Part shown: piece after piece, positions 1-64,000 of the stretch
Numbering within the stretch: position 1 is the first letter of the stretch
Layout of the letters: every line of letters begins with the position of its first letter
IMG/VR virus record: IMGVR_UViG_3300034117_001582
Span: 62,001-126,000 of that record
Strand: one strand, 5' to 3'
Length of the DNA: 64,000 nucleotides
Translations under genes and position numbers: made by a program
Notes under the pieces: generated by a model
Database searches by the model: none
Seen by the model: only the letters and a program-made list of their open reading frames with translations
What the model was told of the DNA's origin: nothing

Positions 1-750
1 ATATGCGTGAATAAATGCAACATTTGGTTGTTCTTCCATAGGTATCGACCATCCTGTCTTGTCCCACCAATTACCAATGTCTTTTGAGTCATATTGTGCC
101 CAATCTTCCCAAAACCCACTTGTATACCCAAAAAATTGAAATAAAAATGAAAGTGTCGCATCGCACCACTCAATTGGTCTTGAATCTAACTTATAAATTT
201 CCTCCCAAGGCACCTCATCCAATCTATTATAAATTTCTATAAATTTTTCTCTATTAAATATTGTTCCACCACATGCACCATAACTTTGTAAAGAACCCGA
301 AAGACTCCAACTATGTCTTGAGTCGTCAATAACTCCAAACTTATTTTTTAAATATTCATAAAGTTCTGTGGTATATAACGGACCATTCGCACCTGAGATA
401 TCAAACTTTGGTGGCCTTGTAATTTCAAATCTACACCACACATCATCTTCATAATGAATAATCCAATCAACATCTTTAAGTGTTGTTGTACAGGCATCAT
501 AAATTCTTTTTAACCAATCAAGTTGTCCGTTCTCTTTAACAAACACTCTTCCTGAATGTGGATTGTTAATCCCTTGTTGTTCTATCCAAGTATATTCACA
601 ATTAAATTTTTTTGCAACGGGTTCCAATAATGTTGACCCATCCTCATATAACGCAACGGGAATATTGGGATACACCTTTCTTAATTGTTCTAAGGCCTTA
701 TAACACGCAACTAATTTGTGTCCTGATTGATAAAATGCTCCTATTTTCAT
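1..750 (-). CDS. GT-A fold glycosyltransferase (runs off the window; not in the ORF track)
   Basis: My translation from the ATG at 748-750 (ATGA overlap with the upstream stop) is open to position 1: MKIGAFYQSGHK...VALYEDGS...DWIIHYEDDVW...YGACGGTIFNREKF...WCDATLSFLF. The EDD metal-binding motif and GG-x-x-F motif are typical of GT-A enzymes. Confidence 0.7.
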   Translation of the reverse strand, partial: MKIGAFYQSGHKLVACYKALEQLRKVYPNIPVALYEDGSTLLEPVAKKFNCEYTWIEQQGINNPHSGRVFVKENGQLDWLKRIYDACTTTLKDVDWIIHYEDDVWCRFEITRPPKFDISGANGPLYTTELYEYLKNKFGVIDDSRHSWSLSGSLQSYGACGGTIFNREKFIEIYNRLDEVPWEEIYKLDSRPIEWCDATLSFLFQFFGYTSGFWEDWAQYDSKDIGNWWDKTGWSIPMEEQPNVAFIHAY

Positions 751-1943
751 AATATTGTATCTATTCTTTGTCCCCATTCACCATTTTTATGATTAACCCA
801 ATAAACCCATTTATGTGGTTTTTCATATGATTCTATGGTTATGTGTAATTTATCTTGATGTAACATCAAGTCTTGTCTATGAAGTACAACCCCGTCTTTA
901 TCTTCTATTCCAATATAAATAAAATTAAAATCTTCAGGTTTTGGTATTTCTAAATTATATTCAAACTTTTCTTTTTGTTTTAAATGCCAATCAGATAAAT
1001 CATTAATAGGCGGGTCGATTCCTCTTATCGTGTCCTCGTGTAACCGTCTGTCTTTAAAGTTAATGCCGGCATATATTTCATAATCTCTATGTGTTCTAAC
1101 ATTACCTAAACCATATATCTCAAGGTCAATATTATTATCCTCTTCTTGCAACATATGTCTTAACCTTCTTTTGGATTCGTTATCCATTTCCCACCATTGT
1201 TTTTCAACAACACCTTTGTTTTTGTTTTCATCATTAAAGTCTGTCCAATGTTTTGTCCTACCTTCTCTTGTATATTCATGCCAAACAACAGTCTTATGTG
1301 GGTGGAATAAATCATATCCTAATGTAAATGAACGAATGGATAAACTAATTTCATCACCAGCAAAATAGATATTCGGATCGTACTTATATTCTTCACAATG
1401 CTTTCCTATTGTAAAAAAGAAGTGTCCACTAACAAATCTTGCAGGTATTGGTTTATCTAAGGTTTCCCAACCTGAAATAGAGTGAGGCCTAAAAAGTATT
1501 GTTCCTCCTGGTGTAAAATTTGACGCAACCATCTTATATGGTTCAGTGTTTAACAACTCATTTGTACTTGGTCTGTACATACCAGCATATGACGTGATGA
1601 TTGGTTTTTCAGAACCGGTTTGTTTCATCATTTCAATTAATTCAACATCCCAATCTTGTAAAAATCTGTGGTGTGAGTCTAATTGTAATGTGTATTCTTC
1701 ATTATCCCATAATTTTTGAATCTCACTACGAGCCCAACAAAGACCTTTACTTAATGACCAATGATAATCTAAAATTTTAAATCTTGGGTCATTTACAAAT
1801 TCTTCCATTGATTCAGTTTCGTCATGTTGCCAACAAATTCCAAATGTTAAATTTTCGGGGTGTTTTGCATTATTAATGCAATCTCTAATAGTCGGTAAAA
1901 GTTCGGGGTCTCGATAAGACGCTATTTGAACAAATATTTTCAT
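747..1943 (-). CDS. GT60-like (Pfam 'GlcNAc', Skp1/polypeptide GlcNAc-transferase family) glycosyltransferase
   Basis: Motifs IFVQIASYRDPEL, GLCWARS, LQLDSHHRF (DSH), FVSGHFFF, YDP.IYF.GDE and VWHEY. Confidence 0.85.
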   Translation of the reverse strand: MKIFVQIASYRDPELLPTIRDCINNAKHPENLTFGICWQHDETESMEEFVNDPRFKILDYHWSLSKGLCWARSEIQKLWDNEEYTLQLDSHHRFLQDWDVELIEMMKQTGSEKPIITSYAGMYRPSTNELLNTEPYKMVASNFTPGGTILFRPHSISGWETLDKPIPARFVSGHFFFTIGKHCEEYKYDPNIYFAGDEISLSIRSFTLGYDLFHPHKTVVWHEYTREGRTKHWTDFNDENKNKGVVEKQWWEMDNESKRRLRHMLQEEDNNIDLEIYGLGNVRTHRDYEIYAGINFKDRRLHEDTIRGIDPPINDLSDWHLKQKEKFEYNLEIPKPEDFNFIYIGIEDKDGVVLHRQDLMLHQDKLHITIESYEKPHKWVYWVNHKNGEWGQRIDTIL

Positions 1944-1993
1944 AAAGGGTTTTCTTTATGATAAGTTTTAACGATAAAAAAACAATAGTAAAT

Positions 1994-2506
1994 CTAACAA
2001 GTTGGGCAGATACTCAATAGTGTTACGGTACCATAAGTCACACTACTTGTTGTTGGTGTAGTAGACGAACATATACTAAAATTTCCATTACTTAATCCGT
2101 ATGGTGATATGTTTATTTCACCACAACAAGGAGTAAAAGTAACTTCGATTATTCCGTCACCAATATTACCGACCCTATAATAAAGACAAGTAGGTGGTTT
2201 AAATGTTGGAGTAGGAGTCGGTGTCGGTGTAGGGGTTGGTGTCGGTGTCGGTGTAGGGGTTGGTGTCGGTGTAGGTGTTGGTGTCGGTGTGCAGGGTTGT
2301 GGGTCAACAAAAACACAACCAGTTCCATCTATAATTTTTATTTGTAGTAATTCTAAATTTGGAAAATAATTATCACTATCTATCTGTACGGTTGGTGGTA
2401 TCGATGTAACCCCTGAAACATAAAAACAAGAAGTTAAAGTCCAATCACATAAGAATATGTCGTATGGGCTTGTACCGCTAGTTACTCCTGTAATATCTAT
2501 TATCAT
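1994..2506 (-). CDS. small Cys-rich virion-associated protein with a (TP)14 linker
   Basis: N-terminal GTSPY...IKIIDGTGC module (SprB-like), then a TP repeat, then a C-terminal Cys module. The ATG at 2504-2506 overlaps the upstream TGA. Confidence 0.6.
   Translation of the reverse strand: MIIDITGVTSGTSPYDIFLCDWTLTSCFYVSGVTSIPPTVQIDSDNYFPNLELLQIKIIDGTGCVFVDPQPCTPTPTPTPTPTPTPTPTPTPTPTPTPTPTFKPPTCLYYRVGNIGDGIIEVTFTPCCGEINISPYGLSNGNFSICSSTTPTTSSVTYGTVTLLSICPTC
2204..2290 (-). repeat. coding hexamer tandem repeat encoding (Thr-Pro)14-Thr
   Basis: 29 codons alternate ACN/CCN, including an exact 24-nt duplication (2217-2240 = 2241-2264). Confidence 0.95.
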
Positions 2507-2790
2507 AACCAAACTAATGTATCTCCACTTTCCGTGGTTATTATTAACGAGTTTTCCGTTATTATGAAGAACGTATCAAATGGACAATAAACCATTTTAA
2601 AAGTGAAACAACCCGTACTATCAACTATTTTGATTAGTAATGTCTGAGCAGTAGAAAAGAAAGTATTAAGAGTAAATGTTCCGCCGGTAGGTCCCAATAA
2701 AAAACAATTATTCATGTATTCGTCACACACATAAAATTGATAGGGAGGTGTTCCTCCTGTCTGTCCCGATATTATTAGTTGATGGGCCAT
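2503..2790 (-). CDS. small protein paralogous to the N-terminus of the TP-repeat protein
   Basis: GGTPPYQFYVCD..NNCF...LLIKIVDSTGC aligns with SGTSPYDIFLCD..TSCF...LQIKIIDGTGC. It ends in an ITE-x5-TESG motif and starts at a TAATG overlap at 2790. Confidence 0.65.
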   Translation of the reverse strand: MAHQLIISGQTGGTPPYQFYVCDEYMNNCFLLGPTGGTFTLNTFFSTAQTLLIKIVDSTGCFTFKMVYCPFDTFFIITENSLIITTESGDTLVWL

Positions 2791-5099
2791 TATGGTGTTC
2801 CACAAACAACATCATAAACAATACTTAACCCTAATGAAAAATCCGCGTCAGATAAAGGGTCACTATCACCACTACATTTTGACGTAATAGTTAAAGTATT
2901 GTCTAATAAGTTTATTTCGTAACTACCTATTTCAGTTATTCCCGAAAGAATACCATCAATTGTTGACTGCCAAACAGTATCTTGTGGTACATCATTTAAT
3001 GTTGTTGCAGTATAAAACGTTTCAGTAAAGGCAGAAGTAAACGCAGAACCACTAATTGTTAAATTACAAGTTAATACCGCAGAGTTAAAAACACAATCAG
3101 TATAACCTGAGGTAATATCAATAAACCCTTCATTTAACATTTCACTTAAACCTCTTTGGTTACCTGAAGTGGTTATAAATGTGTTTTTACAAAGTGTATA
3201 TAATTGGTACGATACAACATTTGTACCTATACATGTTATTGTTGCATATTGTGTATTTGTACATCCTGATGAATCTGTAGTGATAACAGAATACGTGTCG
3301 GCAGATAAATTAGTTGCCGTAGCCCCCGTTTGTCCATCTGACCAAAGATAAGTAAATGTTGGTTCACCATCATAAATTACAACGGTAGCAGTGCCATCAT
3401 TACTTCCCGTACAGTTTGTTGTTGAAATAGCAGTTTGTAATGACCCACCGGTGCTAATGGTAAACCCTGTACTAACCGCACATCCATCATAATCTGTTAC
3501 GGTTATAGTATATGAACCTGCAGGTAAATTATTATAAGTTATCGCACTTAAAGGAGTATCAATAATAGTATTACCATTACTTAAAACAAAATCTAAAGGT
3601 GATGTAAATCCGGTAGACACATTAATAATAGCAATACCATTTGATTGACTACAGGTTGACCCCGTTGTTGTCGCACTTACAGAGAATTTACTATTAGATG
3701 TTACGTTTAAAGTTGTTGAATAAACACAATCACTACCACTACCTGATATTACCAATAAGTAATTATCATTAGGTAAGTTTGTAAAATTATAATTTTGGTT
3801 TTGTGAAACGTTTCCATATACGGTACCACTAGATTGCCCTGAAAGACTATAAACATAAAACCCTCCAACACCGGCAATAGTCACATCAACCGCACCATTA
3901 TTTAAACTACAATTTGAGTTTGTTATAGTGGTCCCAACAACACTAAACCCATTAACACTAGTAACATAACCATTTAACGTGGTTTGACAGAAATTTGCAT
4001 CCCTAACCAAAACGGTATAGTTTCCAGTGGATAAATTACTAATTGTAAAGGTGTCAGATAAAGTATAACCAACCTCACCTGTAGAAGCCGAATAATAAAA
4101 TGGTACGGTACCCCCTGAAACGGTAAATGTAAGTGAACCATCAGAAGAAAAACACGTAGGATTTACTGCCGTTAAGTTTGCTAAACTAATTGGATCAGCA
4201 ACACCAATAACATCTGATTTAGTTGTTGAACATCCTAAACTATCTGTAACTGTACAAGAATAGGTTCCTTGAGTTAATCCTGTTATGATTTGACCCGTTC
4301 CACCATTACTCCAAAGATATGTATAAGGTCCCGTACCTGTTAATCCCGTTACCGCCAATTTACCGGTTGTTATTACACAATTAGAGGTATTAACCTTCCA
4401 AAAACCAAAATCAACGGCAGTACTTGCACTTATAACCGCATTTTCTGTATTTGCGCCTGTCGAGCCATAATCATATACCGTGGCATAATATATACCAACA
4501 CCAAGCCCATTAAAATTATATGGTAACGTTGAGGTTGTTTGAACATCATATATGACGTTATCTTTATAAAGTAATATATTATACGGCGAACCTGTAGTTG
4601 TCGCGGTGACTTGTAAAAAACCATTATCTAAACCACAAGTAGTACCGCTAGCATTTATAATATTAGCCTCAAAACAAGACGTAATACCGACATTTATATA
4701 TAGTTCGTCGTTTTGAAGACCCAAGGTATCGTTAAGTCTAAACACATATGTACCACCGGTTAATCCGGTAAAAGTCATAGTAGTTGAGCTTGTTTGTGCG
4801 GTTAAGGTACCAGGAATTATACTATCAATAGTATAAGGTGGAACACCACCAAAAGGGGTTATCGCAACATTACCTGTAATAGAGTCACATACTCCAGCCA
4901 CAGAAAACGAATAACTTAAACTACCTTGTATACAGTTTTGCGAACAAGTCTGACCGGTAGCGATATAAACACCATATGATGTTCCACTATAAGATTCATC
5001 CAAACAAATACTAACACCTAAAGATGCTCCCGCCTGTAGTAAACCACAACAGTCAACATAACTATATACACCATTAGTTAATCCCGATACACAAGCCAT
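2790..5099 (-). CDS. SprB-repeat protein, putative fibre/adhesin
   Basis: About 7 repeats of C-x3-[ND]G...G..PY.Y.W...[NG]L..G.Y..TVTD..GC; no signal peptide is visible. Confidence 0.8.
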   Translation of the reverse strand: MACVSGLTNGVYSYVDCCGLLQAGASLGVSICLDESYSGTSYGVYIATGQTCSQNCIQGSLSYSFSVAGVCDSITGNVAITPFGGVPPYTIDSIIPGTLTAQTSSTTMTFTGLTGGTYVFRLNDTLGLQNDELYINVGITSCFEANIINASGTTCGLDNGFLQVTATTTGSPYNILLYKDNVIYDVQTTSTLPYNFNGLGVGIYYATVYDYGSTGANTENAVISASTAVDFGFWKVNTSNCVITTGKLAVTGLTGTGPYTYLWSNGGTGQIITGLTQGTYSCTVTDSLGCSTTKSDVIGVADPISLANLTAVNPTCFSSDGSLTFTVSGGTVPFYYSASTGEVGYTLSDTFTISNLSTGNYTVLVRDANFCQTTLNGYVTSVNGFSVVGTTITNSNCSLNNGAVDVTIAGVGGFYVYSLSGQSSGTVYGNVSQNQNYNFTNLPNDNYLLVISGSGSDCVYSTTLNVTSNSKFSVSATTTGSTCSQSNGIAIINVSTGFTSPLDFVLSNGNTIIDTPLSAITYNNLPAGSYTITVTDYDGCAVSTGFTISTGGSLQTAISTTNCTGSNDGTATVVIYDGEPTFTYLWSDGQTGATATNLSADTYSVITTDSSGCTNTQYATITCIGTNVVSYQLYTLCKNTFITTSGNQRGLSEMLNEGFIDITSGYTDCVFNSAVLTCNLTISGSAFTSAFTETFYTATTLNDVPQDTVWQSTIDGILSGITEIGSYEINLLDNTLTITSKCSGDSDPLSDADFSLGLSIVYDVVCGTP

Positions 5100-8035
5100 T
5101 AGTTACAATTAATTTCAATGTTTATTCCAATATTTAACGACAAAGTACTATTTGTAAAGTCATCATAACAAGTTGAGTTACTAACAACTAATGTATTACC
5201 AGCAAAATAATAATTAAGACCGTGTTGATATAATGTTTCCAACTTTAGGTCTATCGCATCTAAAACTTGTGTCTGTGTTGGCACATCACCTAACCCATAC
5301 CCTGTGTAGAATTGTTCTTGAACCAAAACATTATTATCTAATCTACAGTCAATATACCAATCTGAAACAATACTATTTAAATCACATTGACTTTGTGAAT
5401 AACCACTATAACTCAATAAATCGCCTAATAAAAGTTGTAACATTTGTGAAGGTTCTCCTTGTAAATTACATTTTAAAGTTTGGTCGATGCAATCATAAGC
5501 AAATGGTTGTCCATTATATTTACAAGGGATACAAAGCACAGGAATAAATTGACATCCTCTTTGTCTTCTCCATACAAATTTTTGTCTGTGGAAAATTGTA
5601 TTTTCCATTTTTTGACCTGTCAGCCACAAAGTAGTACCAGGAACAACTTGTTCCAATAATCTTTGCCAATAATCACCAATACCTAAGGTATAGTCTATCA
5701 TTTTTTGATATGTGTACTTATTTGAAGGTATACCTACAGTTTGCTCTGATTCAAGGTATCTCCAAAATATCGATTGTAAGGTTGGATAACCACCCGTTTT
5801 ACCATCAAATATTGTTTGTCTATTTCTTACATTAATAAAATTATTATAGAAATCTTGCGCAAATTCAAAGAATGTCTTCTCATTTGGTTTTGGATTAATA
5901 TATGTCCAATCAACATTACCAGGGTAAGGATATGGAGCAGTCATACCAGAATTAGGTATTGGGTAATTATACTTAACCGACATATCCCATATGTCGTAAG
6001 TAATCCCCTGACCCATATTTGTGTATAACTCAATATTTTTAGAGTTAATAACTAATTTATCATCATTAACTTTATAATTAACACCATTTGTATTTGCACC
6101 ATCTCTTCTAATTCCAGTATCAGTAACCGCCCAAGATTTTTGATTATCAGAGACCTTAGTTAAAGTATATCCAACCCCCATATTAGGGAATTGTCTAAAC
6201 TTATCCATATATTCTTGTCCAAAAGTAAAAGGGTTTAAAGTGGTAACTAAGAATGGGTTTGATGGGTTAAAAGACGAGTTTGACGGGTCAGAAACTTCAG
6301 GAGACCTATGTTGTGGGCTCTTTTCAAACCAACCAGCACCTTTTTGGAAAAAGTCAGTTTCAGTTGCTTGCGGACTACTTGGATATCCGTCACTATCAAT
6401 TCCATAATCAACTGAAGTATTATTAACGGGCCTAATGAAACCACTTGTGGTATAACCAGTATACGTTACCCCTTGAATACTAAAAGTGTTGTTAGGGTCA
6501 AATGTTGGTTGTTCAACGTATTGAGTTCCTCCTGAAATTCTAGCGTATTGTTGGTCAAACTTATTAACATTAATTTTAGTATCGGCAATATAGATAACCT
6601 CATTAAACTCTAAAAGAGCCTCAGGAGCACCAACAAATCTCATAATATATTCTAAAGATTTTCTTGTTCCTTTACTTTTGAACATATAAGCGGCATTCAA
6701 GATAAGGTTCCTATAGTATTGATAATTTAACTCTGTCGGCGTTTGACTTTGAGCTTGTCCAGTAAATATTTGTTTTGGTTTTGTATTAAATACGGATTCT
6801 AAAAACCCTTCGTTGGTTATTGGTGATATATCAGTATTTATCCCTAATGTTGATGCTAAGTTTGTTAATAATTGTGATGGTATATCGTTACCAACTTGAT
6901 AATTAACTGAATTCATGTAAGCCAATGAGTCAATGAACTTTCTAACCTCATCAAAACTTCTACCATAAATTTGTAATACCTTTTCTATTTTTTGGTCAGA
7001 TGTGTCAAACTCTTTAATCGACCCTGTGATTAAAAACCTACTAATTAGGTTTGTTTTATACTCATCTAATTTTTCAGCAATAAATTGTAATTCATTTAAA
7101 TACTCACTAAATTTATTACTACTAATATCAATATTCCAAACTCGGTTTAAAGGCCAAGTTAAATTTTTAACGTACATAGTATATTTACCATCCGCATCGT
7201 AATCAGGATATTTGAAAGTTGATGTGTATTTTGGAAATGAAGTCCTGCTAATTAAAAAGTCCTCAACCTCATCAAAGTTTTCATCAAATATTTGTTGGGT
7301 TATTGTGGTGTTTGGTTTTATTATTAAGGTACTTGTAGTTGCACTTGCCCCACTAAACGGGTCACCCATTACAGTAACAGTAACCGTTCCACCAGACATA
7401 TTTAATGTTGGCGTAAAATCCGTAAATTTATATTCTGTTTGTAAATCTTCAAAGTATAACGCATAACTTTCAAAGTTAGGGGTTAACGCCCTAATCTGAC
7501 TTATTGGGTAAGGCTTAACCTCAATGTTTCTTTTAGCGTTTATTGAAAAATCAACATCAAACGGATTTCTAAATAATGAAGTATCCATGTCGAATGTTGT
7601 CTCATCATCTTTAGAATCATAAACAATATTTTCAGCAGTATTACCATAAAATAATCCTGATTGTTGTCTACTAAAAACTTCAATTGCCGCTGGAAAATTA
7701 TTAATGATTTTAATTGCCGATGTGGATATTCTTTTTGAAAGTGAACCATATAAAGAAAAACTCGTGATTTCCGATATGTCAAAGTTTGGATATACTTTAA
7801 AATTCTTTTCTATTATTCTTTTTGCCTGTTGTATGTCATCTATTTTAAGATTTTCCAAAGTATAAGCATCTGAAAATATGCCGGTATCAAACTTTCTATT
7901 TGCCTTTTCATATATCGCAGTAGTGAATTGGAAATTACCCTGCGTAAGTCCCCCACCGTCGGTTATTTGTAAACCGACCAAGTTGTCAGAAAAAGTCTTG
8001 ACACCACCAGGAGGAAAAAATATTTTATTAGCCAT
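5099..8035 (-). CDS. baseplate wedge protein (P2 gpI / T4 gp7-like)
   Basis: IPSQLLTNLASTLG and YYRNLILNAAYMFKSKGTRKSLE match the KGT signature of gpI-like proteins; the gene lies in the baseplate block. Confidence 0.6.
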   Translation of the reverse strand: MANKIFFPPGGVKTFSDNLVGLQITDGGGLTQGNFQFTTAIYEKANRKFDTGIFSDAYTLENLKIDDIQQAKRIIEKNFKVYPNFDISEITSFSLYGSLSKRISTSAIKIINNFPAAIEVFSRQQSGLFYGNTAENIVYDSKDDETTFDMDTSLFRNPFDVDFSINAKRNIEVKPYPISQIRALTPNFESYALYFEDLQTEYKFTDFTPTLNMSGGTVTVTVMGDPFSGASATTSTLIIKPNTTITQQIFDENFDEVEDFLISRTSFPKYTSTFKYPDYDADGKYTMYVKNLTWPLNRVWNIDISSNKFSEYLNELQFIAEKLDEYKTNLISRFLITGSIKEFDTSDQKIEKVLQIYGRSFDEVRKFIDSLAYMNSVNYQVGNDIPSQLLTNLASTLGINTDISPITNEGFLESVFNTKPKQIFTGQAQSQTPTELNYQYYRNLILNAAYMFKSKGTRKSLEYIMRFVGAPEALLEFNEVIYIADTKINVNKFDQQYARISGGTQYVEQPTFDPNNTFSIQGVTYTGYTTSGFIRPVNNTSVDYGIDSDGYPSSPQATETDFFQKGAGWFEKSPQHRSPEVSDPSNSSFNPSNPFLVTTLNPFTFGQEYMDKFRQFPNMGVGYTLTKVSDNQKSWAVTDTGIRRDGANTNGVNYKVNDDKLVINSKNIELYTNMGQGITYDIWDMSVKYNYPIPNSGMTAPYPYPGNVDWTYINPKPNEKTFFEFAQDFYNNFINVRNRQTIFDGKTGGYPTLQSIFWRYLESEQTVGIPSNKYTYQKMIDYTLGIGDYWQRLLEQVVPGTTLWLTGQKMENTIFHRQKFVWRRQRGCQFIPVLCIPCKYNGQPFAYDCIDQTLKCNLQGEPSQMLQLLLGDLLSYSGYSQSQCDLNSIVSDWYIDCRLDNNVLVQEQFYTGYGLGDVPTQTQVLDAIDLKLETLYQHGLNYYFAGNTLVVSNSTCYDDFTNSTLSLNIGINIEINCN

Positions 8036-8943
8036 TAAGTAATAATATTTGTGAAGTTTTTACTAAAGTCTATGTTATTACCCCTATCCTGTCTAACCTC
8101 ATATAATAATTCATTAAAGTTATCTCTAACCTCAAACAAGTTGTATTGTTTATAGATATTACCACCACTATCATATAATGTGTAAATACCATCTTCAACA
8201 CTCTTAGTTTGATTACCATAAAGAGCTATTGCTATTGTATCTAAATCGTAATCAGCCATTTGTATATCAATAGTGATTGGATTAAAGAATGTGTTTGTAA
8301 CTATAATGTTTTGGTTTGGTTGACCAATAAAAGGAGTTGCGTTTGGTTTGTTTGTTGGTGAAGATGATGGCGATAAAGTACAAAATATTAAATCACTTCC
8401 ACCCTCAACATATCTATATCTAATGTTTTTTTGTGATGAGTTAACTTGTTCCGTAACTACAGGTTCACAAAAGAACGAAGAGGTTACAATTCTATAAAAG
8501 TTAGGGATTTTGGTCCCATCTTGATTTAAATATTCAACCCTAAAACCCACTAGCCCTTGATTTGTAAATTTGTTTCTAAAAATTGAAGGGACACTATTAA
8601 TATTAATAACAATACCTTTAACATTTGGTAATGCCGATAAAACACCACAATCAGAAATTGTTGTTCTAATTTCAGCAGGTCGTAAATATACCGTGTAAAT
8701 TCCTTTTTTATTAAACTCAGATGCTGGTAACTTTAAATTGTAAAGACCACCTAATATTTCAACATTCGCATTTCCTCCCGTATCCGCATTATGAAAATAA
8801 GGTGTTAGAATACTCCTTGCGTTTAATTTTTTTAATAGGTAATTATCAGTCACATCTCTTGACGCAGTATAATGTAATATTACATCAACATCATCTGGCG
8901 ATACATCTGCGGGTCTAACAATTCCATAGGTTCCAAGTGCCAT
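8035..8943 (-). CDS. conserved hypothetical structural protein
   Basis: 302-aa ORF translationally coupled to the next gene and preceded by TATTTAT. Confidence 0.55.
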   Translation of the reverse strand: MALGTYGIVRPADVSPDDVDVILHYTASRDVTDNYLLKKLNARSILTPYFHNADTGGNANVEILGGLYNLKLPASEFNKKGIYTVYLRPAEIRTTISDCGVLSALPNVKGIVININSVPSIFRNKFTNQGLVGFRVEYLNQDGTKIPNFYRIVTSSFFCEPVVTEQVNSSQKNIRYRYVEGGSDLIFCTLSPSSSPTNKPNATPFIGQPNQNIIVTNTFFNPITIDIQMADYDLDTIAIALYGNQTKSVEDGIYTLYDSGGNIYKQYNLFEVRDNFNELLYEVRQDRGNNIDFSKNFTNIIT

Positions 8944-8976
8944 TTTTTTTATTTAATAAATAGTTTATATTGTTTT

Positions 8977-10119
8977 TTATGCATTGTTAATTTTGAAGAA
9001 CCCATACCCGTATCTTACCATATCACCAATATTGTCCACCTCTCCAAGTCTTTGTAACGATTCAAATGCCGAGTATTTACCTCTTTCAACGTATATGTCC
9101 GTTTGTATTTCAGGAGCCATTACAAAGTCTAATAGATACTCGTTTTTTGTTATTGCCGAAGCAACAATATCATTTGCGGTTAAACCACTACTATTAACAA
9201 CATACAAAGTTTTTCCATTAATTAAATCGTAGTAGTCAACATTATTAATAGTATACCCTGTAACATCAGCAGTTATTGAGTTAACTTGACCAAATACTTG
9301 GTTGTTCTTATTAAAGACATACCCAACGGTATATGGAATCGATCCCCACCTTTTAAGGTCAATTAATTTAGAATTTGTAAACCCAGATATCGGAAATGGT
9401 ATTGTTGTCCAGTTACTTGAAATCTGATAAGGTATCGTATTATTTGAATCTAAAGGATAGATGTAATCATAAGATAATGGTATATTTGCCCAATTACCTT
9501 GTTGTGGCACAAACACAATATTACCATTTGGATTAGATATGGTTACCGATTGTAATGGTATTGTTATTGGTTTTTCAATAATCGTAACCCCCCATGGATT
9601 TGACCCCGAAAGAGTTATAGTATAATCGTTATTCGCTAAGTATGTATGTGTAAGCGAACTTGATGTTAATTGTTGTGTTGGTGAATTATCCCCCCAATCA
9701 ACATAGAAAGTCGTAAAATCTAAATAACTAACCGTATAATCTCCCGATGTGTTATACAACGTTACCGAATTTAAGTTACTCGTGCTATTACCAGAATATA
9801 AAAAGTTTGTTACGATGTCTTTTTGAACCATTAACCCATCAAATTCAGAATAGAATCCAATATCATTATATGTTTGAGTAAAAAGAATTGGCATTGTTAA
9901 TCCTGTCAGTAAAGAATCCCCATTTGTTCCTCCACTTAAAATATAAGACATTCCAGAATATACAAAGATACTTTGTGTGTTCTGAATTGCGGTAGTCGCA
10001 CTTGTAATACATTCGTCTTGACCTAATTCATAAGTTGTCGATGCCGTATATATTAAATTAATAAGGTCGGAAGATAATACTTCAGGCGAGATTAATACAC
10101 TAAATTTTTCAGACTCCAT
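8977..10119 (-). CDS. PKD-like domain structural protein
   Basis: FYVDWGDNSP...THTY...YTITLSG is a PKD-type signature. Confidence 0.6.
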   Translation of the reverse strand: MESEKFSVLISPEVLSSDLINLIYTASTTYELGQDECITSATTAIQNTQSIFVYSGMSYILSGGTNGDSLLTGLTMPILFTQTYNDIGFYSEFDGLMVQKDIVTNFLYSGNSTSNLNSVTLYNTSGDYTVSYLDFTTFYVDWGDNSPTQQLTSSSLTHTYLANNDYTITLSGSNPWGVTIIEKPITIPLQSVTISNPNGNIVFVPQQGNWANIPLSYDYIYPLDSNNTIPYQISSNWTTIPFPISGFTNSKLIDLKRWGSIPYTVGYVFNKNNQVFGQVNSITADVTGYTINNVDYYDLINGKTLYVVNSSGLTANDIVASAITKNEYLLDFVMAPEIQTDIYVERGKYSAFESLQRLGEVDNIGDMVRYGYGFFKINNA

Positions 10120-10961
10120 TATGGGTTTACATATTCATACCAGATTATAGCTTCAGTGGCTAAAGAACCAACACCTACTCGTTGTCCCGTTGTTTCATCA
10201 TATACCTTATATTCATAACTACTTTGGTCAAAGGTTACTTTGTAATAAAATAATGATTCTTTATCAAAATTATAAACACCCGCACCTATTAATGTAGATT
10301 GTGGTTTATTCATCATTCTAACAAATTGTCCTTTTTTTGCGTTAAAAAATTTACATGACATATAGAATGTTGTTTGGTCCATATAATTTGGATTTTTTAA
10401 CCAATAATAGAAAAACCCTTCTTTATCTTGTCCTGTATAGTCTAAAATATATTTTGGTTTTTTAACTTGAACTTGTGTTGGATTAAAAGCGGGACCAATA
10501 AATCCAGGTTCTTTTAACCCTTGTTGTGTTGGTAAAATAACAGAAAACAATATCTTTTGTTTTTCATTAACTTTACTATCATAAAAATCTAATTTAAAAA
10601 AACTACCCTTAAATGAATTTGAAAAGTAATATATTTCAGAATCCGTAAATGTCGCATATTCATAGTCATCCAACCAATCAGTTATTGATGGTGGTGTGGT
10701 TATAAAATCTGTTGAAGTATTTGGATTAAAAAAATTAAATTGGTGGTAAATTTGTGTTACATCCGCATTTGTATCCCAAGGCGCGTGTGCAAATTTTGCA
10801 ATTTCAAAATCATCAACACCATTAATTAATTGTTGTAACACTTCTTCTTCATAGGCCTCAACTCCTTGGTCCCTACCTTCAGTATCAAATGATATTTCAA
10901 CAGGTATAATGATATCTTTATCATTAATGTTTAATGAAAATCTATAATAATTATTATTCAC
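10119..10961 (-). CDS. hypothetical structural protein
   Basis: 280-aa ORF coupled to its neighbours in the baseplate block. Confidence 0.5.
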   Translation of the reverse strand: MNNNYYRFSLNINDKDIIIPVEISFDTEGRDQGVEAYEEEVLQQLINGVDDFEIAKFAHAPWDTNADVTQIYHQFNFFNPNTSTDFITTPPSITDWLDDYEYATFTDSEIYYFSNSFKGSFFKLDFYDSKVNEKQKILFSVILPTQQGLKEPGFIGPAFNPTQVQVKKPKYILDYTGQDKEGFFYYWLKNPNYMDQTTFYMSCKFFNAKKGQFVRMMNKPQSTLIGAGVYNFDKESLFYYKVTFDQSSYEYKVYDETTGQRVGVGSLATEAIIWYEYVNP

Positions 10962-12705
10962 AATCGTCGTTTGCTGGTTGGTTTATAAGTGTCGTGTTCA
11001 CTTTATTTGTTCTTTGGATTGGTTTTTGTAAAAACAAAACACTTTTAAATGGGTAATGAGCCCCATTAATAAATGGGTAATCAACACCAAGTCCGTCACC
11101 ATCAATAAAACCGTAAGTATATAAATCTCTCCAAACAAAAGTGTCCTCATATTGTGAATACCAAGCATAAACAGGTATATTATCTACGGTTTCTTTAGAA
11201 CCATACTCGACATAATCACTAAAAACTCTAATGGGTATTGAGAAATGCGGTTCATAAACGTAACCACTTGGGTAATTAATTGTTGAGTTATCATAAAAGT
11301 ATGTTGGGTTAAAAGAGTATTTATGGTACATTGGTGATACCACATATTCTTTTTGTTCCATATAGTTGTACTCACAAAAATCACCTTTGATAACATCACC
11401 AACATTTAAAAAGTCGTTATAATAAAAGAATTGACCACTACCCGCTGGTTGTTCATATGACCCTAATGGTATGTTATCTTTGTTCGATAATGATGCGTGA
11501 TCCCACCAAGTATCTATTGAATTTTTTAAGAAATTAAACCCCCACCCAATATCTAAACCGGTTTGTGAACCATTTTGATTTATTGCTGGAGGGTTAAACC
11601 AACCCATATAACCACGTTCTATCATTGTAACAAAAAGTTCAATGACAGGTTTTCCATTATTATCTTTCAATCCGTTTATTGATACATCTTTATTAAATGT
11701 AAACGTAAAACTTTTACTACCTTCTTTTGTTGAGACCCTTTGAATTTGATTTGGCGTTAGTGCAGAATATTCTAATTTAGTTTTTTTATAAAATGGATTG
11801 TTTTCAAACCCTGCCTGTACAATATTACAATCTTCAGGGTTTGTTAATATTTTGTGTAATCTAACATAATATATGGACTTAGTTTCACCACTATTTTGAA
11901 TGTTTTTTATTCTTTTAAACGTACCAAAAGTACCTGTAGTGGTTTGAGCGGTGGGGAACTTAAGATTATATATACTAAAAACATTTTTTTCAGAACCATA
12001 ATTACCATTACCAATATCATAAACTTGAAACACATTTTTACCACCTAACCCATTTGGGTTTGATGGTATACTTAATTCTACCCATTCTCCCGCAGTTAAA
12101 TTATGGTTAGTACCACAAATAAAATAAACCAAACTTTTACCATTAAATGATGAGGTATCAATCACAAATGGTATACCATCGGACGCAATAAAATTGTTTG
12201 TTACGTTATAGTCTTCATTTGTATATGCCATCGCTTGTTGGGTATCACTACTAAACGCATAAGAAACATATGTCCCCCAATTATACGTTGTTGAACTTTT
12301 TGGAATAAATGTTCTATGTCCTGATACTGTCGCATCTCTTGTTATTGTAAATTCATCAAATTGTGGGTAACCTTCCCAAGCAACAGAAGGATTGGGTGGA
12401 ATGTTTGATGTCGCATTTGCAATAGCATTTGTATAATATAAATTATTTCTATAGGGTGAGTAAGTTGTCTTACCACTAACAATATTGTTAAATATGTTTG
12501 TTATTTTACCTGATAATCTAAAAACATCACTTGTTTGTCTTTCGGTATTGAATTGTTCGGCCAAATTTAAACTGACGGACCTATCACCCTCAACCATAGT
12601 TTTTCTATCACCAATAAGTGGTGCCTGAACCCATACGTCTTTATCACTATTCGATGCGTATCGTTTAGAACCTAATACTATTAATATTTCGTTTTCATTA
12701 GACAT
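10954..12705 (-). CDS. hypothetical structural protein
   Basis: 583-aa beta-rich ORF overlapping both neighbours. Confidence 0.5.
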   Translation of the reverse strand: MSNENEILIVLGSKRYASNSDKDVWVQAPLIGDRKTMVEGDRSVSLNLAEQFNTERQTSDVFRLSGKITNIFNNIVSGKTTYSPYRNNLYYTNAIANATSNIPPNPSVAWEGYPQFDEFTITRDATVSGHRTFIPKSSTTYNWGTYVSYAFSSDTQQAMAYTNEDYNVTNNFIASDGIPFVIDTSSFNGKSLVYFICGTNHNLTAGEWVELSIPSNPNGLGGKNVFQVYDIGNGNYGSEKNVFSIYNLKFPTAQTTTGTFGTFKRIKNIQNSGETKSIYYVRLHKILTNPEDCNIVQAGFENNPFYKKTKLEYSALTPNQIQRVSTKEGSKSFTFTFNKDVSINGLKDNNGKPVIELFVTMIERGYMGWFNPPAINQNGSQTGLDIGWGFNFLKNSIDTWWDHASLSNKDNIPLGSYEQPAGSGQFFYYNDFLNVGDVIKGDFCEYNYMEQKEYVVSPMYHKYSFNPTYFYDNSTINYPSGYVYEPHFSIPIRVFSDYVEYGSKETVDNIPVYAWYSQYEDTFVWRDLYTYGFIDGDGLGVDYPFINGAHYPFKSVLFLQKPIQRTNKVNTTLINQPANDDCE

Positions 12706-15700
12706 CTTGATTCAAAATGTATTTTGTGATATATCTGTTTATTGCGGATTTACCTTTACCTAACCCAAAATAGAAATGGTAAGGTGTACCAACTAAAAAT
12801 TTATTTGGTAATCCAGGTGTAAATGTCGGGTCATTACCTTGTGGGTTTGAGTTAAATATGAACCCCCTTCTACCTGTATTTAAATCATTAAAGTAAGGGG
12901 AATAAGGCGCTTGGTAAAAACTTAACGCTTGGTACTTTTCTTTATAAAACCCACCCCCTTGTAAGTTGGTGTCCCATTCATTAGTGTCACTACCAAAGAT
13001 TGTAGTTGTGTTTGCCAACCCCCATTTATAAAATGGTACTTCTTGTGTTTTTGGGAACCCATAATAGTTTGTGAGTATGGGTGAGAATGTTGTTATTCCG
13101 GGACTCACCATGACTCTGTTTTCAGTGCTAGAAGAAAAGAAAACGCCAACAAGAGCATCTCCAGTTCCACCAACATATAAATCAGAATCCTCATAGTTAT
13201 CATCACCAAACGGTTCGACACCATATTCTGAATTTATACTAAATAACTGAGCAATATCCCCATCAATTCTATCTTCAGTTCTAGAGAACATTCTATTTAT
13301 TGATGAGTCACCTAACCCTAACATTTGACTTAAAAAGCTGGTATTTATTAATCTAGATAGTATAAATAATTGTAATAAATCCGAAGTATCATTAAACGAC
13401 GTACTCTTAATACTCTCAATAATGTACCCATTAAAAGATGGGTTCGCACATATTTCTTTAGTAAATTCGTCTCTTGGCCCTAAATCCGTAACCGTTGTTG
13501 GAAAAAATAGATTCCTATCATTCATCCCTTTATAGTTAGCAGGTAATAACGAACCGTTAGGTAAGTTTTTCTTTTTAGGAAGTTGACCAATAAAGTCAGT
13601 ACCGTTATATGGTGTTGATCGGTAGAATAAAGAGTTAGTAGTTCCTTCAGTATAGAATATTGGTCCTTGACCCGGTCTTAACGTACTATCATAACTTCCA
13701 CAAAATTTATACTTTTTTGGTTGTCCTGTTATGTTAAATATTGTTTGTTTTTTAAACGCAAACATGTAAAGTGAACCATTAACCCAATTATTTTGAAATA
13801 CATGTGAGAATATTCCACGACAAGCTCCAAACACCATTCTAAACCTTGCTTTCCATTCGATAAAATATTTAAGGTCTTTTGGTATCGATATTAGTAATGG
13901 ACTATCAACAAAGTAATAACACCCACCTGTCATCCTTTTTCCGTTAGGGTTTTCAGAACACGGAGTATCAACTCCAAAATTGGTTCCACTTCCAGAATAA
14001 CACGCTAATGGTGTCATATTTTCACATTGTAATGTGCCTAAAACCGCATCAACAACCGCACTAGAAGTGTCGCCAGTTAAATCTTGAGCATTATTTGATG
14101 TGTCGGTAACCCCTTGAGATACAAATGGTACTGCGGTTCCGTTACCCTCTTCATCTATAATGTAGAATAAACAATTGTCATTTAAATGTAGTGAATATGA
14201 ACAATTACCACTCACTTGTACCTTATCCGATGTTGGTAATCTGTCAGACCTCAATACCAATCTATTATTATTAGTTATAGTAATGTTTGTAGATACTTGA
14301 TTGTGATATGCCGGTGAAAACGCCCTAATAACGGTACTGGTTAATGTTGGGTCGACCGGTACGTTTGTTGCAACATTTGAAGCTATCAAAGTACCACCCT
14401 CAACGCTTCCTTGTGGTGATAACGTATTATTACTCGTAGTATATTGGAATCCTATTTTATTATTTCCTGCGGTTGTTACCGGAGAATAGGCCCCTTGTGG
14501 TGAAGTAAAATACCCTAAATTTGCACTATCACCAGGAAACGCGACAAAATTATTTTGTGTCTTATCCGTTGAGTTGTAATAATATGCATTATTGTTTGTA
14601 AAAGCAGTAAACAATGTTGGGTCAACCGTAAATCCAAATGGTTGGTGAAATAAACTAAGATTAGTGTTATTTGTTACGTTTTGTGATTCCGGGGTTTTAT
14701 AGTTATTAAACCAAGCTCCTAAACCTGTATTTTTTTGTATAGGAACATTAAGATAATAGTCACCCTCAACTGATATTGTATTACTACCTAAAGAAAACCC
14801 AAAAAGCCTAGATAAGTCATATCTAATATTTTGTTTTTCAGTGTATGGGTCAACACCTCTATTTAAGATTATAATTTCTGAAGTATCAAACCCATCAAAA
14901 AGAGTAATAGGTGTCACAACCTCAGTTACACCAAAAGACCCCGTTCCATATGAGAATCGTTGTGTTTTTTTAAATAGATATGTATTTAACAATCCACCCG
15001 TAGTATTAGTTAGTCCTGAAAATTGGCTAACAGTTCCTCCTGTAATTACTTGGAAATACTCAACACCTGATTTATATTTATATTCTTTACCGTCTTGGCT
15101 TATTTTTAACTTTAATGTTCCCGTCTGTTCCGCACCACTAATATCTATCCATTTAAAAGGCACTTGTACTAAGTTAGTTGCGTTATATGGCGTACTACCT
15201 GTGATATTATTACTATTAAACTGATTTGGGGTTGTTAATCCGGTAGTATTTGTGTCGTTAATTAATGTAACATCGTAAAACGATATTATTGATCCGGCAG
15301 GTAAATCACTTAATGTTCCAGCATCACAGAATACGACAAGAGTACTATCCGTGAATGTAGTTGACGGGTCCACTGTAGTTGTGTTTGGTATGGTATTTCT
15401 TACCGTTGTTTGAATAATATTTTGATTATCAAAATATCTTTCTCTAATGTTTGCCATGTTCATTGATTGCGATAATTGAACATCCATACCAACAAATGGT
15501 ATTCCCCCCTGAGCCAACCATTGGGCTACAGGTGTCTTTATTATTTTATCATACCCGTTACCCGTGTTTTGATATTGATATCCAGCAAAAATTTGTCTAA
15601 TACCGTTATTAAAGTTTTCAGGATTACTACTGGCCGCGGCATTTACCGAATCATAGGTAGTAAACGAACTAATTGAATTAGTATCTGAAAGTTGACTAAA

Positions 15701-17563
15701 GTTAGTACTAGATATAGTCGTAGTTGCTCCAGAACCAAAAGCCCCTCCATCCCCCTCATCCAATGATAAATCTTGGCAAGGACATGCTTCACAATCAGGA
15801 TACGATAACATTGGTAACGCTATACGTTTAAATGGATTTTCTTTTGAAATTGGTTTTATTGCCGATTTTTTACAATCTTCTTTTTTCTTTTTTACTGATA
15901 TCGCAGCAATAATTAAACAAATCCCATATATAACAACGTTTATTATCCATATTATTAAATTTATTATTATACGAATTATAGGGTATAAAAACGCTAAAAC
16001 ATGTACAATTATTATTAATTGAACAAACGTTGGAGTTAATAACGTTATTAATATATTAAATAAGAAAAATAAAAAATCAAAATTTTTCACCCCATCATTA
16101 ACCGGAAATCTATTTGTTGTTGTCGTACACCCTCTATCTGTAATTTCTTTAATACCTAAATGTCTACTTCGGTTAAACCCCCATTTCCATCTATCCACAA
16201 AATTAGCAATAGTATATACCTTATTATAGTTAAACTCATAAAACCTATCTTCACAATTGACCGCCTCTTGTATCATCTGTTGGCCAATAGTTGTGCTTGC
16301 ATCCCCATATTCGTTCCAATCTAAACTAAATGCGTATGAATATAATTGGGCGTTTAAATCTGTTGGAGCATCATTAGCACCTGAAGACCATCCCCATTCT
16401 TTTATATTTGGTACTAAATAATCACCTCTCATGATGTCATTATTCATCCCATCCTCATTTTGATATTTGATTCTAAATCTATATTTTGCCTTTGTTGGTA
16501 TGCCGACAGCAGGGTCATTTGATAATATTTGTTCTCCAAATTCATTTGTGGTAACATAATCCAAGTTCATTGGTACTTCCGTTAACCATGTACCTTCATC
16601 ATCAATTATTTTACCCCCCTCAGGCAAACTATATTGTTCAAGTACAGGTCTACCATCAACATCGTAGTTAATAGTCTGTCTAATCGCCAAAATGGTACCC
16701 GAAGCAGAAACTAAATCACAAAGATTACCAGAATTTTTTTTAGGTTTACAATTTGTTTTTAAAAAATCCTCTTCACTTGTTGAAAATATTGACCCCATAA
16801 AAATTGCATGAGGTTTAATATCAATACCAAAATCACGAAGATCAAAGTCAGACCTTGTAATTCCAATATTACATAAATCGGTTTCACCCCAAAATGATGT
16901 CACGTCAATATCATTTTTAATATTAACTAATTGTGGTAGTGAACCTAAATCGGTTGAAGATTTAAATTGATCTCCGTTAAATTGTTCGGGACCCGCCAAA
17001 CCTGATCTAATAAAATCAGCGGGACGTAAAGAGAAACAACCTATGTTTGATAAGTCTAAATCTAATACTAATGTTTGAATCCCTAATGGTGCACCAATAA
17101 TCATAAAGTCACCACTTTCGTTTGTTTTAACCGTAAACTTGTAATATTTTTCGTATACCTCTAAAACTTCACTTCTTGTTAAAACATCCTCTCTATCAGG
17201 AAATGTTCCTGTTGGTGTGTGTCCACCATATTCTTGTCGATAAGGTAAAAGGTTATATCTATATCCGTCTTCATTTTTTTGGTCAACGGTTTTATATGGG
17301 TACAAGGTAGATATTACAGGGTCAGTTTCATCAATAGACTCTAAAGGTACAAATATCGATACGTTAGCGTTTGGTACCCCATAACCTCCGTTTACAATCA
17401 CCCTACCCGCAACAACACCATAATCGGCACAGAATCTTGTATAAACATCTTCTTGTCTTAATTTTAAGGATAATATTTCCAAAAAATCAAAATCTTGATT
17501 GACGTTTATTCTTATGTTTTTGTCTGTACCCGGTTGGGTTCTTATGCGATAACTCTTGGTCAT
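12698..17563 (-). CDS. large baseplate-region protein with an N-terminal carboxypeptidase-regulatory-like beta domain and an internal hydrophobic segment
   Basis: N-terminus contains GVVAGRVIVNGGYGVPNANVSIF; there is a ~60-aa hydrophobic stretch near residues 495-555; the gene lies directly after the gp6-like gene. Confidence 0.55.
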   Translation of the reverse strand: MTKSYRIRTQPGTDKNIRINVNQDFDFLEILSLKLRQEDVYTRFCADYGVVAGRVIVNGGYGVPNANVSIFVPLESIDETDPVISTLYPYKTVDQKNEDGYRYNLLPYRQEYGGHTPTGTFPDREDVLTRSEVLEVYEKYYKFTVKTNESGDFMIIGAPLGIQTLVLDLDLSNIGCFSLRPADFIRSGLAGPEQFNGDQFKSSTDLGSLPQLVNIKNDIDVTSFWGETDLCNIGITRSDFDLRDFGIDIKPHAIFMGSIFSTSEEDFLKTNCKPKKNSGNLCDLVSASGTILAIRQTINYDVDGRPVLEQYSLPEGGKIIDDEGTWLTEVPMNLDYVTTNEFGEQILSNDPAVGIPTKAKYRFRIKYQNEDGMNNDIMRGDYLVPNIKEWGWSSGANDAPTDLNAQLYSYAFSLDWNEYGDASTTIGQQMIQEAVNCEDRFYEFNYNKVYTIANFVDRWKWGFNRSRHLGIKEITDRGCTTTTNRFPVNDGVKNFDFLFFLFNILITLLTPTFVQLIIIVHVLAFLYPIIRIIINLIIWIINVVIYGICLIIAAISVKKKKEDCKKSAIKPISKENPFKRIALPMLSYPDCEACPCQDLSLDEGDGGAFGSGATTTISSTNFSQLSDTNSISSFTTYDSVNAAASSNPENFNNGIRQIFAGYQYQNTGNGYDKIIKTPVAQWLAQGGIPFVGMDVQLSQSMNMANIRERYFDNQNIIQTTVRNTIPNTTTVDPSTTFTDSTLVVFCDAGTLSDLPAGSIISFYDVTLINDTNTTGLTTPNQFNSNNITGSTPYNATNLVQVPFKWIDISGAEQTGTLKLKISQDGKEYKYKSGVEYFQVITGGTVSQFSGLTNTTGGLLNTYLFKKTQRFSYGTGSFGVTEVVTPITLFDGFDTSEIIILNRGVDPYTEKQNIRYDLSRLFGFSLGSNTISVEGDYYLNVPIQKNTGLGAWFNNYKTPESQNVTNNTNLSLFHQPFGFTVDPTLFTAFTNNNAYYYNSTDKTQNNFVAFPGDSANLGYFTSPQGAYSPVTTAGNNKIGFQYTTSNNTLSPQGSVEGGTLIASNVATNVPVDPTLTSTVIRAFSPAYHNQVSTNITITNNNRLVLRSDRLPTSDKVQVSGNCSYSLHLNDNCLFYIIDEEGNGTAVPFVSQGVTDTSNNAQDLTGDTSSAVVDAVLGTLQCENMTPLACYSGSGTNFGVDTPCSENPNGKRMTGGCYYFVDSPLLISIPKDLKYFIEWKARFRMVFGACRGIFSHVFQNNWVNGSLYMFAFKKQTIFNITGQPKKYKFCGSYDSTLRPGQGPIFYTEGTTNSLFYRSTPYNGTDFIGQLPKKKNLPNGSLLPANYKGMNDRNLFFPTTVTDLGPRDEFTKEICANPSFNGYIIESIKSTSFNDTSDLLQLFILSRLINTSFLSQMLGLGDSSINRMFSRTEDRIDGDIAQLFSINSEYGVEPFGDDNYEDSDLYVGGTGDALVGVFFSSSTENRVMVSPGITTFSPILTNYYGFPKTQEVPFYKWGLANTTTIFGSDTNEWDTNLQGGGFYKEKYQALSFYQAPYSPYFNDLNTGRRGFIFNSNPQGNDPTFTPGLPNKFLVGTPYHFYFGLGKGKSAINRYITKYILNQDV

Positions 17564-17635
17564 TGATCTTTTAAAAATAAATAGTTATGTTCCTCATTTT
17601 AAAAAATAAGTCATAACATTTTAAAATAAAGAATC

Positions 17636-19474
17636 TTATGAGAAATCTACAGTTGTTAGGTTTTTAACACGTACCTTGATGTCTTTATTTGTGTACCTAA
17701 CTTGATAGATTTGTGTCGGTTCAGAATAGATAGTGTCATCTATTAATTGAATCTGTCTTGTTGTTTTATCGACATATCTTTGTGACGTTTCAGATATTGA
17801 GTATTGACCACCAACTTTATTAAATACTTTAAGATCGGATAGTGTGGATACTCCAGCAGTGTTTTGAATTAATCTTCTAACGTCAGATACATTAACATTT
17901 TGACCTAATTCTCTATTTTCAGGAGCCATATAATTTGAAATACCGTTAATAATTTCGGTAATGACTTGTCCTTGATTTCTATCTGATTCTAACACAACAT
18001 AAATATCATACTCCAAATCAATTACTTTTGCAACATCAATAGAAATGTAGTCATTAATCATTCTATATTTTGAAAGATATGTTGCCAAATTACTTTTTAA
18101 GTTGTTAGAAACGGTTTGTGTTAATTTTCCAGTATCGTCGTAAGATAAAATTTGAATTGTAATTTTATTATTATTTTCAGTAATAGAGACCTTTGCAGGT
18201 GCACCAAACTTACCTGGCATTGTATCAATTAAAGATTTATAGTCATTAATCGTTACCGCCCTTTTTTGAGCAGAAAAGTTAAATGTTACCATATTTCTAA
18301 CTTCTTCTGTTGATGGGGGATTTGCACCCCCAATTGCCGCAGTAACATTATTAACACTTAAAGATTGTCTTACATTTGTATTAATACTATCGGATGGTCC
18401 ATTAATTGCAAAATCTAAAGTACCGATTTGATTAATAACCCCAACACCAACATTTGAACCTAAACCACCACCAATTCTATATTGAACAAATATGGTTGTG
18501 TTTGGTTGAACGGTTAATCCTAATCCTATGTTATTTTGGTAGTTTGCCAAATCTAATTTAATTCCGTTTTTAGCAAAATCAGTTAGTTGTTGTTGTGGTG
18601 TTGTGGTACCTCCACCAAATTGTATTTTTAAGAACCCTTCAGGTGTGTATTCGCTGATGAATCTATTTTCAGTTTTAATATATTTCCCAACTTTAACACC
18701 AGCATTGTCTGTTGGTTTTGTTGGGTCTTCGATAAATACCGTATCTTCAGCCAATGCGTCAACCTCATACCAACGACTTGTTGAATTAACAAAGTCAGAA
18801 TAAGTTGGAACATTAGGGTAACTTGTCCCTTCTTTTTGTATTATAGATGTAATACCTAAAACGTTTCTTTCAGGTAAGAAAAAATTAAAGAATGGTACAA
18901 CGTCAGATGAGTTAATAACTCTTTTAAACACTTTAGTAGTTCCATTAACAACCACTTCCCTTTTTGTGATTACATAATTAACAATCTTATTATTTGCATC
19001 AAAGGTTGGTATCTTTGTTCTATTAACAAAACCTTCAGGGTTATATTGTGTACTAAAGTCGATATCATATACTGTTTCAAATACTGTTCCTCCTCCATTA
19101 AATTGTGACCCTGCTCTTAAAATACCTAAATAACGGTAATCTTCACTATCCCCAAGTGGTGGTACCACAATAGAAACATCAACAACAGCAACAGATGGTC
19201 GATATCCTGGAATTTTTAATCCGTACGTTCTTGCGATATTATAAATAGATGATCTTTGTTGTGCGTATTGAAGTACGGTTTCTTGCACACTCCTATCTAT
19301 TTGATAATTTAAATTGTCGGCTACGGCAGCATTTAAATCCATTAAAACTGAAAATATCGAAGCGTCGTTAAAGTTTTGTACTAACTCAGGATAATACTGT
19401 TTAGTATAATTTATTAACTCTTGTCTTATACCTTCAAAATCCCTTTCAGTATAATTTATTTTTTTATTAGCCAT
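17636..19474 (-). CDS. baseplate wedge subunit (T4 gp6 / baseplate J-like)
   Basis: INYTERDFEGIRQEL, QYAQQRSSIYNIARTYG, IQFGGG, VQYRIGGG, AAIGGANP and AQKRAVTINDY. Confidence 0.9.
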   Translation of the reverse strand: MANKKINYTERDFEGIRQELINYTKQYYPELVQNFNDASIFSVLMDLNAAVADNLNYQIDRSVQETVLQYAQQRSSIYNIARTYGLKIPGYRPSVAVVDVSIVVPPLGDSEDYRYLGILRAGSQFNGGGTVFETVYDIDFSTQYNPEGFVNRTKIPTFDANNKIVNYVITKREVVVNGTTKVFKRVINSSDVVPFFNFFLPERNVLGITSIIQKEGTSYPNVPTYSDFVNSTSRWYEVDALAEDTVFIEDPTKPTDNAGVKVGKYIKTENRFISEYTPEGFLKIQFGGGTTTPQQQLTDFAKNGIKLDLANYQNNIGLGLTVQPNTTIFVQYRIGGGLGSNVGVGVINQIGTLDFAINGPSDSINTNVRQSLSVNNVTAAIGGANPPSTEEVRNMVTFNFSAQKRAVTINDYKSLIDTMPGKFGAPAKVSITENNNKITIQILSYDDTGKLTQTVSNNLKSNLATYLSKYRMINDYISIDVAKVIDLEYDIYVVLESDRNQGQVITEIINGISNYMAPENRELGQNVNVSDVRRLIQNTAGVSTLSDLKVFNKVGGQYSISETSQRYVDKTTRQIQLIDDTIYSEPTQIYQVRYTNKDIKVRVKNLTTVDFS

Positions 19475-19476
19475 AA

Positions 19477-19941
19477 TTAAATGTTAATTATTATAAATTC
19501 TCGACTACCAAACGCCTTATTTTCGTCGGTATAATCTATTTTTAATTTTGCAGTATACTCGGCGGTGTTAGCACCAGGTATTCTATATATACTAGCTTGA
19601 CCTAAAAGTTCATAATCAAGTTGACCAACAACATCCCCACTTTCAACGTAAGGTTCAACAGTAATACTATTGATTGTTAGGTTTGGTATGTATTTTTCAA
19701 CCTGTTCTTCAATTTCAGTCTTAATGCTTTCAAACGTTTCACCGTCTAAGGGTTCAAAAATAAATTCGTATATTCTTGTACCAAAATCAGGTAAATAATA
19801 CCTACTACCCCTTCTGGTTAATATAAGATGCAATAAACTAGACCTAATCTCCTGATCGGCAGTTTGGGTTAGTTTAACATAATTCCCTTCAACACTTTGT
19901 AAAAAAGGGAAATTTATTCCGTATGTAATACCATTAGACAT
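19477..19941 (-). CDS. baseplate wedge / sheath initiator (T4 gp25 / GPW-like)
   Basis: GINFPF...IRSSLLHLILTRRGSRYYLPDFGTRIYEFIFEP. Confidence 0.9.
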   Translation of the reverse strand: MSNGITYGINFPFLQSVEGNYVKLTQTADQEIRSSLLHLILTRRGSRYYLPDFGTRIYEFIFEPLDGETFESIKTEIEEQVEKYIPNLTINSITVEPYVESGDVVGQLDYELLGQASIYRIPGANTAEYTAKLKIDYTDENKAFGSREFIIINI

Positions 19942-19989
19942 ATTAAATAAATATAATGTGATGAATTTTCTAATAAATAGATATAAAAT

Positions 19990-20015
19990 AAAAAATCCTT
20001 ACGAAAGTAAGGATT
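19990..20015 (-). terminator. rho-independent terminator closing the replication block
   Basis: Minus strand AATCCTTAC-TTTC-GTAAGGATT is a perfect 9-bp stem followed by a T run. Confidence 0.75.
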
Positions 20016-20229
20016 CTTTAAGGTCTTTATTTCCTTTAATATGTGGCGGCCAATAACAACAATGTAAACATTTATTACCACAACAACTTCCTCTACCTTT
20101 ATGGTATTCTTCAGTCATAACCATTCTACCATCATTATTATAATAAAAGTCAGTAGGAAGGAGTTTAGGTCTTATAAACTCCTTCACGTACAACTCTTGT
20201 ATCCAATCTTTAGATGAGTTTACTGTCAT
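19999..20229 (-). CDS. DUF5522-like Cys/His-rich small protein
   Basis: FYYNNDGRMVMTEEYHKGRGSCCGNKCLHCCY matches the H-x2-RG-x-CCG-x2-C-x-HC pattern. Confidence 0.7.
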   Translation of the reverse strand: MTVNSSKDWIQELYVKEFIRPKLLPTDFYYNNDGRMVMTEEYHKGRGSCCGNKCLHCCYWPPHIKGNKDLKESLLS

Positions 20230-20248
20230 TTAATTATTTTTTATTATA

Positions 20249-22108
20249 TTAAACAATTTCACAGGCTCCACCAGCACAAGCGGCTTCACCTCTAAGGTCT
20301 GTATTATCTTGTAACTCAACCACTTTTGTAAGATCAACATCTGATAATGTTTTAACCAATCTTTCAAATTCTTCTTTTGTACAATCTTCAAAAGGAGCTT
20401 GGGTATAAGTTCCTCCGTTATATGGTAATACCGATAGTCCGTTATAGAAATCTCTATTATTCCACATCCATTCACCTACCAAGTCCCACTCATCTTCTTT
20501 AATTGAAACTGTTGCAGATACGTTGTGAGAGTTTTGTCCGTTTCTATGTCCAGGTTTAATCCATTCTTGAGATACTTTTTTAACTCTTTCCAACATTTGG
20601 AATACAGACTCGTGTCTTATAATTGCTCCTTCAGGTGCTTTTTGTGGTATACCAATAACTGCGGTATCGTGAGGACGGAAAAACTCATCTTCAATCAACT
20701 CAGGGTGATTAGTCGCCAAGTAAGAATAGATTGATTCATTCTTACCTACACGGATTCTTCTTAGGTAGTAATCATTATGCCAAGCGTGAATTCCTGATGA
20801 TGTACCCAAAACCAACGATGATGTTCCTGATGGTTTAACGGTTGTTGTTCTTGCAGATTTATTAATTCCAATAAGTGATGCAACTCTTTCGTTTTCTTCT
20901 TTAACCGCCTTAGCCGCTTTTTTCATATCATACCCTAAAACAACACCTGAACCAATACCTGTCATTCCAACACCAATAAGAGCATCTTTTTCAGTTGTTC
21001 GTTTCCAAATGTCTCTTAGATAATGGAAATCAGTGTATCCAGCCTGTAATGTACCAATGAATGATGCTGCTTTAACTCTTGCGTCGAAATCTTCTTGTGA
21101 TTCAATATCTGAAGCATTAACCTCACACAAGTTACAGAATTGAAATGGTCTAAGTGCAATTTCACAACAAGGATTGGTTCCCCAATCTTTGTCGTTTGAC
21201 AAATAGATACCCGGTTCCCCTGCTCCTGATAACTCAATTCTTTTCCAAAGACCCATAAAGAATTCTTTAGTGATTTTGTGTCGAAGAAGAACCGCCGAGT
21301 TATTAGCCCTACCTCTTTGTGCGTTTTGTTCCCACCAATTTCCTGACTTACAAGAAATCATTTCCTCGTCATCTGCAGAAAATAACGAGATAAGAGCCGC
21401 TCTTCTGATACCACCCGCTAATACCGCATCTGCAATATGACATACGATATCGTGAGTTTCGATTGGTGTTAATTTTTCACCATCTTTTTTGTTGTTCAAT
21501 ACTTTTGTAATATTGTGTATACAATCTTTTAATGGTTGAGGACCTGGAGCCTTTCCTCCTGATGTTACTAACATCGCACCTTTGTGTCTAATATCTGAAA
21601 AGTCAAATATAGGGGTTGATGATTTATAACCTAAATACGATTCCATTAACACTTTAATCGCGTCCGCCCATCCTTCAATAGAATCACCAATTAGGTAACG
21701 TCTTGTCCTTTCAGGGTTTGGTTTTTTAATATCTGGTAATTTTTCAACGTGATGTTTTTGAACTGAATACCCAACACCGGTACCACCTAAAAGTAAAAAC
21801 ATAGTTTCAGAAAAAGAGTCAACATGGTCTATCGGCATATACGCACAATTATAAACTCTATTTGGTGAAATTTCAATTGGTTTACCTCCAAATTGTAAAG
21901 ACCTCATTGATGGTAATACTTTCTTGTCGTATACCATTTTATATACCTCTTCAATCTCATTTTTAATGTTAGGGTACTTACGTTGGTGCATCTCTTTGTT
22001 TCGAGTTACCAATTCTTCCCAAGTCTCTCTCCGGTTCTTTTCGGGTTGAAACTTAGCGTATTTCATAAAGACAGTAATGTCACTTAATATTTTTTGCGAA
22101 ATATTCAT
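20249..22108 (-). CDS. nrdJ: class II (adenosylcobalamin-dependent, monomeric RTPR-type) ribonucleotide reductase
   Basis: LPSMRSL, NCAY, GTNPCCEI (thiyl Cys), FCNLCE, TTVKPSGT and C-terminal CAGGAC; no nrdB is adjacent. Confidence 0.9.
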   Translation of the reverse strand: MNISQKILSDITVFMKYAKFQPEKNRRETWEELVTRNKEMHQRKYPNIKNEIEEVYKMVYDKKVLPSMRSLQFGGKPIEISPNRVYNCAYMPIDHVDSFSETMFLLLGGTGVGYSVQKHHVEKLPDIKKPNPERTRRYLIGDSIEGWADAIKVLMESYLGYKSSTPIFDFSDIRHKGAMLVTSGGKAPGPQPLKDCIHNITKVLNNKKDGEKLTPIETHDIVCHIADAVLAGGIRRAALISLFSADDEEMISCKSGNWWEQNAQRGRANNSAVLLRHKITKEFFMGLWKRIELSGAGEPGIYLSNDKDWGTNPCCEIALRPFQFCNLCEVNASDIESQEDFDARVKAASFIGTLQAGYTDFHYLRDIWKRTTEKDALIGVGMTGIGSGVVLGYDMKKAAKAVKEENERVASLIGINKSARTTTVKPSGTSSLVLGTSSGIHAWHNDYYLRRIRVGKNESIYSYLATNHPELIEDEFFRPHDTAVIGIPQKAPEGAIIRHESVFQMLERVKKVSQEWIKPGHRNGQNSHNVSATVSIKEDEWDLVGEWMWNNRDFYNGLSVLPYNGGTYTQAPFEDCTKEEFERLVKTLSDVDLTKVVELQDNTDLRGEAACAGGACEIV

Positions 22109-22137
22109 TTTATTTTATTTTATTTTATTAATTTATG

Positions 22138-23517
22138 TTAAGATTCTTGTTGCTTTTGCTTCTTTCTTTCAAGTAGCTCTTTGATTCGGTTTTTGTTTCT
22201 TTCTTCTTTTTGTTCCTCATGACCAAGAAACGTCACGCTTTGTTCTGTATCTATTTCTAACATTCCGTTATCAAATTTACAGTTTTCAAAAACAATTCCG
22301 TCTTTACCAATTCTAGATTTGGTAATAGCGATTGTTGCCAAATTCATTTCTTTCTGTTGTAGACTCTTAGCCACCGTAATAATTACGTGACCAACTTGTG
22401 CCTTTTTAATAGACCCACCCATTTGGTCTGTTGTTACTACCTCTGATGATATTGAGCTTCTATTCCCTTGTGTTGCAGTCCAACCAGCGATGTCTAACTC
22501 GTGACACATCGATTCAAACCCTCTCATAACTGAACCTTCACTTTTCCATTCGTCACCCAAGTTCTTGTCAGGTACAACACAATCAATATAATCTAAAATT
22601 ATCATATCAACTTTATTACCTTCCGCAATCATCTTTCTTACTTGATTTTTAATTTGATTCATAGTAATCGTATCGGAAGGTAGTTTTTTCATTATCAACT
22701 TATTTTTCATAGTTGATTGAATGTGTTTGATTTTTTCCACAACTTCTATTTTGTTTTCAGATAAATCATCGGGATGTACTCCTGTCCAAAGCGTAAAGTG
22801 TTTTCTTTGAATAATTTTTGGGTTGTCTTCAAAAAAGATTTGAAGAACATTATACCCTAAGTTAAATGCGTGGTTAGCAATTTTAGTTGTAAATGTTGAT
22901 TTACCTACACCGGTTGGTGCTAAAATTACACCAATTTCACCTTTAGCCAAACCACCTTTTAATAAGTTGTCAATACCAGGGATTCCAATTGGAATGGGGT
23001 GTCTGTAATCATCATCCATAACCTCATCAATGTTAAAAAAAACATCAGTTGTTCCTTTGTCGGTTTCGCCAACTTGAAGTGCTCCACGTACCATTTCTTC
23101 TAACGTATCGTAACTCTCGAAATCACCTTTATCGATGATTGATTGAGCTTTAGTCATTACTTTTTGGAGTTCTTGTTGTTTACAAAACTTTAGGGCTTTT
23201 TCTTGTACGTACGCTGAACCATCATCTGAAACCGTCCTTACTTGGTCAAGAGTGTCTAAAATACTCTTCTGAGCCATCGGAGAACTAATTTCTGACTTTG
23301 TCAGTTGTTCAAGTGTATCAAACGTAGGTGTGTGCTCATATTTTGAATAAAACTCCTTTATCATTTGACAAATGATTCGGAAATATTGGTTATCAAAATA
23401 GTGCGGGTCAATAACTTCAATGATGGAATTTGAGAAATCTTTATAAACAATAATGTTATTTATTAATTGATTTTGAAAGGTATTCCCTAGATACCCGAAG
23501 TTCTTTTTGTCTGACAT
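22138..23517 (-). CDS. dnaB: replicative DnaB/gp41-like helicase
   Basis: Walker A APTGVGKS, Walker B IILDYID, TATQGNR and KSRIG. Confidence 0.9.
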   Translation of the reverse strand: MSDKKNFGYLGNTFQNQLINNIIVYKDFSNSIIEVIDPHYFDNQYFRIICQMIKEFYSKYEHTPTFDTLEQLTKSEISSPMAQKSILDTLDQVRTVSDDGSAYVQEKALKFCKQQELQKVMTKAQSIIDKGDFESYDTLEEMVRGALQVGETDKGTTDVFFNIDEVMDDDYRHPIPIGIPGIDNLLKGGLAKGEIGVILAPTGVGKSTFTTKIANHAFNLGYNVLQIFFEDNPKIIQRKHFTLWTGVHPDDLSENKIEVVEKIKHIQSTMKNKLIMKKLPSDTITMNQIKNQVRKMIAEGNKVDMIILDYIDCVVPDKNLGDEWKSEGSVMRGFESMCHELDIAGWTATQGNRSSISSEVVTTDQMGGSIKKAQVGHVIITVAKSLQQKEMNLATIAITKSRIGKDGIVFENCKFDNGMLEIDTEQSVTFLGHEEQKEERNKNRIKELLERKKQKQQES

Positions 23518-23555
23518 AATTTAATGATTTGTTATTTGTTTTCTAATAAATACTA

Positions 23556-24008
23556 TTAGGCGAATGAATAATTTAGGTAATTATAAGATAAATTTTTATC
23601 TGATAAAATGTCAGTCAGGTCTCTTAGAATGTTTTTTATTGATGGTCGTACGTCCAGCGTATATCTTACCTTCGGCGGGTATACTTTAGCATCAATCACT
23701 CTATGACAAATTGTCTCATTTCCTAACTTTAAAATGATGTTAAATACCTCCGGTCCATCCGTATTTGATGTTTCTAAAATACTAGAATCCTCTTCAATTT
23801 GAAAACGATTTTCTAACATATAGACAACACATTTATTTCTTAATTTAGTTTGTAAATCTAGAGATAACCCATTAAGGTAATTTAGAAGTTCAATACTATT
23901 TTTTGCTTTAATATTGAACCCTTTAACATTAAAAAATCTCTGAACAACAAAGTTGTTGTTTAATGTAATTAAGAATTCAACCTTTGTTACGTCGTTTTGT
24001 TCTTTCAT
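23556..24008 (-). CDS. hypothetical protein in the replication block
   Basis: 150-aa ORF between the exonuclease and the helicase. Confidence 0.6.
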   Translation of the reverse strand: MKEQNDVTKVEFLITLNNNFVVQRFFNVKGFNIKAKNSIELLNYLNGLSLDLQTKLRNKCVVYMLENRFQIEEDSSILETSNTDGPEVFNIILKLGNETICHRVIDAKVYPPKVRYTLDVRPSIKNILRDLTDILSDKNLSYNYLNYSFA

Positions 24009-24020
24009 GTTTTTTTTGTT

Positions 24021-25028
24021 TTACTTTTTGTTTTTAAACTTTGTTTTTTCTTTTCTTGTTAACTTTAAAAATGGTTTTATAAAATAAATCCAATTTTCGT
24101 CATTCTTTGGTAGGTATTTAAACAAACCATCTTCCATCATCATTCTAATTAAATTCTTATGTCCTCTTCCGTCGGGATCCATCGACTCGGAATAATAAGA
24201 TTCAACTAATTCTTTTCCTTCTTCACTTATTAGTGGTTCCGATAAATCTACAAGTTTTTTATTTATCTCGTAATACTCATTACCAAAAATACCATCCTTT
24301 GTTCTACCACTTAATAGGTTTTTTAAGGCTGAATTATCTTTATCTTCTTTTAAAAGTAATTCCCCTTTTGTTAAAATATCGGCGATATTTACCTCTTTGT
24401 CAAGTAACTCAGGAAATAACTTAACTAATGTTTTTTCTCCCAAATAATAAATACCATTAATATTGTCTGACTTGTCGCCAGATAATATTTTCCAAGTTTT
24501 AACATTATAGTGAGGTATCTCAACATCATACATTTTAATCATATCCCCATTCTTATAATGTTTTTTAGTACTCGGGGAATAGATACTCACATCTTCAGAG
24601 ATAAGCTGTGTAAGGTCTCTATCACTTGAGAAAATAGTTTTGTGTTCGTCTTTAGATATTTTACAGTAGTACGCAATAATATCATCAGCCTCACAAGCAT
24701 CAATTTCAATATGTCTTATAAACATCTCTTCAAGATATTGTTTTACCCTTGTCTTTTGATATGAGAATGAATGTACTTGTTCTTCGGTATTTGCTTGTCT
24801 TCGGTTAAGTTTATAATTGGGATAAAATAATCTTCGTTGTGTTGAACTACTTTCACTGTCCCAACAAACCACAACTTTATTGTAGTTTCCTTCATCCAAA
24901 AATCTTCTGGTTGTGTTTAAGAAATGCCAAATCCCGCCAACGTGTTCTCCTTTGTTATAAAAATCTTTGACCCCACAAACACCAATCTTTAGTAGATTGT
25001 TGCCGTCAATAACAAGAGTTTTAATCAT
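24021..25028 (-). CDS. 5'-3' exonuclease / flap endonuclease (T4 RNase H, PolI N-domain family)
   Basis: LVIDGNNL, YKLNR, EADDIIA, SSDRDLTQL and GDKSDNI.GI..LGEKT. Confidence 0.92.
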   Translation of the reverse strand: MIKTLVIDGNNLLKIGVCGVKDFYNKGEHVGGIWHFLNTTRRFLDEGNYNKVVVCWDSESSSTQRRLFYPNYKLNRRQANTEEQVHSFSYQKTRVKQYLEEMFIRHIEIDACEADDIIAYYCKISKDEHKTIFSSDRDLTQLISEDVSIYSPSTKKHYKNGDMIKMYDVEIPHYNVKTWKILSGDKSDNINGIYYLGEKTLVKLFPELLDKEVNIADILTKGELLLKEDKDNSALKNLLSGRTKDGIFGNEYYEINKKLVDLSEPLISEEGKELVESYYSESMDPDGRGHKNLIRMMMEDGLFKYLPKNDENWIYFIKPFLKLTRKEKTKFKNKK

Positions 25029-25060
25029 TTAAATTTTTTAAGTTGTTTGAAAATACTTTT

Positions 25061-26044
25061 TTACTCGTCAGAGTCATCATCAGATTCGTCTAAAGAATAA
25101 TCTGAATACCCTAATTTTGTTTCCCAATAATCAGAATATTCTTTCTTATAGTTATCCAAAGATTCTTTTGTGTCTGTAATATAACCTTGTGGTACCGCAA
25201 TAATCTTACCATCTTTATATCCAAGACCATTAACATGATTCTTTAATATAGAAATTTTTGTTCTAATTGCAAACGATACTTTTCTACCATTCTTAGTAGC
25301 ATCAATGTGACTAATACCCGCCTTTTTCTGATTACCAAATAAGAACACTAATGATGATGCTAACCATATTGCCTCACCACCCTTAGCCTTTATTTCAGGT
25401 TGTCCAAACGGATTGTCAGGAAGTAACACCCAAGGTTGATTTAAAATCACAAGAGTGTTATAATAAGGGTATTCTTCTTTTTTAGATTTTGAAATCCTTG
25501 AATGAATTCCCATACCAATCTTATCTGCAAGTACCTTAGCGTTGTGCATACCACCACCTTTTCCATCAAAAGTCATCTGACAAGGGACACTACCAATACT
25601 ATCCCATAAAAACAATAGGCTATAAGGTATGTCTCCTTTTTCTTGAGAATCAAGTATTTCATTAATAAACTCGGTTGCTTGTTCGATAACGTCAAATGAA
25701 TCATTAAAGATAAACATACCATCATACTCACCAAGTTCGTTTTTCTCCGCTTGCAATCCTAATTCAATTGCGTGTTCCCAAGACCATTTTTTCTCAGTAA
25801 TAATAAGAACAGGTAAATGACCTTTCTTTTGCGCATCGGCCGCCGCCAATATCATTGCCGTTGTTTTTGAAGTGTTTGAATGCCCCAAGAACATATTAAC
25901 ACCACCCATTACAGGGCCAGGTAAACCACAAGAGTTCATAAAGGCCTCACCACAATTATAAAAACTTTCGGGTTTATATTTTGTTTTGGTTGAGAACTTA
26001 TTTTTTATTGCGTCTAAACTAAATTCTTTCTTTTTCAATGCCAT
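25061..26044 (-). CDS. RecA/UvsX-like recombinase
   Basis: P-loop GHSNTSKTT, Walker B FLWDSIG, ILNQ, GGEAI and KNHV; the gene is next to SSB. The ATG at 26042-26044 is the preferred start. Confidence 0.85.
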   Translation of the reverse strand: MALKKKEFSLDAIKNKFSTKTKYKPESFYNCGEAFMNSCGLPGPVMGGVNMFLGHSNTSKTTAMILAAADAQKKGHLPVLIITEKKWSWEHAIELGLQAEKNELGEYDGMFIFNDSFDVIEQATEFINEILDSQEKGDIPYSLLFLWDSIGSVPCQMTFDGKGGGMHNAKVLADKIGMGIHSRISKSKKEEYPYYNTLVILNQPWVLLPDNPFGQPEIKAKGGEAIWLASSLVFLFGNQKKAGISHIDATKNGRKVSFAIRTKISILKNHVNGLGYKDGKIIAVPQGYITDTKESLDNYKKEYSDYWETKLGYSDYSLDESDDDSDE

Positions 26045-26076
26045 AATAATCAATATTTGTTATAAAAAATATATAT

Positions 26077-26107
26077 AAAAAAACGGGAACTTTAAATGGT
26101 CCCCGCC
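26077..26107 (-). terminator. rho-independent terminator after SSB
   Basis: Minus strand GCGGGGAC-catttaaa-GTTCCCGT followed by a T run. Confidence 0.7.
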
Positions 26108-26129
26108 TAATTTTTTGTTGTTAATAAAC

Positions 26130-26987
26130 TTAGAATGGTAGGTCTTCTGCAGGCTCTTCATTCACTTGTGGATCCACTACAGGAATCTCTTGTTTTGTTT
26201 TTGTTCCACCAATAGAAATGTCAGCACTTTCACCATAAACATATTTTTTAAGTTCTGTACTCCACATTGGCGTCTCTCCGATTGCAATTGCTTCCAAATA
26301 CTCAACAGGTTTTTTAGCGTATACATCATTCCATGTTAATTCGTCATCCAACCATCCACTCATGATTTCTTTATCTTCGTGAAGTAATGCTTGGTCTTCA
26401 TACATAACCGTTTGAATTACCGTGTATTCTTTTCCTTGTGGTGTTTTTGCTTTCTTAAGTTCGATGATTAAGTCACGTCCTTTTTCTGCGTCAGTGATAT
26501 CACCCTTAGCTTTCCAAATAGGAAGGATTTTATCCAAAATTCCCTCATTTTTGTAGTTGTGTTTGAATCTCCAAAATTTAACACCATCTTGTTCGTTATC
26601 GCGGTCAACAACTTTTACAATGTAAAATAAACGTGAACGATATTGTGAAGCTAAATCTTTATCTTCTTTTTTACCTGTTTGGATTAGTTCGTTATAAACT
26701 TCTGTAAGTGGAGAACGTTCGTTGTCATTCTTACTCGGGTCATATAACTTAACCCATTGTCCGTTTACCATGATTTCGTGATACCATACTTCAACAAATG
26801 GCGATGAACCATCTTTTGTGGGTAAAATACGAACTCTACGTTGTGCGGATGTTTCGTTTTTCATTAAGATTGCGGAAAAATATCTCTTTAATCTGTCTTC
26901 TTGTGAGATGTTTACTCTCTGTGAACCACTTGGTTGTGCGTTCTTCTCGTACTGCGCAAGTACGGAATCTAATACTGAATTTGCCAT
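26130..26987 (-). CDS. single-stranded DNA-binding protein (T4 gp32-like)
   Basis: RVRILP, PFVEVWYH, VVDRDNEQDGVKFW, DITD..KGRDL and an acidic C-terminal EDLPF tail. Confidence 0.85.
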   Translation of the reverse strand: MANSVLDSVLAQYEKNAQPSGSQRVNISQEDRLKRYFSAILMKNETSAQRRVRILPTKDGSSPFVEVWYHEIMVNGQWVKLYDPSKNDNERSPLTEVYNELIQTGKKEDKDLASQYRSRLFYIVKVVDRDNEQDGVKFWRFKHNYKNEGILDKILPIWKAKGDITDAEKGRDLIIELKKAKTPQGKEYTVIQTVMYEDQALLHEDKEIMSGWLDDELTWNDVYAKKPVEYLEAIAIGETPMWSTELKKYVYGESADISIGGTKTKQEIPVVDPQVNEEPAEDLPF

Positions 26988-27022
26988 AAATTAATTTTAA
27001 ATTATTACTCTTTTATCTACAA

Positions 27023-27053
27023 CAAATATAGGTACAAATGTCAGAATGTCAAA
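27023..27053 (-). promoter_or_regulatory. Bacteroidota-type sigma70 promoter for SSB
   Basis: Minus strand TTTG (27053-27050), a 19-nt spacer, then TATATTTG (27030-27023) matches TTTG-N19-21-TAnnTTTG; the site also reads TTGACA. Confidence 0.6.
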
Positions 27054-27064
27054 TGAAATGGCAT

Positions 27065-27090
27065 AAAAAAAGGGGACTTACAATCCCCTT
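27065..27090 (-). terminator. rho-independent terminator
   Basis: Minus strand AAGGGGA-ttgtaag-TCCCCTT followed by a T run. Confidence 0.75.
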
Positions 27091-27107
27091 AAATTTTTAT
27101 TTTTATA

Positions 27108-27773
27108 TTACAATGCGTTATCGTTTTCGTCGTAAACATTAAATGTTTTTTTAACTTCATTTGGTGAAAAATTTTCAACATCATCAGAAGTTAATACATA
27201 TTCATTTTTACCTGTCGCTTCCATCTCATCTTTTTTATCATCAAAGAAATCCGTTAATTTTTGGTTAAATGGGTAAGAATCTAATGAACGTAACATTAAT
27301 TTTTCTTCAGGAGTTTTTTCTCGGTATTTGTCAAATTTAGCTTCAAGACCACTAATCTTATCCATGATTTCGTCCATGTGTGATAATTTACTTTCTAATT
27401 CATCTAACTTAGTAAATATGCCATCCATAAACTCATCTTGTTTAGCCTGTATTTCTTGTTGTGTAGTAACAAGATCTGTGATATCGATTTCTTCTGACTC
27501 TCCTTCTCCACCTTCAGGTTCATTACCAACTTCTTCAACATCAGGGTCATTTTCTATATCAATTGGCTCTGGAATTGCATCACCTCCTGCCGGTGGTGCT
27601 CCTGCAGCGTCTGCCGGTGGTGGCACTTCACCTATAGGTGGTTCCAATCCAGGATCCGCAACCGGATCAACAGGTGCGGGTGGTGCTGGTGGTTCGGGCT
27701 GCTCATTTAAGACGTAGGTATTAATCTGATTGAATCTTTTTAATTCTTCTAATATTTTTCTATCTAAACTCAT
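27108..27773 (-). CDS. acidic Pro-rich coiled-coil protein (possible internal head or scaffold-like protein)
   Basis: N-terminal ILEELKR..VLNEQ leader, a Pro/Ala/Glu-rich disordered region and a heptad-rich middle. Confidence 0.5.
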   Translation of the reverse strand: MSLDRKILEELKRFNQINTYVLNEQPEPPAPPAPVDPVADPGLEPPIGEVPPPADAAGAPPAGGDAIPEPIDIENDPDVEEVGNEPEGGEGESEEIDITDLVTTQQEIQAKQDEFMDGIFTKLDELESKLSHMDEIMDKISGLEAKFDKYREKTPEEKLMLRSLDSYPFNQKLTDFFDDKKDEMEATGKNEYVLTSDDVENFSPNEVKKTFNVYDENDNAL

Positions 27774-27784
27774 TTTTTTAATTT

Positions 27785-28009
27785 TTAACCATTTAATAAT
27801 GTCTTAACCCCTTGCGGAGTTTCAACCTTTAACGTTCTATTTGTTTTCATAGTATTATCTACTCTTTCAATCAAACCATCTTTCATTCTGATTGTATAGC
27901 AATCGCCGGTATCTAAATCACAAACTTCTTGGTATCCGTTACCACCATCTTTTTGAGTTACACGAACATCTTTTTTAAGATAATCGTCAAGTAAATTTTT
28001 CATGTTCAT
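27785..28009 (-). CDS. small hypothetical protein
   Basis: EVCDLDTGDCY (Cys pair). The start is placed at ATG 28009, downstream of the TATTTAT at 28025-28031. Confidence 0.6.
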   Translation of the reverse strand: MNMKNLLDDYLKKDVRVTQKDGGNGYQEVCDLDTGDCYTIRMKDGLIERVDNTMKTNRTLKVETPQGVKTLLNG

Positions 28010-28038
28010 ACTTTTTATTTTTATATAAATATACGACA

Positions 28039-31000
28039 CTAAGGGTTTTGTACAAAAAACTCATAACTATCTTTAAATATCTTAACATACGCATCATACG
28101 TAGTCGCATTATTTAATAATAAATCATTTTCAACGTAATCTTTAATTTGTTGAGCGTTTAATGATGATGTTACCGCGGCAGCAGTTTTCCATGTGGTTAG
28201 GGCCAATTGGGTCAATGCTTTACCATAACTAACATTAACATCAATATTAGGATTAACATTTTTTAAATTTTGAATCATTGGGGAATAAACCTGATAATAA
28301 GAAATCATATAATTTGTTGCCGTTAATATATTTGGGAATTTAGCAATAGGTACTTTAATTCCAGATATATCAACACAAGATTGTTCGGTAATAAATGTTG
28401 CTAAATTTCCTCTTGGTGCGTTTGATGTTGTAATTTCATACAAATTATTATTAATTACGTTATATATTAGGTTATTACGTGTATTTAATGTTGATATGAT
28501 GGCAATCCCTAAAAGTAATGCCCTAATTTCCGTATTTGTTGTTGCCGAATCTATAACACTAATAATTTCATTAAGAGTATAAGTACTAGCACTTATATCT
28601 AAGAACGGAATTGTTGGGTAAGCCGACGTATCCCTACATTTTACTTCGGTTGTTGTAATAATTTTTGGGTCCTCAGTTAATAATTTCTCAGTCGGCGATT
28701 GTGCAGTAACTCCAGATTCTGGAATTACTTTTTTAATTTTTTCTTTAAATGAACTTAATATCTTCTTATTAACATTAACTAATAAATTATCAACGTTAGG
28801 TAAACTATATTTAGGTATTCTAGTACCTTTAAAATCAGTATCAAAACCACTTTCAGAAACATTATGATTTACTTCGTATATCCAATAAGGACCATAAAAC
28901 ATTGGCACATGTCTTAATACAAAATACATTGTAGGTTGTATCATAACATTCCCCATAGACTGCACACCACAAGAATACGATCTAGACTTATATACCCCAT
29001 ACATTGATGTAGATTGTTGTCCTACTTTATCTCCAGCAACAGAACTCCCTATATCAGCAAAAACTTTAAAAGATTCTGACGTATTTTTCATTTCCGACAT
29101 ATCTAAATCTAAAGTTTTAAATATACTTTGATTTTGTATACCAAAATCAACACTAAAACCAACAACTTTGTTTGTTTTTGAGTAATCTCTATTAGGGTCA
29201 GAAACCCTTAGTGGGTTATCTGGTACTCTTAAATCAAAACTATCATCACCAAATCTATTAAATGAATTTTCTTTTGGTTTAGGGTACTCTGACGGGTTAC
29301 CCATATATAAACATAAAAATTTAGGACTTGATTTTGTATAGTCAACCTCCAAATATGTACCAAAAAGCGAATTACCTACGTTGGGGTCTTCGACGGCCTT
29401 TCCGTTTTTAACCGCCTCTTGTAATCCATAAAAATTAATATATGCTGGCATTGCCATAAACATAAACTGGTTATCATCTAATATATTACTAACGGCCTGC
29501 ATTAAGTTCATATTAGGATTTTTATCCGTATCCAAACTATCAACTACTTTTTGTACGTCAACAATATAGGTATCACCAATATCACTATTAGCTCTATCCA
29601 TAAATAAAAAGTCTTCAAATAGTGTTACGGTTTTTAAATCAGAACCAGCAATCCATTTATCATTAAACCCTTTTAAAGTATTATATAAAGTTAATTTTGT
29701 GTTATCGCCATTAACCGTAACCGGTTGGGTATTTGTGGTTATTTGGATGTCTTTTAATATCTTATTTAGATTAGTGAACGTTTCACTAACAATACCATTT
29801 TGTAAGTTATACTGCGATGTTAAGTAATTGTTTATGAAAGTTGTGAATTTTGTACTATTAAAGGTAGGGTCTTTTAATTTTTGTTCTGCGTATAATCTTA
29901 TTAATGGATATGCGGTTTCAACGTTTGCTGAATTAAACGCAATGTTATTATCAATAAAGAAATCGGTTACGTATGATTTTTGAGTGTTTTGTAGTGGAGT
30001 GACATTTGGGTTGGGGTTAGTTGGTGTTGGTGTTGTTGTTTGGTTACCGCTTACTGTAGAAATGTTTGCAGACAATGTTTGATAACTTACACCGGTTACC
30101 GCATATTTAACGGTCATTATATAATTACCAGAAGTGTTACCATTAACCTCAAATACTCTCGCGTAGTTTGTATCTAAACCACTACTACCATTAAATGGTA
30201 ATGAACTATTATTAGGGTCATTTATATTACTATTTGCAGGATAAAATAGAGTACTACTAAAATTTAGTGGTTCAAAAACAGGTATTCCTGTTAATTTATA
30301 AACGGTATATCCACCACTAGGTTTAACAATATTAAAGTAGTTAATGTTATCTTGATTTGGTGTTTCAGGTAATATAACAGAACTATCACCAACAAATTCT
30401 AATTGTAGTGATGTATTTAATGGAGATTGTGAGCAATTTACATTTGTATTCCAAAAAGACATACAAAAACTTTCTGGCAAAAGGTTTCCGGTATTTCCGT
30501 CAAGATATGTATTGTCCTCAGCAACTATATTATAGTTAGTAGTTATTGCACTATCTGATACTTTTCTAGCACAGAATTTTTTATCTTGTGATGCACTATC
30601 AACAACATCCAAATACCATATATCCCCATTAGTGTAGTTTAGCGAAGAAAAATTGTTCGGGTCAGTTATATTAAAATATTGTCCTGTACATACATCTTGA
30701 AAAGTTCTAAATGTTTGTGTCGGTATTGGTGGAATATATGTGTAATTTACAAATGATGTTGAGGTCGGGATTGATGCCGCTAATGGTACGGAAGGAAAAG
30801 ATGGTTGTACTTGAGTTTGGAAGTCTAATTTTGGTATTGTAGAATACCCCAAATACTTTCTTAATGAGTCCCACGCATCTTTATTTTGTGCGACACTTTG
30901 TAGTAATGTTACAGATGTTCCGTCACCAGGTAATGTGCCTTTAATATAAGGTGAAAATTGATATTTATCGGTTGGTACAAATTGTGTTAGATTAGAAAAC

Positions 31001-34000
31001 GAATTAAATAATTTTCTATTAAAATGTCCTGGATTACCTAATTTTATTACACAATCAAAATTTAAAAACTTTTTAACTGATTCTGTAAATGAACTTATTT
31101 GTTTAGTTGCTAATGCTTTACCGTCAACGTTTTGATTAACAAAATCTATTCCTGTTTTACTCACAACAAATAATGATTTAATCTGACTAACAAGTGACTT
31201 CTCTTCTAAATTATGTAAACCTCCCGTTTGGTTATACGTTGGTGATATAATCTCATCGGTTAATGATATGTCTTTAGCCTTTGGGTTATAATTACAAAAC
31301 CCTAAAAACTTTTCTTCAAATTTATCTAACATTTCAACAGTAAAAATATTGAAAATCTCATCTATGTTTGAATAGAATGATTGTGTTGACCCTATATCAA
31401 AAGGATATTGTTCCTCAGACTCGGTGTCTATGTTTTTTACATATTGTGTTGGTGATGGTTTTTTAATTAAACTATTATCAAAATATCCAAAATGAGATGT
31501 ACCCCATAAAGACCTAACCGAACCATTATAAAGTGATTTGTTATTTAAAAGTTCCGTCTTTAAGTTATCAGTATCGTTAACACATTCAAATATTGATTGG
31601 TCTATTGGTATACCACCCATAGAAGGGTAAAGTAAAATAGACGTATTACCTTGATTAACTGAAGTTGCTGCACTGAATTCTCTATATTGATAATAGTTTT
31701 GTTTTATTAACGACCGATTAAGATTTGCAGTATCGAAACCAAAATTTAAAACCTTTGTCGATTGTCCATTAACCCCAATTCTTAATTTATTTTTTGTGTA
31801 TGCAGTTAAAAAATCAGAAGTGGTATACCCTGTAAACAAATCTTTACCAATTACAAAATTATTTACCGCGTTTATAACTTTAGGGTAAAACCCAACATTA
31901 ATAGTGTCTTTTGATTGTATTGAAGGTATTGGAAATACTTCTGTATTTTGTAGCCTTATGTTTTGTGAACCCCCTGTATAGTTAGGAATTGTATATTGTG
32001 TTGTAATTGCAGATGTTACAGGGTCATAAGAACCAGCATAGTCAAAATCTTTCCAAACACTATCTAATATATCTACCCCCGTTTCTATATATTTTTTATA
32101 TCGGTGCCAAATTGACCCATACTTTAAAACCCAAGCATACGGGACTTGGTGTATTGCTGAATATTTTTTAAATGTTGCCGCCAAATAATCTAAATCCGTA
32201 ATTGTCCCATCATTATTAATATTTTTTAATCTTTCTTTGGTGGTAATCAATGGCATGGAATTAAGATACAAATACCCTAATGGTACAAATGCATTTTTAT
32301 CTTTTGTCTTATTTAATTCAACCCCATTAATTATTGAATTAATAAAATAAGGAGTATTTAATAATGATGTTGTTTGGTATTGAGTATTAACTTGACCACT
32401 ATATGAGGTACCGTAATTAATAGACGATTCGGTTATATAATAATCTTTAATCCTCCTTTTTTTATAAAAATCAAATAAAGTTTGTCTTGTTGTTACTGAA
32501 ACGGTATTACTTTGATTAGTAATATATGGTTGTACATTATTTTTAAAAGAAAAATCATCTGTAAATAATTTGATATTCTTGTACGTTTCGGTTTCATTAA
32601 TTCTAGCAATGGTTTTTTTATCTTGTAAATAAACAAAAGTTTTAGTTGTATCATTAAATTCATCAAAAGAATTTAAAGTAAACCCATCAGACACATTTTC
32701 TTTTAACCAAGAAACATTTGTAAATGGGTAGGTATCTAATGTGTTTATTTTTGAACTATCAGTACTTTTTAGATAATCAGTTAAATTAGTGACTAATGGT
32801 TGGTCTGAAGAAACTTTTATTGATCTTGAACTTAAAGTATCAATACTATATATCTCATCTTGTACCTTTAACATATTTTCAATATACTCAGTTTTAAATA
32901 AACTTCTTAGATATGTTTGCCAACTATCACCTTGTCCGTTACTAGATATTTTTTTCATATAATCTAACAAAGTGGTTAGATTAAGTTTTAACTCTTTTAA
33001 AGTCTTATTTAATGAAATATCATCAGGAGCAATTAAACTTAAATTTTTACTTTCAATATCACCATAGAATTTATCTATTTGTTTTGGAGAAACTATCGTT
33101 GGGTCTAATTTACTGTAGTGAGCGATTATATATGCCCTCTCATAAATTTCATATAGTGTTTTTATTGCGTCTAAATCTTGATATGGTAATGTTTTAAATG
33201 GAAACTCCAAAGCATTTGCAGAAACAAACTTAGTAGTGTCTAATGGGTTTTCGTATAAATTACCTTCTTCTGGTTTTGCCTTTTCTACCACACCTTTTAA
33301 ATATGCCTCCACAAACCCTATTTCAGGCCATATTCTATAATCATACGCTCTAGTTTGATTTATAACTTTTGAGTCTCCAGGATATTGTATTGTGTATAAT
33401 TCCCTCCCATCTTTTTGTTTTTCTAATGTGAAATATAATGGCCAAGGATAAATTACATTATCTTTATTTAAGTCACCACTAGATGTTTGTAACGCCTTAA
33501 GCGCATCAGGCGAAAACGCCTTTTCAGGTGGTATAACCGACATAAGCCTAGCAACATCATCTCTAACATTCCAAGCATCTTGATGTACGTCATCCATTAA
33601 CCTATAAAATGTATCGGCGCCTGCCATAATAACCGCAAATACATTTCTTATTGTTGGTACAAATCCTAAATTTCCCGAAGCCGCTTTAGATAATAATCCC
33701 CCTAATTCTTTTTCAATTATTTCTTCATTTGTGTTTAAAGTTTTTTCCATTTGGTCCAACTTAAACAAGTAACTATTTTTTAAGTAAACACCATTGTTAA
33801 CCAATTGGTCACCAAAAACAAAATAATCCGGAATTTCTGATACCAAAACATTATTTACTAAAACTCTTTTTAGTTCATTATTTTCAGTTTCGTCTATAAC
33901 AAATTTTTGATAGTCAGCAACAATATTAGGGTCGTTTGGATTATATTGTTTACCCGTCCTAAAGTAAAAAGTATTTTGAACATTTTTTTCATTTGCAATC

Positions 34001-35334
34001 CAACTATTAAAATCTAATTTTTTAATAACCTCTTTACTGTCTTTTATTGTTACCGGTATTTGTTTTTTAGCGTCTTTTGACTTGGTTCCAAATGTCGTGT
34101 TATTTTGAAGATTTTCAACATAAGTTGCAATTCTATCTTGTGTTTTTGTTTTGTAATCTTCTTTAGATTGGTCTGAGATTTCTTTTTTAAACGGATAGTA
34201 TATTTCATTATCACCGTTTGTACTAACAACATAATAACTACTCCTATCTAAAAAATTATTTAAAGAGTTTTCGTAAACTTCTTTTTTTAATTTTGTTAAA
34301 TTTTCTCTATAATCTATAATATCATTAAGTTGTGTAAAATCACCTTTCTTATCATTTATTAATGATTCTAAAATATTTGTAACAAAATTATTTACTCGAT
34401 ATTTAAATTCATCTATTGTGATTTCATTAAAGTCTTTATCTATTAACCCCTTTCTTTTATATATTTGATAAACCTCATGTAATTTTTGTCTACCCTTATA
34501 TGTGTTTAATTGTCTAACGTTACCTGTTGTTGGGTCATTTATAGTAATCTGACTATTATACATTTTTGGAGCCGTTTGGGCATACTGTAAAGGAGTATCA
34601 AAAAGAAGGGCAGTAAATTTACCAATAAGTTTTAAACTAATATTATAGTTACCAGTATCCGCATCAAATTTAGCATTAAACGACATTAAAGATAATCTAT
34701 ATCTTATTGCCTTACCATAATAACCTTTAAGTGTTAAATAAAATAATGGGTAAGGGAAATTAAAAAATGCGGAATATAAAGAATTTTCACCTTGTTCAAA
34801 TAACGACCTACCTTGTATATCAACCATTTCAATACTAACTTCAGGAACCCCAGTTCCTTTAACATTTACCGAAATTCTTTTAATACCTAATAATTGTGTA
34901 TCTTCATAGTTAGATACACTATTTTTAAATTTAGGGTTACCATCAACACTTACTACTTGTTCTGTTTTTTGATTTAACCCTTTTTTATTTCTAGACTCTT
35001 TACCGGTTATTTGGTCTGACCAACTTGTGTCAAATTCTGTTTTACCCCCTTTTGGTTTTAAAAAATTAATCTTTAAGTCATCATCACCACCAAATACTGT
35101 AGCAATTGTGGTATTAAATACCGGTGAGTCAAAACTTTCACCAATTGCCAATTTTGTTCTTGGAATTATGAATGTTTCTAAATTTGCATAATAAACCAAA
35201 TCTTCGTGGTCAACCAATCTTGGTGCTGCACTTTTATTATCGTCAGCATACACTTCATTTGGGTTTACTAAAATTACATTATCGTAATCGGTTTCAACAA
35301 ATATTTTTTTTGAGTTTGGTATCTTACCTGCCAT
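28039..35334 (-). CDS. very large baseplate hub protein (gp27/gpD-like split domain)
   Basis: N-terminal LFYLTLKGYYG/NAKFD..GNYNISL and distal SMGNVMIQPTMYF...GPYWIYEVNH...FDTDFKG are typical of hub proteins; the gene follows tape measure, tube initiator and LysM genes. Confidence 0.6.
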   Translation of the reverse strand: MAGKIPNSKKIFVETDYDNVILVNPNEVYADDNKSAAPRLVDHEDLVYYANLETFIIPRTKLAIGESFDSPVFNTTIATVFGGDDDLKINFLKPKGGKTEFDTSWSDQITGKESRNKKGLNQKTEQVVSVDGNPKFKNSVSNYEDTQLLGIKRISVNVKGTGVPEVSIEMVDIQGRSLFEQGENSLYSAFFNFPYPLFYLTLKGYYGKAIRYRLSLMSFNAKFDADTGNYNISLKLIGKFTALLFDTPLQYAQTAPKMYNSQITINDPTTGNVRQLNTYKGRQKLHEVYQIYKRKGLIDKDFNEITIDEFKYRVNNFVTNILESLINDKKGDFTQLNDIIDYRENLTKLKKEVYENSLNNFLDRSSYYVVSTNGDNEIYYPFKKEISDQSKEDYKTKTQDRIATYVENLQNNTTFGTKSKDAKKQIPVTIKDSKEVIKKLDFNSWIANEKNVQNTFYFRTGKQYNPNDPNIVADYQKFVIDETENNELKRVLVNNVLVSEIPDYFVFGDQLVNNGVYLKNSYLFKLDQMEKTLNTNEEIIEKELGGLLSKAASGNLGFVPTIRNVFAVIMAGADTFYRLMDDVHQDAWNVRDDVARLMSVIPPEKAFSPDALKALQTSSGDLNKDNVIYPWPLYFTLEKQKDGRELYTIQYPGDSKVINQTRAYDYRIWPEIGFVEAYLKGVVEKAKPEEGNLYENPLDTTKFVSANALEFPFKTLPYQDLDAIKTLYEIYERAYIIAHYSKLDPTIVSPKQIDKFYGDIESKNLSLIAPDDISLNKTLKELKLNLTTLLDYMKKISSNGQGDSWQTYLRSLFKTEYIENMLKVQDEIYSIDTLSSRSIKVSSDQPLVTNLTDYLKSTDSSKINTLDTYPFTNVSWLKENVSDGFTLNSFDEFNDTTKTFVYLQDKKTIARINETETYKNIKLFTDDFSFKNNVQPYITNQSNTVSVTTRQTLFDFYKKRRIKDYYITESSINYGTSYSGQVNTQYQTTSLLNTPYFINSIINGVELNKTKDKNAFVPLGYLYLNSMPLITTKERLKNINNDGTITDLDYLAATFKKYSAIHQVPYAWVLKYGSIWHRYKKYIETGVDILDSVWKDFDYAGSYDPVTSAITTQYTIPNYTGGSQNIRLQNTEVFPIPSIQSKDTINVGFYPKVINAVNNFVIGKDLFTGYTTSDFLTAYTKNKLRIGVNGQSTKVLNFGFDTANLNRSLIKQNYYQYREFSAATSVNQGNTSILLYPSMGGIPIDQSIFECVNDTDNLKTELLNNKSLYNGSVRSLWGTSHFGYFDNSLIKKPSPTQYVKNIDTESEEQYPFDIGSTQSFYSNIDEIFNIFTVEMLDKFEEKFLGFCNYNPKAKDISLTDEIISPTYNQTGGLHNLEEKSLVSQIKSLFVVSKTGIDFVNQNVDGKALATKQISSFTESVKKFLNFDCVIKLGNPGHFNRKLFNSFSNLTQFVPTDKYQFSPYIKGTLPGDGTSVTLLQSVAQNKDAWDSLRKYLGYSTIPKLDFQTQVQPSFPSVPLAASIPTSTSFVNYTYIPPIPTQTFRTFQDVCTGQYFNITDPNNFSSLNYTNGDIWYLDVVDSASQDKKFCARKVSDSAITTNYNIVAEDNTYLDGNTGNLLPESFCMSFWNTNVNCSQSPLNTSLQLEFVGDSSVILPETPNQDNINYFNIVKPSGGYTVYKLTGIPVFEPLNFSSTLFYPANSNINDPNNSSLPFNGSSGLDTNYARVFEVNGNTSGNYIMTVKYAVTGVSYQTLSANISTVSGNQTTTPTPTNPNPNVTPLQNTQKSYVTDFFIDNNIAFNSANVETAYPLIRLYAEQKLKDPTFNSTKFTTFINNYLTSQYNLQNGIVSETFTNLNKILKDIQITTNTQPVTVNGDNTKLTLYNTLKGFNDKWIAGSDLKTVTLFEDFLFMDRANSDIGDTYIVDVQKVVDSLDTDKNPNMNLMQAVSNILDDNQFMFMAMPAYINFYGLQEAVKNGKAVEDPNVGNSLFGTYLEVDYTKSSPKFLCLYMGNPSEYPKPKENSFNRFGDDSFDLRVPDNPLRVSDPNRDYSKTNKVVGFSVDFGIQNQSIFKTLDLDMSEMKNTSESFKVFADIGSSVAGDKVGQQSTSMYGVYKSRSYSCGVQSMGNVMIQPTMYFVLRHVPMFYGPYWIYEVNHNVSESGFDTDFKGTRIPKYSLPNVDNLLVNVNKKILSSFKEKIKKVIPESGVTAQSPTEKLLTEDPKIITTTEVKCRDTSAYPTIPFLDISASTYTLNEIISVIDSATTNTEIRALLLGIAIISTLNTRNNLIYNVINNNLYEITTSNAPRGNLATFITEQSCVDISGIKVPIAKFPNILTATNYMISYYQVYSPMIQNLKNVNPNIDVNVSYGKALTQLALTTWKTAAAVTSSLNAQQIKDYVENDLLLNNATTYDAYVKIFKDSYEFFVQNP

Positions 35335-35641
35335 AATAAAAAATATGTGTATCTAGTGCAGATTTGTAGTCTTGCAATGCAGCAACTAGCGGAAATGGTA
35401 TAATTAATATAGTTCCGTCAGGTATATTTTGTTCTAAACCACCAAAAATCGGATTAGAAGCCAAAATTAACCAACTAAAGTATGGTGTTCCATATTTTTC
35501 ATAACTCACCTTATCAAGTCTACTTTGATTAACTCTATAGACATATCTTTGGTCTGTGGCTCTTTGTGGTAGTTTTAAAAACGGTACCACTGTAGGAGAA
35601 CCATTAATTAAAAAATCACCATATCTATTATAATAATTCAT
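35324..35641 (-). CDS. LysM-fold baseplate protein (T4 gp53 / tail X-like)
   Basis: RLDKVSYEKYG....WLILASNP......IPDGTILIIP. Confidence 0.8.
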   Translation of the reverse strand: MNYYNRYGDFLINGSPTVVPFLKLPQRATDQRYVYRVNQSRLDKVSYEKYGTPYFSWLILASNPIFGGLEQNIPDGTILIIPFPLVAALQDYKSALDTHIFYYGR

Positions 35642-38600
35642 TATGTGAATGTTTTTTTCAAATTAAATTTATCACCCGAAGAGTTAGAATCTGAATAAAT
35701 TTTCTTTAAATCCTCATCATACGGAGCGGTTGAAGTTAAAATTATTTCATAAGTCATTATTCTTTTTTTAGATGTGAAAGTTGTTTTATAAGTATTAAAG
35801 TTATTCTTAAAGTAATCGTCTTTAAATTTCTTAAAATGTTTGTCTGTTTCTGTTTTTGAATTTTTATAGTTTTTAACAAGTTCTTCATTCACGTTTTTAG
35901 ATAAAAAATCAAACCATTTCTTTTTATCCTCATCGTTAGCGTTTGGTAATCCATTATCCACACACCCTTGTACAAATTTAGTTGGGTCATCAATTATTTC
36001 TTTTCCAAATAACATAAAGAATCTATTATAACTTGGTACTCCATTAGTGTTACTATCATTAAAATAACTATCAAAAGTAAAACTATCATTATATTCTGTA
36101 TTACCAGATGGTATTATATTATTTGTTAATTCATTATAAAACTTACCAATATCATTTTTAATTTCTTCTGAGTCCGCAAGTAGTTCCTGTAGAGTATTAG
36201 TAACCGTCGCTTTGTTTGGTGGGGTAATTTGGGTTGTTCCTGATATATTATACACTATAACCTTACCTTTATTTGTTATGTATCCGTCATGAGCATTACT
36301 GACATAATTAATTTTATCTATAATGTTAATTAATTTAAGTTCTTCGTTAGATATTTGTGTTGAGTAATTGTTCAATTCCCCAATTAATAGTGGCGACTTA
36401 TTATCAATTAATGTTTGTATGTGTTTTTTAATTTTTCTTTTTTGTGGATTCGCTAAGTCTTCAAGTTCTAAACCATCTAATAAAGGACAAGTATTATCAT
36501 CAACATCTTTGTTAGCCAATTTCACTAAATTTTCAACTTTTTCTTGTGTTTTGGACGATTTACCAAATATCTTAACATTATCTGTAGTTCCGACACCAAT
36601 ATAACCATCAACATATTTTTTATCTTTTGTAAATATTTGTAAACCACCAAGTAAAAATTCATTATTAATTTTTTCAAGCGTATCTATTGTTGTTGTTAAA
36701 CTAGATTTAGTACTATCAATTAATTGTTTCATTATATCTGTATAACTAATAGTTCCAGAAACTAAATTAAGATTATTAGCGTCCAAATTAGTTGTAATGG
36801 GAACACCAATAGGAACACCACCATTTGTCGTGTTTTCCCTATTATCATCAGACTCAATTACACCAACTTCATTTTTAATAGATTCAAATAATTCAGCATC
36901 ATATTGTGACGTAACATCTTCAGTTGATTCCGCCCTTTCATCATACATTTCAGTATTTGCGTAATAATTAAACGATAACGCGTTTTGTAATGAGGCAATA
37001 GGTCCGGCTAACCCGTGTCCACCAATAAAATTAAAACCAAGTTTAACATCAGCAATCATCGGTTGTACTCCAATACCTTCAGGATTTAAATCAAATCTAC
37101 CGTCTTCATATCCAATACTTAAAGAGTCTATCACAATTTTAGTATGGAAAAAGTCTCCAACCCTTAGAACACATATAGGAGGAGCACCAAACACACTATT
37201 AGTTACATCATTATATATCAACTTAGTATTATTACCATCCATAGAAACCGTAGGGATAGTATCACCAGGTCTCATACATTGTTGTAAAAATGTTAACCTT
37301 GCATTCAAACCTTCAGGTGTGATTGAGTGGAACACAGGATGGAAGTGTTTAATTTTACTTTTTATGCCATCATATATCATTGGATTCTCTCTTTTAACCA
37401 TCTCAAAATAATTACACTCTGTGAGTAATTTTCTCGCCAACCTTTTAGTTAAGTCCGCCCTTCTTTTAGGTGCCACCTTACCGGCCGGTGGTTTTGTTAA
37501 TGAAGAACTTGGTGGATCAATATTGGTTTCGGTTTTTCCTGTTTGTGCTTGATTAACAAATGCTGGAGTTTCTGTTACAGTGTTTACAGGTTTGGTTTCT
37601 ACTCCGGAAGAGTTATTTTGTGGTGCCGGATCTATAGCACTAGTAGTACCATCATTATTTGTTGGTGATGTTTCTGTTGTGACTGTTGTTGTTGGTGTTG
37701 CGGTGTTATTATTACTGATGAAAGTTTTAATAATTCTCGCTCTACGACATGCCATAGCGTTTACCGATACAGTACCCTCATTACTATTACTTACATAATT
37801 TTTATTACAATTAATTGCAGAATATGTCTCTTCAATTAAAGGCCCACCTTCTCCAGTGGCCTTTGTAGTAATAATTAATTTTTTATTAGCACCCGTAGTA
37901 AAGTCTACAAGTTTTTTTCCATTTGGAGTTACTTGTTTAAAAATCCATTGCATAACCGAATCAATTCTCCTTTTTGATAAATTAATATTATATGCTTCAT
38001 CAGTAATCGCCGACGCAGACCCCAAAAGGTCAAAAGAAACCGTTTCTCCAGCATCTAACGCTTCTGATATTTTTTTAATGAACCTTTTTGCTTCTTCAAA
38101 CTCACTATTAATAAACGTAAAGAACTCATCTACCTTAACTATTCTTGTATCAACATATGCATCTAAATATTTAATTTTTAACTCAGAACTTCCACTTAAA
38201 ACAAAATTTGTGTAATCAACATATCCTGCGTCACCATATTTAATTATTTTATTTCTTGCCTTACCAAAATTTCTAGTACCATCACTACCACCCGTAGTTA
38301 AATATTTAGTTTTTAATTCTTTATATTTTGTTAACCAAAAATTATAGTCATTTGACGCTGTAACCCTATTGTCATTTGGGTCAGGAAAATCATTATGGAA
38401 ATAGAACCCAACCTCAGGAAATTGGTCATCAATTGGTGCTTCAGTGGTCTCAGGCGGAGTTGAGGTTACTGTTGGTGGTGTCGAACAAGGGGTTGTTGTG
38501 TTTGTTACTGTATTTGTTGCGTCCGGTGTTGTAAAGCTAGGTGTTGTCGTACTTTTAACACAAATGGTTGTTGCTGTTGACGTTAACCCAGTTAATGTAA

Positions 38601-41600
38601 CAAGAGTTCCCGAACAATCGGTGTACGATATATCTGTCGTTACCAAACCAACATTAATTTTCCATTCAGTACATGGTGCTGACTCCGTTGTGGTAATTGT
38701 TGGAGCAGTAAATGTTTCCACTTCCTGTTCAACAATGTTATTAGGTAACGTTTCTGTAAATGTTTCCACATCTTCAGGAGTATTTAAAAGTTGAACCTCA
38801 TATACGTCATTTGGGGTAAACATCGGGAATTTCTTAACTAAATCGTATAAATCATATTTAGTACATCCGGCAAAAAATGAATCAATAACTTGATTTATAG
38901 TCTCATTTGATGATTCGTTTTCTAATTCTTTATTAACTAATACATTCATAATTGATGGGTGATCAACAATTACTTTAAAACTTATATTACCTTTTCTTGA
39001 TGTATTTGAATATGTATATATTGGTTCGGGTCTACCTAAAAATGTATTATCTTTCCAACTAGTATTTATACTTTCATCAAAAGTTAAATCATAAGGTGGA
39101 AACCACATTATACGACCACCATTTGGTCCTTTTTCACAATCAGGTAAATCTTCATATGTATAACCAGGCCTGTTCGATGTTCTCCAAGAAAGATTTTCTA
39201 AAGAAAGCATATATTTTTTAACCTTACCATTTTTAATATTGGTAGAGTCGACACCACCCATTGGTGCAATATTTAAATTAAATGTACTATCTAAAACTGA
39301 ATTTGTATATTTTCTAATATTTCCGTCAGGTTTTTGTAATTCATCAAACGTGTAATAAGGTCTATCTTTTGTGAATACTCGACAATATTCAAGACCTTCG
39401 ACCGCACCACCTGGTACAGAATTTTTTGTAGTATAACGTATTACCCTTGAACCTTTTGTTAATTCTTGATACCCGTCGTTAAATACTTTAGATACTTGAT
39501 TGATTGCATTACCAACATGTTCTAATTTGTTTGGTGATTGATTACCAGCATCTACTAATTTTTGAGTAACATCTAAAATAGACCCTGGTGTAAATTCATA
39601 TTTTGTTGATTGACTTGGGTCGTATCCACTTGATATTCTATCAAAATTAAAATCAGATTCGTCAGTAAAATCAACTCCACCTCTACCTTGTAATTTACCA
39701 GGTAAGGTATAGTTTTTACTACCCTTACCCATTTTAGACACCCAAGTTAATCCACCAACAATATTAACAGATGCCCATGTACTTGTGTCTTTAGCCCCTG
39801 AACTATAAAAGTTTCGTGTATTTAAACCAAATAAGGACCCGGTTAATTGGTCACTTTCATAAAGTTTACCAACATTACCATAAGACAATACAGGACCATT
39901 ACTTGACCCACTTCCATCTTTATTTAATGGTAATTGTTCAAATGGTGAAATCGATTCTGTTATTGAATTTTTTCTATCACCAACATAGAACACCCCCTTA
40001 GGTGCCAATAAATTATTACCAATTTTATAGTTAGGTCTATAAGGGTTATATCTTATTTGGTCATATAAAAGACTTCTTGTCGCCACAGACGTATATTCAA
40101 CCAATAACTCAGAAGACGATTGATTTGCTGGTTGTAAGACACTAAATAACGCCCCCAACGCACCACCAACTAAAGATAGTGGATTTTTAAATGGACCATT
40201 ACCTTTACTATTAGGATAATCAAAATACTCACCAGGGATATACGAGTAAGGAGAATATGTTCCGGCAAGTTTAGCGGCAAAATTAATTGCTTGACCTAAA
40301 AATAAATCGGGGTTAGTTATTGAATAGTTTCTTGCAATTATTGGAATGTTCCCTGTTAGTAAACCAATAGCGTTAAACGGGTCTAAATTAGGTTTTGCTG
40401 AAACCTCACCAGTATCGGGGTTTACATTAGAATTTAGTAAATTAACCCTACCTAACGTTTGTTGTAGAAGTTCTAATGCAACCCTATGTTTAAATTCTTT
40501 TTGTAATTGTTTAGCCCCTAAAGCGGCCAATTGTGAATCTTGAGAAAGACTACCATCAGAACCATTAGGATTATCACTTAATAATATGTTTACTGGCGTA
40601 TAGGTAGAAGGAATAAAAACAAAAGTTGAATCTGAATTTGCGTATGGTAAACCTGTCGTTGTATATTGAATATCCTTAATGGTTAAAACCTCATAGTCAC
40701 CATTACCTGTTACATATTTGTTTTTAACATATGCCTCAGTTTCTTTTACACCACCCACAAACTCCAATTCATTTTGATTGGTATCGGTAACGTCGTAATT
40801 ACCTTGATTAATAGTTAAATTTTTAAGTTTTCTATATGGGTCAACTTCTTCACTACTTTGATTACCTTCAGGTCCCCAAGGATTTTGTAAAAATGTTGGT
40901 TTTCTTTCGTCAACACCAACCACTTCTAACTCACTACTAACAGTATCGGGGTACCCATATTCACCCTCATTAGATTTTGTTTGTAAATTTCTATTAATTG
41001 GTGCTTCTCCCTTAATAGGGTTATCGGGACCATACTGATTTGACGCAATTAATATTGGTCTATCTGCTTTACCTTCAAACTCTAAATCACTACCGATAGT
41101 ATCAGAGTAATCGTAGTTTCCTGAACCAATAATAAGATTTTTTTGTATTCTGTAAGGTTCAACCTCAAAAACACTTTGTCCACCTTCAGGACGATACTGA
41201 TTATTAGTAAATAATGTTGGCCTAATACTAACACCTTTAAGTTCTAATTCATCACCAATAGTATCACCATAATCGTATTCACCTTGATTTGAACCAAGTA
41301 TTAAATCATTATTAATACTATATTTTGTATCACCATATTGATTTGAATTTTCTGGTGAATATTTGTTTTTTGTTATTAATACCGCTTCTTGAGTATTACC
41401 AACTTGTTCTAACTCACTATTATCCGTATAAGTAATACCATATCCAAAAATTTGACGGAAACTTGATGGTAAAGTTAAAACATCATTGATTTCATATTTT
41501 GTATCACCAAATCCACCAAAAGTACCACTACTTGGTTTGTATTTGTTTAATACTTTGTGTTCGACCTCACTATTATTACCTATTTGAAATAAATTACTAT

Positions 41601-42087
41601 TAAATGTGTCGACAATCGTATATTCTCCACTTCCAACGGTGTTTATAGTTTTATCATTATTAATATAATAAACACTATCACCGTAATCGGCTCTATTATT
41701 TTGTGGTTTATAAACATTTTTTACAATATTTTGTAATTCAGAGTTGTTTCCAATTAATTCTAAATCACTTTTAAATGTGTCGGCAAAACCATATTCACCT
41801 TCATTTGTTTTGTAATTACGGTTAATATTGATTTTAACCATGTCTCCGTAAGAATTTTTGTTTTCAGGACCATATTGATTGATTGGGTATATTAATCTCT
41901 CCTGTTGGTCTCCAATAACTTCTACGGGAACTGAATCAACTATAGAATAGTCTAAAATTCTAAATTCGTCGGCAGCAGGCTTATCACCACTACTGAACAC
42001 ACCATCCACTTTGTAAGCAGGTAGATTACGTACCAATAGTTTTTTTCTAAAGTTTTCTGACGAATTAAATGATAGTGGACTTTCCAT
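35641..42087 (-). CDS. large tail-tube initiator / baseplate protein with N-terminal repeats and an internal OmpA-like domain
   Basis: Tube-initiator-like halves (FLGRPEPIYTYSNTSR; PPICVLRVGDFF...QPMIADV) flank GSAS...YNINLSKRRIDSV; the gene lies directly after tape measure. Confidence 0.65.
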   Translation of the reverse strand: MESPLSFNSSENFRKKLLVRNLPAYKVDGVFSSGDKPAADEFRILDYSIVDSVPVEVIGDQQERLIYPINQYGPENKNSYGDMVKININRNYKTNEGEYGFADTFKSDLELIGNNSELQNIVKNVYKPQNNRADYGDSVYYINNDKTINTVGSGEYTIVDTFNSNLFQIGNNSEVEHKVLNKYKPSSGTFGGFGDTKYEINDVLTLPSSFRQIFGYGITYTDNSELEQVGNTQEAVLITKNKYSPENSNQYGDTKYSINNDLILGSNQGEYDYGDTIGDELELKGVSIRPTLFTNNQYRPEGGQSVFEVEPYRIQKNLIIGSGNYDYSDTIGSDLEFEGKADRPILIASNQYGPDNPIKGEAPINRNLQTKSNEGEYGYPDTVSSELEVVGVDERKPTFLQNPWGPEGNQSSEEVDPYRKLKNLTINQGNYDVTDTNQNELEFVGGVKETEAYVKNKYVTGNGDYEVLTIKDIQYTTTGLPYANSDSTFVFIPSTYTPVNILLSDNPNGSDGSLSQDSQLAALGAKQLQKEFKHRVALELLQQTLGRVNLLNSNVNPDTGEVSAKPNLDPFNAIGLLTGNIPIIARNYSITNPDLFLGQAINFAAKLAGTYSPYSYIPGEYFDYPNSKGNGPFKNPLSLVGGALGALFSVLQPANQSSSELLVEYTSVATRSLLYDQIRYNPYRPNYKIGNNLLAPKGVFYVGDRKNSITESISPFEQLPLNKDGSGSSNGPVLSYGNVGKLYESDQLTGSLFGLNTRNFYSSGAKDTSTWASVNIVGGLTWVSKMGKGSKNYTLPGKLQGRGGVDFTDESDFNFDRISSGYDPSQSTKYEFTPGSILDVTQKLVDAGNQSPNKLEHVGNAINQVSKVFNDGYQELTKGSRVIRYTTKNSVPGGAVEGLEYCRVFTKDRPYYTFDELQKPDGNIRKYTNSVLDSTFNLNIAPMGGVDSTNIKNGKVKKYMLSLENLSWRTSNRPGYTYEDLPDCEKGPNGGRIMWFPPYDLTFDESINTSWKDNTFLGRPEPIYTYSNTSRKGNISFKVIVDHPSIMNVLVNKELENESSNETINQVIDSFFAGCTKYDLYDLVKKFPMFTPNDVYEVQLLNTPEDVETFTETLPNNIVEQEVETFTAPTITTTESAPCTEWKINVGLVTTDISYTDCSGTLVTLTGLTSTATTICVKSTTTPSFTTPDATNTVTNTTTPCSTPPTVTSTPPETTEAPIDDQFPEVGFYFHNDFPDPNDNRVTASNDYNFWLTKYKELKTKYLTTGGSDGTRNFGKARNKIIKYGDAGYVDYTNFVLSGSSELKIKYLDAYVDTRIVKVDEFFTFINSEFEEAKRFIKKISEALDAGETVSFDLLGSASAITDEAYNINLSKRRIDSVMQWIFKQVTPNGKKLVDFTTGANKKLIITTKATGEGGPLIEETYSAINCNKNYVSNSNEGTVSVNAMACRRARIIKTFISNNNTATPTTTVTTETSPTNNDGTTSAIDPAPQNNSSGVETKPVNTVTETPAFVNQAQTGKTETNIDPPSSSLTKPPAGKVAPKRRADLTKRLARKLLTECNYFEMVKRENPMIYDGIKSKIKHFHPVFHSITPEGLNARLTFLQQCMRPGDTIPTVSMDGNNTKLIYNDVTNSVFGAPPICVLRVGDFFHTKIVIDSLSIGYEDGRFDLNPEGIGVQPMIADVKLGFNFIGGHGLAGPIASLQNALSFNYYANTEMYDERAESTEDVTSQYDAELFESIKNEVGVIESDDNRENTTNGGVPIGVPITTNLDANNLNLVSGTISYTDIMKQLIDSTKSSLTTTIDTLEKINNEFLLGGLQIFTKDKKYVDGYIGVGTTDNVKIFGKSSKTQEKVENLVKLANKDVDDNTCPLLDGLELEDLANPQKRKIKKHIQTLIDNKSPLLIGELNNYSTQISNEELKLINIIDKINYVSNAHDGYITNKGKVIVYNISGTTQITPPNKATVTNTLQELLADSEEIKNDIGKFYNELTNNIIPSGNTEYNDSFTFDSYFNDSNTNGVPSYNRFFMLFGKEIIDDPTKFVQGCVDNGLPNANDEDKKKWFDFLSKNVNEELVKNYKNSKTETDKHFKKFKDDYFKNNFNTYKTTFTSKKRIMTYEIILTSTAPYDEDLKKIYSDSNSSGDKFNLKKTFT
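40695..41950 (-). repeat. about 7-8 degenerate ~55-aa protein repeats
   Basis: Recurrent [NS]xG[EN]Y...DT..S[ED]LE..G...N[KQ]Y.P units. Confidence 0.8.
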
Positions 42088-42125
42088 TTAGTCTTTTTAT
42101 CATAAATAGATTATTTATTGTTTTT

Positions 42126-44075
42126 TCATTTAGAAAGAACACCTTGTTGTCTTTTATAACTATCAAGTTTATAAAGAACGGTATCCATTAGTTGTTTTTG
42201 TATTCTTGGGTCACTAAACATTTTTTCAACGTCACCAGCCTTATCTCCCGATACCGCACCCGTTACGTTAATATTGATATCTATTTTACCATCAACAGAC
42301 GCATTACCACCACCCGTATTATTTGTTGAGGCCATACTTGACATAATTTCATTTAATTTGCCAGATTTATTAAATGCCTCTGTAAGATTTGTACCAATAG
42401 CAACATCATCACCTACAATACCCTTATAAAGCGTACCTTCAGACATTAGTTGGGGGGCCCTTCCTGACGAACTTAAAAACATATCATTACCACTTATTGT
42501 TGGAGTTGCACCAGTTATTGTATTACTAATAGCGGCACCTGTGTTTCTAATTACCCCTTTTATTGCCCCTTGTTTCAAAGGGTCTTCAGGGTTACCATAC
42601 CCTGTCGTTTGATTTATTGCAGTATTAAATCCCGTACCTAACGCACTAATTGCTGGAATCATAGTCGCACCAACTTCTTTACCAATATCTTTACTAGCTT
42701 CCGTTAATGCCGATTTTGCCGTGTTATTACTTTCTCTAATAGTTTCCTCTAAACTTGCTCTTTGATTTTTATCTAACCCTAAAACAACCGCATTTTTAAT
42801 AATATTCACATCTTTTGCTTGAGTTTCGGTTAATGACATCTGCGCTTGAGCAATTTGTTTCTCACTAAGTAGTGATTGGTCATTATATTCTTTTAATTTT
42901 TTAACAAATTCAGGGTCTTTCATCATGTCTTCTAAACTTTGATTACCCTCTTCATAACCAGGTAAATCTACAGTAACTTTTCCACTTTTATCTATTTGAG
43001 CCAAACTCGCCAAAACACCTTTAGACGAATCGTCTAAACCACTAAGATCAAATTTAGATGATATAAAATCCATTTTAGCTGCTTCTCTTCCCGCCTCCAC
43101 TAATTCGTCAAAATTAGCTCCAGTTATATCTGCTTGTTCTCTTAATTTATACAAATCTTGGGTTGAGGCCTCAAACCCACCGGTGGCCTTATTAAATGCA
43201 AATGAAGATTTAGTCGCATTAACTAATTCTTTTTGTAATCCAGCCATATCTGTTTGAGCCATATGCATCAATTGAAACGGGTCACTTAATTTACCCATAG
43301 CTCCACCTAACATTTGCATACCTGCGGCAGCTTGAATAGCCCCTTCAGGTGTTAAAATCTTTGCTTGGAATTTTGCTGCCCCTATTTTTTCTATTGATGA
43401 TCTTAAAAGTAACGCCTCTTTAGCCATCGACTTAACCCCTTCGATACCCGTTTTAAAACCAAAACCATTCATAAGTTTCATATTACTAGAAACTTCTTTC
43501 ATGTAACCCTTAGTATTTAAACCAACTTTTCTTGCTTCCAGTGCCAAGCTACTCATCATTGTTGTCGCTTCTTTTTGGTTACCGTTAAACCTAACCATAC
43601 TAGTTACCATCTCACCAACCTCCTCATTTGACAATCCGGTACTTTGTGATAACTCAACCATAGAAGTTAAAACGTCAACACTTGGGTTAACCATTCTACC
43701 CATACCTGCAGCTAATGCGCTCATAGATTTAGCGGCGTCTTCAAAAGTTGCCCCTATATCTTGAGTGAGTGTAAATGTATCCATTAACTTATTTCTAAGT
43801 TCGGAAGTGTTTTCAATAAGTTTACCTTGGGCATTTATGTATGAATAAGCAAACCCACCCATACTTTTTTGAATGGCTAACGCGGAATCTTCCATATGGG
43901 TAAACGCCTTAACAGCATTTTCCATCGGTTTTAATAATTCCGTGGCACTAAAAACGTAATCCTTAAATGCCGTTCCTAAATCTTTTATTTGATCCCCAAA
44001 ACCTTGACCTTGTGAATATGGATCACTAGTTGACGCATTTCCTTGGGTGTTAACTTGACTTCCTCCAAAAAACAT
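42126..44075 (-). CDS. tail tape measure protein
   Basis: Ala/Met/Gly-rich helical 649-aa protein directly downstream of the tube and chaperone genes. Confidence 0.75.
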   Translation of the reverse strand: MFFGGSQVNTQGNASTSDPYSQGQGFGDQIKDLGTAFKDYVFSATELLKPMENAVKAFTHMEDSALAIQKSMGGFAYSYINAQGKLIENTSELRNKLMDTFTLTQDIGATFEDAAKSMSALAAGMGRMVNPSVDVLTSMVELSQSTGLSNEEVGEMVTSMVRFNGNQKEATTMMSSLALEARKVGLNTKGYMKEVSSNMKLMNGFGFKTGIEGVKSMAKEALLLRSSIEKIGAAKFQAKILTPEGAIQAAAGMQMLGGAMGKLSDPFQLMHMAQTDMAGLQKELVNATKSSFAFNKATGGFEASTQDLYKLREQADITGANFDELVEAGREAAKMDFISSKFDLSGLDDSSKGVLASLAQIDKSGKVTVDLPGYEEGNQSLEDMMKDPEFVKKLKEYNDQSLLSEKQIAQAQMSLTETQAKDVNIIKNAVVLGLDKNQRASLEETIRESNNTAKSALTEASKDIGKEVGATMIPAISALGTGFNTAINQTTGYGNPEDPLKQGAIKGVIRNTGAAISNTITGATPTISGNDMFLSSSGRAPQLMSEGTLYKGIVGDDVAIGTNLTEAFNKSGKLNEIMSSMASTNNTGGGNASVDGKIDININVTGAVSGDKAGDVEKMFSDPRIQKQLMDTVLYKLDSYKRQQGVLSK

Positions 44076-44102
44076 ATTTTTTATTTAATAAATATAATTT
44101 GA

Positions 44103-44265
44103 TTATGTTTTCTGCGTTTCTTCTATTAGTTTTTCAATAAAATACTTACGTTCAAATGTTGGCATAATCATAATGTCACTATATGAAAAATGACAATGTT
44201 TTGCCAAATAATACATCTCATCCAATAGATGTTTTTTATATTGAGAAGAAAGGACGAAAAAATTC
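44103..44265 (-). CDS. tail chaperone 'T' segment (gp51-like), probably expressed as a frameshift fusion
   Basis: LLDEMYYLAKHCHFSYSDIMIMPTFERKYFI; overlaps the end of the chaperone in the +1 frame across GAA TTT TTT CGT. Confidence 0.65.
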
Positions 44266-44994
44266 AGCCCCAAAGGCAACATCAAATGTTATCTTTTCTC
44301 CTGACGGGGCTACTACAGTTTTATTTAAATCTATTTTTGGTTCACAATCTTTTAAAAATTTTCTTAAATCTTTAGAATCGGATATGGGCATTTGATTAAT
44401 AAACTCACTAATTTTCATCCTATCGGTTTCACCTTCAATTTCAATTATATGTTTTTCTAATCTTTTGGTAACCACAGGAGCAATTAACCCGCTTGGGTAT
44501 TGACTCTCTAATTTATCTAAATCTCTTTGGTCCCCTAAAGTCAACAACCTAACCTTAACGTTTTTTTTACTCTTAGGCAACATAAAACTAAAATACCCTT
44601 GTTCATTTGCTTCATGTAATGGTTTAATATAATTTAATTCATCTATTAATATTGTTGTTTCAAATTGTATGTTAGTTTTTGGGTCAATAAAGGTATAATT
44701 ATATTCACCTCCAAATGACGTATTTCTCAAAAAGATTAATACCGCTTGAACATCAACATCAATCATACTATTAACGTCAAACCCAGGTTCATAAATTTTA
44801 TTTTTTAAAAGGTTATATATTAAACCATCTTTTGCAATATTTTGAGACATTAACAAATTTTCATCCGAAGCGGTTAAAAACCCAACTTTTAACGATTCTT
44901 TTTTTGGTTTATAAAATATTCCTTTGGACGGTAAAGAAACCACATCGTGTGGTAGGTTAAAGTCCATTTGTCCGTATTGTGCAGATTGATCCAT
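44236..44994 (-). CDS. tail/baseplate-hub assembly chaperone (T4 gp26-like)
   Basis: VSLPSKG.FY, LTASDENLL, DVQAVLIFLR..SFG, F.LPKSK and a C-terminal FFRP; lies between tube and tape measure. Confidence 0.8.
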   Translation of the reverse strand: MDQSAQYGQMDFNLPHDVVSLPSKGIFYKPKKESLKVGFLTASDENLLMSQNIAKDGLIYNLLKNKIYEPGFDVNSMIDVDVQAVLIFLRNTSFGGEYNYTFIDPKTNIQFETTILIDELNYIKPLHEANEQGYFSFMLPKSKKNVKVRLLTLGDQRDLDKLESQYPSGLIAPVVTKRLEKHIIEIEGETDRMKISEFINQMPISDSKDLRKFLKDCEPKIDLNKTVVAPSGEKITFDVAFGAEFFRPFFSI

Positions 44995-45039
44995 AATTGT
45001 TTTTTATTAAAAAATAAACGATTAAAACTCTTAGTAAAT

Positions 45040-45068
45040 AAAAAATCCCACCTATTATAGATGGGATT
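45040..45068 (-). terminator. rho-independent terminator after the tail tube gene
   Basis: Minus strand AATCCCATCTA-taa-TAGGTGGGATT followed by a T run. Confidence 0.75.
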
Positions 45069-45089
45069 AGAAAATATTTTATTTTTATT

Positions 45090-45578
45090 TTAGTATACCA
45101 AGATACATCTATCAGGTCTAAGTGTCGCTTTAACTGTAATTAATCCGTCTTCACTATATCCTAATGAATCAAAATCTACGTTTGTTAAAAAACAACCTTG
45201 TAATATCCACTTTTCAACGGCCACACCTGTTGGGTCCAACATTTCTAAATCAACATCTTTCTTATAACCTGCAGCATAACCCATACGACCTGTAACGGAT
45301 TCAGCATGTAAACGAACCCACTCCATAAGTGCTTGAGCGGCTGAAGGTCCAATTGGGTCACGAAAAGTAACGTCAATTGCTCCCCAATTAAAACGACCAG
45401 CAACATATGTTGATGTATTTAAGAATGGTATTTCAACCTCTTTGATTTCGATTTTTGGTCTTGTTGTGGATTCCACATACCAAGAATTGATTCCCAAAGA
45501 AGAAGGGAAAGTGATTATAAACCTATTTTTTCTTTTTGGTTCATACTGAAAGGGCATTTTCATTAATAAATCAGCCAT
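45090..45578 (-). CDS. tail tube protein (T4 gp19-like)
   Basis: EPKRKNRF, YVAGRFNW..I.VTFRDPI, YKKD..LEMLDPTG..VEKW.L.GCF. Confidence 0.9.
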   Translation of the reverse strand: MADLLMKMPFQYEPKRKNRFIITFPSSLGINSWYVESTTRPKIEIKEVEIPFLNTSTYVAGRFNWGAIDVTFRDPIGPSAAQALMEWVRLHAESVTGRMGYAAGYKKDVDLEMLDPTGVAVEKWILQGCFLTNVDFDSLGYSEDGLITVKATLRPDRCILVY

Positions 45579-45695
45579 ATTGTGTGTATTTAAATTTCTT
45601 TTATTTTTCTAATAAATATATCGTATTTATTTTTTTTCTATTTACTTCCATTTTTATTTCGAATATTCTTTAACTAGAACCGGAATTAATAATTA

Positions 45696-46571
45696 TTAAA
45701 CTTCTTTTTTATTACCTCCTTTAGTTAAATATGTTTTAACTGGATTTTTTTCATACTCTTTTTCTAAAAATCCTTTCATCTTTTCTATATTTCTTTCATC
45801 ATCATCTGAAAATCCAATTATAGGTTCAATTTCATTATTTACTATATCATTCTTGAAAAAAGCTTTTTCCCCAATTTCTTGAGCCATTTCTTTACAATAA
45901 CCAATAAAGTTTCTCATCGCTTTAATTTTTCCTTCTTCAGGATTTGAAGCATCTCCGTCACCAAAAGTAACAGGTTCAAAACGACACAAATTCAAATATT
46001 CATTTAATTCGTTCTTTGTAAGGGTTGTGATGGTTTTACCGTCTACATTAACATCACCACCTAAATTACGATACCTTTTAAGATTAGTCGATAATGTCTT
46101 ACTATTAATACCTAAATGATTACCCATAATAAGATTATATACCGCTTCTCTTAACGTCTTTGGGTTGTGTCCTCTAGCCGTAATGATTGCAAATATTGAG
46201 CCCCCGTTAATACACTCTACAAAATCGTTCCATGAAGGTCCTGGTTGAGCTAACATAGAGTCTAACACAAATCTCTTATCACCTTCTGACCTGAAGTTTC
46301 TAAATGGATTAGGTGCAAAATCTACAATAGCGGTCCCCTTATAATTAAAGGGTTCTTTACCTATCTGTTGCCTGTGTTCAGCAAAGTCTTCAGTAGACAT
46401 TGGGACCTCATCGTCTTTATCAGACAATAAAATAATTGAGGTAGGCATAAATAAAATATTATCATCCCAATCGAATGCATAATATTTTGTATCAGGTCTA
46501 CCCTCATCTGTGAAACCTTCATTTAAATTAGTCTTATTAAGATAATTAAAAACGTGTTTTCTAATGTTCAT
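45696..46571 (-). CDS. HAD-superfamily phosphatase
   Basis: Motif I AFDWDDNI, motif II IITARG, motif III Lys (EEGKIK) and motif IV FSDDDERN. Confidence 0.7.
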   Translation of the reverse strand: MNIRKHVFNYLNKTNLNEGFTDEGRPDTKYYAFDWDDNILFMPTSIILLSDKDDEVPMSTEDFAEHRQQIGKEPFNYKGTAIVDFAPNPFRNFRSEGDKRFVLDSMLAQPGPSWNDFVECINGGSIFAIITARGHNPKTLREAVYNLIMGNHLGINSKTLSTNLKRYRNLGGDVNVDGKTITTLTKNELNEYLNLCRFEPVTFGDGDASNPEEGKIKAMRNFIGYCKEMAQEIGEKAFFKNDIVNNEIEPIIGFSDDDERNIEKMKGFLEKEYEKNPVKTYLTKGGNKKEV

Positions 46572-46708
46572 TACTTTTTAAGTTTTTCTAATAATTTTTC
46601 TAACTGAGCCTCAGTAATGATAATGTTTTGTTTTTTATTAGAAAACGTTTTTTTACCTTGTTGGGTATACCCTAAAGATTCTTTGATTAATTTTTTTTCA
46701 ATTTTCAT
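46571..46708 (-). CDS. 45-aa basic protein (not in the ORF track)
   Basis: MKIEKKLIKESLGYTQQGKKTFSNKKQNIIITEAQLEKLLEKLKK*; TATTTAT lies 14 nt upstream and a TAATG overlap couples it to the HAD gene. Confidence 0.7.
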   Translation of the reverse strand: MKIEKKLIKESLGYTQQGKKTFSNKKQNIIITEAQLEKLLEKLKK

Positions 46709-46734
46709 GGTTTTCTTTTTCTATAAATATATAA

Positions 46735-46756
46735 TGGGGGATATTTCTACCCCCCA
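46735..46756 (-). terminator. GC-rich hairpin after the tail sheath gene (terminator or stabiliser)
   Basis: Minus strand TGGGGGGTA-gaaa-TATCCCCCA with only a weak U tract. Confidence 0.5.
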
Positions 46757-46779
46757 CTCTATTTTTTTATTGTTTTTTA

Positions 46780-49700
46780 TTATACGTCATCAAAAGATGC
46801 CCCAGTCGGTGTAATCACAAACTCGATGTCTATATATTCTAACGCTCTTGTTGGTTTCAAGAAGATTTTACCTGTTAAAGTATTTGAATCTAAATCTTCA
46901 GGTGTGTTTGAAACCGTTACACGGAAGTCAATTAAACCTCTATCTCTTCTAATTGAATCCAAAATTGGGTTAACAGAATCCAAGAAGTCTTGTCTAACTT
47001 TGTTGTCGTTTTGTTCAAACAATAATCTAACCGCTACCGCTGAAATCAATTTACGAGCTTGTAACAACAATCTTCTAACGTTGATTCTGTCAAGTGCAGA
47101 TTCTTTAATTTGCATTGTTTTGTTACCCCAAATTACGGTACCAACATCAGAGAAGGTTGCAATTGGGTTAATTCTACCCTTGTATAAAGTATCTCTATCG
47201 TCTTGTGTTAACTTACGTCTTGCTCTAATTGCATTTACTAAACCTCTTGTGTAACCTGCAGATGCAAACCAAGGGAATGCTATGTTATCAGTCAAAGCTA
47301 AATTTTTAACAACTTCAGATGTTGGTGGAATATAGATTTGTGTGTTGTTAACAGCATCTCTCGTTAATACCCAAGGGTAATAAGTTGCGGTGTAGTTAGA
47401 GTCAATTCCAGTGTTTTCTAAATTATCAACAACTTCTTGAGGATAAATTAAACCTTCTTCAATATCTTGATATGACGGTAAGAACAAATTAAAGTCAGGG
47501 GTTGTTGCAATGTAGATTGAATCCGCTCTTTCTGTTTCAATCATATCAATAGCATCTTCAACCAAGTTTGAGTTATTTACATAATCAATACCTGGCGTTG
47601 CAAATATATTGATGTTTGTTGCTTCAGGGTTTGCAAAAGTTGACTGACCCCATTTGTATGCGTAGTAGTCAGTATTTGCCCAACTTTCTTGGTTAGGTCC
47701 TGAAATCGCTTTGAATGCTCCCCATCCTGTTGCTGTTGGGTATGTTACTGATGCTGCCGCTCCGTTTTTAAACCCTGTTTGACCTAATGCGAATGTGTCA
47801 GCATTTGTTCTATATTCTCTATAGATATCCCATCCGTCAAATCCACCGTAAGCGAGTACTGTGAATTTACGAGTATTCAATCTGTAGTAAGGATTTTCAC
47901 TATCTGTTGGTTCAGAATTAAATGACCCAACACCAACTTCAAATGCTGATTGTCCTGATGTTGCATAACCATTAGTGATTGTTACAACTGTTGCTCCACT
48001 ATCCATGTGGAACCCTTTAGTTAAATAACCCCAAGCCATACCTGTAGTATCAGTCGCAATGTTAGCTGGTAATTGTTTTCCTTTGTATTGGAAGAAGTCG
48101 TAATCAAAACCTGTAATATTAGAAATACCTAAATACGCTTTTCTTACATTTTCACCACTTGATATAACTGGATTATCACCACCGTTAGATGAACCAAAAG
48201 GTGGGTTATAAATAGTTTCACCTGCCGTGTAATATTTAGTTTTATAATTTACATATGGCGGAGTTGCGTTTGCATATTCTCTTGAAATGTATCCTTCAAA
48301 TCCACAAGGTAATGCGTCAATTGGTGCCTCATCGTTCATCTCTAACATTACGTATTTAGATTTAACTTGATATTCACCGTTTGATGTTCCAATTTTATTA
48401 GCTACATAATTGTTATTTGTTGGATCCATAGAACAATTTGTGAAACTTTCAATAACTCTTACATTTTGGTCATTATCAAAGAAATCACGAATAAACACAT
48501 CAAATGTTCCATTATTAAATGAAATATTACCAATAGACATTTTAACTTGAGTGTTAGCATTATTACCATCAGATATAAGAACAAATTTAAATAATTTATA
48601 AACTGTGTTACCTCTAAGTTCTGAAACCATAAAAGGAGTTTCAGGTGTTTGATATTGTTCTAAATAAAAACCAATTGAATCAGTATCTAATGATTCTGCA
48701 CTGTCTAGTTCAATTAAATTACAATTTAACCCTCTAATTTGGCCCGCTCGATAACCAGTTAATAATAAACTTGAGTATGTTTCTTCAACAAATAATGGAA
48801 CCTCTGTTCTGTTTTTACCAAAGTTACTTCCACCAAACACTTTTCTAATGAATTTTGTATCTGTTGATTGCATTGATGTCTCAAATTCAAAAACATCTCC
48901 ATCGTAACTAACCCCTGAAATTGAGAATGGTGAGAATGGGTTTTTAGTTACCGCCGAATATGCTCCTGTACAAATCATATTAACATCGGTTAAACCTGTA
49001 ACTTCATAACTTGGTCCGTGTTGTGTTGAGTTGTAATTTGTTATACCTCGAGATCTTAATGTTGCTACTACTAATTCGTCGTACGCCGTGTAAGGTGTAC
49101 CTGAATAGTTAGTAATGTAAAATTTAGCAGAACCTGAGTAGTTTCCACCTGCACCTGATAAAGATCCTAACGAACAACCAAAACCTTGTCCATAATAATA
49201 ATTAGTCGCTACGTTTTGGTAATTAAATAAACCATAGAACCAAGCATCATTAAGACCACTAGTTGAACTAGTTGTTGGGTTTAATGTTCCTCCACTTGCC
49301 GATGTTACCCCAAAGTTTTCAGTAAACGCGGTCACTGTATTTACAGACCCACCTGTGATAAGATTAAATGTACCACCACTAACAATACCCCAAAAAGTTG
49401 AGGTTGTTCCTGTTCCTGCCGTACCAGCCAAATTAATTTGGTTAGATAAATATGTTGTTAAATCATCATTGATTGTTGATGTTCCTCCATTAAATTCCGT
49501 ATAAGTATTATAAAAATTACCATTAACATTTAATGATGAGTCTACACTAGTAAGTGTTACGTTTGCACTTGTACCTGTTGTTCCCGTAAATAAAACATAA
49601 ACAGGGCCGGTATTACCTGTAGCAGCAATAGTTGCCGGATTAACATTAGCGATTGTTGTAATAGACCAAGATGGTCCCGCATCGTAACCTGACAATCCAA

Positions 49701-49989
49701 GTACTCTTGTAACAAACAATTGATTTGATTGTTGTAAATATGCTTTAGTAATATATCCTAATTCATATTTAGGTATTTGTGTGTTTACAAATTTTTCAGG
49801 ACTAGTTCCTCCAAAATAGACTTGGAATTCGTCAAAATTTGTAATAAAAATTGGTTCGAAAGCTGGTCCTTGTAGCGTTTCCCCTACAACTCCCAATGTT
49901 GTTACACCCACACTCTGTGCAACAAACGTTAAGTCTCTTTCGGATGTATAAACTCCAGGTGAAACAAAAACTTTGTTAGATGATGCCAT
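46780..49989 (-). CDS. tail sheath protein (T4 gp18-like)
   Basis: VFVSPGVYTSERD, GPAFEP, YTATYYPW, PWFASAGYTRG, INPIATF and WGNKT...SALDRINVRRLL. Confidence 0.97.
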   Translation of the reverse strand: MASSNKVFVSPGVYTSERDLTFVAQSVGVTTLGVVGETLQGPAFEPIFITNFDEFQVYFGGTSPEKFVNTQIPKYELGYITKAYLQQSNQLFVTRVLGLSGYDAGPSWSITTIANVNPATIAATGNTGPVYVLFTGTTGTSANVTLTSVDSSLNVNGNFYNTYTEFNGGTSTINDDLTTYLSNQINLAGTAGTGTTSTFWGIVSGGTFNLITGGSVNTVTAFTENFGVTSASGGTLNPTTSSTSGLNDAWFYGLFNYQNVATNYYYGQGFGCSLGSLSGAGGNYSGSAKFYITNYSGTPYTAYDELVVATLRSRGITNYNSTQHGPSYEVTGLTDVNMICTGAYSAVTKNPFSPFSISGVSYDGDVFEFETSMQSTDTKFIRKVFGGSNFGKNRTEVPLFVEETYSSLLLTGYRAGQIRGLNCNLIELDSAESLDTDSIGFYLEQYQTPETPFMVSELRGNTVYKLFKFVLISDGNNANTQVKMSIGNISFNNGTFDVFIRDFFDNDQNVRVIESFTNCSMDPTNNNYVANKIGTSNGEYQVKSKYVMLEMNDEAPIDALPCGFEGYISREYANATPPYVNYKTKYYTAGETIYNPPFGSSNGGDNPVISSGENVRKAYLGISNITGFDYDFFQYKGKQLPANIATDTTGMAWGYLTKGFHMDSGATVVTITNGYATSGQSAFEVGVGSFNSEPTDSENPYYRLNTRKFTVLAYGGFDGWDIYREYRTNADTFALGQTGFKNGAAASVTYPTATGWGAFKAISGPNQESWANTDYYAYKWGQSTFANPEATNINIFATPGIDYVNNSNLVEDAIDMIETERADSIYIATTPDFNLFLPSYQDIEEGLIYPQEVVDNLENTGIDSNYTATYYPWVLTRDAVNNTQIYIPPTSEVVKNLALTDNIAFPWFASAGYTRGLVNAIRARRKLTQDDRDTLYKGRINPIATFSDVGTVIWGNKTMQIKESALDRINVRRLLLQARKLISAVAVRLLFEQNDNKVRQDFLDSVNPILDSIRRDRGLIDFRVTVSNTPEDLDSNTLTGKIFLKPTRALEYIDIEFVITPTGASFDDV

Positions 49990-50023
49990 GTTTTAATTAG
50001 TATTTAAATTTTTATTTTATTAT

Positions 50024-50030
50024 ATAAATA
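50024..50030 (-). promoter_or_regulatory. TATTTAT phage promoter-like motif (representative copy, upstream of tail sheath)
   Basis: The same 7-mer lies on the sense strand in about 19 intergenic positions upstream of starts; the full list is in the findings. Confidence 0.65.
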
Positions 50031-50124
50031 CCTTGTTAAAACACAAAAAACTTTCCCCTAGCGTAATATTTATCAAAAGGTAAGAAAAAATTCTACCTTT
50101 TTTCTGCCTATATAATTTCACACT

Positions 50125-50274
50125 ATGAAAAAAATAAAAAACTTAAAAATATCGGAAGAAAGTCACGAACTATTAAAAAAGTATTGTGAAGATAACGGAC
50201 TTAAAATGTATAAGTTTTTAGAAAATCTTATTAAAAAAAATTGTGAGAAGAAAAAAGACCTATACGGAGAATAA
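50125..50274 (+). CDS. 49-aa ribbon-helix-helix-like DNA-binding protein (not in the ORF track)
   Basis: MKKIKNLKISEESHELLKKYCEDNGLKMYKFLENLIKKNCEKKKDLYGE*: an alternating beta strand, helix, G turn and helix. It has its own TATTTAT at 50067-50073. Confidence 0.65.
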   Translation: MKKIKNLKISEESHELLKKYCEDNGLKMYKFLENLIKKNCEKKKDLYGE

Positions 50275-51504
50275 TTAAACCAAGTATGCGGTTGTTTTTA
50301 TTGTTGAAGTTTTTGTGTTATCATTTTTATACACCGTTACCGATAAAGTGTCACCATCATTTATTTGTATCAATTCTAAATCATCTCCAACGTAGTTACC
50401 ATTAATATAAACCGAATACCCTGTGGCACAAGATAAACCAGTGTTGTACGTGGCACCTGTCACATTTGAAAAAGACGGTACGGTACCTCCTTTAACACAT
50501 ATCGTGTTTGTATTACCTGTTGTTAATGCGGATGTTACTACGGTACCAGAACAATTAGTATAAGTTAAATTTGTATTTGTAATTGCGGTGTAAGTCGCAT
50601 TATAACAATTGGTTAGGTTTTGTTGTTCAGTAACTTTTAAATCTGCAGTATACCTAAAAACCTCACTTAATTGTGTTACTCCACTAACAAAAGTTAAATC
50701 TAAATCAAAACTATTTGGTCTTGGTGGTTGTGGTGTAACTTTTCTTCCTCTTGTTTTTGTGTCCACTTCAAACATAGTTACCTGTCTTGTAATTGCCGGT
50801 GAAATTTGAAACTCTTCTTCATCAATTAATAAACCTTTCATGACAAAAGTATAATTTGCAATATAATATTTTCTTTTTTCTAAATCTTTTGCTGATTCAT
50901 CAGCAACACTATCCAAAGTTATTGGAATAAAGTGCCCTTTAATTTGTGTATACGCCTGTTTTGATGTAAAAGTCTGCATAACAATCTTATTGAACTCATT
51001 TAACTCTCTCATTCTATTACAGAATAATTTTATATTAAATGTTATATCAACGGGAATTGGTTGTGGTATTTTATAAACATCAGCACCTTTTCTTTGTCCG
51101 TCCCATGTTGGTACGGTATAATAAAAGAATTGTCTTCTATTAGGTATATTTGCAGCACCTCCTTGAAATGTTCCATATTTAACTTCTGGCATTCTTACCG
51201 TCGCAATAAAGGGTAATGAAACATTACTATCTAAATCTTGAAAATTCCAAGACTCAACAAATTGTGACCAGTTTTGGTTTGTTATTATTTTATCTATTGT
51301 TGGTACCGTTTTTTCATCTACAACTAATAGTAGAGTATCTTTAACAAAATCTAACATACCCCTATCTAAATCTGCATGTAAAACACCTTTAGGTAAAAAA
51401 GTGCCATGTTCGGTTATATCATCCAACATCTGTTGTCTTCTTTCTCGACCAACCTTTTCAGGTGTTAACGGTAAATAGTTTTTTATTTTTTTAGGTAATG
51501 CCAT
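50275..51504 (-). CDS. tail terminator / sheath stabiliser (T4 gp15-like) with a C-terminal extension
   Basis: VSLPFIATVR, KIPQPIPVDITFNIKLF and a position between the neck and sheath genes. Confidence 0.6.
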   Translation of the reverse strand: MALPKKIKNYLPLTPEKVGRERRQQMLDDITEHGTFLPKGVLHADLDRGMLDFVKDTLLLVVDEKTVPTIDKIITNQNWSQFVESWNFQDLDSNVSLPFIATVRMPEVKYGTFQGGAANIPNRRQFFYYTVPTWDGQRKGADVYKIPQPIPVDITFNIKLFCNRMRELNEFNKIVMQTFTSKQAYTQIKGHFIPITLDSVADESAKDLEKRKYYIANYTFVMKGLLIDEEEFQISPAITRQVTMFEVDTKTRGRKVTPQPPRPNSFDLDLTFVSGVTQLSEVFRYTADLKVTEQQNLTNCYNATYTAITNTNLTYTNCSGTVVTSALTTGNTNTICVKGGTVPSFSNVTGATYNTGLSCATGYSVYINGNYVGDDLELIQINDGDTLSVTVYKNDNTKTSTIKTTAYLV

Positions 51505-51506
51505 AC

Positions 51507-52022
51507 TTATATTCCTCTAAATTCATTGTCGTTGACAGGTGCTCCAATAATAGAACGATAAAATGGTTTATAACCACCATATGTGTGTTTATTATCCGAT
51601 ACTACACGACCATCATTTACTACACTATAATATCTAACTCTTGTTTCCGTTTCATAATAACCAATATAATCACCATAGGAAATTTGAATCCCCAATTCAT
51701 CCAATTGTTTTTGGTAAACACCAACTTTAATGTTTCCTGGTTCTGTTTGTGAAATTTTAGATGCACCATAATCAGCATTAGCCGGTTGTTCAATTTGAAC
51801 ATATCCTTTAAATTCGACGGGAGCCAAAAATTGTATACCATCTTCTAACGCTTCACCATAAACATCATCATTAACGGTTCTTTGTCTATCTACACGATAT
51901 AAAACTAAAGTGAAGTTCATATCCCCACCTAACCATTCGTCACCCATAGAAATGTCCAAATCAAAATCTTGTTCTGAAAAAAACTTACCTAAACGAGTAA
52001 TTGGAACTTTATTATCTGCCAT
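51507..52022 (-). CDS. head-tail connector (T4 gp14-like)
   Basis: LVLYRVD..RT..DDVYGEA and I.YGDYIGY; lies upstream of the terminator and sheath genes. Confidence 0.55.
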   Translation of the reverse strand: MADNKVPITRLGKFFSEQDFDLDISMGDEWLGGDMNFTLVLYRVDRQRTVNDDVYGEALEDGIQFLAPVEFKGYVQIEQPANADYGASKISQTEPGNIKVGVYQKQLDELGIQISYGDYIGYYETETRVRYYSVVNDGRVVSDNKHTYGGYKPFYRSIIGAPVNDNEFRGI

Positions 52023-52077
52023 ACCTATAAATACTTTGATTGATTTTTTCTTTTATTTTATTATTATTTATATAATA

Positions 52078-53841
52078 ATGGAAGATGTCGTATCAAAAAC
52101 ACCTGAGTCCAAAGCCCTTTTAATTTTAGACAATTATGTAGGGTCAAATAACTACATCCTAAATTTAAAACACAAAAAACAAAATAGCAAGTCTTTTATC
52201 CCCACAAGACCACAATCCGACTATATTATTAATTATCATGAGGTACAACCAAAAGTTGCCAAAAAATGGGTTAAGTTAGATTCATACTTTGGCAAAAAGT
52301 TAATGGAAGATAAGATGTACACCAAAGAACCAAAAGAAATTTATGTTGAAAAACTTTTGGTAGAAAAAGATAAATCTTATCACATTTGGGGTAAAATATT
52401 CTCAGGGGACACAACTTATGATTTTTGGATGCCAAAATCAGCAATCATTAAAGATAACGAAGTAAAAAATATTGTTATCGATTATAGTAAGTACCAACAT
52501 AGAATGCCAATGACACACCAACTTGAGGCGATTGAAAAGTTAGTTGGGAACAAAAAGTTTATTTTGGCTGATGATATGGGGTTAGGCAAAACAACCGCAA
52601 CAATTATTGCAGCATTAGAAACGGGAGCAAAAAAAATATTGATTGTTTGTCCCGCATCTTTAAAAATTAATTGGCAACGTGAAATTGAAAATTATTCAGA
52701 TAGACCTGTTTATATTGCAGAAGGTAAGAAATTTTCAGATAAACATGATTTTGTTATTATTAATTACGACATTTTAAAAAATTTCCACGATATTAAAAAA
52801 AAAGATGACTCAACTATTTTAAAATCAAAGTTTGACCTTGTTATTATGGATGAGGCACATATGATTTCAAATCCACAAGCAAATAGAACTAAGATTGTAA
52901 ATGATATCATATCCAAAATAGAAAGAGTTTGGTTATTATCGGGAACGCCAATGACATCAAGACCAATGAATTATTATAACTTATTAAATATCGTTGAAAG
53001 TCCTGTTGCCGCAAATTGGATGGCTTATGCCATAAGATATTGTAATGGGTTTCAATTTAATGTTGGTAGAAGAAAGATTTGGAATGTTCAAGGAGCAACA
53101 AACTTGGACGAACTAAGAGAACGAACTCAAACACACATTCTTAGAAGATTAAAAGAAGAGGTATTAGATTTACCTGAAAAAATAATAACACCTGTTTATT
53201 TAAGGTTGGCATCTAAAGACTATGAAGAGCTCATGGGTGAATACTATGATTGGTACGAACAAAACCCCGAAGAATCTAATTCATTAACAATTCAATTTGG
53301 TAAGTTAATGAAAGTTAGAAAAGTAATCGCACAAGAAAAAGTTAATAATACTATTGAGTTAGCGGAAAACATTATTGAACAAGGTAAGAAAGTTATTATT
53401 TTTACAAACTTTACAGATACTCTACAACAAATTTATCAACATTTTGGAAAATCTGCAGTTTATTTGGATGGTAGTTGTTCAAAACCTCATCGTCAAAACT
53501 CGGTGGATGAGTTCCAAACAAATGACAAAATAATGGTGTTTGTTGGTAATCTAAAAGCTGCGGGGGTTGGTTTAACATTAACGGCAGCCGAAGCCGTGAT
53601 TATGAATGACCTATCATTTGTACCTGCAGAACATGCCCAAGCAGAAGACCGTTCACATAGAATTGGACAAAAAAATTCAACTTCAGTTTATTATCCTTTG
53701 TTTGAAAACACAATTGAAGGGGCCATTTATGATATACTAAATAGAAAGAAAAAAATCATATCAACCGTTATGGGTGATGATATGATGGATGACGCATCAA
53801 CAATTGAGGAAATGTTAAAATTAATTTCTAAAGGTAGATGA
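52078..53841 (+). CDS. SNF2-family (SMARCAL1/HARP-like) helicase
   Basis: LADDMGLGKT, DEAH, LSGTP, ILRRLKEEV, AAGVGLTLT and QAEDRSHRIGQ. The start is placed at ATG 52078, just after TATTTAT. Confidence 0.93.
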   Translation: MEDVVSKTPESKALLILDNYVGSNNYILNLKHKKQNSKSFIPTRPQSDYIINYHEVQPKVAKKWVKLDSYFGKKLMEDKMYTKEPKEIYVEKLLVEKDKSYHIWGKIFSGDTTYDFWMPKSAIIKDNEVKNIVIDYSKYQHRMPMTHQLEAIEKLVGNKKFILADDMGLGKTTATIIAALETGAKKILIVCPASLKINWQREIENYSDRPVYIAEGKKFSDKHDFVIINYDILKNFHDIKKKDDSTILKSKFDLVIMDEAHMISNPQANRTKIVNDIISKIERVWLLSGTPMTSRPMNYYNLLNIVESPVAANWMAYAIRYCNGFQFNVGRRKIWNVQGATNLDELRERTQTHILRRLKEEVLDLPEKIITPVYLRLASKDYEELMGEYYDWYEQNPEESNSLTIQFGKLMKVRKVIAQEKVNNTIELAENIIEQGKKVIIFTNFTDTLQQIYQHFGKSAVYLDGSCSKPHRQNSVDEFQTNDKIMVFVGNLKAAGVGLTLTAAEAVIMNDLSFVPAEHAQAEDRSHRIGQKNSTSVYYPLFENTIEGAIYDILNRKKKIISTVMGDDMMDDASTIEEMLKLISKGR

Positions 53842-53853
53842 TATTTATATGTT

Positions 53854-54588
53854 ATGGAAGTTAAATATGTAGGGGGCAAACCAACAAAACACAAGTCTTT
53901 TCAAGAAAGAATTAATTCAATAGAACTTAAATTAAACCTTGAGTCAACATCCAAAAAAAATATTATAAGTGAGATTAAAAAAATAAGTATAGATAAACTA
54001 CCTTATGAATACGATTCGTTAAGTAGTTTTATTGATAGTGAAACTATGGAAACTCACTACAAAAAACACTACAAGACGTATGTTGAAAAATTAAATGTTG
54101 AATTAGAAAAGGTTAAAGGTCCTGATTTGGAATTGGAAGAAATAATTGAAAAAATTTCAAAATTCAATCAGGTTGTTAAAAATAATGGTGGTGGGGCTTT
54201 TAATCACGCATTATTTTGGAAAATGATGTCACCAAAAAAACAAACACTAAAGGATCCGTTACTTTCAAAAATAAAAAAAGAATTTGGGTCTTTTGAAAAA
54301 TTTAAAGAAAAATTTGAAGAAGAAGGTAAATTAAGATTTGGTTCAGGATGGGTTTGGTTAATTTTAACTAAAAATAATAGATTAAAAATTATAACAACAG
54401 CAAACCAAGATAACCCATTAATGAATACAGAAAAAGAAAATGGATATCCATTATTAGGTTTGGATGTATGGGAACACGCATACTATCTTAAATATAAAAA
54501 CAAAAGAGACGAATACATTAGAAATTTTTGGAAAGTCGTTAATTGGGACTTTGTTACTGAAACATTTGTTTCCCAATCCAAAAAATAA
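53854..54588 (+). CDS. sodA: superoxide dismutase, Mn-type signature, with a ~40-aa N-terminal extension
   Basis: LPYEY, H...[30 protein letters not shown] and DVWEHAYY. Confidence 0.93.
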
Positions 54589-54631
54589 TTAATCCTTTTT
54601 AATTAGCAGATATTTATATATAAAATATCTT

Positions 54632-55750
54632 ATGTCTATTGTAATTATCAACGAACCAGAGAGAAGTAAATTATATAAAAGAATACGAAATCTTTTAGGC
54701 GCCCCTTTACGTAGTGTTGAATTGGAAGATGAAATGCTTGACTCATTATTAGAATTATCTATTGAGGATTATGAACAACATGTGCAAGATTGGTTAATTG
54801 AATCTCAATGGACTTCAGTATATGGTTTAAATCTTGATGAACAATCAATTACAAGAGCATTAACTACTCGTAGTATGGATTGGGAAACACAATACACATA
54901 TGCATATTCTAAAATTGTAGGACTACAAGCCGGTGGTGATTCGGTATTGAAAAAAGATTATATTGAATTAGTCGATAACCAACAAATTTATGAAATACCT
55001 GCAGGTAGAGAACTAAATGAACTTCTTTGGTTTTCTCGTTCAGAATTAGATGCGGCTTACTTCGATCCATTAATGGGTGGATTTGGTGGTATGGGTGGTA
55101 TTGGTTTAGGTGGTGGTGCCGGTTTTTCACAAATGGGCACATCGGGTAATTATTTTGTTACCCCCGCATTTGATATATTATTAAGAATGTCAGACATTAG
55201 TATTAAAAGAAGAATTATTACCGGCGATTTAACATATAGAGTTACGGCATTACCTGAAGGAAAAAAAGCAATTCACTTAATGAACGTTCCTGGAGGTAAA
55301 TTTGATTTTGGTAATATGAGACGACATCGTAATAGAGTTTGGTATTGGTATTATGATACTTTTGATAGAGAAGATTGTTTATCAAAAAATCCTGATGTTG
55401 TTAGGTTACCTTCGGACATACCATTAGATAAATTAAGATGGGATAAACTTAATTCCCCCGCACAAACTTGGGTTAGAAGATGGTTTACAGCATATTGTAA
55501 AGAAACTTTAAGTAGAGTTAGAGGTAAGTTTAGTGGTAATCTTAAAACTCCTGATTCTGAGTTAACATTGGACTATACTTCTTTGGCGACTGAAGCAAAA
55601 GATGAAAAAACAATGTTATGGGAAGAACTTAAAACTAGGTTAGAAAGGTTAAGACCAGAAAAAATGATGGAACAAAAGGCTTTACAAGCTGAAAATTTAA
55701 ACAAATTATTAAAGTTCAGAGCCTTCCAAAGCCCATACACCGTAATTTAA
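54632..55750 (+). CDS. neck / head completion protein (T4 gp13-like)
   Basis: LLGAPLRSVELED...L..SIEDY and WVRRW..AYCKETLSRVRGKF...LTLDY..L.TEA. Confidence 0.8.
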   Translation: MSIVIINEPERSKLYKRIRNLLGAPLRSVELEDEMLDSLLELSIEDYEQHVQDWLIESQWTSVYGLNLDEQSITRALTTRSMDWETQYTYAYSKIVGLQAGGDSVLKKDYIELVDNQQIYEIPAGRELNELLWFSRSELDAAYFDPLMGGFGGMGGIGLGGGAGFSQMGTSGNYFVTPAFDILLRMSDISIKRRIITGDLTYRVTALPEGKKAIHLMNVPGGKFDFGNMRRHRNRVWYWYYDTFDREDCLSKNPDVVRLPSDIPLDKLRWDKLNSPAQTWVRRWFTAYCKETLSRVRGKFSGNLKTPDSELTLDYTSLATEAKDEKTMLWEELKTRLERLRPEKMMEQKALQAENLNKLLKFRAFQSPYTVI

Positions 55751-55754
55751 TTTT

Positions 55755-56087
55755 ATGCCAATATTTAAATCCTTACCCTCTAAAAGAATCATTAACGGTT
55801 ATGAGATAATTACGTCTGATAATGCCATCGTTACCGATAAATCATACTCAACAAATGGAGAGTCAACAATTGTTATAAAAACTGTTGATGTTTGTGATTT
55901 ATTTTTAAATTCAAAGACTACCGACCATATCGTAATAAAAGCATTAACAAGAGTTAACGTTAAGGCTGACTCACTCATTGACGAAGAATTTGATGAAATT
56001 GAATTAGATAAAGGTGCTTGTGTTGAATTTAAAAAAATCGGAGACTTTTGGTATATTTTATCTTCAGATGGTATGAAAAACTCTTAG
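55755..56087 (+). CDS. small beta-rich hypothetical protein
   Basis: 110-aa ORF ending WYILSSDG, resembling short fibre-like modules. Confidence 0.55.
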   Translation: MPIFKSLPSKRIINGYEIITSDNAIVTDKSYSTNGESTIVIKTVDVCDLFLNSKTTDHIVIKALTRVNVKADSLIDEEFDEIELDKGACVEFKKIGDFWYILSSDGMKNS

Positions 56088-58909
56088 TCAAAACTAAGGG
56101 ACATTAAATCTCCATCAACATCAAATTCATATAATTCTTCAGAATCCACTTTAATATTTTTATTAACCACCTCTAACATTAATTTTCTGTTACTTTCAAC
56201 AGAATCAGTATTAACCATAGATAAAGTATCATCAATATACATATAGTAAGGGTCGATACCCACACTTTGCCAAAACGATATTTCAGTATCAGATAATGTT
56301 AATACCTCCTCAAGGGTATCTTGGTGAAACTCTTTCATTGGGTATCCTCTAACAAGTTCCGTTTGTGATTTTGTAAAAATAGGTTGGTCTTTAGGGTCTT
56401 CAATTAAAATATCTTCTCTAATTTCAGGACTATAAACAACTAACAAGGGCTCAATTCTTTTATTAAATGCCGCCAAATATCTTGGTACGTTATACTCACC
56501 TAACAAATCAGGATTCATTTCAATTTCCCTCTCATCAATCATATAACAATTTAACACCAAAGAATCTTTTCTTTTTTGAACATCTCCGTGTGATTTTCTT
56601 TCTCCGTTGTTAACATAAAAAATGGTATCTCCAAGTCCCGGACTTTTATTTGCTTGTAATAATAATTCCATATGTGCTTGTCGTGACATCATACTTCCAG
56701 ACTTTGTTGTCTTTGTGATGTGAACTTTGTAGTCCTCTAAGGATTGTTTAACACGAGCCTTGTTTGCGATTTTAGATAATGGAATTTCTTTGTAAAAGAT
56801 TTTATTTACATACTCATAATAAAAATCTAAAAATTCAGAACCCTTACCATCAAGCAACATCCTAAGACCCTTGTCTAAAAATTCTGCAACATATGTTTGT
56901 AATTTTTTAGATTTAATTGAATTACCTGTTAATTTTACTTTTCCTTTATCGGTAAGAAGCGCGTAGTTTTTACGAGCAACATTAATCGTTGCTGGCCATA
57001 CCCCATCAATATCAAGACCCATTTCATTTCTCATAAATAAATCATTATACTCTGCAACATCGGCTTCCGAACCAACATATTCTTTACCCTCCTTAACTAA
57101 CCCATTAAGGCCTTTACCGATATATTTGTATTCGACGCGTTCTTGAGGTGTTTCAAAGTTAACCCCATCCGTATCCATTACTAATGGAACGTAACCTCTT
57201 TTCATAAAGTACATAATCATCTGTCGAAGGTATTGTCTACCCGTACAGGTAATTTGTTCACCCATATCAATATCTCCCCATGGAAATACGTGAGGAGCCG
57301 ATAATGAACCAAAGAACGCGTTAATAAAGATTTTAATTGGTAATTGTTTTCTATCGTATGAAATTGCAAGTTTAGGGTCAGACGTTTTAAATTCACCCGC
57401 TAAGTTCTTATACATGATACGAGTATCTCTAAAATACTTTAACATGCTCTTCATTGCTCCTGTAACATCACATTTAGGAAATACATCGTGAACTAACTGA
57501 ATAGATGGGTATAGTGAAGAGTAGTCAAGTTTCAATACGTTTCTTGAGTACCCAACTTGAACCAAACGTGATAATCCACCCGTAAACTTTCTTTTCTCTA
57601 ATTTTTTAGGTATTGCTAATTTATGTTTGTATGACCATGAACACATAATCATTTTCCATAAAGTTGCAGTACCCATCGTTGAAAGTCTTTCATACGTGGT
57701 TGGTACAAGTTTGGACAATAAAAAGTTTGCTTGATTAAATTGCTCATCAACCACCATCGTCTCATAAAGGTCATCGTCCAAGTATCGTTCAATAATATTG
57801 GAACCTTTTACTTCTAAAAACTTACCAGGGAATCTTTCCATAAGATTTTCTGTTCCTGGCATACCAACCTTTTTAAACCCACCACTTTCAGGATTTAAAT
57901 AATAATCTTCATTATCGAAATATATTTTACCAATCTTATCCCCTTCCACATAAACACGACTTGTCTTTTCTGCCTCAATAAACTTGGTAATATATTTCAA
58001 AGACCAACTCTTAATGTCTGAGTTAATCGCTTGCGCTCTACGAACCGCATGAGCAATATCTACAATATTATATCCCCACATTTGAGTTTGAACATAAGGT
58101 TCCATTTCATTTGCCAACTTTAAGATACCGTCTTTTTGTTTTAACGAATAATCGGGATGTAAGGTCTTTGATATTTTTTTAATATTTAAGTTTAATAATT
58201 CAGCTCTTTTTAAAATGTAAGGAAAGTCAAAGAATGCTGAGTTGTAACCCCCAATTAGTGATGGCTTTAACTCATCAATTGTTCTAAAGAATTCAACAAT
58301 CATTTGTCTTTCTTCATCTTCATTTTGTGCAGATAACAATTTTAGAAAACCACGATTATCTCTCATCCCAATTAAGAACATTTTACTGGTCTTAGGGTCT
58401 AACCCCGTGGTCTCAATATCGAATACAAATCTGTGAATATCATCGTATTCGTCAAACCCTTTAAATAGTCTTTTACTTTTTTGAATTAAATATTGTTCAA
58501 CAGGAGAAAGTATGGTTATACAATCTGAGTTATCTCGACCCCACGGATCAAGACCACCACCTTTAAAAAAGTTTATAAGGTTGGAATACGTCTTTGTTGT
58601 TTTAACCAAATAGGTTAATCCTTGTTGTAGTCGTTCGTCTCCGTGGTCTTCTAATTTTTCAATAAGAATTCCATTTTCACTCATCGCACGTTTTTGTGCG
58701 TGTTTGTCGTTCTTGTAAAAGTTTTTACCCTTCAAGTCACCAACCCAAGCAAACGGAATGAATGTGTCAGGACGTAACATTTTTCCCTTAACGGGGTCCT
58801 GAATAACTTTATATATTTTTGAGGTTTTATAATCGTATTCGAGTGAAACGATATATTTTTCATCATCTTCTCCTAAAAGAAAACGTTCAATTTCTTCTTG
58901 TGGTACCAT
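56084..58909 (-). CDS. polB: family B DNA polymerase
   Basis: Exo I FDIETTG, Exo II GYNSAFFDFPYI, motif A LDYSSLYPSI, motif B KIFINAFFG and motif C MDTDG. Confidence 0.95.
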   Translation of the reverse strand: MVPQEEIERFLLGEDDEKYIVSLEYDYKTSKIYKVIQDPVKGKMLRPDTFIPFAWVGDLKGKNFYKNDKHAQKRAMSENGILIEKLEDHGDERLQQGLTYLVKTTKTYSNLINFFKGGGLDPWGRDNSDCITILSPVEQYLIQKSKRLFKGFDEYDDIHRFVFDIETTGLDPKTSKMFLIGMRDNRGFLKLLSAQNEDEERQMIVEFFRTIDELKPSLIGGYNSAFFDFPYILKRAELLNLNIKKISKTLHPDYSLKQKDGILKLANEMEPYVQTQMWGYNIVDIAHAVRRAQAINSDIKSWSLKYITKFIEAEKTSRVYVEGDKIGKIYFDNEDYYLNPESGGFKKVGMPGTENLMERFPGKFLEVKGSNIIERYLDDDLYETMVVDEQFNQANFLLSKLVPTTYERLSTMGTATLWKMIMCSWSYKHKLAIPKKLEKRKFTGGLSRLVQVGYSRNVLKLDYSSLYPSIQLVHDVFPKCDVTGAMKSMLKYFRDTRIMYKNLAGEFKTSDPKLAISYDRKQLPIKIFINAFFGSLSAPHVFPWGDIDMGEQITCTGRQYLRQMIMYFMKRGYVPLVMDTDGVNFETPQERVEYKYIGKGLNGLVKEGKEYVGSEADVAEYNDLFMRNEMGLDIDGVWPATINVARKNYALLTDKGKVKLTGNSIKSKKLQTYVAEFLDKGLRMLLDGKGSEFLDFYYEYVNKIFYKEIPLSKIANKARVKQSLEDYKVHITKTTKSGSMMSRQAHMELLLQANKSPGLGDTIFYVNNGERKSHGDVQKRKDSLVLNCYMIDEREIEMNPDLLGEYNVPRYLAAFNKRIEPLLVVYSPEIREDILIEDPKDQPIFTKSQTELVRGYPMKEFHQDTLEEVLTLSDTEISFWQSVGIDPYYMYIDDTLSMVNTDSVESNRKLMLEVVNKNIKVDSEELYEFDVDGDLMSLSFD

Positions 58910-58970
58910 ATTTATATTTTTTAGTTTTGGGTTATTATGCTCACAAATGATTTGTGATTTCCCTTACCTA

Positions 58971-59000
58971 ATAAATACGATTTATATAGTGAAATGTCAA
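58971..59000 (-). promoter_or_regulatory. putative promoter for the DNA polymerase
   Basis: Minus strand TTGACA (59000-58995), a 17-nt spacer, then TATTTAT (58977-58971). Confidence 0.5.
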
Positions 59001-59350
59001 ATGATATTGATATAAAGATTTTCTGCGATTGGGGATACTAACTCACCCTCTTCCAACTGAACTAAAAATTGACCTACGAACCTTCCTTTCTTATTTGTGT
59101 CTTTTTGTACCCATTTATAGTAGATATAATATTCTCTTGGTGAATCAAAATTTCTTCTATATTTTTCTGTAAGGTAGGCCTCTTTCATAAATATTTTTTG
59201 AATACCGTCATCCTCACAAACCATAGAAAATCTTAAAGTTGCATTATCTAAAATACTATAAAAATCTTTACCTGCGTCCGTTTTACCATCAAGAATCACA
59301 TCCATTTTAATTATTGGTAATGTTGAGTTTTGTTGTATAAAAAATTCCAT
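58997..59350 (-). CDS. BppU-like Ig-fold baseplate/fibre adaptor
   Basis: F.IQQNSTLP.I...ATLRFSM...YYKW...DT...GRF.GQF. Confidence 0.55.
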   Translation of the reverse strand: MEFFIQQNSTLPIIKMDVILDGKTDAGKDFYSILDNATLRFSMVCEDDGIQKIFMKEAYLTEKYRRNFDSPREYYIYYKWVQKDTNKKGRFVGQFLVQLEEGELVSPIAENLYINII

Positions 59351-59360
59351 TTAAATTAAT

Positions 59361-60086
59361 TTAATATATTCTTATTTCAACAGGTAAATTGGTAAAGTTT
59401 GGTGTACTTGATAAAACAAAAGTGGAAGGATAAATATATACTTGCATATAGTAGTTATTGCTAGGTCCTGATTTTGTTCCCATACATATATAAGGTACAC
59501 CATTAGCAAACATATTTTCCACGCTAATTAGAATATTTGAAGATGTAAAAGCACCAGTCTTAGTGGCTCTAATAACACCATTACTTGCAATACTCCACTC
59601 TATGTCATTTGGACTAAGATTAGTACCATCTCCTATTGTGTTTTCTAATTGAGTTACGGTAAATGTAGTGCCATTTAAACTAACCAACGCTTTATATATT
59701 GTGTAAGGTAATCCACTACTAAAACCACTAACGGAAACAGTTCCTCCTGTATTGTTTATTAATGTTAATGTGCCGGCCGAATACGTTCCACCTGTAAGAA
59801 AAGTGTCTTGTTTTGATACTCCAGTTATGTTAGAACCGTCACCATATAAAGTAGTACCACTTATTGTTGTTGCAGATATGGTACCATTAACCGTTAATCC
59901 TGTAAAATTATTAATATTTGTGGTTTTTACCCCTCCTGTTGGGTTTGTTATGGTCAATGTGTTTGATGAAAAGGTTAACGCGCTCACCCCCAAAGCTTGT
60001 AAATAATATAAATTATTATCCATTTCAATGGACGTAAGTTTTGCACCCTTATTATCTGGTGCGACAATTCTAGTAATTAATGGCAT
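59361..60086 (-). CDS. short tail-fibre-like protein
   Basis: N-terminal LITR....KGAKLTSIEMDNN anchor, ISATT...YGDGSNITG trimer-like segment and TGGTYSAGTLTL repeat. Confidence 0.6.
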   Translation of the reverse strand: MPLITRIVAPDNKGAKLTSIEMDNNLYYLQALGVSALTFSSNTLTITNPTGGVKTTNINNFTGLTVNGTISATTISGTTLYGDGSNITGVSKQDTFLTGGTYSAGTLTLINNTGGTVSVSGFSSGLPYTIYKALVSLNGTTFTVTQLENTIGDGTNLSPNDIEWSIASNGVIRATKTGAFTSSNILISVENMFANGVPYICMGTKSGPSNNYYMQVYIYPSTFVLSSTPNFTNLPVEIRIY

Positions 60087-60110
60087 GTTTTTATTATATA
60101 AATATAAAGT

Positions 60111-62045
60111 TTATTCAAAATAAGTGTCGTCTATGTAAATAGGGTCTATATAATCATTAGTAGTAACCGGTGTTAAACAATTTGGACACCAATAATTAAA
60201 TAAATTAAATTTATCTTTTAATATTCTAAAATTATGTTGTACTTGTGGACTACTAAATGCTTCGGTATACATTCTAAATTGAGATAACCCCCCCATAAAG
60301 GAACCACCAAAATTCTGTTCTAAAAGTATGTCCGTTGATAATCCAGAGAACGTTGTTGCCGATAAAATATTGTTTGGAAACAATTCAGGGTCTTGTTTGT
60401 ATGGGCCATTAAGTAATGTTGATGCGGAAAAAATTAAATGGTCATGTAACCCTTGAGTTCCCCCACCCCAAGAAATATTAAAAGGTACTCCAATTTGTTT
60501 TTCCTTTTCGGTATTTAATTCTCTTGGAATTATTTCTTCAAAATTTTCAATAACCATAAAATAGTATCCATTAATGTAGAGTTTTAATCTACCCATTCTA
60601 TACCAAGCATCATCAAACCATTTTCTATCAAAAACCACTCGATAAACTTTATCTTCTTTTGTTCCTCCCGAATGTGTTTCAGGTGGCATTATTAAATTAT
60701 AAGATGTGTTATTTAATATTGATTGGTACGTAACTTGTCTAATATCGTTTAATCCTCCTAAATTTAATAAATCACACTCCTCTATTGTGGTATATCTTTC
60801 AAAAACCGCAGTAACCATTACCCACCTATCATCTGCAATAGTATCACATATATAATCACATACCTCATAAATTGGGGGGCTACAAACTTCAGTTATCGTA
60901 TATCCTGTTTGAAATGTTAACCCTGTGGTCCCACATGAACCTGTGGTAACACAATCACCAGTAATAACTATAGTTTTAACACAAAGTCTTGGATCCGCAG
61001 CGCACCCACTAAATCTAATTGATAGCGCGTTTGATAATACGTCAAATTTAGGGTCTAATGGTGGTATAGGTATTTGTTCCGTACATGTACCACACCCACA
61101 CCCAATTTGGTGAACTGCAGTTGTTGCACTTTGTGGATATAGTGTAACACAATTTGCGTTAGTGACGCCAGTGTCTGAACATTTACAACTTTGTAAACTT
61201 GTAAGTCCTGTGGTTGCTCTTGTGTAACCACTATCCGATTCTGGATTTCCATCGGCAAAATGATAATATTTGTTTTCCGCTCTTGTACCAAAATAAAAGA
61301 AAGTTCCGGCATTTTGTGGATATCTTGTGTTTAAATATTCTTCAGTTGTGTAATCTATACCGTACTCATCAAAAATTCTTGGTTTTATAACCGTTTCCAT
61401 AGTCCAACCTTTATTCATTCTTTCAGGAAAAACCTCATAGTCATAACCAAATAATTTATAAAACCCTTGATAAAACCCACCATAAAGTTCTTGATAATAC
61501 CCTACCGTTGCATCATTTTTAGAAACTATATTATATTTTGCATTTTTTGGTCTACCGGAAAACACTTCATTTGGCGGTAAAGTATAACCCGTAACCGTAT
61601 GAAGTTTCATTCTTCTATCATAATAGTGTGGATGAAATTTATAATCGTCCCTTATACCCATAGTATAATATAAAGTTTCACCGGTCATACCAGTATATAA
61701 ACCATTGTCTGTGGCAACTAAACCAACATCACAAGCACCTGTAAATGCAGAATAACAACTTAAATCTAAATTATTTGGGTTATAATAATTTTTTGAAACT
61801 AAGGTTGACCCCGAATAAAAATTATTAAAAACCATAGTTAATTGTGGTGAGGATCCGGTAAAGTTTAAATCTAAACTAATTGGTAGTCTGGTTCCGTCAT
61901 TAACACCAATAATATCATTTGAAAACACAACTTCTTCATCGTAGTCCCTTTCATCTGCAGCCAAAGTCAAATCAAAATATTGTCTTGAATTCAATAATGA
62001 TTTGTATTTTGGATAATAATATGTATTTAAATTTTGAGTTGGCAT
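60111..62045 (-). CDS. ConA/LamG-like lectin-domain structural protein
   Basis: GWTMETVIKP, RLKLYING and FMGGLSQFRMY..AFS..QVQHNF, with a Cys-rich insertion. Confidence 0.65.
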   Translation of the reverse strand: MPTQNLNTYYYPKYKSLLNSRQYFDLTLAADERDYDEEVVFSNDIIGVNDGTRLPISLDLNFTGSSPQLTMVFNNFYSGSTLVSKNYYNPNNLDLSCYSAFTGACDVGLVATDNGLYTGMTGETLYYTMGIRDDYKFHPHYYDRRMKLHTVTGYTLPPNEVFSGRPKNAKYNIVSKNDATVGYYQELYGGFYQGFYKLFGYDYEVFPERMNKGWTMETVIKPRIFDEYGIDYTTEEYLNTRYPQNAGTFFYFGTRAENKYYHFADGNPESDSGYTRATTGLTSLQSCKCSDTGVTNANCVTLYPQSATTAVHQIGCGCGTCTEQIPIPPLDPKFDVLSNALSIRFSGCAADPRLCVKTIVITGDCVTTGSCGTTGLTFQTGYTITEVCSPPIYEVCDYICDTIADDRWVMVTAVFERYTTIEECDLLNLGGLNDIRQVTYQSILNNTSYNLIMPPETHSGGTKEDKVYRVVFDRKWFDDAWYRMGRLKLYINGYYFMVIENFEEIIPRELNTEKEKQIGVPFNISWGGGTQGLHDHLIFSASTLLNGPYKQDPELFPNNILSATTFSGLSTDILLEQNFGGSFMGGLSQFRMYTEAFSSPQVQHNFRILKDKFNLFNYWCPNCLTPVTTNDYIDPIYIDDTYFE

Positions 62046-62096
62046 TCTTTTTTTAGATAAATACTTTATATGAAGGTATTTATAGGTAAAGCCTGC

Positions 62097-62846
62097 ATGA
62101 AAACATATAAATATTCAACAAAAGAAAGAGCGGAAAGGGTTTCTAAAACTTTGGGATGTTCGGGTTCTCACTATCACAATGAGGATGGCGATAGAAAATA
62201 TATGCCATGTAAGTCTCACAACATATTCTTATCTAAAACTAAAAAAAATAAAAAAGGGGAAGAACAAGAAGTCACCGAACTTGTTGATGCGGATGGTACG
62301 TGGTTATCATCGAATACCCCAATATTAGATCCGGCAAGTACGGGTGTGGGCACAAAAACTATGGACCAAATCATACCGGCAGCAAGAAATCCAAGAGACC
62401 CGTTGATGAGAGGGTGGTACGGTTATTATGGTGAAGGTCGTGTTAAAGAAGAAGACATGTCTAAAGCATTTGGATATAAGAATACAAAAAATATGGACGC
62501 TAAAGAAACTCTTGATTACTTCAAAGATGAATTAGAAATGGATGATGAATCCGCCGAACACAGAGTTGAGGATGAATTTGGTAAAAGTCCCGAAAGAGAT
62601 AAAAAATCTAAATTTAAAAACAAAAAAGGATTTGTTGGAAGACCAATACTTAAAGAAAAAGAAAGTGAAGATATTGCCGAAGACGTATTAGTTGATAAAG
62701 AAACAAACGACCAAGAAAATATTAAGAAAAGAGTATTAGATATTAATCCACTTTTAGTTAGAAATATTAAGTCAATTAAAAAAATGGCAAAAGAAAATGG
62801 AATAACCGTTAGGGAATTAATAATGATGTTAAAAGATGAACAGTAA
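62097..62846 (+). CDS. hypothetical protein with an N-terminal DUF3721-like Cys/His motif
   Basis: YSTKERAERVSKTLGCSGSHYH...YMPCKSH. The start is placed at ATG 62097, after TATTTAT at 62077-62083. Confidence 0.55.
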   Translation: MKTYKYSTKERAERVSKTLGCSGSHYHNEDGDRKYMPCKSHNIFLSKTKKNKKGEEQEVTELVDADGTWLSSNTPILDPASTGVGTKTMDQIIPAARNPRDPLMRGWYGYYGEGRVKEEDMSKAFGYKNTKNMDAKETLDYFKDELEMDDESAEHRVEDEFGKSPERDKKSKFKNKKGFVGRPILKEKESEDIAEDVLVDKETNDQENIKKRVLDINPLLVRNIKSIKKMAKENGITVRELIMMLKDEQ

Positions 62847-63288
62847 TCTATACGATAGAATTGCAATCATACCGGATTCATTGGTTAAACACTTAAATGA
62901 TTGTTTTGGATCAACTGAAGGTGATAATAATGTTGAGGGTTATAAAAGAAACCAAGATTTAAGAAAATCAAGAAAGGCAACATACCAACAAATTAAAAGA
63001 ATTAAAAGTTGGTTTGATAGTTATGGTGGAAATAAAGAAGACGCTCCATTTATATTAAATGGTGGTGATAGAATGCAACAATGGTGTGATGAGGTTTTAA
63101 GGGTTTGGAGAGACAACGATTTAAGTGGAAAAAAATTAAAAATGGATACAGGAATGCAAAACCAATTTTTAGATTCACACGAAAAAAATAGTTTTAACTT
63201 AAACGATAAACACGGAACAACCGTAGATGATTTAAAAGTTAACGAGGATGTTAATAAAATTAATAAACTAATGAAAAAAATAATATAA
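62836..63288 (+). CDS. hypothetical protein
   Basis: 150-aa ORF with GYKRNQDL...IKRIKSWF...ILNGG...W, overlapping the upstream gene. Confidence 0.55.
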   Translation: MNSNLYDRIAIIPDSLVKHLNDCFGSTEGDNNVEGYKRNQDLRKSRKATYQQIKRIKSWFDSYGGNKEDAPFILNGGDRMQQWCDEVLRVWRDNDLSGKKLKMDTGMQNQFLDSHEKNSFNLNDKHGTTVDDLKVNEDVNKINKLMKKII

Positions 63289-63582
63289 ATGGCAAATCAA
63301 TCAGACAAGTTAGATTTTTCACAACCTGATAATGCGTTATCACAAATTGCTGAAGAACAAAGAAAAAAACTTTTCCCAAGAAATGACTTTAAACCTACTG
63401 ACCCATATTCGTCTGTTCATCCTGATGCAATTGCAAATGGTGATAAGATTGGTAGAGGAACTGGTGGTGACTTAGATATTTATAACCAACAAGCGGGAAC
63501 ATCAACAGACATTACAGAAAGAAAAGACGATTTAAAAGTTAATAAATTCTCATCTAATAACCCATACTACACGGTAACATGA
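63289..63582 (+). CDS. hypothetical protein
   Basis: 97-aa ORF abutting the previous stop, with an ATGA overlap to the next gene. Confidence 0.55.
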   Translation: MANQSDKLDFSQPDNALSQIAEEQRKKLFPRNDFKPTDPYSSVHPDAIANGDKIGRGTGGDLDIYNQQAGTSTDITERKDDLKVNKFSSNNPYYTVT

Positions 63583-64000
63583 AACTAGTTAGGAGTTTAA
63601 GTAAAGTAATTACTGAAGTGGCAGCTTTAGATAATGTTCAAAGTAGCATTAAACAAAAGAATATTATCACGATTAATTATGATGGTGACGAGTACGGTAA
63701 AGGTTATCGTGACGTTGAGCCAGTTTGCTTAGGAATTAGTAAAGCCGGTAATATGGTTTTAAGGGCTTGGGAAAGACAAGGGTCTTCACACTCTAATAAG
63801 GTTGATGGTAACCCAATTCCAGGATGGAGACTTTTTAGATTAGATAAAATATTGACTTATGCTTTACAAGGTGATAGTTTTACAGAAGTTAGACCTAAAT
63901 ATAACCCTAACGGTGATAGGTCAATGGAAAGAGTTATTTTAAATGCCGTATTTGATTACACACCAAATACAGATGACATAGAAAATATCGATAATATAGA
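63579..64000 (+). CDS. stand-alone WYL-domain protein (runs off the window; not in the ORF track)
   Basis: My translation: MKLVRSLSKVITEVA...ITINYDG...GYRDVEPVCLG...MVLRAW...GWRLFRLDKI, matching the WYL signature R.VEP..L....L.A....WR.FRLD.I. Confidence 0.8.
   Translation, partial: MKLVRSLSKVITEVAALDNVQSSIKQKNIITINYDGDEYGKGYRDVEPVCLGISKAGNMVLRAWERQGSSHSNKVDGNPIPGWRLFRLDKILTYALQGDSFTEVRPKYNPNGDRSMERVILNAVFDYTPNTDDIENIDNI

Follow-up and report, generated by a model that had tools for sequence, protein, structure and literature searches.

A candidate GT60 O-glycosylation cassette amid Thr-Pro linker proteins of a phage tail-fibre module

A freshwater jumbo phage encodes a GT60 glycosyltransferase, a member of a family related to the enzymes of mucin-type glycosylation, together with a second glycosyltransferase, and the two genes lie between genes for two tail-fibre-module proteins with long Thr-Pro linkers. 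The same pairing of GT60 with a neighbouring Thr-Pro protein recurs in many unrelated phages and bacteria, which suggests an undescribed prokaryotic protein-glycosylation system. The sequence analysed, here called the window, is a stretch of 64 000 nt (positions 62,001 to 126,000 of IMG/VR record IMGVR_UViG_3300034117_001582). An initial annotation made from the sequence alone had described a GT60-like gene and a coupled GT-A gene directly downstream of a Cys-rich (TP)14T protein, and had inferred that GT60 primes Thr in the TP linkers and that the GT-A enzyme extends the glycan, stiffening or shielding virion appendages. That description is confirmed by our analysis, apart from the position assigned to the pair within the fibre block. 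The interpretation is supported, in that every part of it open to computation came out as proposed, while the chemistry remains inference.

The GT60 locus and its neighbours

All the features of the locus lie on the minus strand, and their positions are collected in Table 1. The assignment of the first enzyme to GT60 is firm. It matches the Pfam family PF11397 ('GlcNAc') with 225.7 bits against a cut-off of 21, and phrog_24687 with E 1.5e-103. The DSH sequence is a DxH motif, which in place of DxD is the signature of GT27 and GT60 (PMC7185993). Searches of PDB sequences with the protein and with its profile found nothing meaningful, and structural comparison was therefore required. The best match of the model is Dictyostelium Gnt1 (E 1e-24, TM 0.68/0.64, 25% identity over residues 2–305), followed only by polypeptide GalNAc-transferases, and all 50 top PDB matches belong to the latter family. 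The model starts directly with strand β1.

Table 1. Features of the GT60 region, in window coordinates
Position (strand)	Feature	Observations
1..750 (-)	p265, first 250 codons of a 265-aa GT-A-fold glycosyltransferase	Start overlaps the GT60 stop (ATGA); gene runs 47 nt beyond the window start; model pLDDT 90.5; E101 and D103 invariant, D102 nearly so (EDD)
747..1943 (-)	GT60 glycosyltransferase, 398 aa	PF11397 E 1.5e-66; catalytic GT-A domain at about aa 1–305, extra C-terminal β domain at about aa 325–397; no signal peptide or membrane segment; model pLDDT 94.4
1275..1283 (-)	W221-H222-E223 of GT60	H222 invariant; candidate C-terminal His metal ligand, a role inferred from GT27/GT-A literature (PMC7185993); geometry not checked
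1671..1679 (-)	DSH (DxH) metal-binding motif of GT60, D89-S90-H91	Invariant in 55 and in 33 aligned homologues
1908..1922 (-)	ASYRD motif of GT60, aa 8–12, at the end of strand β1	Y10-R11-D12 invariant; by position a nucleotide-binding element of the GT-A fold
1994..2506 (-)	p170, 170-aa Cys-rich protein (ATG start, 10 Cys); candidate acceptor	N-terminal ~65-aa SprB-like small domain, (TP)14T linker, C-terminal Cys-rich domain; N-domain homologous to the two 95-aa proteins of the block (E 1e-8 to 1e-9)
2204..2290 (-)	(TP)14T tract of p170	aa 75–103 of the 172-aa ORF listed from a TTG at 2512; mixed codons; length varies between near-identical strains, (TP)10 in strain L006
2503..2790 (-)	p95a, 95-aa Cys-containing small-domain protein	Paralogue of the p170 N-domain and of p95b
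2790..5099 (-)	769-aa Cys-rich SprB-repeat protein of the fibre block	PF13573 E 2.9e-11; no TP tract in this phage but one in several relatives
5099..8035 (-)	978-aa conserved protein of the same block	Synteny marker; function unknown

The second enzyme, p265, has no Pfam, PHROG or PDB sequence hit and cannot be assigned to a family. Its model nevertheless has a GT-A fold, with an acidic DxD-type motif after a β-strand. The best hits in a Foldseek search are GT6 ABO transferases (E 1e-8), and Z scores of 11–14 were obtained to many GT-A enzymes, including CHSY3, C1GalT1, B3GalT5, B3GNT2 and LgtC, so that the structural neighbours span GT6, GT31, GT8, GT7 and GT2. p265 is almost always linked to GT60, in 43 of 46 loci, and the other three have too little upstream flank to tell.

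The (TP)14T tract of p170, encoded 50 nt upstream of GT60, is written with mixed Thr and Pro codons and is thus not a plain DNA microsatellite. On the other side of the pair, just outside the window, lies a 541-aa Cys-rich protein (p541) with three (TP)8–11 linkers. This is the better-conserved partner; in 45 syntenic loci GT60 is followed by this protein, with or without one intervening enzyme gene. The initial annotation had placed the pair at the end of the fibre block. In fact it lies inside the block that follows the baseplate-wedge genes, which continues on the source contig for another ~9 kb (proteins of 541, 95, 556, 529 [SprB], 735, 201 and 166 aa) before a primase-like gene is reached. 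The three further T/P-rich stretches that had been pointed out are real, at window ~30039, ~38481 and ~37704, in the 2431-aa and 2148-aa ORFs, but they lie far from the cassette.

A megablast search of the region against cultured phages found nothing, and tblastn found only four cultured jumbo phages with GT60. A promoter and terminator scan of positions 1–5200 was at chance level and gives no evidence on operon structure. Metatranscriptome contigs from two lake runs match pieces of GT60 and its neighbours at 90–99% identity, but these are short pieces of relatives for which DNA carry-over cannot be excluded, and the very large depth over the TP-coding repeat comes from many organisms; we have not used them as evidence of expression. 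In IMG/VR there are at least 599 pattern matches, of which 591 encode a GT60 relative.

Thr-Pro genes beside GT60 in other phages and bacteria

How general is the pairing of GT60 with TP-tract genes? Absence of a genomic association had been set out in advance as an outcome that would count against the proposal, and the association proves to be strongly positive. Of 186 GT60 representatives from phage and bacterial contigs, 62 have a gene with at least 30 aa of T/P tract within 500 bp, compared with 9 of 273 positions shifted by 6 kb (odds ratio 14.7, p 9e-19), an enrichment of 15-fold. When the sequences are grouped into clusters at 60% identity, 17 of 53 have such a gene within 1 kb, against 1 of 53 in a control window. 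The density of TP ORFs is 0.17 per kb at 0–500 bp, falling to 0.002–0.035 per kb at 3–10 kb. These distance-based counts replaced a neighbour-rank statistic with a longest-ORF filter, which under-counted TP genes in high-GC genomes. The TP-adjacent state requires at least 35 changes on the GT60 tree.

The association is not restricted to the lineage of this phage. Unrelated TP-tract genes are immediate neighbours of GT60 in the loci designated L034, L037, L048, L059, L061 and L063, and in about 20 further viral contigs, where the TP gene ends 40–110 bp upstream on the same strand. The same is found in genomes of Sphingomonas, Vicinamibacterales, Saprospiraceae, Opitutaceae, Actinomycetota and others, including bacterial operons with gaps of 3–20 bp. 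In Sphingomonas a 1200-aa protein is encoded directly upstream of GT60, and in Ralstonia sp. 25C a VgrG with a TP linker lies ~1 kb from GT60.

Several observations nevertheless stand against the proposal. About two thirds of the GT60 representatives have no TP-tract gene within 500 bp. More distant relatives of this phage have many TP linkers but no GT60 within reach, so TP linkers do not need GT60; three scans for GT60 elsewhere on the contigs of such relatives gave no match, but they were not exhaustive and leave the question undecided. In loci L083, L087 and L120 a GT29-like gene stands where GT60 should be. In the cultured phages XacN1 and RAS14, GT60 lies among replication genes, near DNA polymerase and RNase H and beside a carbamoyltransferase, with a TP/PS-tract giant protein only ~9 kb away; the giant proteins of these phages are ORF325 and WAX21643. 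The frequency of TP linkers in relatives that lack a detectable GT60, and the distance of the window's other T/P-rich stretches from the cassette, could be accommodated if GT60 glycosylated other proteins, either those of the host during takeover or non-TP regions of phage proteins, with the TP tracts being ordinary unmodified linkers. We regard this as very unlikely, because it does not explain why non-homologous TP-tract genes are the immediate neighbours of GT60 across phyla.

GT60 sits at the head of swappable cassettes. The position next to it holds p265 in about 30 of the 45 syntenic loci, and other enzymes in some of the rest. Other cassettes hold one to five further enzymes. The sets are p265, an HtrL-like protein, GT34, GT32 plus a sulfotransferase, GT4 plus GT25 plus UDP-galactopyranose mutase, or a methyltransferase. 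The presence of p265 and of these other genes is consistent with extension of a primed glycan, but neither the order of action nor the acceptor is known, and the gene content alone does not decide whether p265 is an extending enzyme.

A proposed pathway and its relation to known systems

We propose that the pair is a phage-encoded protein O-glycosylation cassette acting on the Thr-Pro linkers of tail-fibre-module proteins. The genes sit in the late structural block and are probably expressed with it. In this view the soluble GT60 enzyme works in the host cytoplasm and uses a UDP-HexNAc donor, most likely UDP-GlcNAc, with a divalent metal bound by the DxH motif, to place an α-linked HexNAc on Thr residues of the (TP)n linkers of p170 and p541, encoded on either side. 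The translationally coupled p265 would then add at least one more sugar. The glycosylated linkers would be built into the baseplate or fibre apparatus, where the glycans would stiffen and extend them and protect them from proteases or from recognition. The family and fold of both enzymes, their coupling, the TP tracts and the lineage-independent adjacency of GT60 to TP-tract genes are established by the analysis, whereas the donor, the acceptor residue, the order of action, the location of the acceptors in the virion and the benefit to the phage are inferred. There is no biochemical or proteomic evidence and no cultured member of this lineage; neither use of a UDP-GlcNAc donor with retaining transfer to polypeptide Thr, Ser or Hyp nor modification of the tracts was assayed, no virion proteins were examined for glycans, and that p170 and p541 are virion parts rests on gene position only. 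We put the probability of this reading at about 0.55.

The closest precedents are the protist GT60 polypeptide α-GlcNAc-transferases, Dictyostelium Gnt2 and Trypanosoma cruzi TcOGNT-2. The characterized GT60 enzymes that we found in the literature are polypeptide α-GlcNAc transferases; that of T. cruzi uses UDP-GlcNAc, Mn2+ and a Thr/Pro peptide, and its product is extended with Gal (PMC3769586, PMC7185993). These enzymes share the CAZy and Pfam family and the DxH motif of the phage protein. Their acceptors are Thr in Thr/Pro-rich repeats (KP2T8KP2), and the priming GlcNAc is then extended by other transferases, in T. cruzi with Galf or Galp; some phage cassettes carry a UDP-Galp mutase. The protist enzymes, however, are Golgi membrane proteins acting on secreted or GPI-anchored mucins, while the phage enzyme is soluble, has an extra C-terminal β domain and is encoded next to its presumed substrates in a fibre module.

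Gnt1, the best structural match, is like the phage enzyme a soluble cytoplasmic protein, but it modifies one hydroxyproline of one protein, Skp1, and depends on a prolyl hydroxylase. This raises the possibility that the same cassette acts on the same tracts through hydroxyproline, with a prolyl 4-hydroxylase first oxidizing Pro and GT60 then making Hyp-O-GlcNAc. Pro (44%) is indeed even more abundant than Thr (32%) in the neighbouring tracts, which are long repeats. Yet a Pfam search found no 2OG-Fe(II) or prolyl-hydroxylase domain in the window ORFs of 100 aa or more that were scanned or in the GT60 neighbours examined, although about 230 kb of the genome lies outside the window. Moreover, Gnt1 is the only GT60 member to appear among the Swiss-Prot structural hits, so the ranking does not discriminate between acceptor types, and Thr is kept in the tracts while Ser is rare (8%). 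We consider this route very unlikely.

The animal polypeptide GalNAc-transferases (GT27) of mucin-type O-glycosylation share the GT-A fold, the DxH motif, peptide Ser/Thr acceptors in Pro-rich tandem repeats, and initiation followed by extension. They are a different family (12–16% identity), with UDP-GalNAc as donor, a ricin-type lectin domain and a Golgi location. The candidate acceptors here have the Thr/Pro-rich tandem repeats of a mucin-type system, but this is a phage of bacteria, and the enzyme has no signal peptide or membrane segment for a secretory pathway such as the Golgi; the cassette would therefore work like the system but is not the eukaryotic pathway.

Phage glycosyltransferases are best known for DNA glucosylation and serotype conversion (PMC12619734). 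The two enzymes could thus act on a non-protein acceptor, either host LPS or capsule for exclusion or receptor masking, or phage DNA, with the TP-tract neighbours only a by-product of the location in a fibre module. The position of GT60 in XacN1 and RAS14 might be read in this way, and many of the partner families (GT25, HtrL/YibB, GT8 and GT4) are classically LPS enzymes. Against this, the adjacency peak is sharp and recurs in non-homologous contexts, and both the characterized GT60 enzymes found in the literature here and the GT27 structural relatives take peptide acceptors. No hydroxymethyl-pyrimidine pathway gene was seen in the 64-kb window, nor any DNA-hypermodification gene among its ORFs of 100 aa or more or the neighbours scanned, and the enzymes are soluble, unlike the Gtr-type serotype converters. 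This explanation too is unlikely.

Virion glycosylation has a precedent in mycobacteriophages (Freeman et al. 2023, as cited in PMC12619734), where phage-encoded glycosyltransferases decorate the phage's own structural proteins. In the present phage the glycosyltransferase genes likewise lie beside structural genes. The mycobacteriophage glycans sit at the C-termini of capsid and tail-tube subunits, whereas the candidates here are fibre-module linkers, and no GT60 or TP-repeat link was found in the papers searched. Two bacterial systems are also comparable. In the serine-rich-repeat adhesins of Gram-positive bacteria, GtfA/GtfB carry out cytoplasmic O-GlcNAc priming of a long repetitive Ser/Thr-rich region, followed by a strain-variable set of extending transferases encoded beside the substrate; there the primer is a GT-B (GT4) pair, the substrates are Ser-rich and export goes through an accessory Sec system. 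The (PT)n interdomain linkers of Cellulomonas and actinobacterial cellulases carry O-glycans that protect them from proteolysis, but these are O-mannosylated by membrane PMT-type enzymes during secretion, and no GT60 is involved.

Implications for GT60 and for phage fibres

GT60 is recorded as occurring in prokaryotes and protists (PMC7185993), but the characterized members that we found are protist enzymes, and no paper in the library searched links GT60 or PF11397 to phages. A broader reading, which we offer only tentatively and regard as somewhat less likely than not, is that the pairs of GT60 and TP-tract genes are a widespread prokaryotic and phage counterpart of mucin-type O-glycosylation, so far undescribed. 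A cytoplasmic GT60 would prime Thr in Thr-Pro linkers of proteins that leave the cell already folded, such as phage fibres, T6SS VgrG spikes and lysin-like proteins, and the swappable set of downstream enzymes would then write on them a lineage-specific glycan, sometimes sulfated, methylated or Galf-containing. This would give GT60 its first prokaryotic function, and would make glycan-coated fibres a common trait of environmental phages.

If the cassette works as proposed, glycosylated tail-fibre linkers would be common in environmental phages; the only demonstrated case of virion glycosylation cited here is that of the mycobacteriophages. It would also provide a simple gene-pair rule for finding substrates of cytoplasmic O-glycosylation in bacteria, and a prokaryotic relative of the enzyme that starts mucin-type glycosylation. 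And it would explain part of the hypervariability of phage fibre modules as variation of glycan rather than of protein.

The GT60 enzyme, its coupled partner and the Thr-Pro proteins

All the genes considered here lie on the minus strand of the window. The larger enzyme gene encodes 398 aa and matches Pfam PF11397 ('Glycosyltransferase (GlcNAc)', the GT60 family) with E = 1.5e-66 and 225.7 bits, against a gathering score of 21. It also matches phrog_24687 over its whole length. The ASYRD and DSH motifs reported in the initial annotation are present, at aa 8–12 and 89–91, respectively. In alignments of 55 and 33 homologues, Y10-R11-D12, D89-S90-H91 and H222 are invariant. DxH in place of DxD is the published signature shared by GT27 and GT60 (PMC7185993). 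An AlphaFold model (pLDDT 94.4) starts directly with strand beta-1, so there is no signal peptide or membrane anchor, and it has an extra beta domain at about aa 325–397. The best Swiss-Prot match of the model is Dictyostelium Gnt1 (E = 1e-24, TM 0.68/0.64), and every other listed match, both in AFDB Swiss-Prot and in the PDB, is a polypeptide GalNAc-transferase. Membership of GT60 is therefore firm, and the nearest structural relatives are the enzymes that start mucin-type O-glycosylation. A rival reading has hydroxyproline rather than threonine as the acceptor, and Gnt1 is the top structural match. However, no prolyl hydroxylase was seen among the window ORFs of 100 aa or more and the neighbouring genes scanned, and Gnt1 is the only GT60 member among the Swiss-Prot hits.

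The ATG of the second gene overlaps the TGA of the GT60 gene. The second gene runs off the start of the window, but on the source contig it encodes 265 aa, and we refer to the protein as p265. It has no Pfam, PHROG or PDB sequence match, yet its model (pLDDT 90.5) has a GT-A fold. The best Foldseek hits are the GT6 ABO transferases (E = 1e-8), and VIA-align gives Z = 11–14 to many GT-A enzymes, namely CHSY3, C1GalT1, B3GalT5, B3GNT2, Fringe and LgtC. E101 and D103 of a YEDDVW motif are invariant in 36 homologues. Thus the coupled GT-A enzyme of the initial annotation is confirmed as a fold, but no CAZy family could be assigned. The p265 family is almost tied to GT60; of 46 viral loci found with its profile 43 contain GT60, and the three that do not have less than 2.6 kb of upstream flank.

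On the other side of the GT60 gene lies a Cys-rich protein, p170 (170 aa from the ATG, 10 Cys). It comprises an N-terminal domain of ∼65 aa that is paralogous to the two 95-aa proteins of the same gene block, the (TP)14T tract, and a Cys-rich C-terminal domain. The tract is written with mixed Thr and Pro codons, and is (TP)10 in a 95%-identical strain. In some relatives the gene just upstream of GT60 encodes a collagen-triple-helix-repeat protein instead (PF01391, E = 1e-34 in locus L039). In two lake metatranscriptome runs the TP-coding repeat attracts a very high summed contig depth (about 1270). Contigs from many organisms carry similar ACN-CCN repeats, so that TP-coding tracts are abundant in lake communities, but the metatranscriptome matches are too weak to show expression. 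The window misses the main partner by about 90 nt. The gene that follows p265 on the source contig encodes a 541-aa protein with 29 Cys (p541), in which three linkers, (PT)11, (TP)8 and (TP)11, separate the domains. This is the best-conserved TP partner of GT60 (45 syntenic loci), and is invisible from the window alone.

The source is a 246–292 kb phage contig from freshwater metagenomes, carrying myovirus tail genes for sheath, tube, baseplate hub, and gp25- and gp6-like wedge proteins. The enzymes and the (TP)14T protein of the initial annotation are real, but its placement of them at the end of the baseplate/fibre block is not correct; the cassette lies inside a long block of unannotated, partly SprB-repeat proteins that follows the wedge genes and continues for another ∼9 kb beyond the window. 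Elsewhere in the window, replication and nucleotide genes (RNR, DnaB-like helicase, exonuclease, UvsX-like, SSB) are wedged between two structural blocks. Two giant ORFs without any Pfam hit lie between the hub, tube and sheath genes and the replication genes, and hold the other T/P-rich stretches listed in the initial annotation. A short plus-strand island encodes an Fe/Mn superoxide dismutase (Sod_Fe_N and Sod_Fe_C, E = 1e-41) and an SNF2-family helicase.

Coordinates of the features discussed. L001 is the source contig; L029, L039, L083 and L200 are loci of relatives or homologues.
Feature	Sequence	Position	Strand
GT60 glycosyltransferase gene	window	747-1943	-
p265 gene	window	starts at 750, runs off the window start	-
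p170 gene	window	1994-2506	-
(TP)14T tract	window	2204-2290	-
TP-coding repeat with high metatranscriptome depth	window	2211-2380	
p541 gene	L001	12037-13662 (about 90-1720 nt beyond the window start)	
Wedge genes	window	17.6-19.9 kb	
Replication and nucleotide genes	window	19477-27773	-
Giant ORF, 2431 aa	window	28039-35334	-
Giant ORF, 2148 aa	window	35641-42087	-
Hub, tube and sheath genes	window	44-50 kb	
SNF2-family helicase	window	51910-53841	+
Fe/Mn superoxide dismutase	window	53854-54588	+
Collagen-repeat gene upstream of GT60	L029	9171-9950	
Collagen-repeat gene upstream of GT60	L039	8899-9798	
GT29 gene, 195 aa	L083	18381-18965	-
VgrG with (PT)n tract, Ralstonia sp. 25C	L200	12270-15131	-

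Association of GT60 with Thr-Pro tract genes

In 45 loci syntenic with the window GT60 is followed by the three-linker protein p541, either directly or after one enzyme gene. That middle slot varies. p265 is present in about 30 of the 45 loci and absent in about 15. It is replaced by an HtrL/YibB-like protein in L053, L121 and L136, and by a 567-aa GT34 protein in L082 and L131. In three relatives (L083, L087 and L120) there is no GT60, and a GT29-like (sialyltransferase-family) gene on the opposite strand stands directly before the p541 homologue. Within this lineage the adjacency could be mere synteny. More distant relatives have many TP linkers with no GT60 in reach, and TP linkers therefore do not require GT60.

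How general is the pairing? Lack of genomic association between GT60 and TP-repeat genes had been named in the initial annotation as one of the results that would refute its proposal, and outside the lineage the association is found. GT60 genes of 37–70% identity in non-syntenic phage contigs have unrelated TP-tract genes as immediate neighbours, for example in L034, L037, L048, L059, L061 and L063. A profile scan of IMG/VR returned at least 599 pattern matches, of which 591 were confirmed as GT60 relatives. Among 69 new loci about 20 have a TP-tract gene ending 40–110 bp upstream of GT60 on the same strand. The collection scans are capped at 80 loci and ±10 kb. A scan of species-representative bacterial genomes confirmed 434 GT60 relatives across many phyla, although some of the 'bacterial' MAG contigs may be phage or prophage. 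Again many have a TP-tract gene abutting GT60, with gaps from 0 to a few tens of bp, including Sphingomonas, Vicinamibacterales, Saprospiraceae, Opitutaceae and Actinomycetota. The bacterial neighbours are diverse. They include 1200–1450-aa proteins with an Rv2525c-like glycoside-hydrolase-like domain, and fn3, PPC and BNR proteins. In the chromosome of Ralstonia sp. 25C a VgrG (a T6SS spike with Phage_GPD and Gp5_trimer_C domains) with a long (PT)n tract lies ∼1.1 kb from a GT60 gene, suggesting glycosylated T6SS spikes.

Of 186 GT60 representatives (90% identity clusters), 62 have an ORF with at least 30 aa of T/P/S tract within 500 bp (viral 40 of 108, bacterial 22 of 76), whereas pseudo-genes shifted by 6 kb give 9 of 273 (odds ratio 14.7, Fisher P = 9e-19). 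At the level of 60%-identity clusters, 17 of 53 have such an ORF within 1 kb, against 1 of 53 in a control window twice as wide. The cluster-weighted density is 0.17 per kb at 0–500 bp, and 0.002–0.035 per kb at 3–10 kb. On a tree of 184 GT60 sequences the TP-adjacent state needs at least 35 changes, so it is not the legacy of one clade, and the phage and bacterial labels interleave, with at least 14 changes. The tracts are 44% Pro, 32% Thr and 8% Ser. An alternative is that the acceptor is not a protein, but rather LPS, capsule or DNA. Partner families such as GT25, HtrL and GT8 are classically LPS enzymes. In the cultured phages XacN1 and RAS14, GT60 lies among replication genes next to a 765-aa carbamoyltransferase, with a giant protein (over 3000 aa) containing TP/PS tracts starting ∼9 kb away. 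Yet a non-protein acceptor does not explain the sharp adjacency peak. Other protein acceptors are a further possibility.

Enzyme cassettes and the proposed mechanism

GT60 stands at the head of modular enzyme sets. The further members are p265 (72 loci), an HtrL-like protein (25 loci), GT34, GT8 plus a 337-aa protein, GT32-like plus sulfotransferase with or without a GT29-like gene, GT4-like plus GT25 with or without p265 and UDP-galactopyranose mutase (Glf), an FkbM-type methyltransferase, or a second GT60 (locus L055). The set containing the sulfotransferase is a conserved operon in which GT60 is followed by a GT32-like DXD transferase and then the sulfotransferase, with the GT29-like gene at the end where present. 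It is found in Verrucomicrobiota (L144, L147, L148, L152, L153 and L176, with Verrucomicrobium and Prosthecobacter genomes represented) and in phage L048, and implies sulfated glycans built on the GT60 product. Glf (PF03275, E = 2e-75 in L329) lies next to or near p265 homologues in L319–L321, L325, L328–L330 and L333, in the order GT60-p265-Glf in L319–L321. This hints that the p265 family could be a galactofuranosyltransferase, although the locus in the window has no Glf nearby. This modular organization is the pattern expected for a primer enzyme followed by variable glycan builders, and it parallels the extension of GlcNAc-alpha-Thr with Galf or Galp in the mucins of T. cruzi (PMC3769586).

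The interpretation in the initial annotation, that GT60 primes threonine in the TP linkers and the GT-A enzyme extends the glycan, is supported by these results as far as sequence and structure comparison can reach. What the analysis demonstrates is the families and folds assigned to the enzymes, their translational coupling, the TP tracts, and an adjacency that is independent of lineage. A UDP-GlcNAc donor, a DxH-bound metal and an alpha-O-link to Thr are inferred from what is known of GT60 (PMC7185993, PMC3769586), all of our evidence being computational. From the context we further infer that the enzymes act in the host cytoplasm on p170 and p541 before assembly, that p265 extends the glycan, and that the glycans have a stiffening or shielding role on fibre linkers. 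The virion location of p170 and p541 is itself inferred from gene order.

Both mucin-type priming by GT60 and phage virion glycosylation are known. However, literature searches for GT60 or PF11397 together with phages, and for O-glycosylation of phage virions or fibres, found no description of the pairing of a GT60 gene with a TP-tract gene. A recent paper on large aquatic phages mentions glycosyltransferases only in general terms, and only four of 50,697 cultured phage records carry GT60. We regard the cassette as a variant of these two known processes, and it comes with a testable and probably general gene-pair rule.

What the first reader, a model, noticed from the sequence alone, without database searches (positions are those of the whole stretch)
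27108..63620. (I/L/V)-x-E-ending leaders on SOD, HAD, WYL and small proteins: a possible capsid-targeting cargo system
Seen: otherwise recognisable proteins carry short extra leaders ending in an aliphatic-x-Glu just before the core. Examples are SOD ...KKNIISE|[14 protein letters not shown] ...NKTNLNE|GF, WYL MKLVRSLSKVITE|VA, the 221-aa protein ...ILEELKR..YVLNE|Q, the 45-aa protein KKLIKE|...IIITE|, and the 150-aa protein's C-terminal LKVNE|DVNKINKLM. All lie in TATTTAT-led units. Known: T4 internal proteins have an N-terminal capsid-targeting sequence that gp21 protease removes after (I/L)-x-E. Inference: this phage packages and injects enzymes (an antioxidant SOD, a phosphatase and a WYL nucleic-acid binder) to act at the start of infection.
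Basis: inference. Interest (0 to 1): 0.62.

Follow-up and report, generated by a model that had tools for sequence, protein, structure and literature searches.

The report
N-terminal leader tags in a huge phage

Summary
The window lies in a 291,867-bp T4-like huge phage of Bacteroidetes from the bS21 clade. It encodes a gp21-type (Peptidase_S77) prohead protease.

The tripeptide itself is uninformative: 43% of all proteins in this genome carry [ILV]-x-E in their first 25 residues, and 62% in their first 45.

The idea behind the finding is supported by much stronger evidence, nearly all of it outside the window:
- Five classes of conserved N-terminal leaders sit on about 65 of 353 proteins, and the bodies behind them are unrelated.
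- The leaders are conserved at the protein level, not the codon level.
- Each leader holds about two [IL]-x-E sites, and Glu is among the best-kept residues.
- This matches the site predicted in the phage's own capsid protein (I-N-E|A, aligned with T4 gp23 L-T-E|A).
- One class alone matches 7,929 unannotated protein clusters in metagenomes.

Inside the window:
- The 221-aa protein (borderline, E=0.04) and the 45-aa ORF (E=7e-5) resemble leader classes.
- The HAD-like protein, SOD and WYL each have an [ILV]-x-E kept in all relatives compared, but they belong to no leader class.
- The SOD "leader" is what remains of a larger N-terminal region.
- The 150-aa example is best put down to chance.

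Capsid targeting remains an inference. Nothing here shows cleavage or packaging.

The parts
27108..27773 (-). 221-aa protein. It has a conserved 25-residue leader (codons at 27699-27773) ending in V-L-N-E-Q, then a hypervariable Pro/Ala-rich linker, an acidic stretch and a conserved helical C-terminal domain. It is the best leader candidate in the window.
   Evidence: Translation. It hits the class E leader HMM weakly (E=0.04, residues 6-17). 193 relatives were found. In the 25-sequence alignment the leader is nearly invariant up to E24-Q25, and length-variable low-complexity sequence follows at once.
46571..46708 (-). 45-aa ORF made almost only of leader-like modules: L-I-K-E at residues 7-10 and a class-B-like stretch at residues 29-44. 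Its stop overlaps the start of the HAD-like gene (TAATG).
   Evidence: Class B HMM hit, E=7e-5, residues 29-44. It is conserved and coupled to the HAD-like gene in nearly all relatives examined. The junction sequence is and a TATTTAT lies at 46723-46729.
45696..46571 (-). HAD-like phosphatase of 291 aa with an 18-residue N-terminal helix (codons at 46518-46571) ending in L-N-E|G-F.
   Evidence: No Pfam or PHROG hit. The invariant D34-x-D36, T131, K215 and D256-D257 fit HAD motifs I-IV. The AF2 model has pLDDT 79, and its best fold matches are HAD phosphatases (Ceg4, probability 0.92, E=0.008; also Lem4 and MDP-1). Residues 1-16 form a helix with pLDDT below 50. E18-G19 is invariant while residues 2-17 vary. 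A few relatives hit leader class A weakly (E=0.003-0.4).
53854..54588 (+). Fe/Mn superoxide dismutase of 244 aa with a 40-residue N-terminal extension (53854-53973) ending in I-I-S-E|I-K-K. A TATTTAT lies at 53842-53848.
   Evidence: Pfam Sod_Fe_N 6.8e-24 and Sod_Fe_C 1.4e-41, starting at residue 46. The usual metal-ligand positions H68, H118, D204 and H208 (assigned from general knowledge of Fe/Mn SODs) are invariant. 525 relatives were found. Most are 360 aa long, with an extra N-terminal HEWxHE domain; the window copy keeps only that domain's first 12 residues plus the conserved pre-SOD segment. In the AF2 model residues 1-13 are disordered, and helices 16-26 and 32-45 have pLDDT 60-75.
63579..64000 (+). 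WYL-domain protein (144 aa, ends at 64013 just outside the window) with a 13-residue N-terminal segment ending in V-I-T-E.
   Evidence: Pfam WYL, E=1e-4, 22.6 bits against a cut-off of 21.8, from residue 16. 40 relatives were found; the I-x-E at residues 11-13 is kept in all full-length ones. No leader-class hit.
62836..63288 (+). 150-aa protein. Its quoted motif is C-terminal (K-V-N-E), and I put it down to chance.
   Evidence: No leader-class hit at E<1, no Pfam or PHROG family, and the motif base rate is high.
53842..53848 (+). One copy of the TATTTAT promoter-like motif, here 12 nt before the SOD start codon.
   Evidence: The motif is 8.7-fold enriched upstream of genes, peaks at -11/-12 and around -20, and is present before the scaffold-position gene, protease, sheath, tube and bS21 genes and before 32 of 58 leader genes.

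Best explanation
The phage marks a large, varied set of proteins with short N-terminal leader peptides. There are five sequence classes, 20-25 residues long and apparently amphipathic.

The most likely mechanism, by analogy with T4, has three steps, all inferred:
1. The leader binds the scaffolding core while the prohead is built, so the attached protein is enclosed.
2. The gp21-type protease cuts after Glu in the [IL]-x-E sites within and at the end of the leader.
3. The freed cargo stays with the DNA and enters the host cell at infection.

What is shown:
- The leaders exist, are modular, and are under selection at the protein level.
- They carry conserved [IL]-x-E sites.
- The protease gene is present.
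- The phage's own capsid protein has a matching site.

Within the window, the 221-aa protein and the 45-aa ORF are the likeliest members of this system. The HAD-like protein is a possible member. SOD and WYL have conserved [IL]-x-E sites of unknown meaning.
For: - N-terminal 30-aa segments give 478 all-against-all BLAST hits, against 10 for internal 30-aa segments. Four classes of 19, 16, 15 and 7 members have almost no similarity in their bodies (1/171, 3/120, 0/105 and 1/21 pairs). A fifth class has 8 members.
- HMMs separate members (E below 1e-4) cleanly from the rest.
- At conserved residues, codon identity is 0.56-0.66, against 0.49-0.57 expected from random synonymous choice. Selection therefore acts mainly on the peptide.
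- The 65 leaders hold 129 [ILV]-x-E sites against 58 expected from composition (z=11.7). In class C, R6 and E9 are invariant and E22 is kept in at least 90% of members.
- An S77 protease is present in a T4-like head module. Capsid protein residue E60 (I-N-E|A) aligns with T4 gp23 L-T-E|A and gp24 L-R-E|S. Five of the capsid protein's nine sites lie in its first 60 residues.
- T4 precedent: gp21 cuts after L/I-x-E, and 10-19-residue propeptides target the internal proteins into the head (PMC9026906). T4 IPI ends in I-T-E|A.
- Leader genes share the TATTTAT motif with head and tail genes, 32 of 58 against about 26% of other genes, often as a terminator-plus-promoter cassette.
- Bodies are diverse: pterin dehydratase, lysozyme, LysM, PAP2, GNAT, DnaJ zinc finger.
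- Class C occurs in 4 of 4 related contigs, and 3 of those 4 carry the S77 protease. An unrelated 130-kb contig carries sequences resembling all five classes, judged by eye. G001 carries all five by HMM.
Against: - There is no direct evidence of cleavage or packaging. The phage is uncultured.
- 65 cargo species in five signal classes is far beyond any known case.
- Some carriers are large (up to 1031 aa) and could be tail or baseplate parts with a shared anchor.
- Some proteins carry a second, internal leader copy.
- The leaders have no sequence similarity to the T4 targeting sequence.
- [ILV]-x-E sites are not depleted in the cargo bodies (O/E 1.03 against 1.12 in other proteins, not significant).
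- The cultured relatives immuto and Mel-JY01 have the protease type but lack class C.
Confidence: 0.45

Rival explanations
1. The leaders are docking or oligomerisation helices for some other common partner, and are never cleaved. Candidates are the phage's Clp-type ATPase, a chaperone, a tail or baseplate hub, or one another.
For: The leaders look amphipathic (class C alignment; my reading, not computed). A Clp-type ATPase gene sits beside the head module. Large class E carriers lie next to a 2919-aa ORF. Internal second copies exist. The 45-aa ORF is leader-like with no cargo body.
Against: This does not explain why the Glu of [IL]-x-E is among the best-conserved residues, why conservation stops exactly at that Glu in the 221-aa family, or why the sites match the capsid protein's predicted site.
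Confidence: 0.25
2. For SOD, HAD-like and WYL specifically, the N-terminal segments are ordinary structural parts of each protein family, and their aliphatic-x-Glu is incidental. These enzymes act in the infected cell and are not packaged.
For: The motif base rate is 43-62%. None of the three hits a leader class. The SOD segment is an internal linker in most relatives, and its I-I-S-E lies inside a predicted helix that runs into the SOD fold. In the HAD-like protein, E18-G19 begins a highly conserved block that leads into the catalytic motif. The SOD gene lies between a SNF2 helicase gene and a neck protein gene, with the DNA polymerase gene close by.
Against: P3 and P1 are invariant while P2 varies in all three families. 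The HAD-like N-terminal helix is modelled with low confidence. All three lie in TATTTAT-led units shared with virion genes.
Confidence: 0.55
3. The conserved 5' ends are nucleic-acid features, either translation-initiation signals (perhaps tied to the phage's bS21) or recombination cassettes, and not peptide signals.
For: TATTTAT often lies only 11-12 nt before the ATG, which suggests near-leaderless mRNAs. The phage encodes bS21 (PMC9723584).
Against: Synonymous sites are close to randomised at conserved residues. Conservation runs over 22-25 codons. Metagenomic relatives share the peptide.
Confidence: 0.03
4. The leaders are export or membrane-targeting signals.
For: An amphipathic, basic N-terminus could bind membranes.
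Against: The leaders have no hydrophobic core. The genome has separate, ordinary Bacteroidetes-type signal peptides that form their own cluster.
Confidence: 0.05

Closest known systems
[quoted passage not shown]
   Same: Both are short N-terminal leaders shared by otherwise unrelated proteins and ending in L/I-x-E. Both occur in a phage with an S77 protease and a gp23-type capsid protein cleaved at an aligned site. The first site lies 7-10 residues in, as in T4.
   Different: There is no sequence similarity to the T4 leader. Here there are five classes rather than one, about 65 carriers rather than three to five, and leaders of 20-25 residues with two sites. Carriers include enzymes and proteins of up to 1031 aa. 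The function is untested.
Propeptides of inner-body and ejection proteins of phiKZ and SPN3US, cut by gp175/gp245
   Same: These too are huge myoviruses with dozens of head proteins. Their propeptides are cut after Glu at a three-residue motif, with several redundant sites per propeptide (PMC9026906; abstracts of PMC7411985 and PMC10052503).
   Different: From my own knowledge, not tested here: the motif there has a small residue at P3 (S/A/G-x-E), the carriers are paralogue families rather than unrelated bodies, and the phage lineage is different.
Encapsulin cargo-loading peptides (recalled from general knowledge, not tested here)
   Same: A short terminal peptide is enough to load diverse enzymes into an HK97-fold shell.
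   Different: These are usually C-terminal, are not cleaved, and bind the shell rather than a scaffold.
Virion-packaged Cu/Zn SOD of Megavirus chilensis (recalled from memory, not checked here)
   Same: A viral SOD carried in the particle.
   Different: It is a eukaryotic giant virus, the SOD is of another family, and no leader-plus-protease logic is known.

Membership tests
T4-type capsid-targeting propeptide system | The genome encodes a gp21-type (Peptidase_S77) prohead protease | tested here: met
   PF03420, E=5.5e-26, at genome 154931-155350 (-). PHROG head maturation protease, 7.8e-43.
T4-type capsid-targeting propeptide system | The same leader is shared by proteins with unrelated mature parts | tested here: met
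   478 N-terminal BLAST hits against 10 internal ones; body similarity in 5 of 417 within-class pairs.
T4-type capsid-targeting propeptide system | The leader ends in, or contains, L/I-x-E | tested here: met
   129 sites in 65 leaders against 58 expected. E9 is invariant and E22 is kept in at least 90% of class C.
T4-type capsid-targeting propeptide system | Sequence similarity to the T4 IP leader | tested here: not met
   None of the five class HMMs hits T4 IPI, IPII or IPIII.
T4-type capsid-targeting propeptide system | The leader is removed by the protease and the protein is found in the virion | not testable with these tools
   The phage is uncultured and no proteomic data are held. The one complex prediction gave no verdict.
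   SOD, HAD-like, WYL and the 150-aa protein show no hit with E<1. The 221-aa protein hits class E at E=0.04, which is borderline. The 45-aa ORF hits class B at E=7e-5, but internally.
Fe/Mn superoxide dismutase | Both Pfam domains and the metal ligands are present | tested here: met
   Sod_Fe_N 6.8e-24 and Sod_Fe_C 1.4e-41. H68, H118, D204 and H208 are invariant.
HAD phosphatase | Rossmann-like HAD fold with motifs I-IV | tested here: inconclusive
   No Pfam hit. The invariant DxD, T, K and DD fit the motifs. The best fold matches are HAD phosphatases, but only at E=0.008 and TM 0.33-0.42.
WYL domain | Pfam WYL above the gathering score | tested here: met
   22.6 bits against a cut-off of 21.8, E=1e-4. 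This is marginal.

The most novel reading that the evidence does not exclude
Huge T4-like phages of Bacteroidetes use a code of several short N-terminal cargo-loading peptides, each removed by the head protease, to pack dozens of different enzymes and small proteins into the capsid and deliver them with the DNA. If so, the leaders are a sequence tag that picks out injected phage proteins, among them possible anti-defence factors, directly from metagenomes. One class alone matches about 8,000 protein clusters.
Probability: 0.4. Interest if true: 0.8.

Novelty: new variant of a known kind. Interest (0 to 1): 0.62.

Why it matters
Proteins injected together with phage DNA act first in an infection, and in T4 they include a restriction inhibitor and an RNA-polymerase modifier. 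For uncultured phages they are almost impossible to recognise from sequence.

If these leaders are capsid tickets, they would give a simple sequence rule for listing the injected proteins of a widespread clade of huge freshwater and marine phages. They would also supply short portable tags for loading foreign proteins into large capsids.

Even if they are not, five conserved 22-residue modules shared by thousands of unannotated proteins, and absent from Pfam and PHROGs, deserve a name and an experiment.

Tried and rejected
- Complex prediction of a class C leader (40 aa) with the scaffold-position protein and the protease gave no verdict (score 0.00). It counts neither for nor against binding.
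- tblastn of a class C leader and of a natural two-leader protein against 50,697 deposited phage genomes found nothing. The low-complexity filter may have contributed.
- megablast of 12 kb of the window against the same collection found nothing.
- A PDB sequence search with the HAD-like protein gave only spurious ABCB1 matches.
- A literature search for the motif strings found nothing relevant. A broad search was uninformative. None of the 21 papers that use the term "capsid targeting sequence" appears, from its title and abstract, to describe such families.
- Depletion of [ILV]-x-E in cargo bodies was slight and not significant.
- Turnover test: only 14 of 64 leader-protein bodies have a homologue in relative G001, against 135 of 253 other proteins (p=5e-6). 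G001 is 75% complete and breaks off inside leader-rich regions, so I do not rely on this result.
- The RNA-level or DNA-level explanation of leader conservation was rejected by the codon analysis.
- One family scan was wasted on a reference that was too short.
Full report
**What the window is.** The window is bases 62001-126000 of a 291,867-bp virus record that CheckV rates 99% complete. GC content is about 0.32 and no tRNA genes were found.

It is a T4-like myovirus:
- Inside the window are a tail tube, a baseplate hub, a sheath, a neck adaptor and a baseplate wedge gene.
- The head module lies outside the window at genome 151-161 kb. It holds the capsid protein, a 516-aa ORF in the scaffold position, an S77 protease, the portal and the large terminase.
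- A bS21 gene lies on the opposite strand inside that module. This is the hallmark of the huge Bacteroidetes phages described in PMC9723584.
- The nearest cultured relatives by capsid protein share only 40-44% identity: Flavobacterium phage immuto and Microcystis phage Mel-JY01.

**The observation.** All six quoted N- or C-terminal strings are present, and each lies in a unit led by TATTTAT. That heptamer is 8.7-fold enriched upstream of genes, peaks 11-12 and about 20 nt before the start codon, and precedes the scaffold-position, protease, sheath, tube and bS21 genes.

The tripeptide carries no information in this Ile/Leu/Glu-rich proteome. It occurs once per 59 residues. 43% of proteins have one in their first 25 residues and 62% in their first 45.

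**What turned up instead.** Listing every N-terminus with the motif showed dozens of near-identical protein starts.
- An all-against-all BLAST of the first 30 residues gave 478 hits, against 10 for an internal 30-residue control. It resolved four leader classes of 19, 16, 15 and 7 proteins whose bodies are almost never similar. A fifth class of 8 was added by HMM.
- Class HMMs separate members from non-members by many orders of magnitude. A six-frame search found a sixteenth class C copy.
- About 65 of 353 predicted proteins carry a leader. Nearly all lie outside the window, at genome 10-22, 53, 169-172 and 190-276 kb.
- At conserved residues, codon identity is close to what random synonymous choice would give. 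The peptide is therefore what is mainly conserved, not the RNA or DNA.
- The leaders hold 129 [ILV]-x-E sites against 58 expected. In class C, R6 and E9 are the only invariant residues, and E22 is kept in at least 90% of members.
- The bodies are diverse: pterin-4a-carbinolamine dehydratase, lysozyme, LysM, PAP2, GNAT, a DnaJ-type zinc finger, Ig-like domains. No Pfam or PHROG family covers any leader.

**Spread.**
- A profile of the class C leader alone matched 7,929 clusters (at 50% identity) out of 1.84 billion proteins. Of these, 272 score below 1e-10, and nearly all matches start at residue 1.
- The sources call every one of the ten clusters I looked up hypothetical.
- The sampled hits share only the leader. 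Some carry two copies.
- Four of four related IMG/VR contigs carry class C, and three of those four show the S77 protease.
- An unrelated 130-kb metagenomic contig carries sequences resembling all five classes, judged by eye, partly in tandem arrays.
- A relative that is 75% complete has 17 leader proteins across all five classes.
- Immuto, Mel-JY01 and one 595-kb uncultured phage lack class C.

**Link to the protease.**
- Aligning the capsid protein with T4 gp23 and gp24 puts its E60 (H-L-I-N-E|A) on the T4 cleavage sites L-T-E|A and L-R-E|S.
- Five of the capsid protein's nine [ILV]-x-E sites fall in the first 60 residues.
- T4 gp21 cuts after L/I-x-E, and 10-19-residue propeptides target the internal proteins to the core (PMC9026906). 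T4 IPI ends in I-T-E|A and IPII/III in I-A-E|A.
- The leader classes have no sequence similarity to the T4 leaders. The resemblance is one of logic, not homology.

- *221-aa protein.* This is the best case. It has a 25-residue leader that is nearly invariant in 25 relatives and ends at E24-Q25. A Pro/Ala-rich linker of variable length follows, then a conserved C-terminal domain. Its match to class E is borderline (E=0.04).
- *45-aa ORF.* This is a real gene, conserved in nearly all relatives examined, coupled to the HAD-like gene through TAATG, and containing a class-B-like stretch.
- *HAD-like protein.* It has HAD-type invariant residues and weak HAD fold matches. Its first 16 residues form a low-confidence helix, and [LIV]-x-E-G is invariant in the 24 aligned sequences while the residues before it vary. 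A few relatives touch class A.
- *SOD.* It looks intact. Most of its 525 relatives carry an extra N-terminal domain of about 120 residues with an HExxH motif. Its nearest look-alikes are stand-alone viral proteins, a few of them Peptidase_M78. The window copy has lost that domain in frame. What stays in every form, long or short, is a 30-residue segment ending in [IL]-I-x-E just before the SOD fold. The model places this motif inside a helix of modest confidence.
- *WYL.* It keeps I-x-E at residues 11-13 in all full-length relatives, and nothing else links it to the leader system.
- *150-aa protein.* Its motif is C-terminal and unsupported.

**Verdict.** The leader families are real (confidence about 0.95). 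That they are capsid-targeting propeptides cut by the head protease is the best-fitting mechanism (about 0.45). It rests on analogy, on co-occurrence, and on conservation of the predicted P3 and P1 residues. That SOD, the HAD-like enzyme and WYL are packaged cargo is possible but less likely than not (about 0.25).

Noticed in passing
outside the window: genome 156088-156282 (+), i.e. L007:10088-10282: A 64-aa ribosomal protein bS21 gene lies on the opposite strand inside the head module. This places the phage in the bS21 huge-phage clade predicted to infect Bacteroidetes (PMC9723584). The identification is by eye from the sequence and its context.
   Followed up: partly
window 53854-53973 and relatives L017-L095: In most of 525 relatives the SOD is fused to an N-terminal domain of about 120 aa with an HEWxHE motif. 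Its look-alikes are stand-alone viral proteins, some of them Peptidase_M78. The domain has been lost in frame several times with different breakpoints, but the 30-residue pre-SOD segment is always kept.
   Followed up: partly
window 46571-46708 (-): A 45-aa gene is conserved in nearly all relatives examined and overlaps the HAD-like start (TAATG). It consists of two leader-like modules with no cargo body. It may be an adaptor or a decoy for the leader system.
   Followed up: partly
genome-wide; for example window 53842-53848: In 31 genes TATTTAT begins only 11-12 nt before the ATG. If it is a -10-like element, many mRNAs would be leaderless or nearly so. That is notable in a phage that brings its own bS21.
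   Followed up: no
window 28039-35334 (-) and 35641-42087 (-): Two giant ORFs of 2431 and 2148 aa sit in the tail/baseplate region and have no PHROG match.
   Followed up: partly
window 62070-62846 (+): In the DUF3721 protein, a TATTTAT at 62077-62083 lies inside the listed start. The true start is probably the Met at 62097, which gives 249 aa.
   Followed up: no
outside the window: genome 244713-246308 (-); also metagenomic proteins P0012-P0020: Some proteins carry a second, internal copy of a leader. In some clusters the same modules also occur as separate short ORFs. These may be natural fusions, or polyproteins that are cut apart.
   Followed up: no
window 63160-63288 and 63500-63582 (+): The adjacent 150-aa and 97-aa proteins share a D-D-L-K-V-N stretch near their C-termini. 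This may be a local duplication.
   Followed up: no
outside the window: genome 3263-3493, 38637-39068, 282147-282740, 287640-289550: Four proteins have Bacteroidetes-style signal peptides (K-K-L-L-L...F-S-Q or F-A-Q), which fits the predicted host phylum.
   Followed up: no
outside the window: genome 226-235 kb: Many leader genes are separate cassettes, each made of a GGGGTTTTTT terminator-like run, a TATTTAT, and then the gene. The layout recalls the variable internal-protein locus of T4-type phages (that comparison is from my own knowledge).
   Followed up: partly
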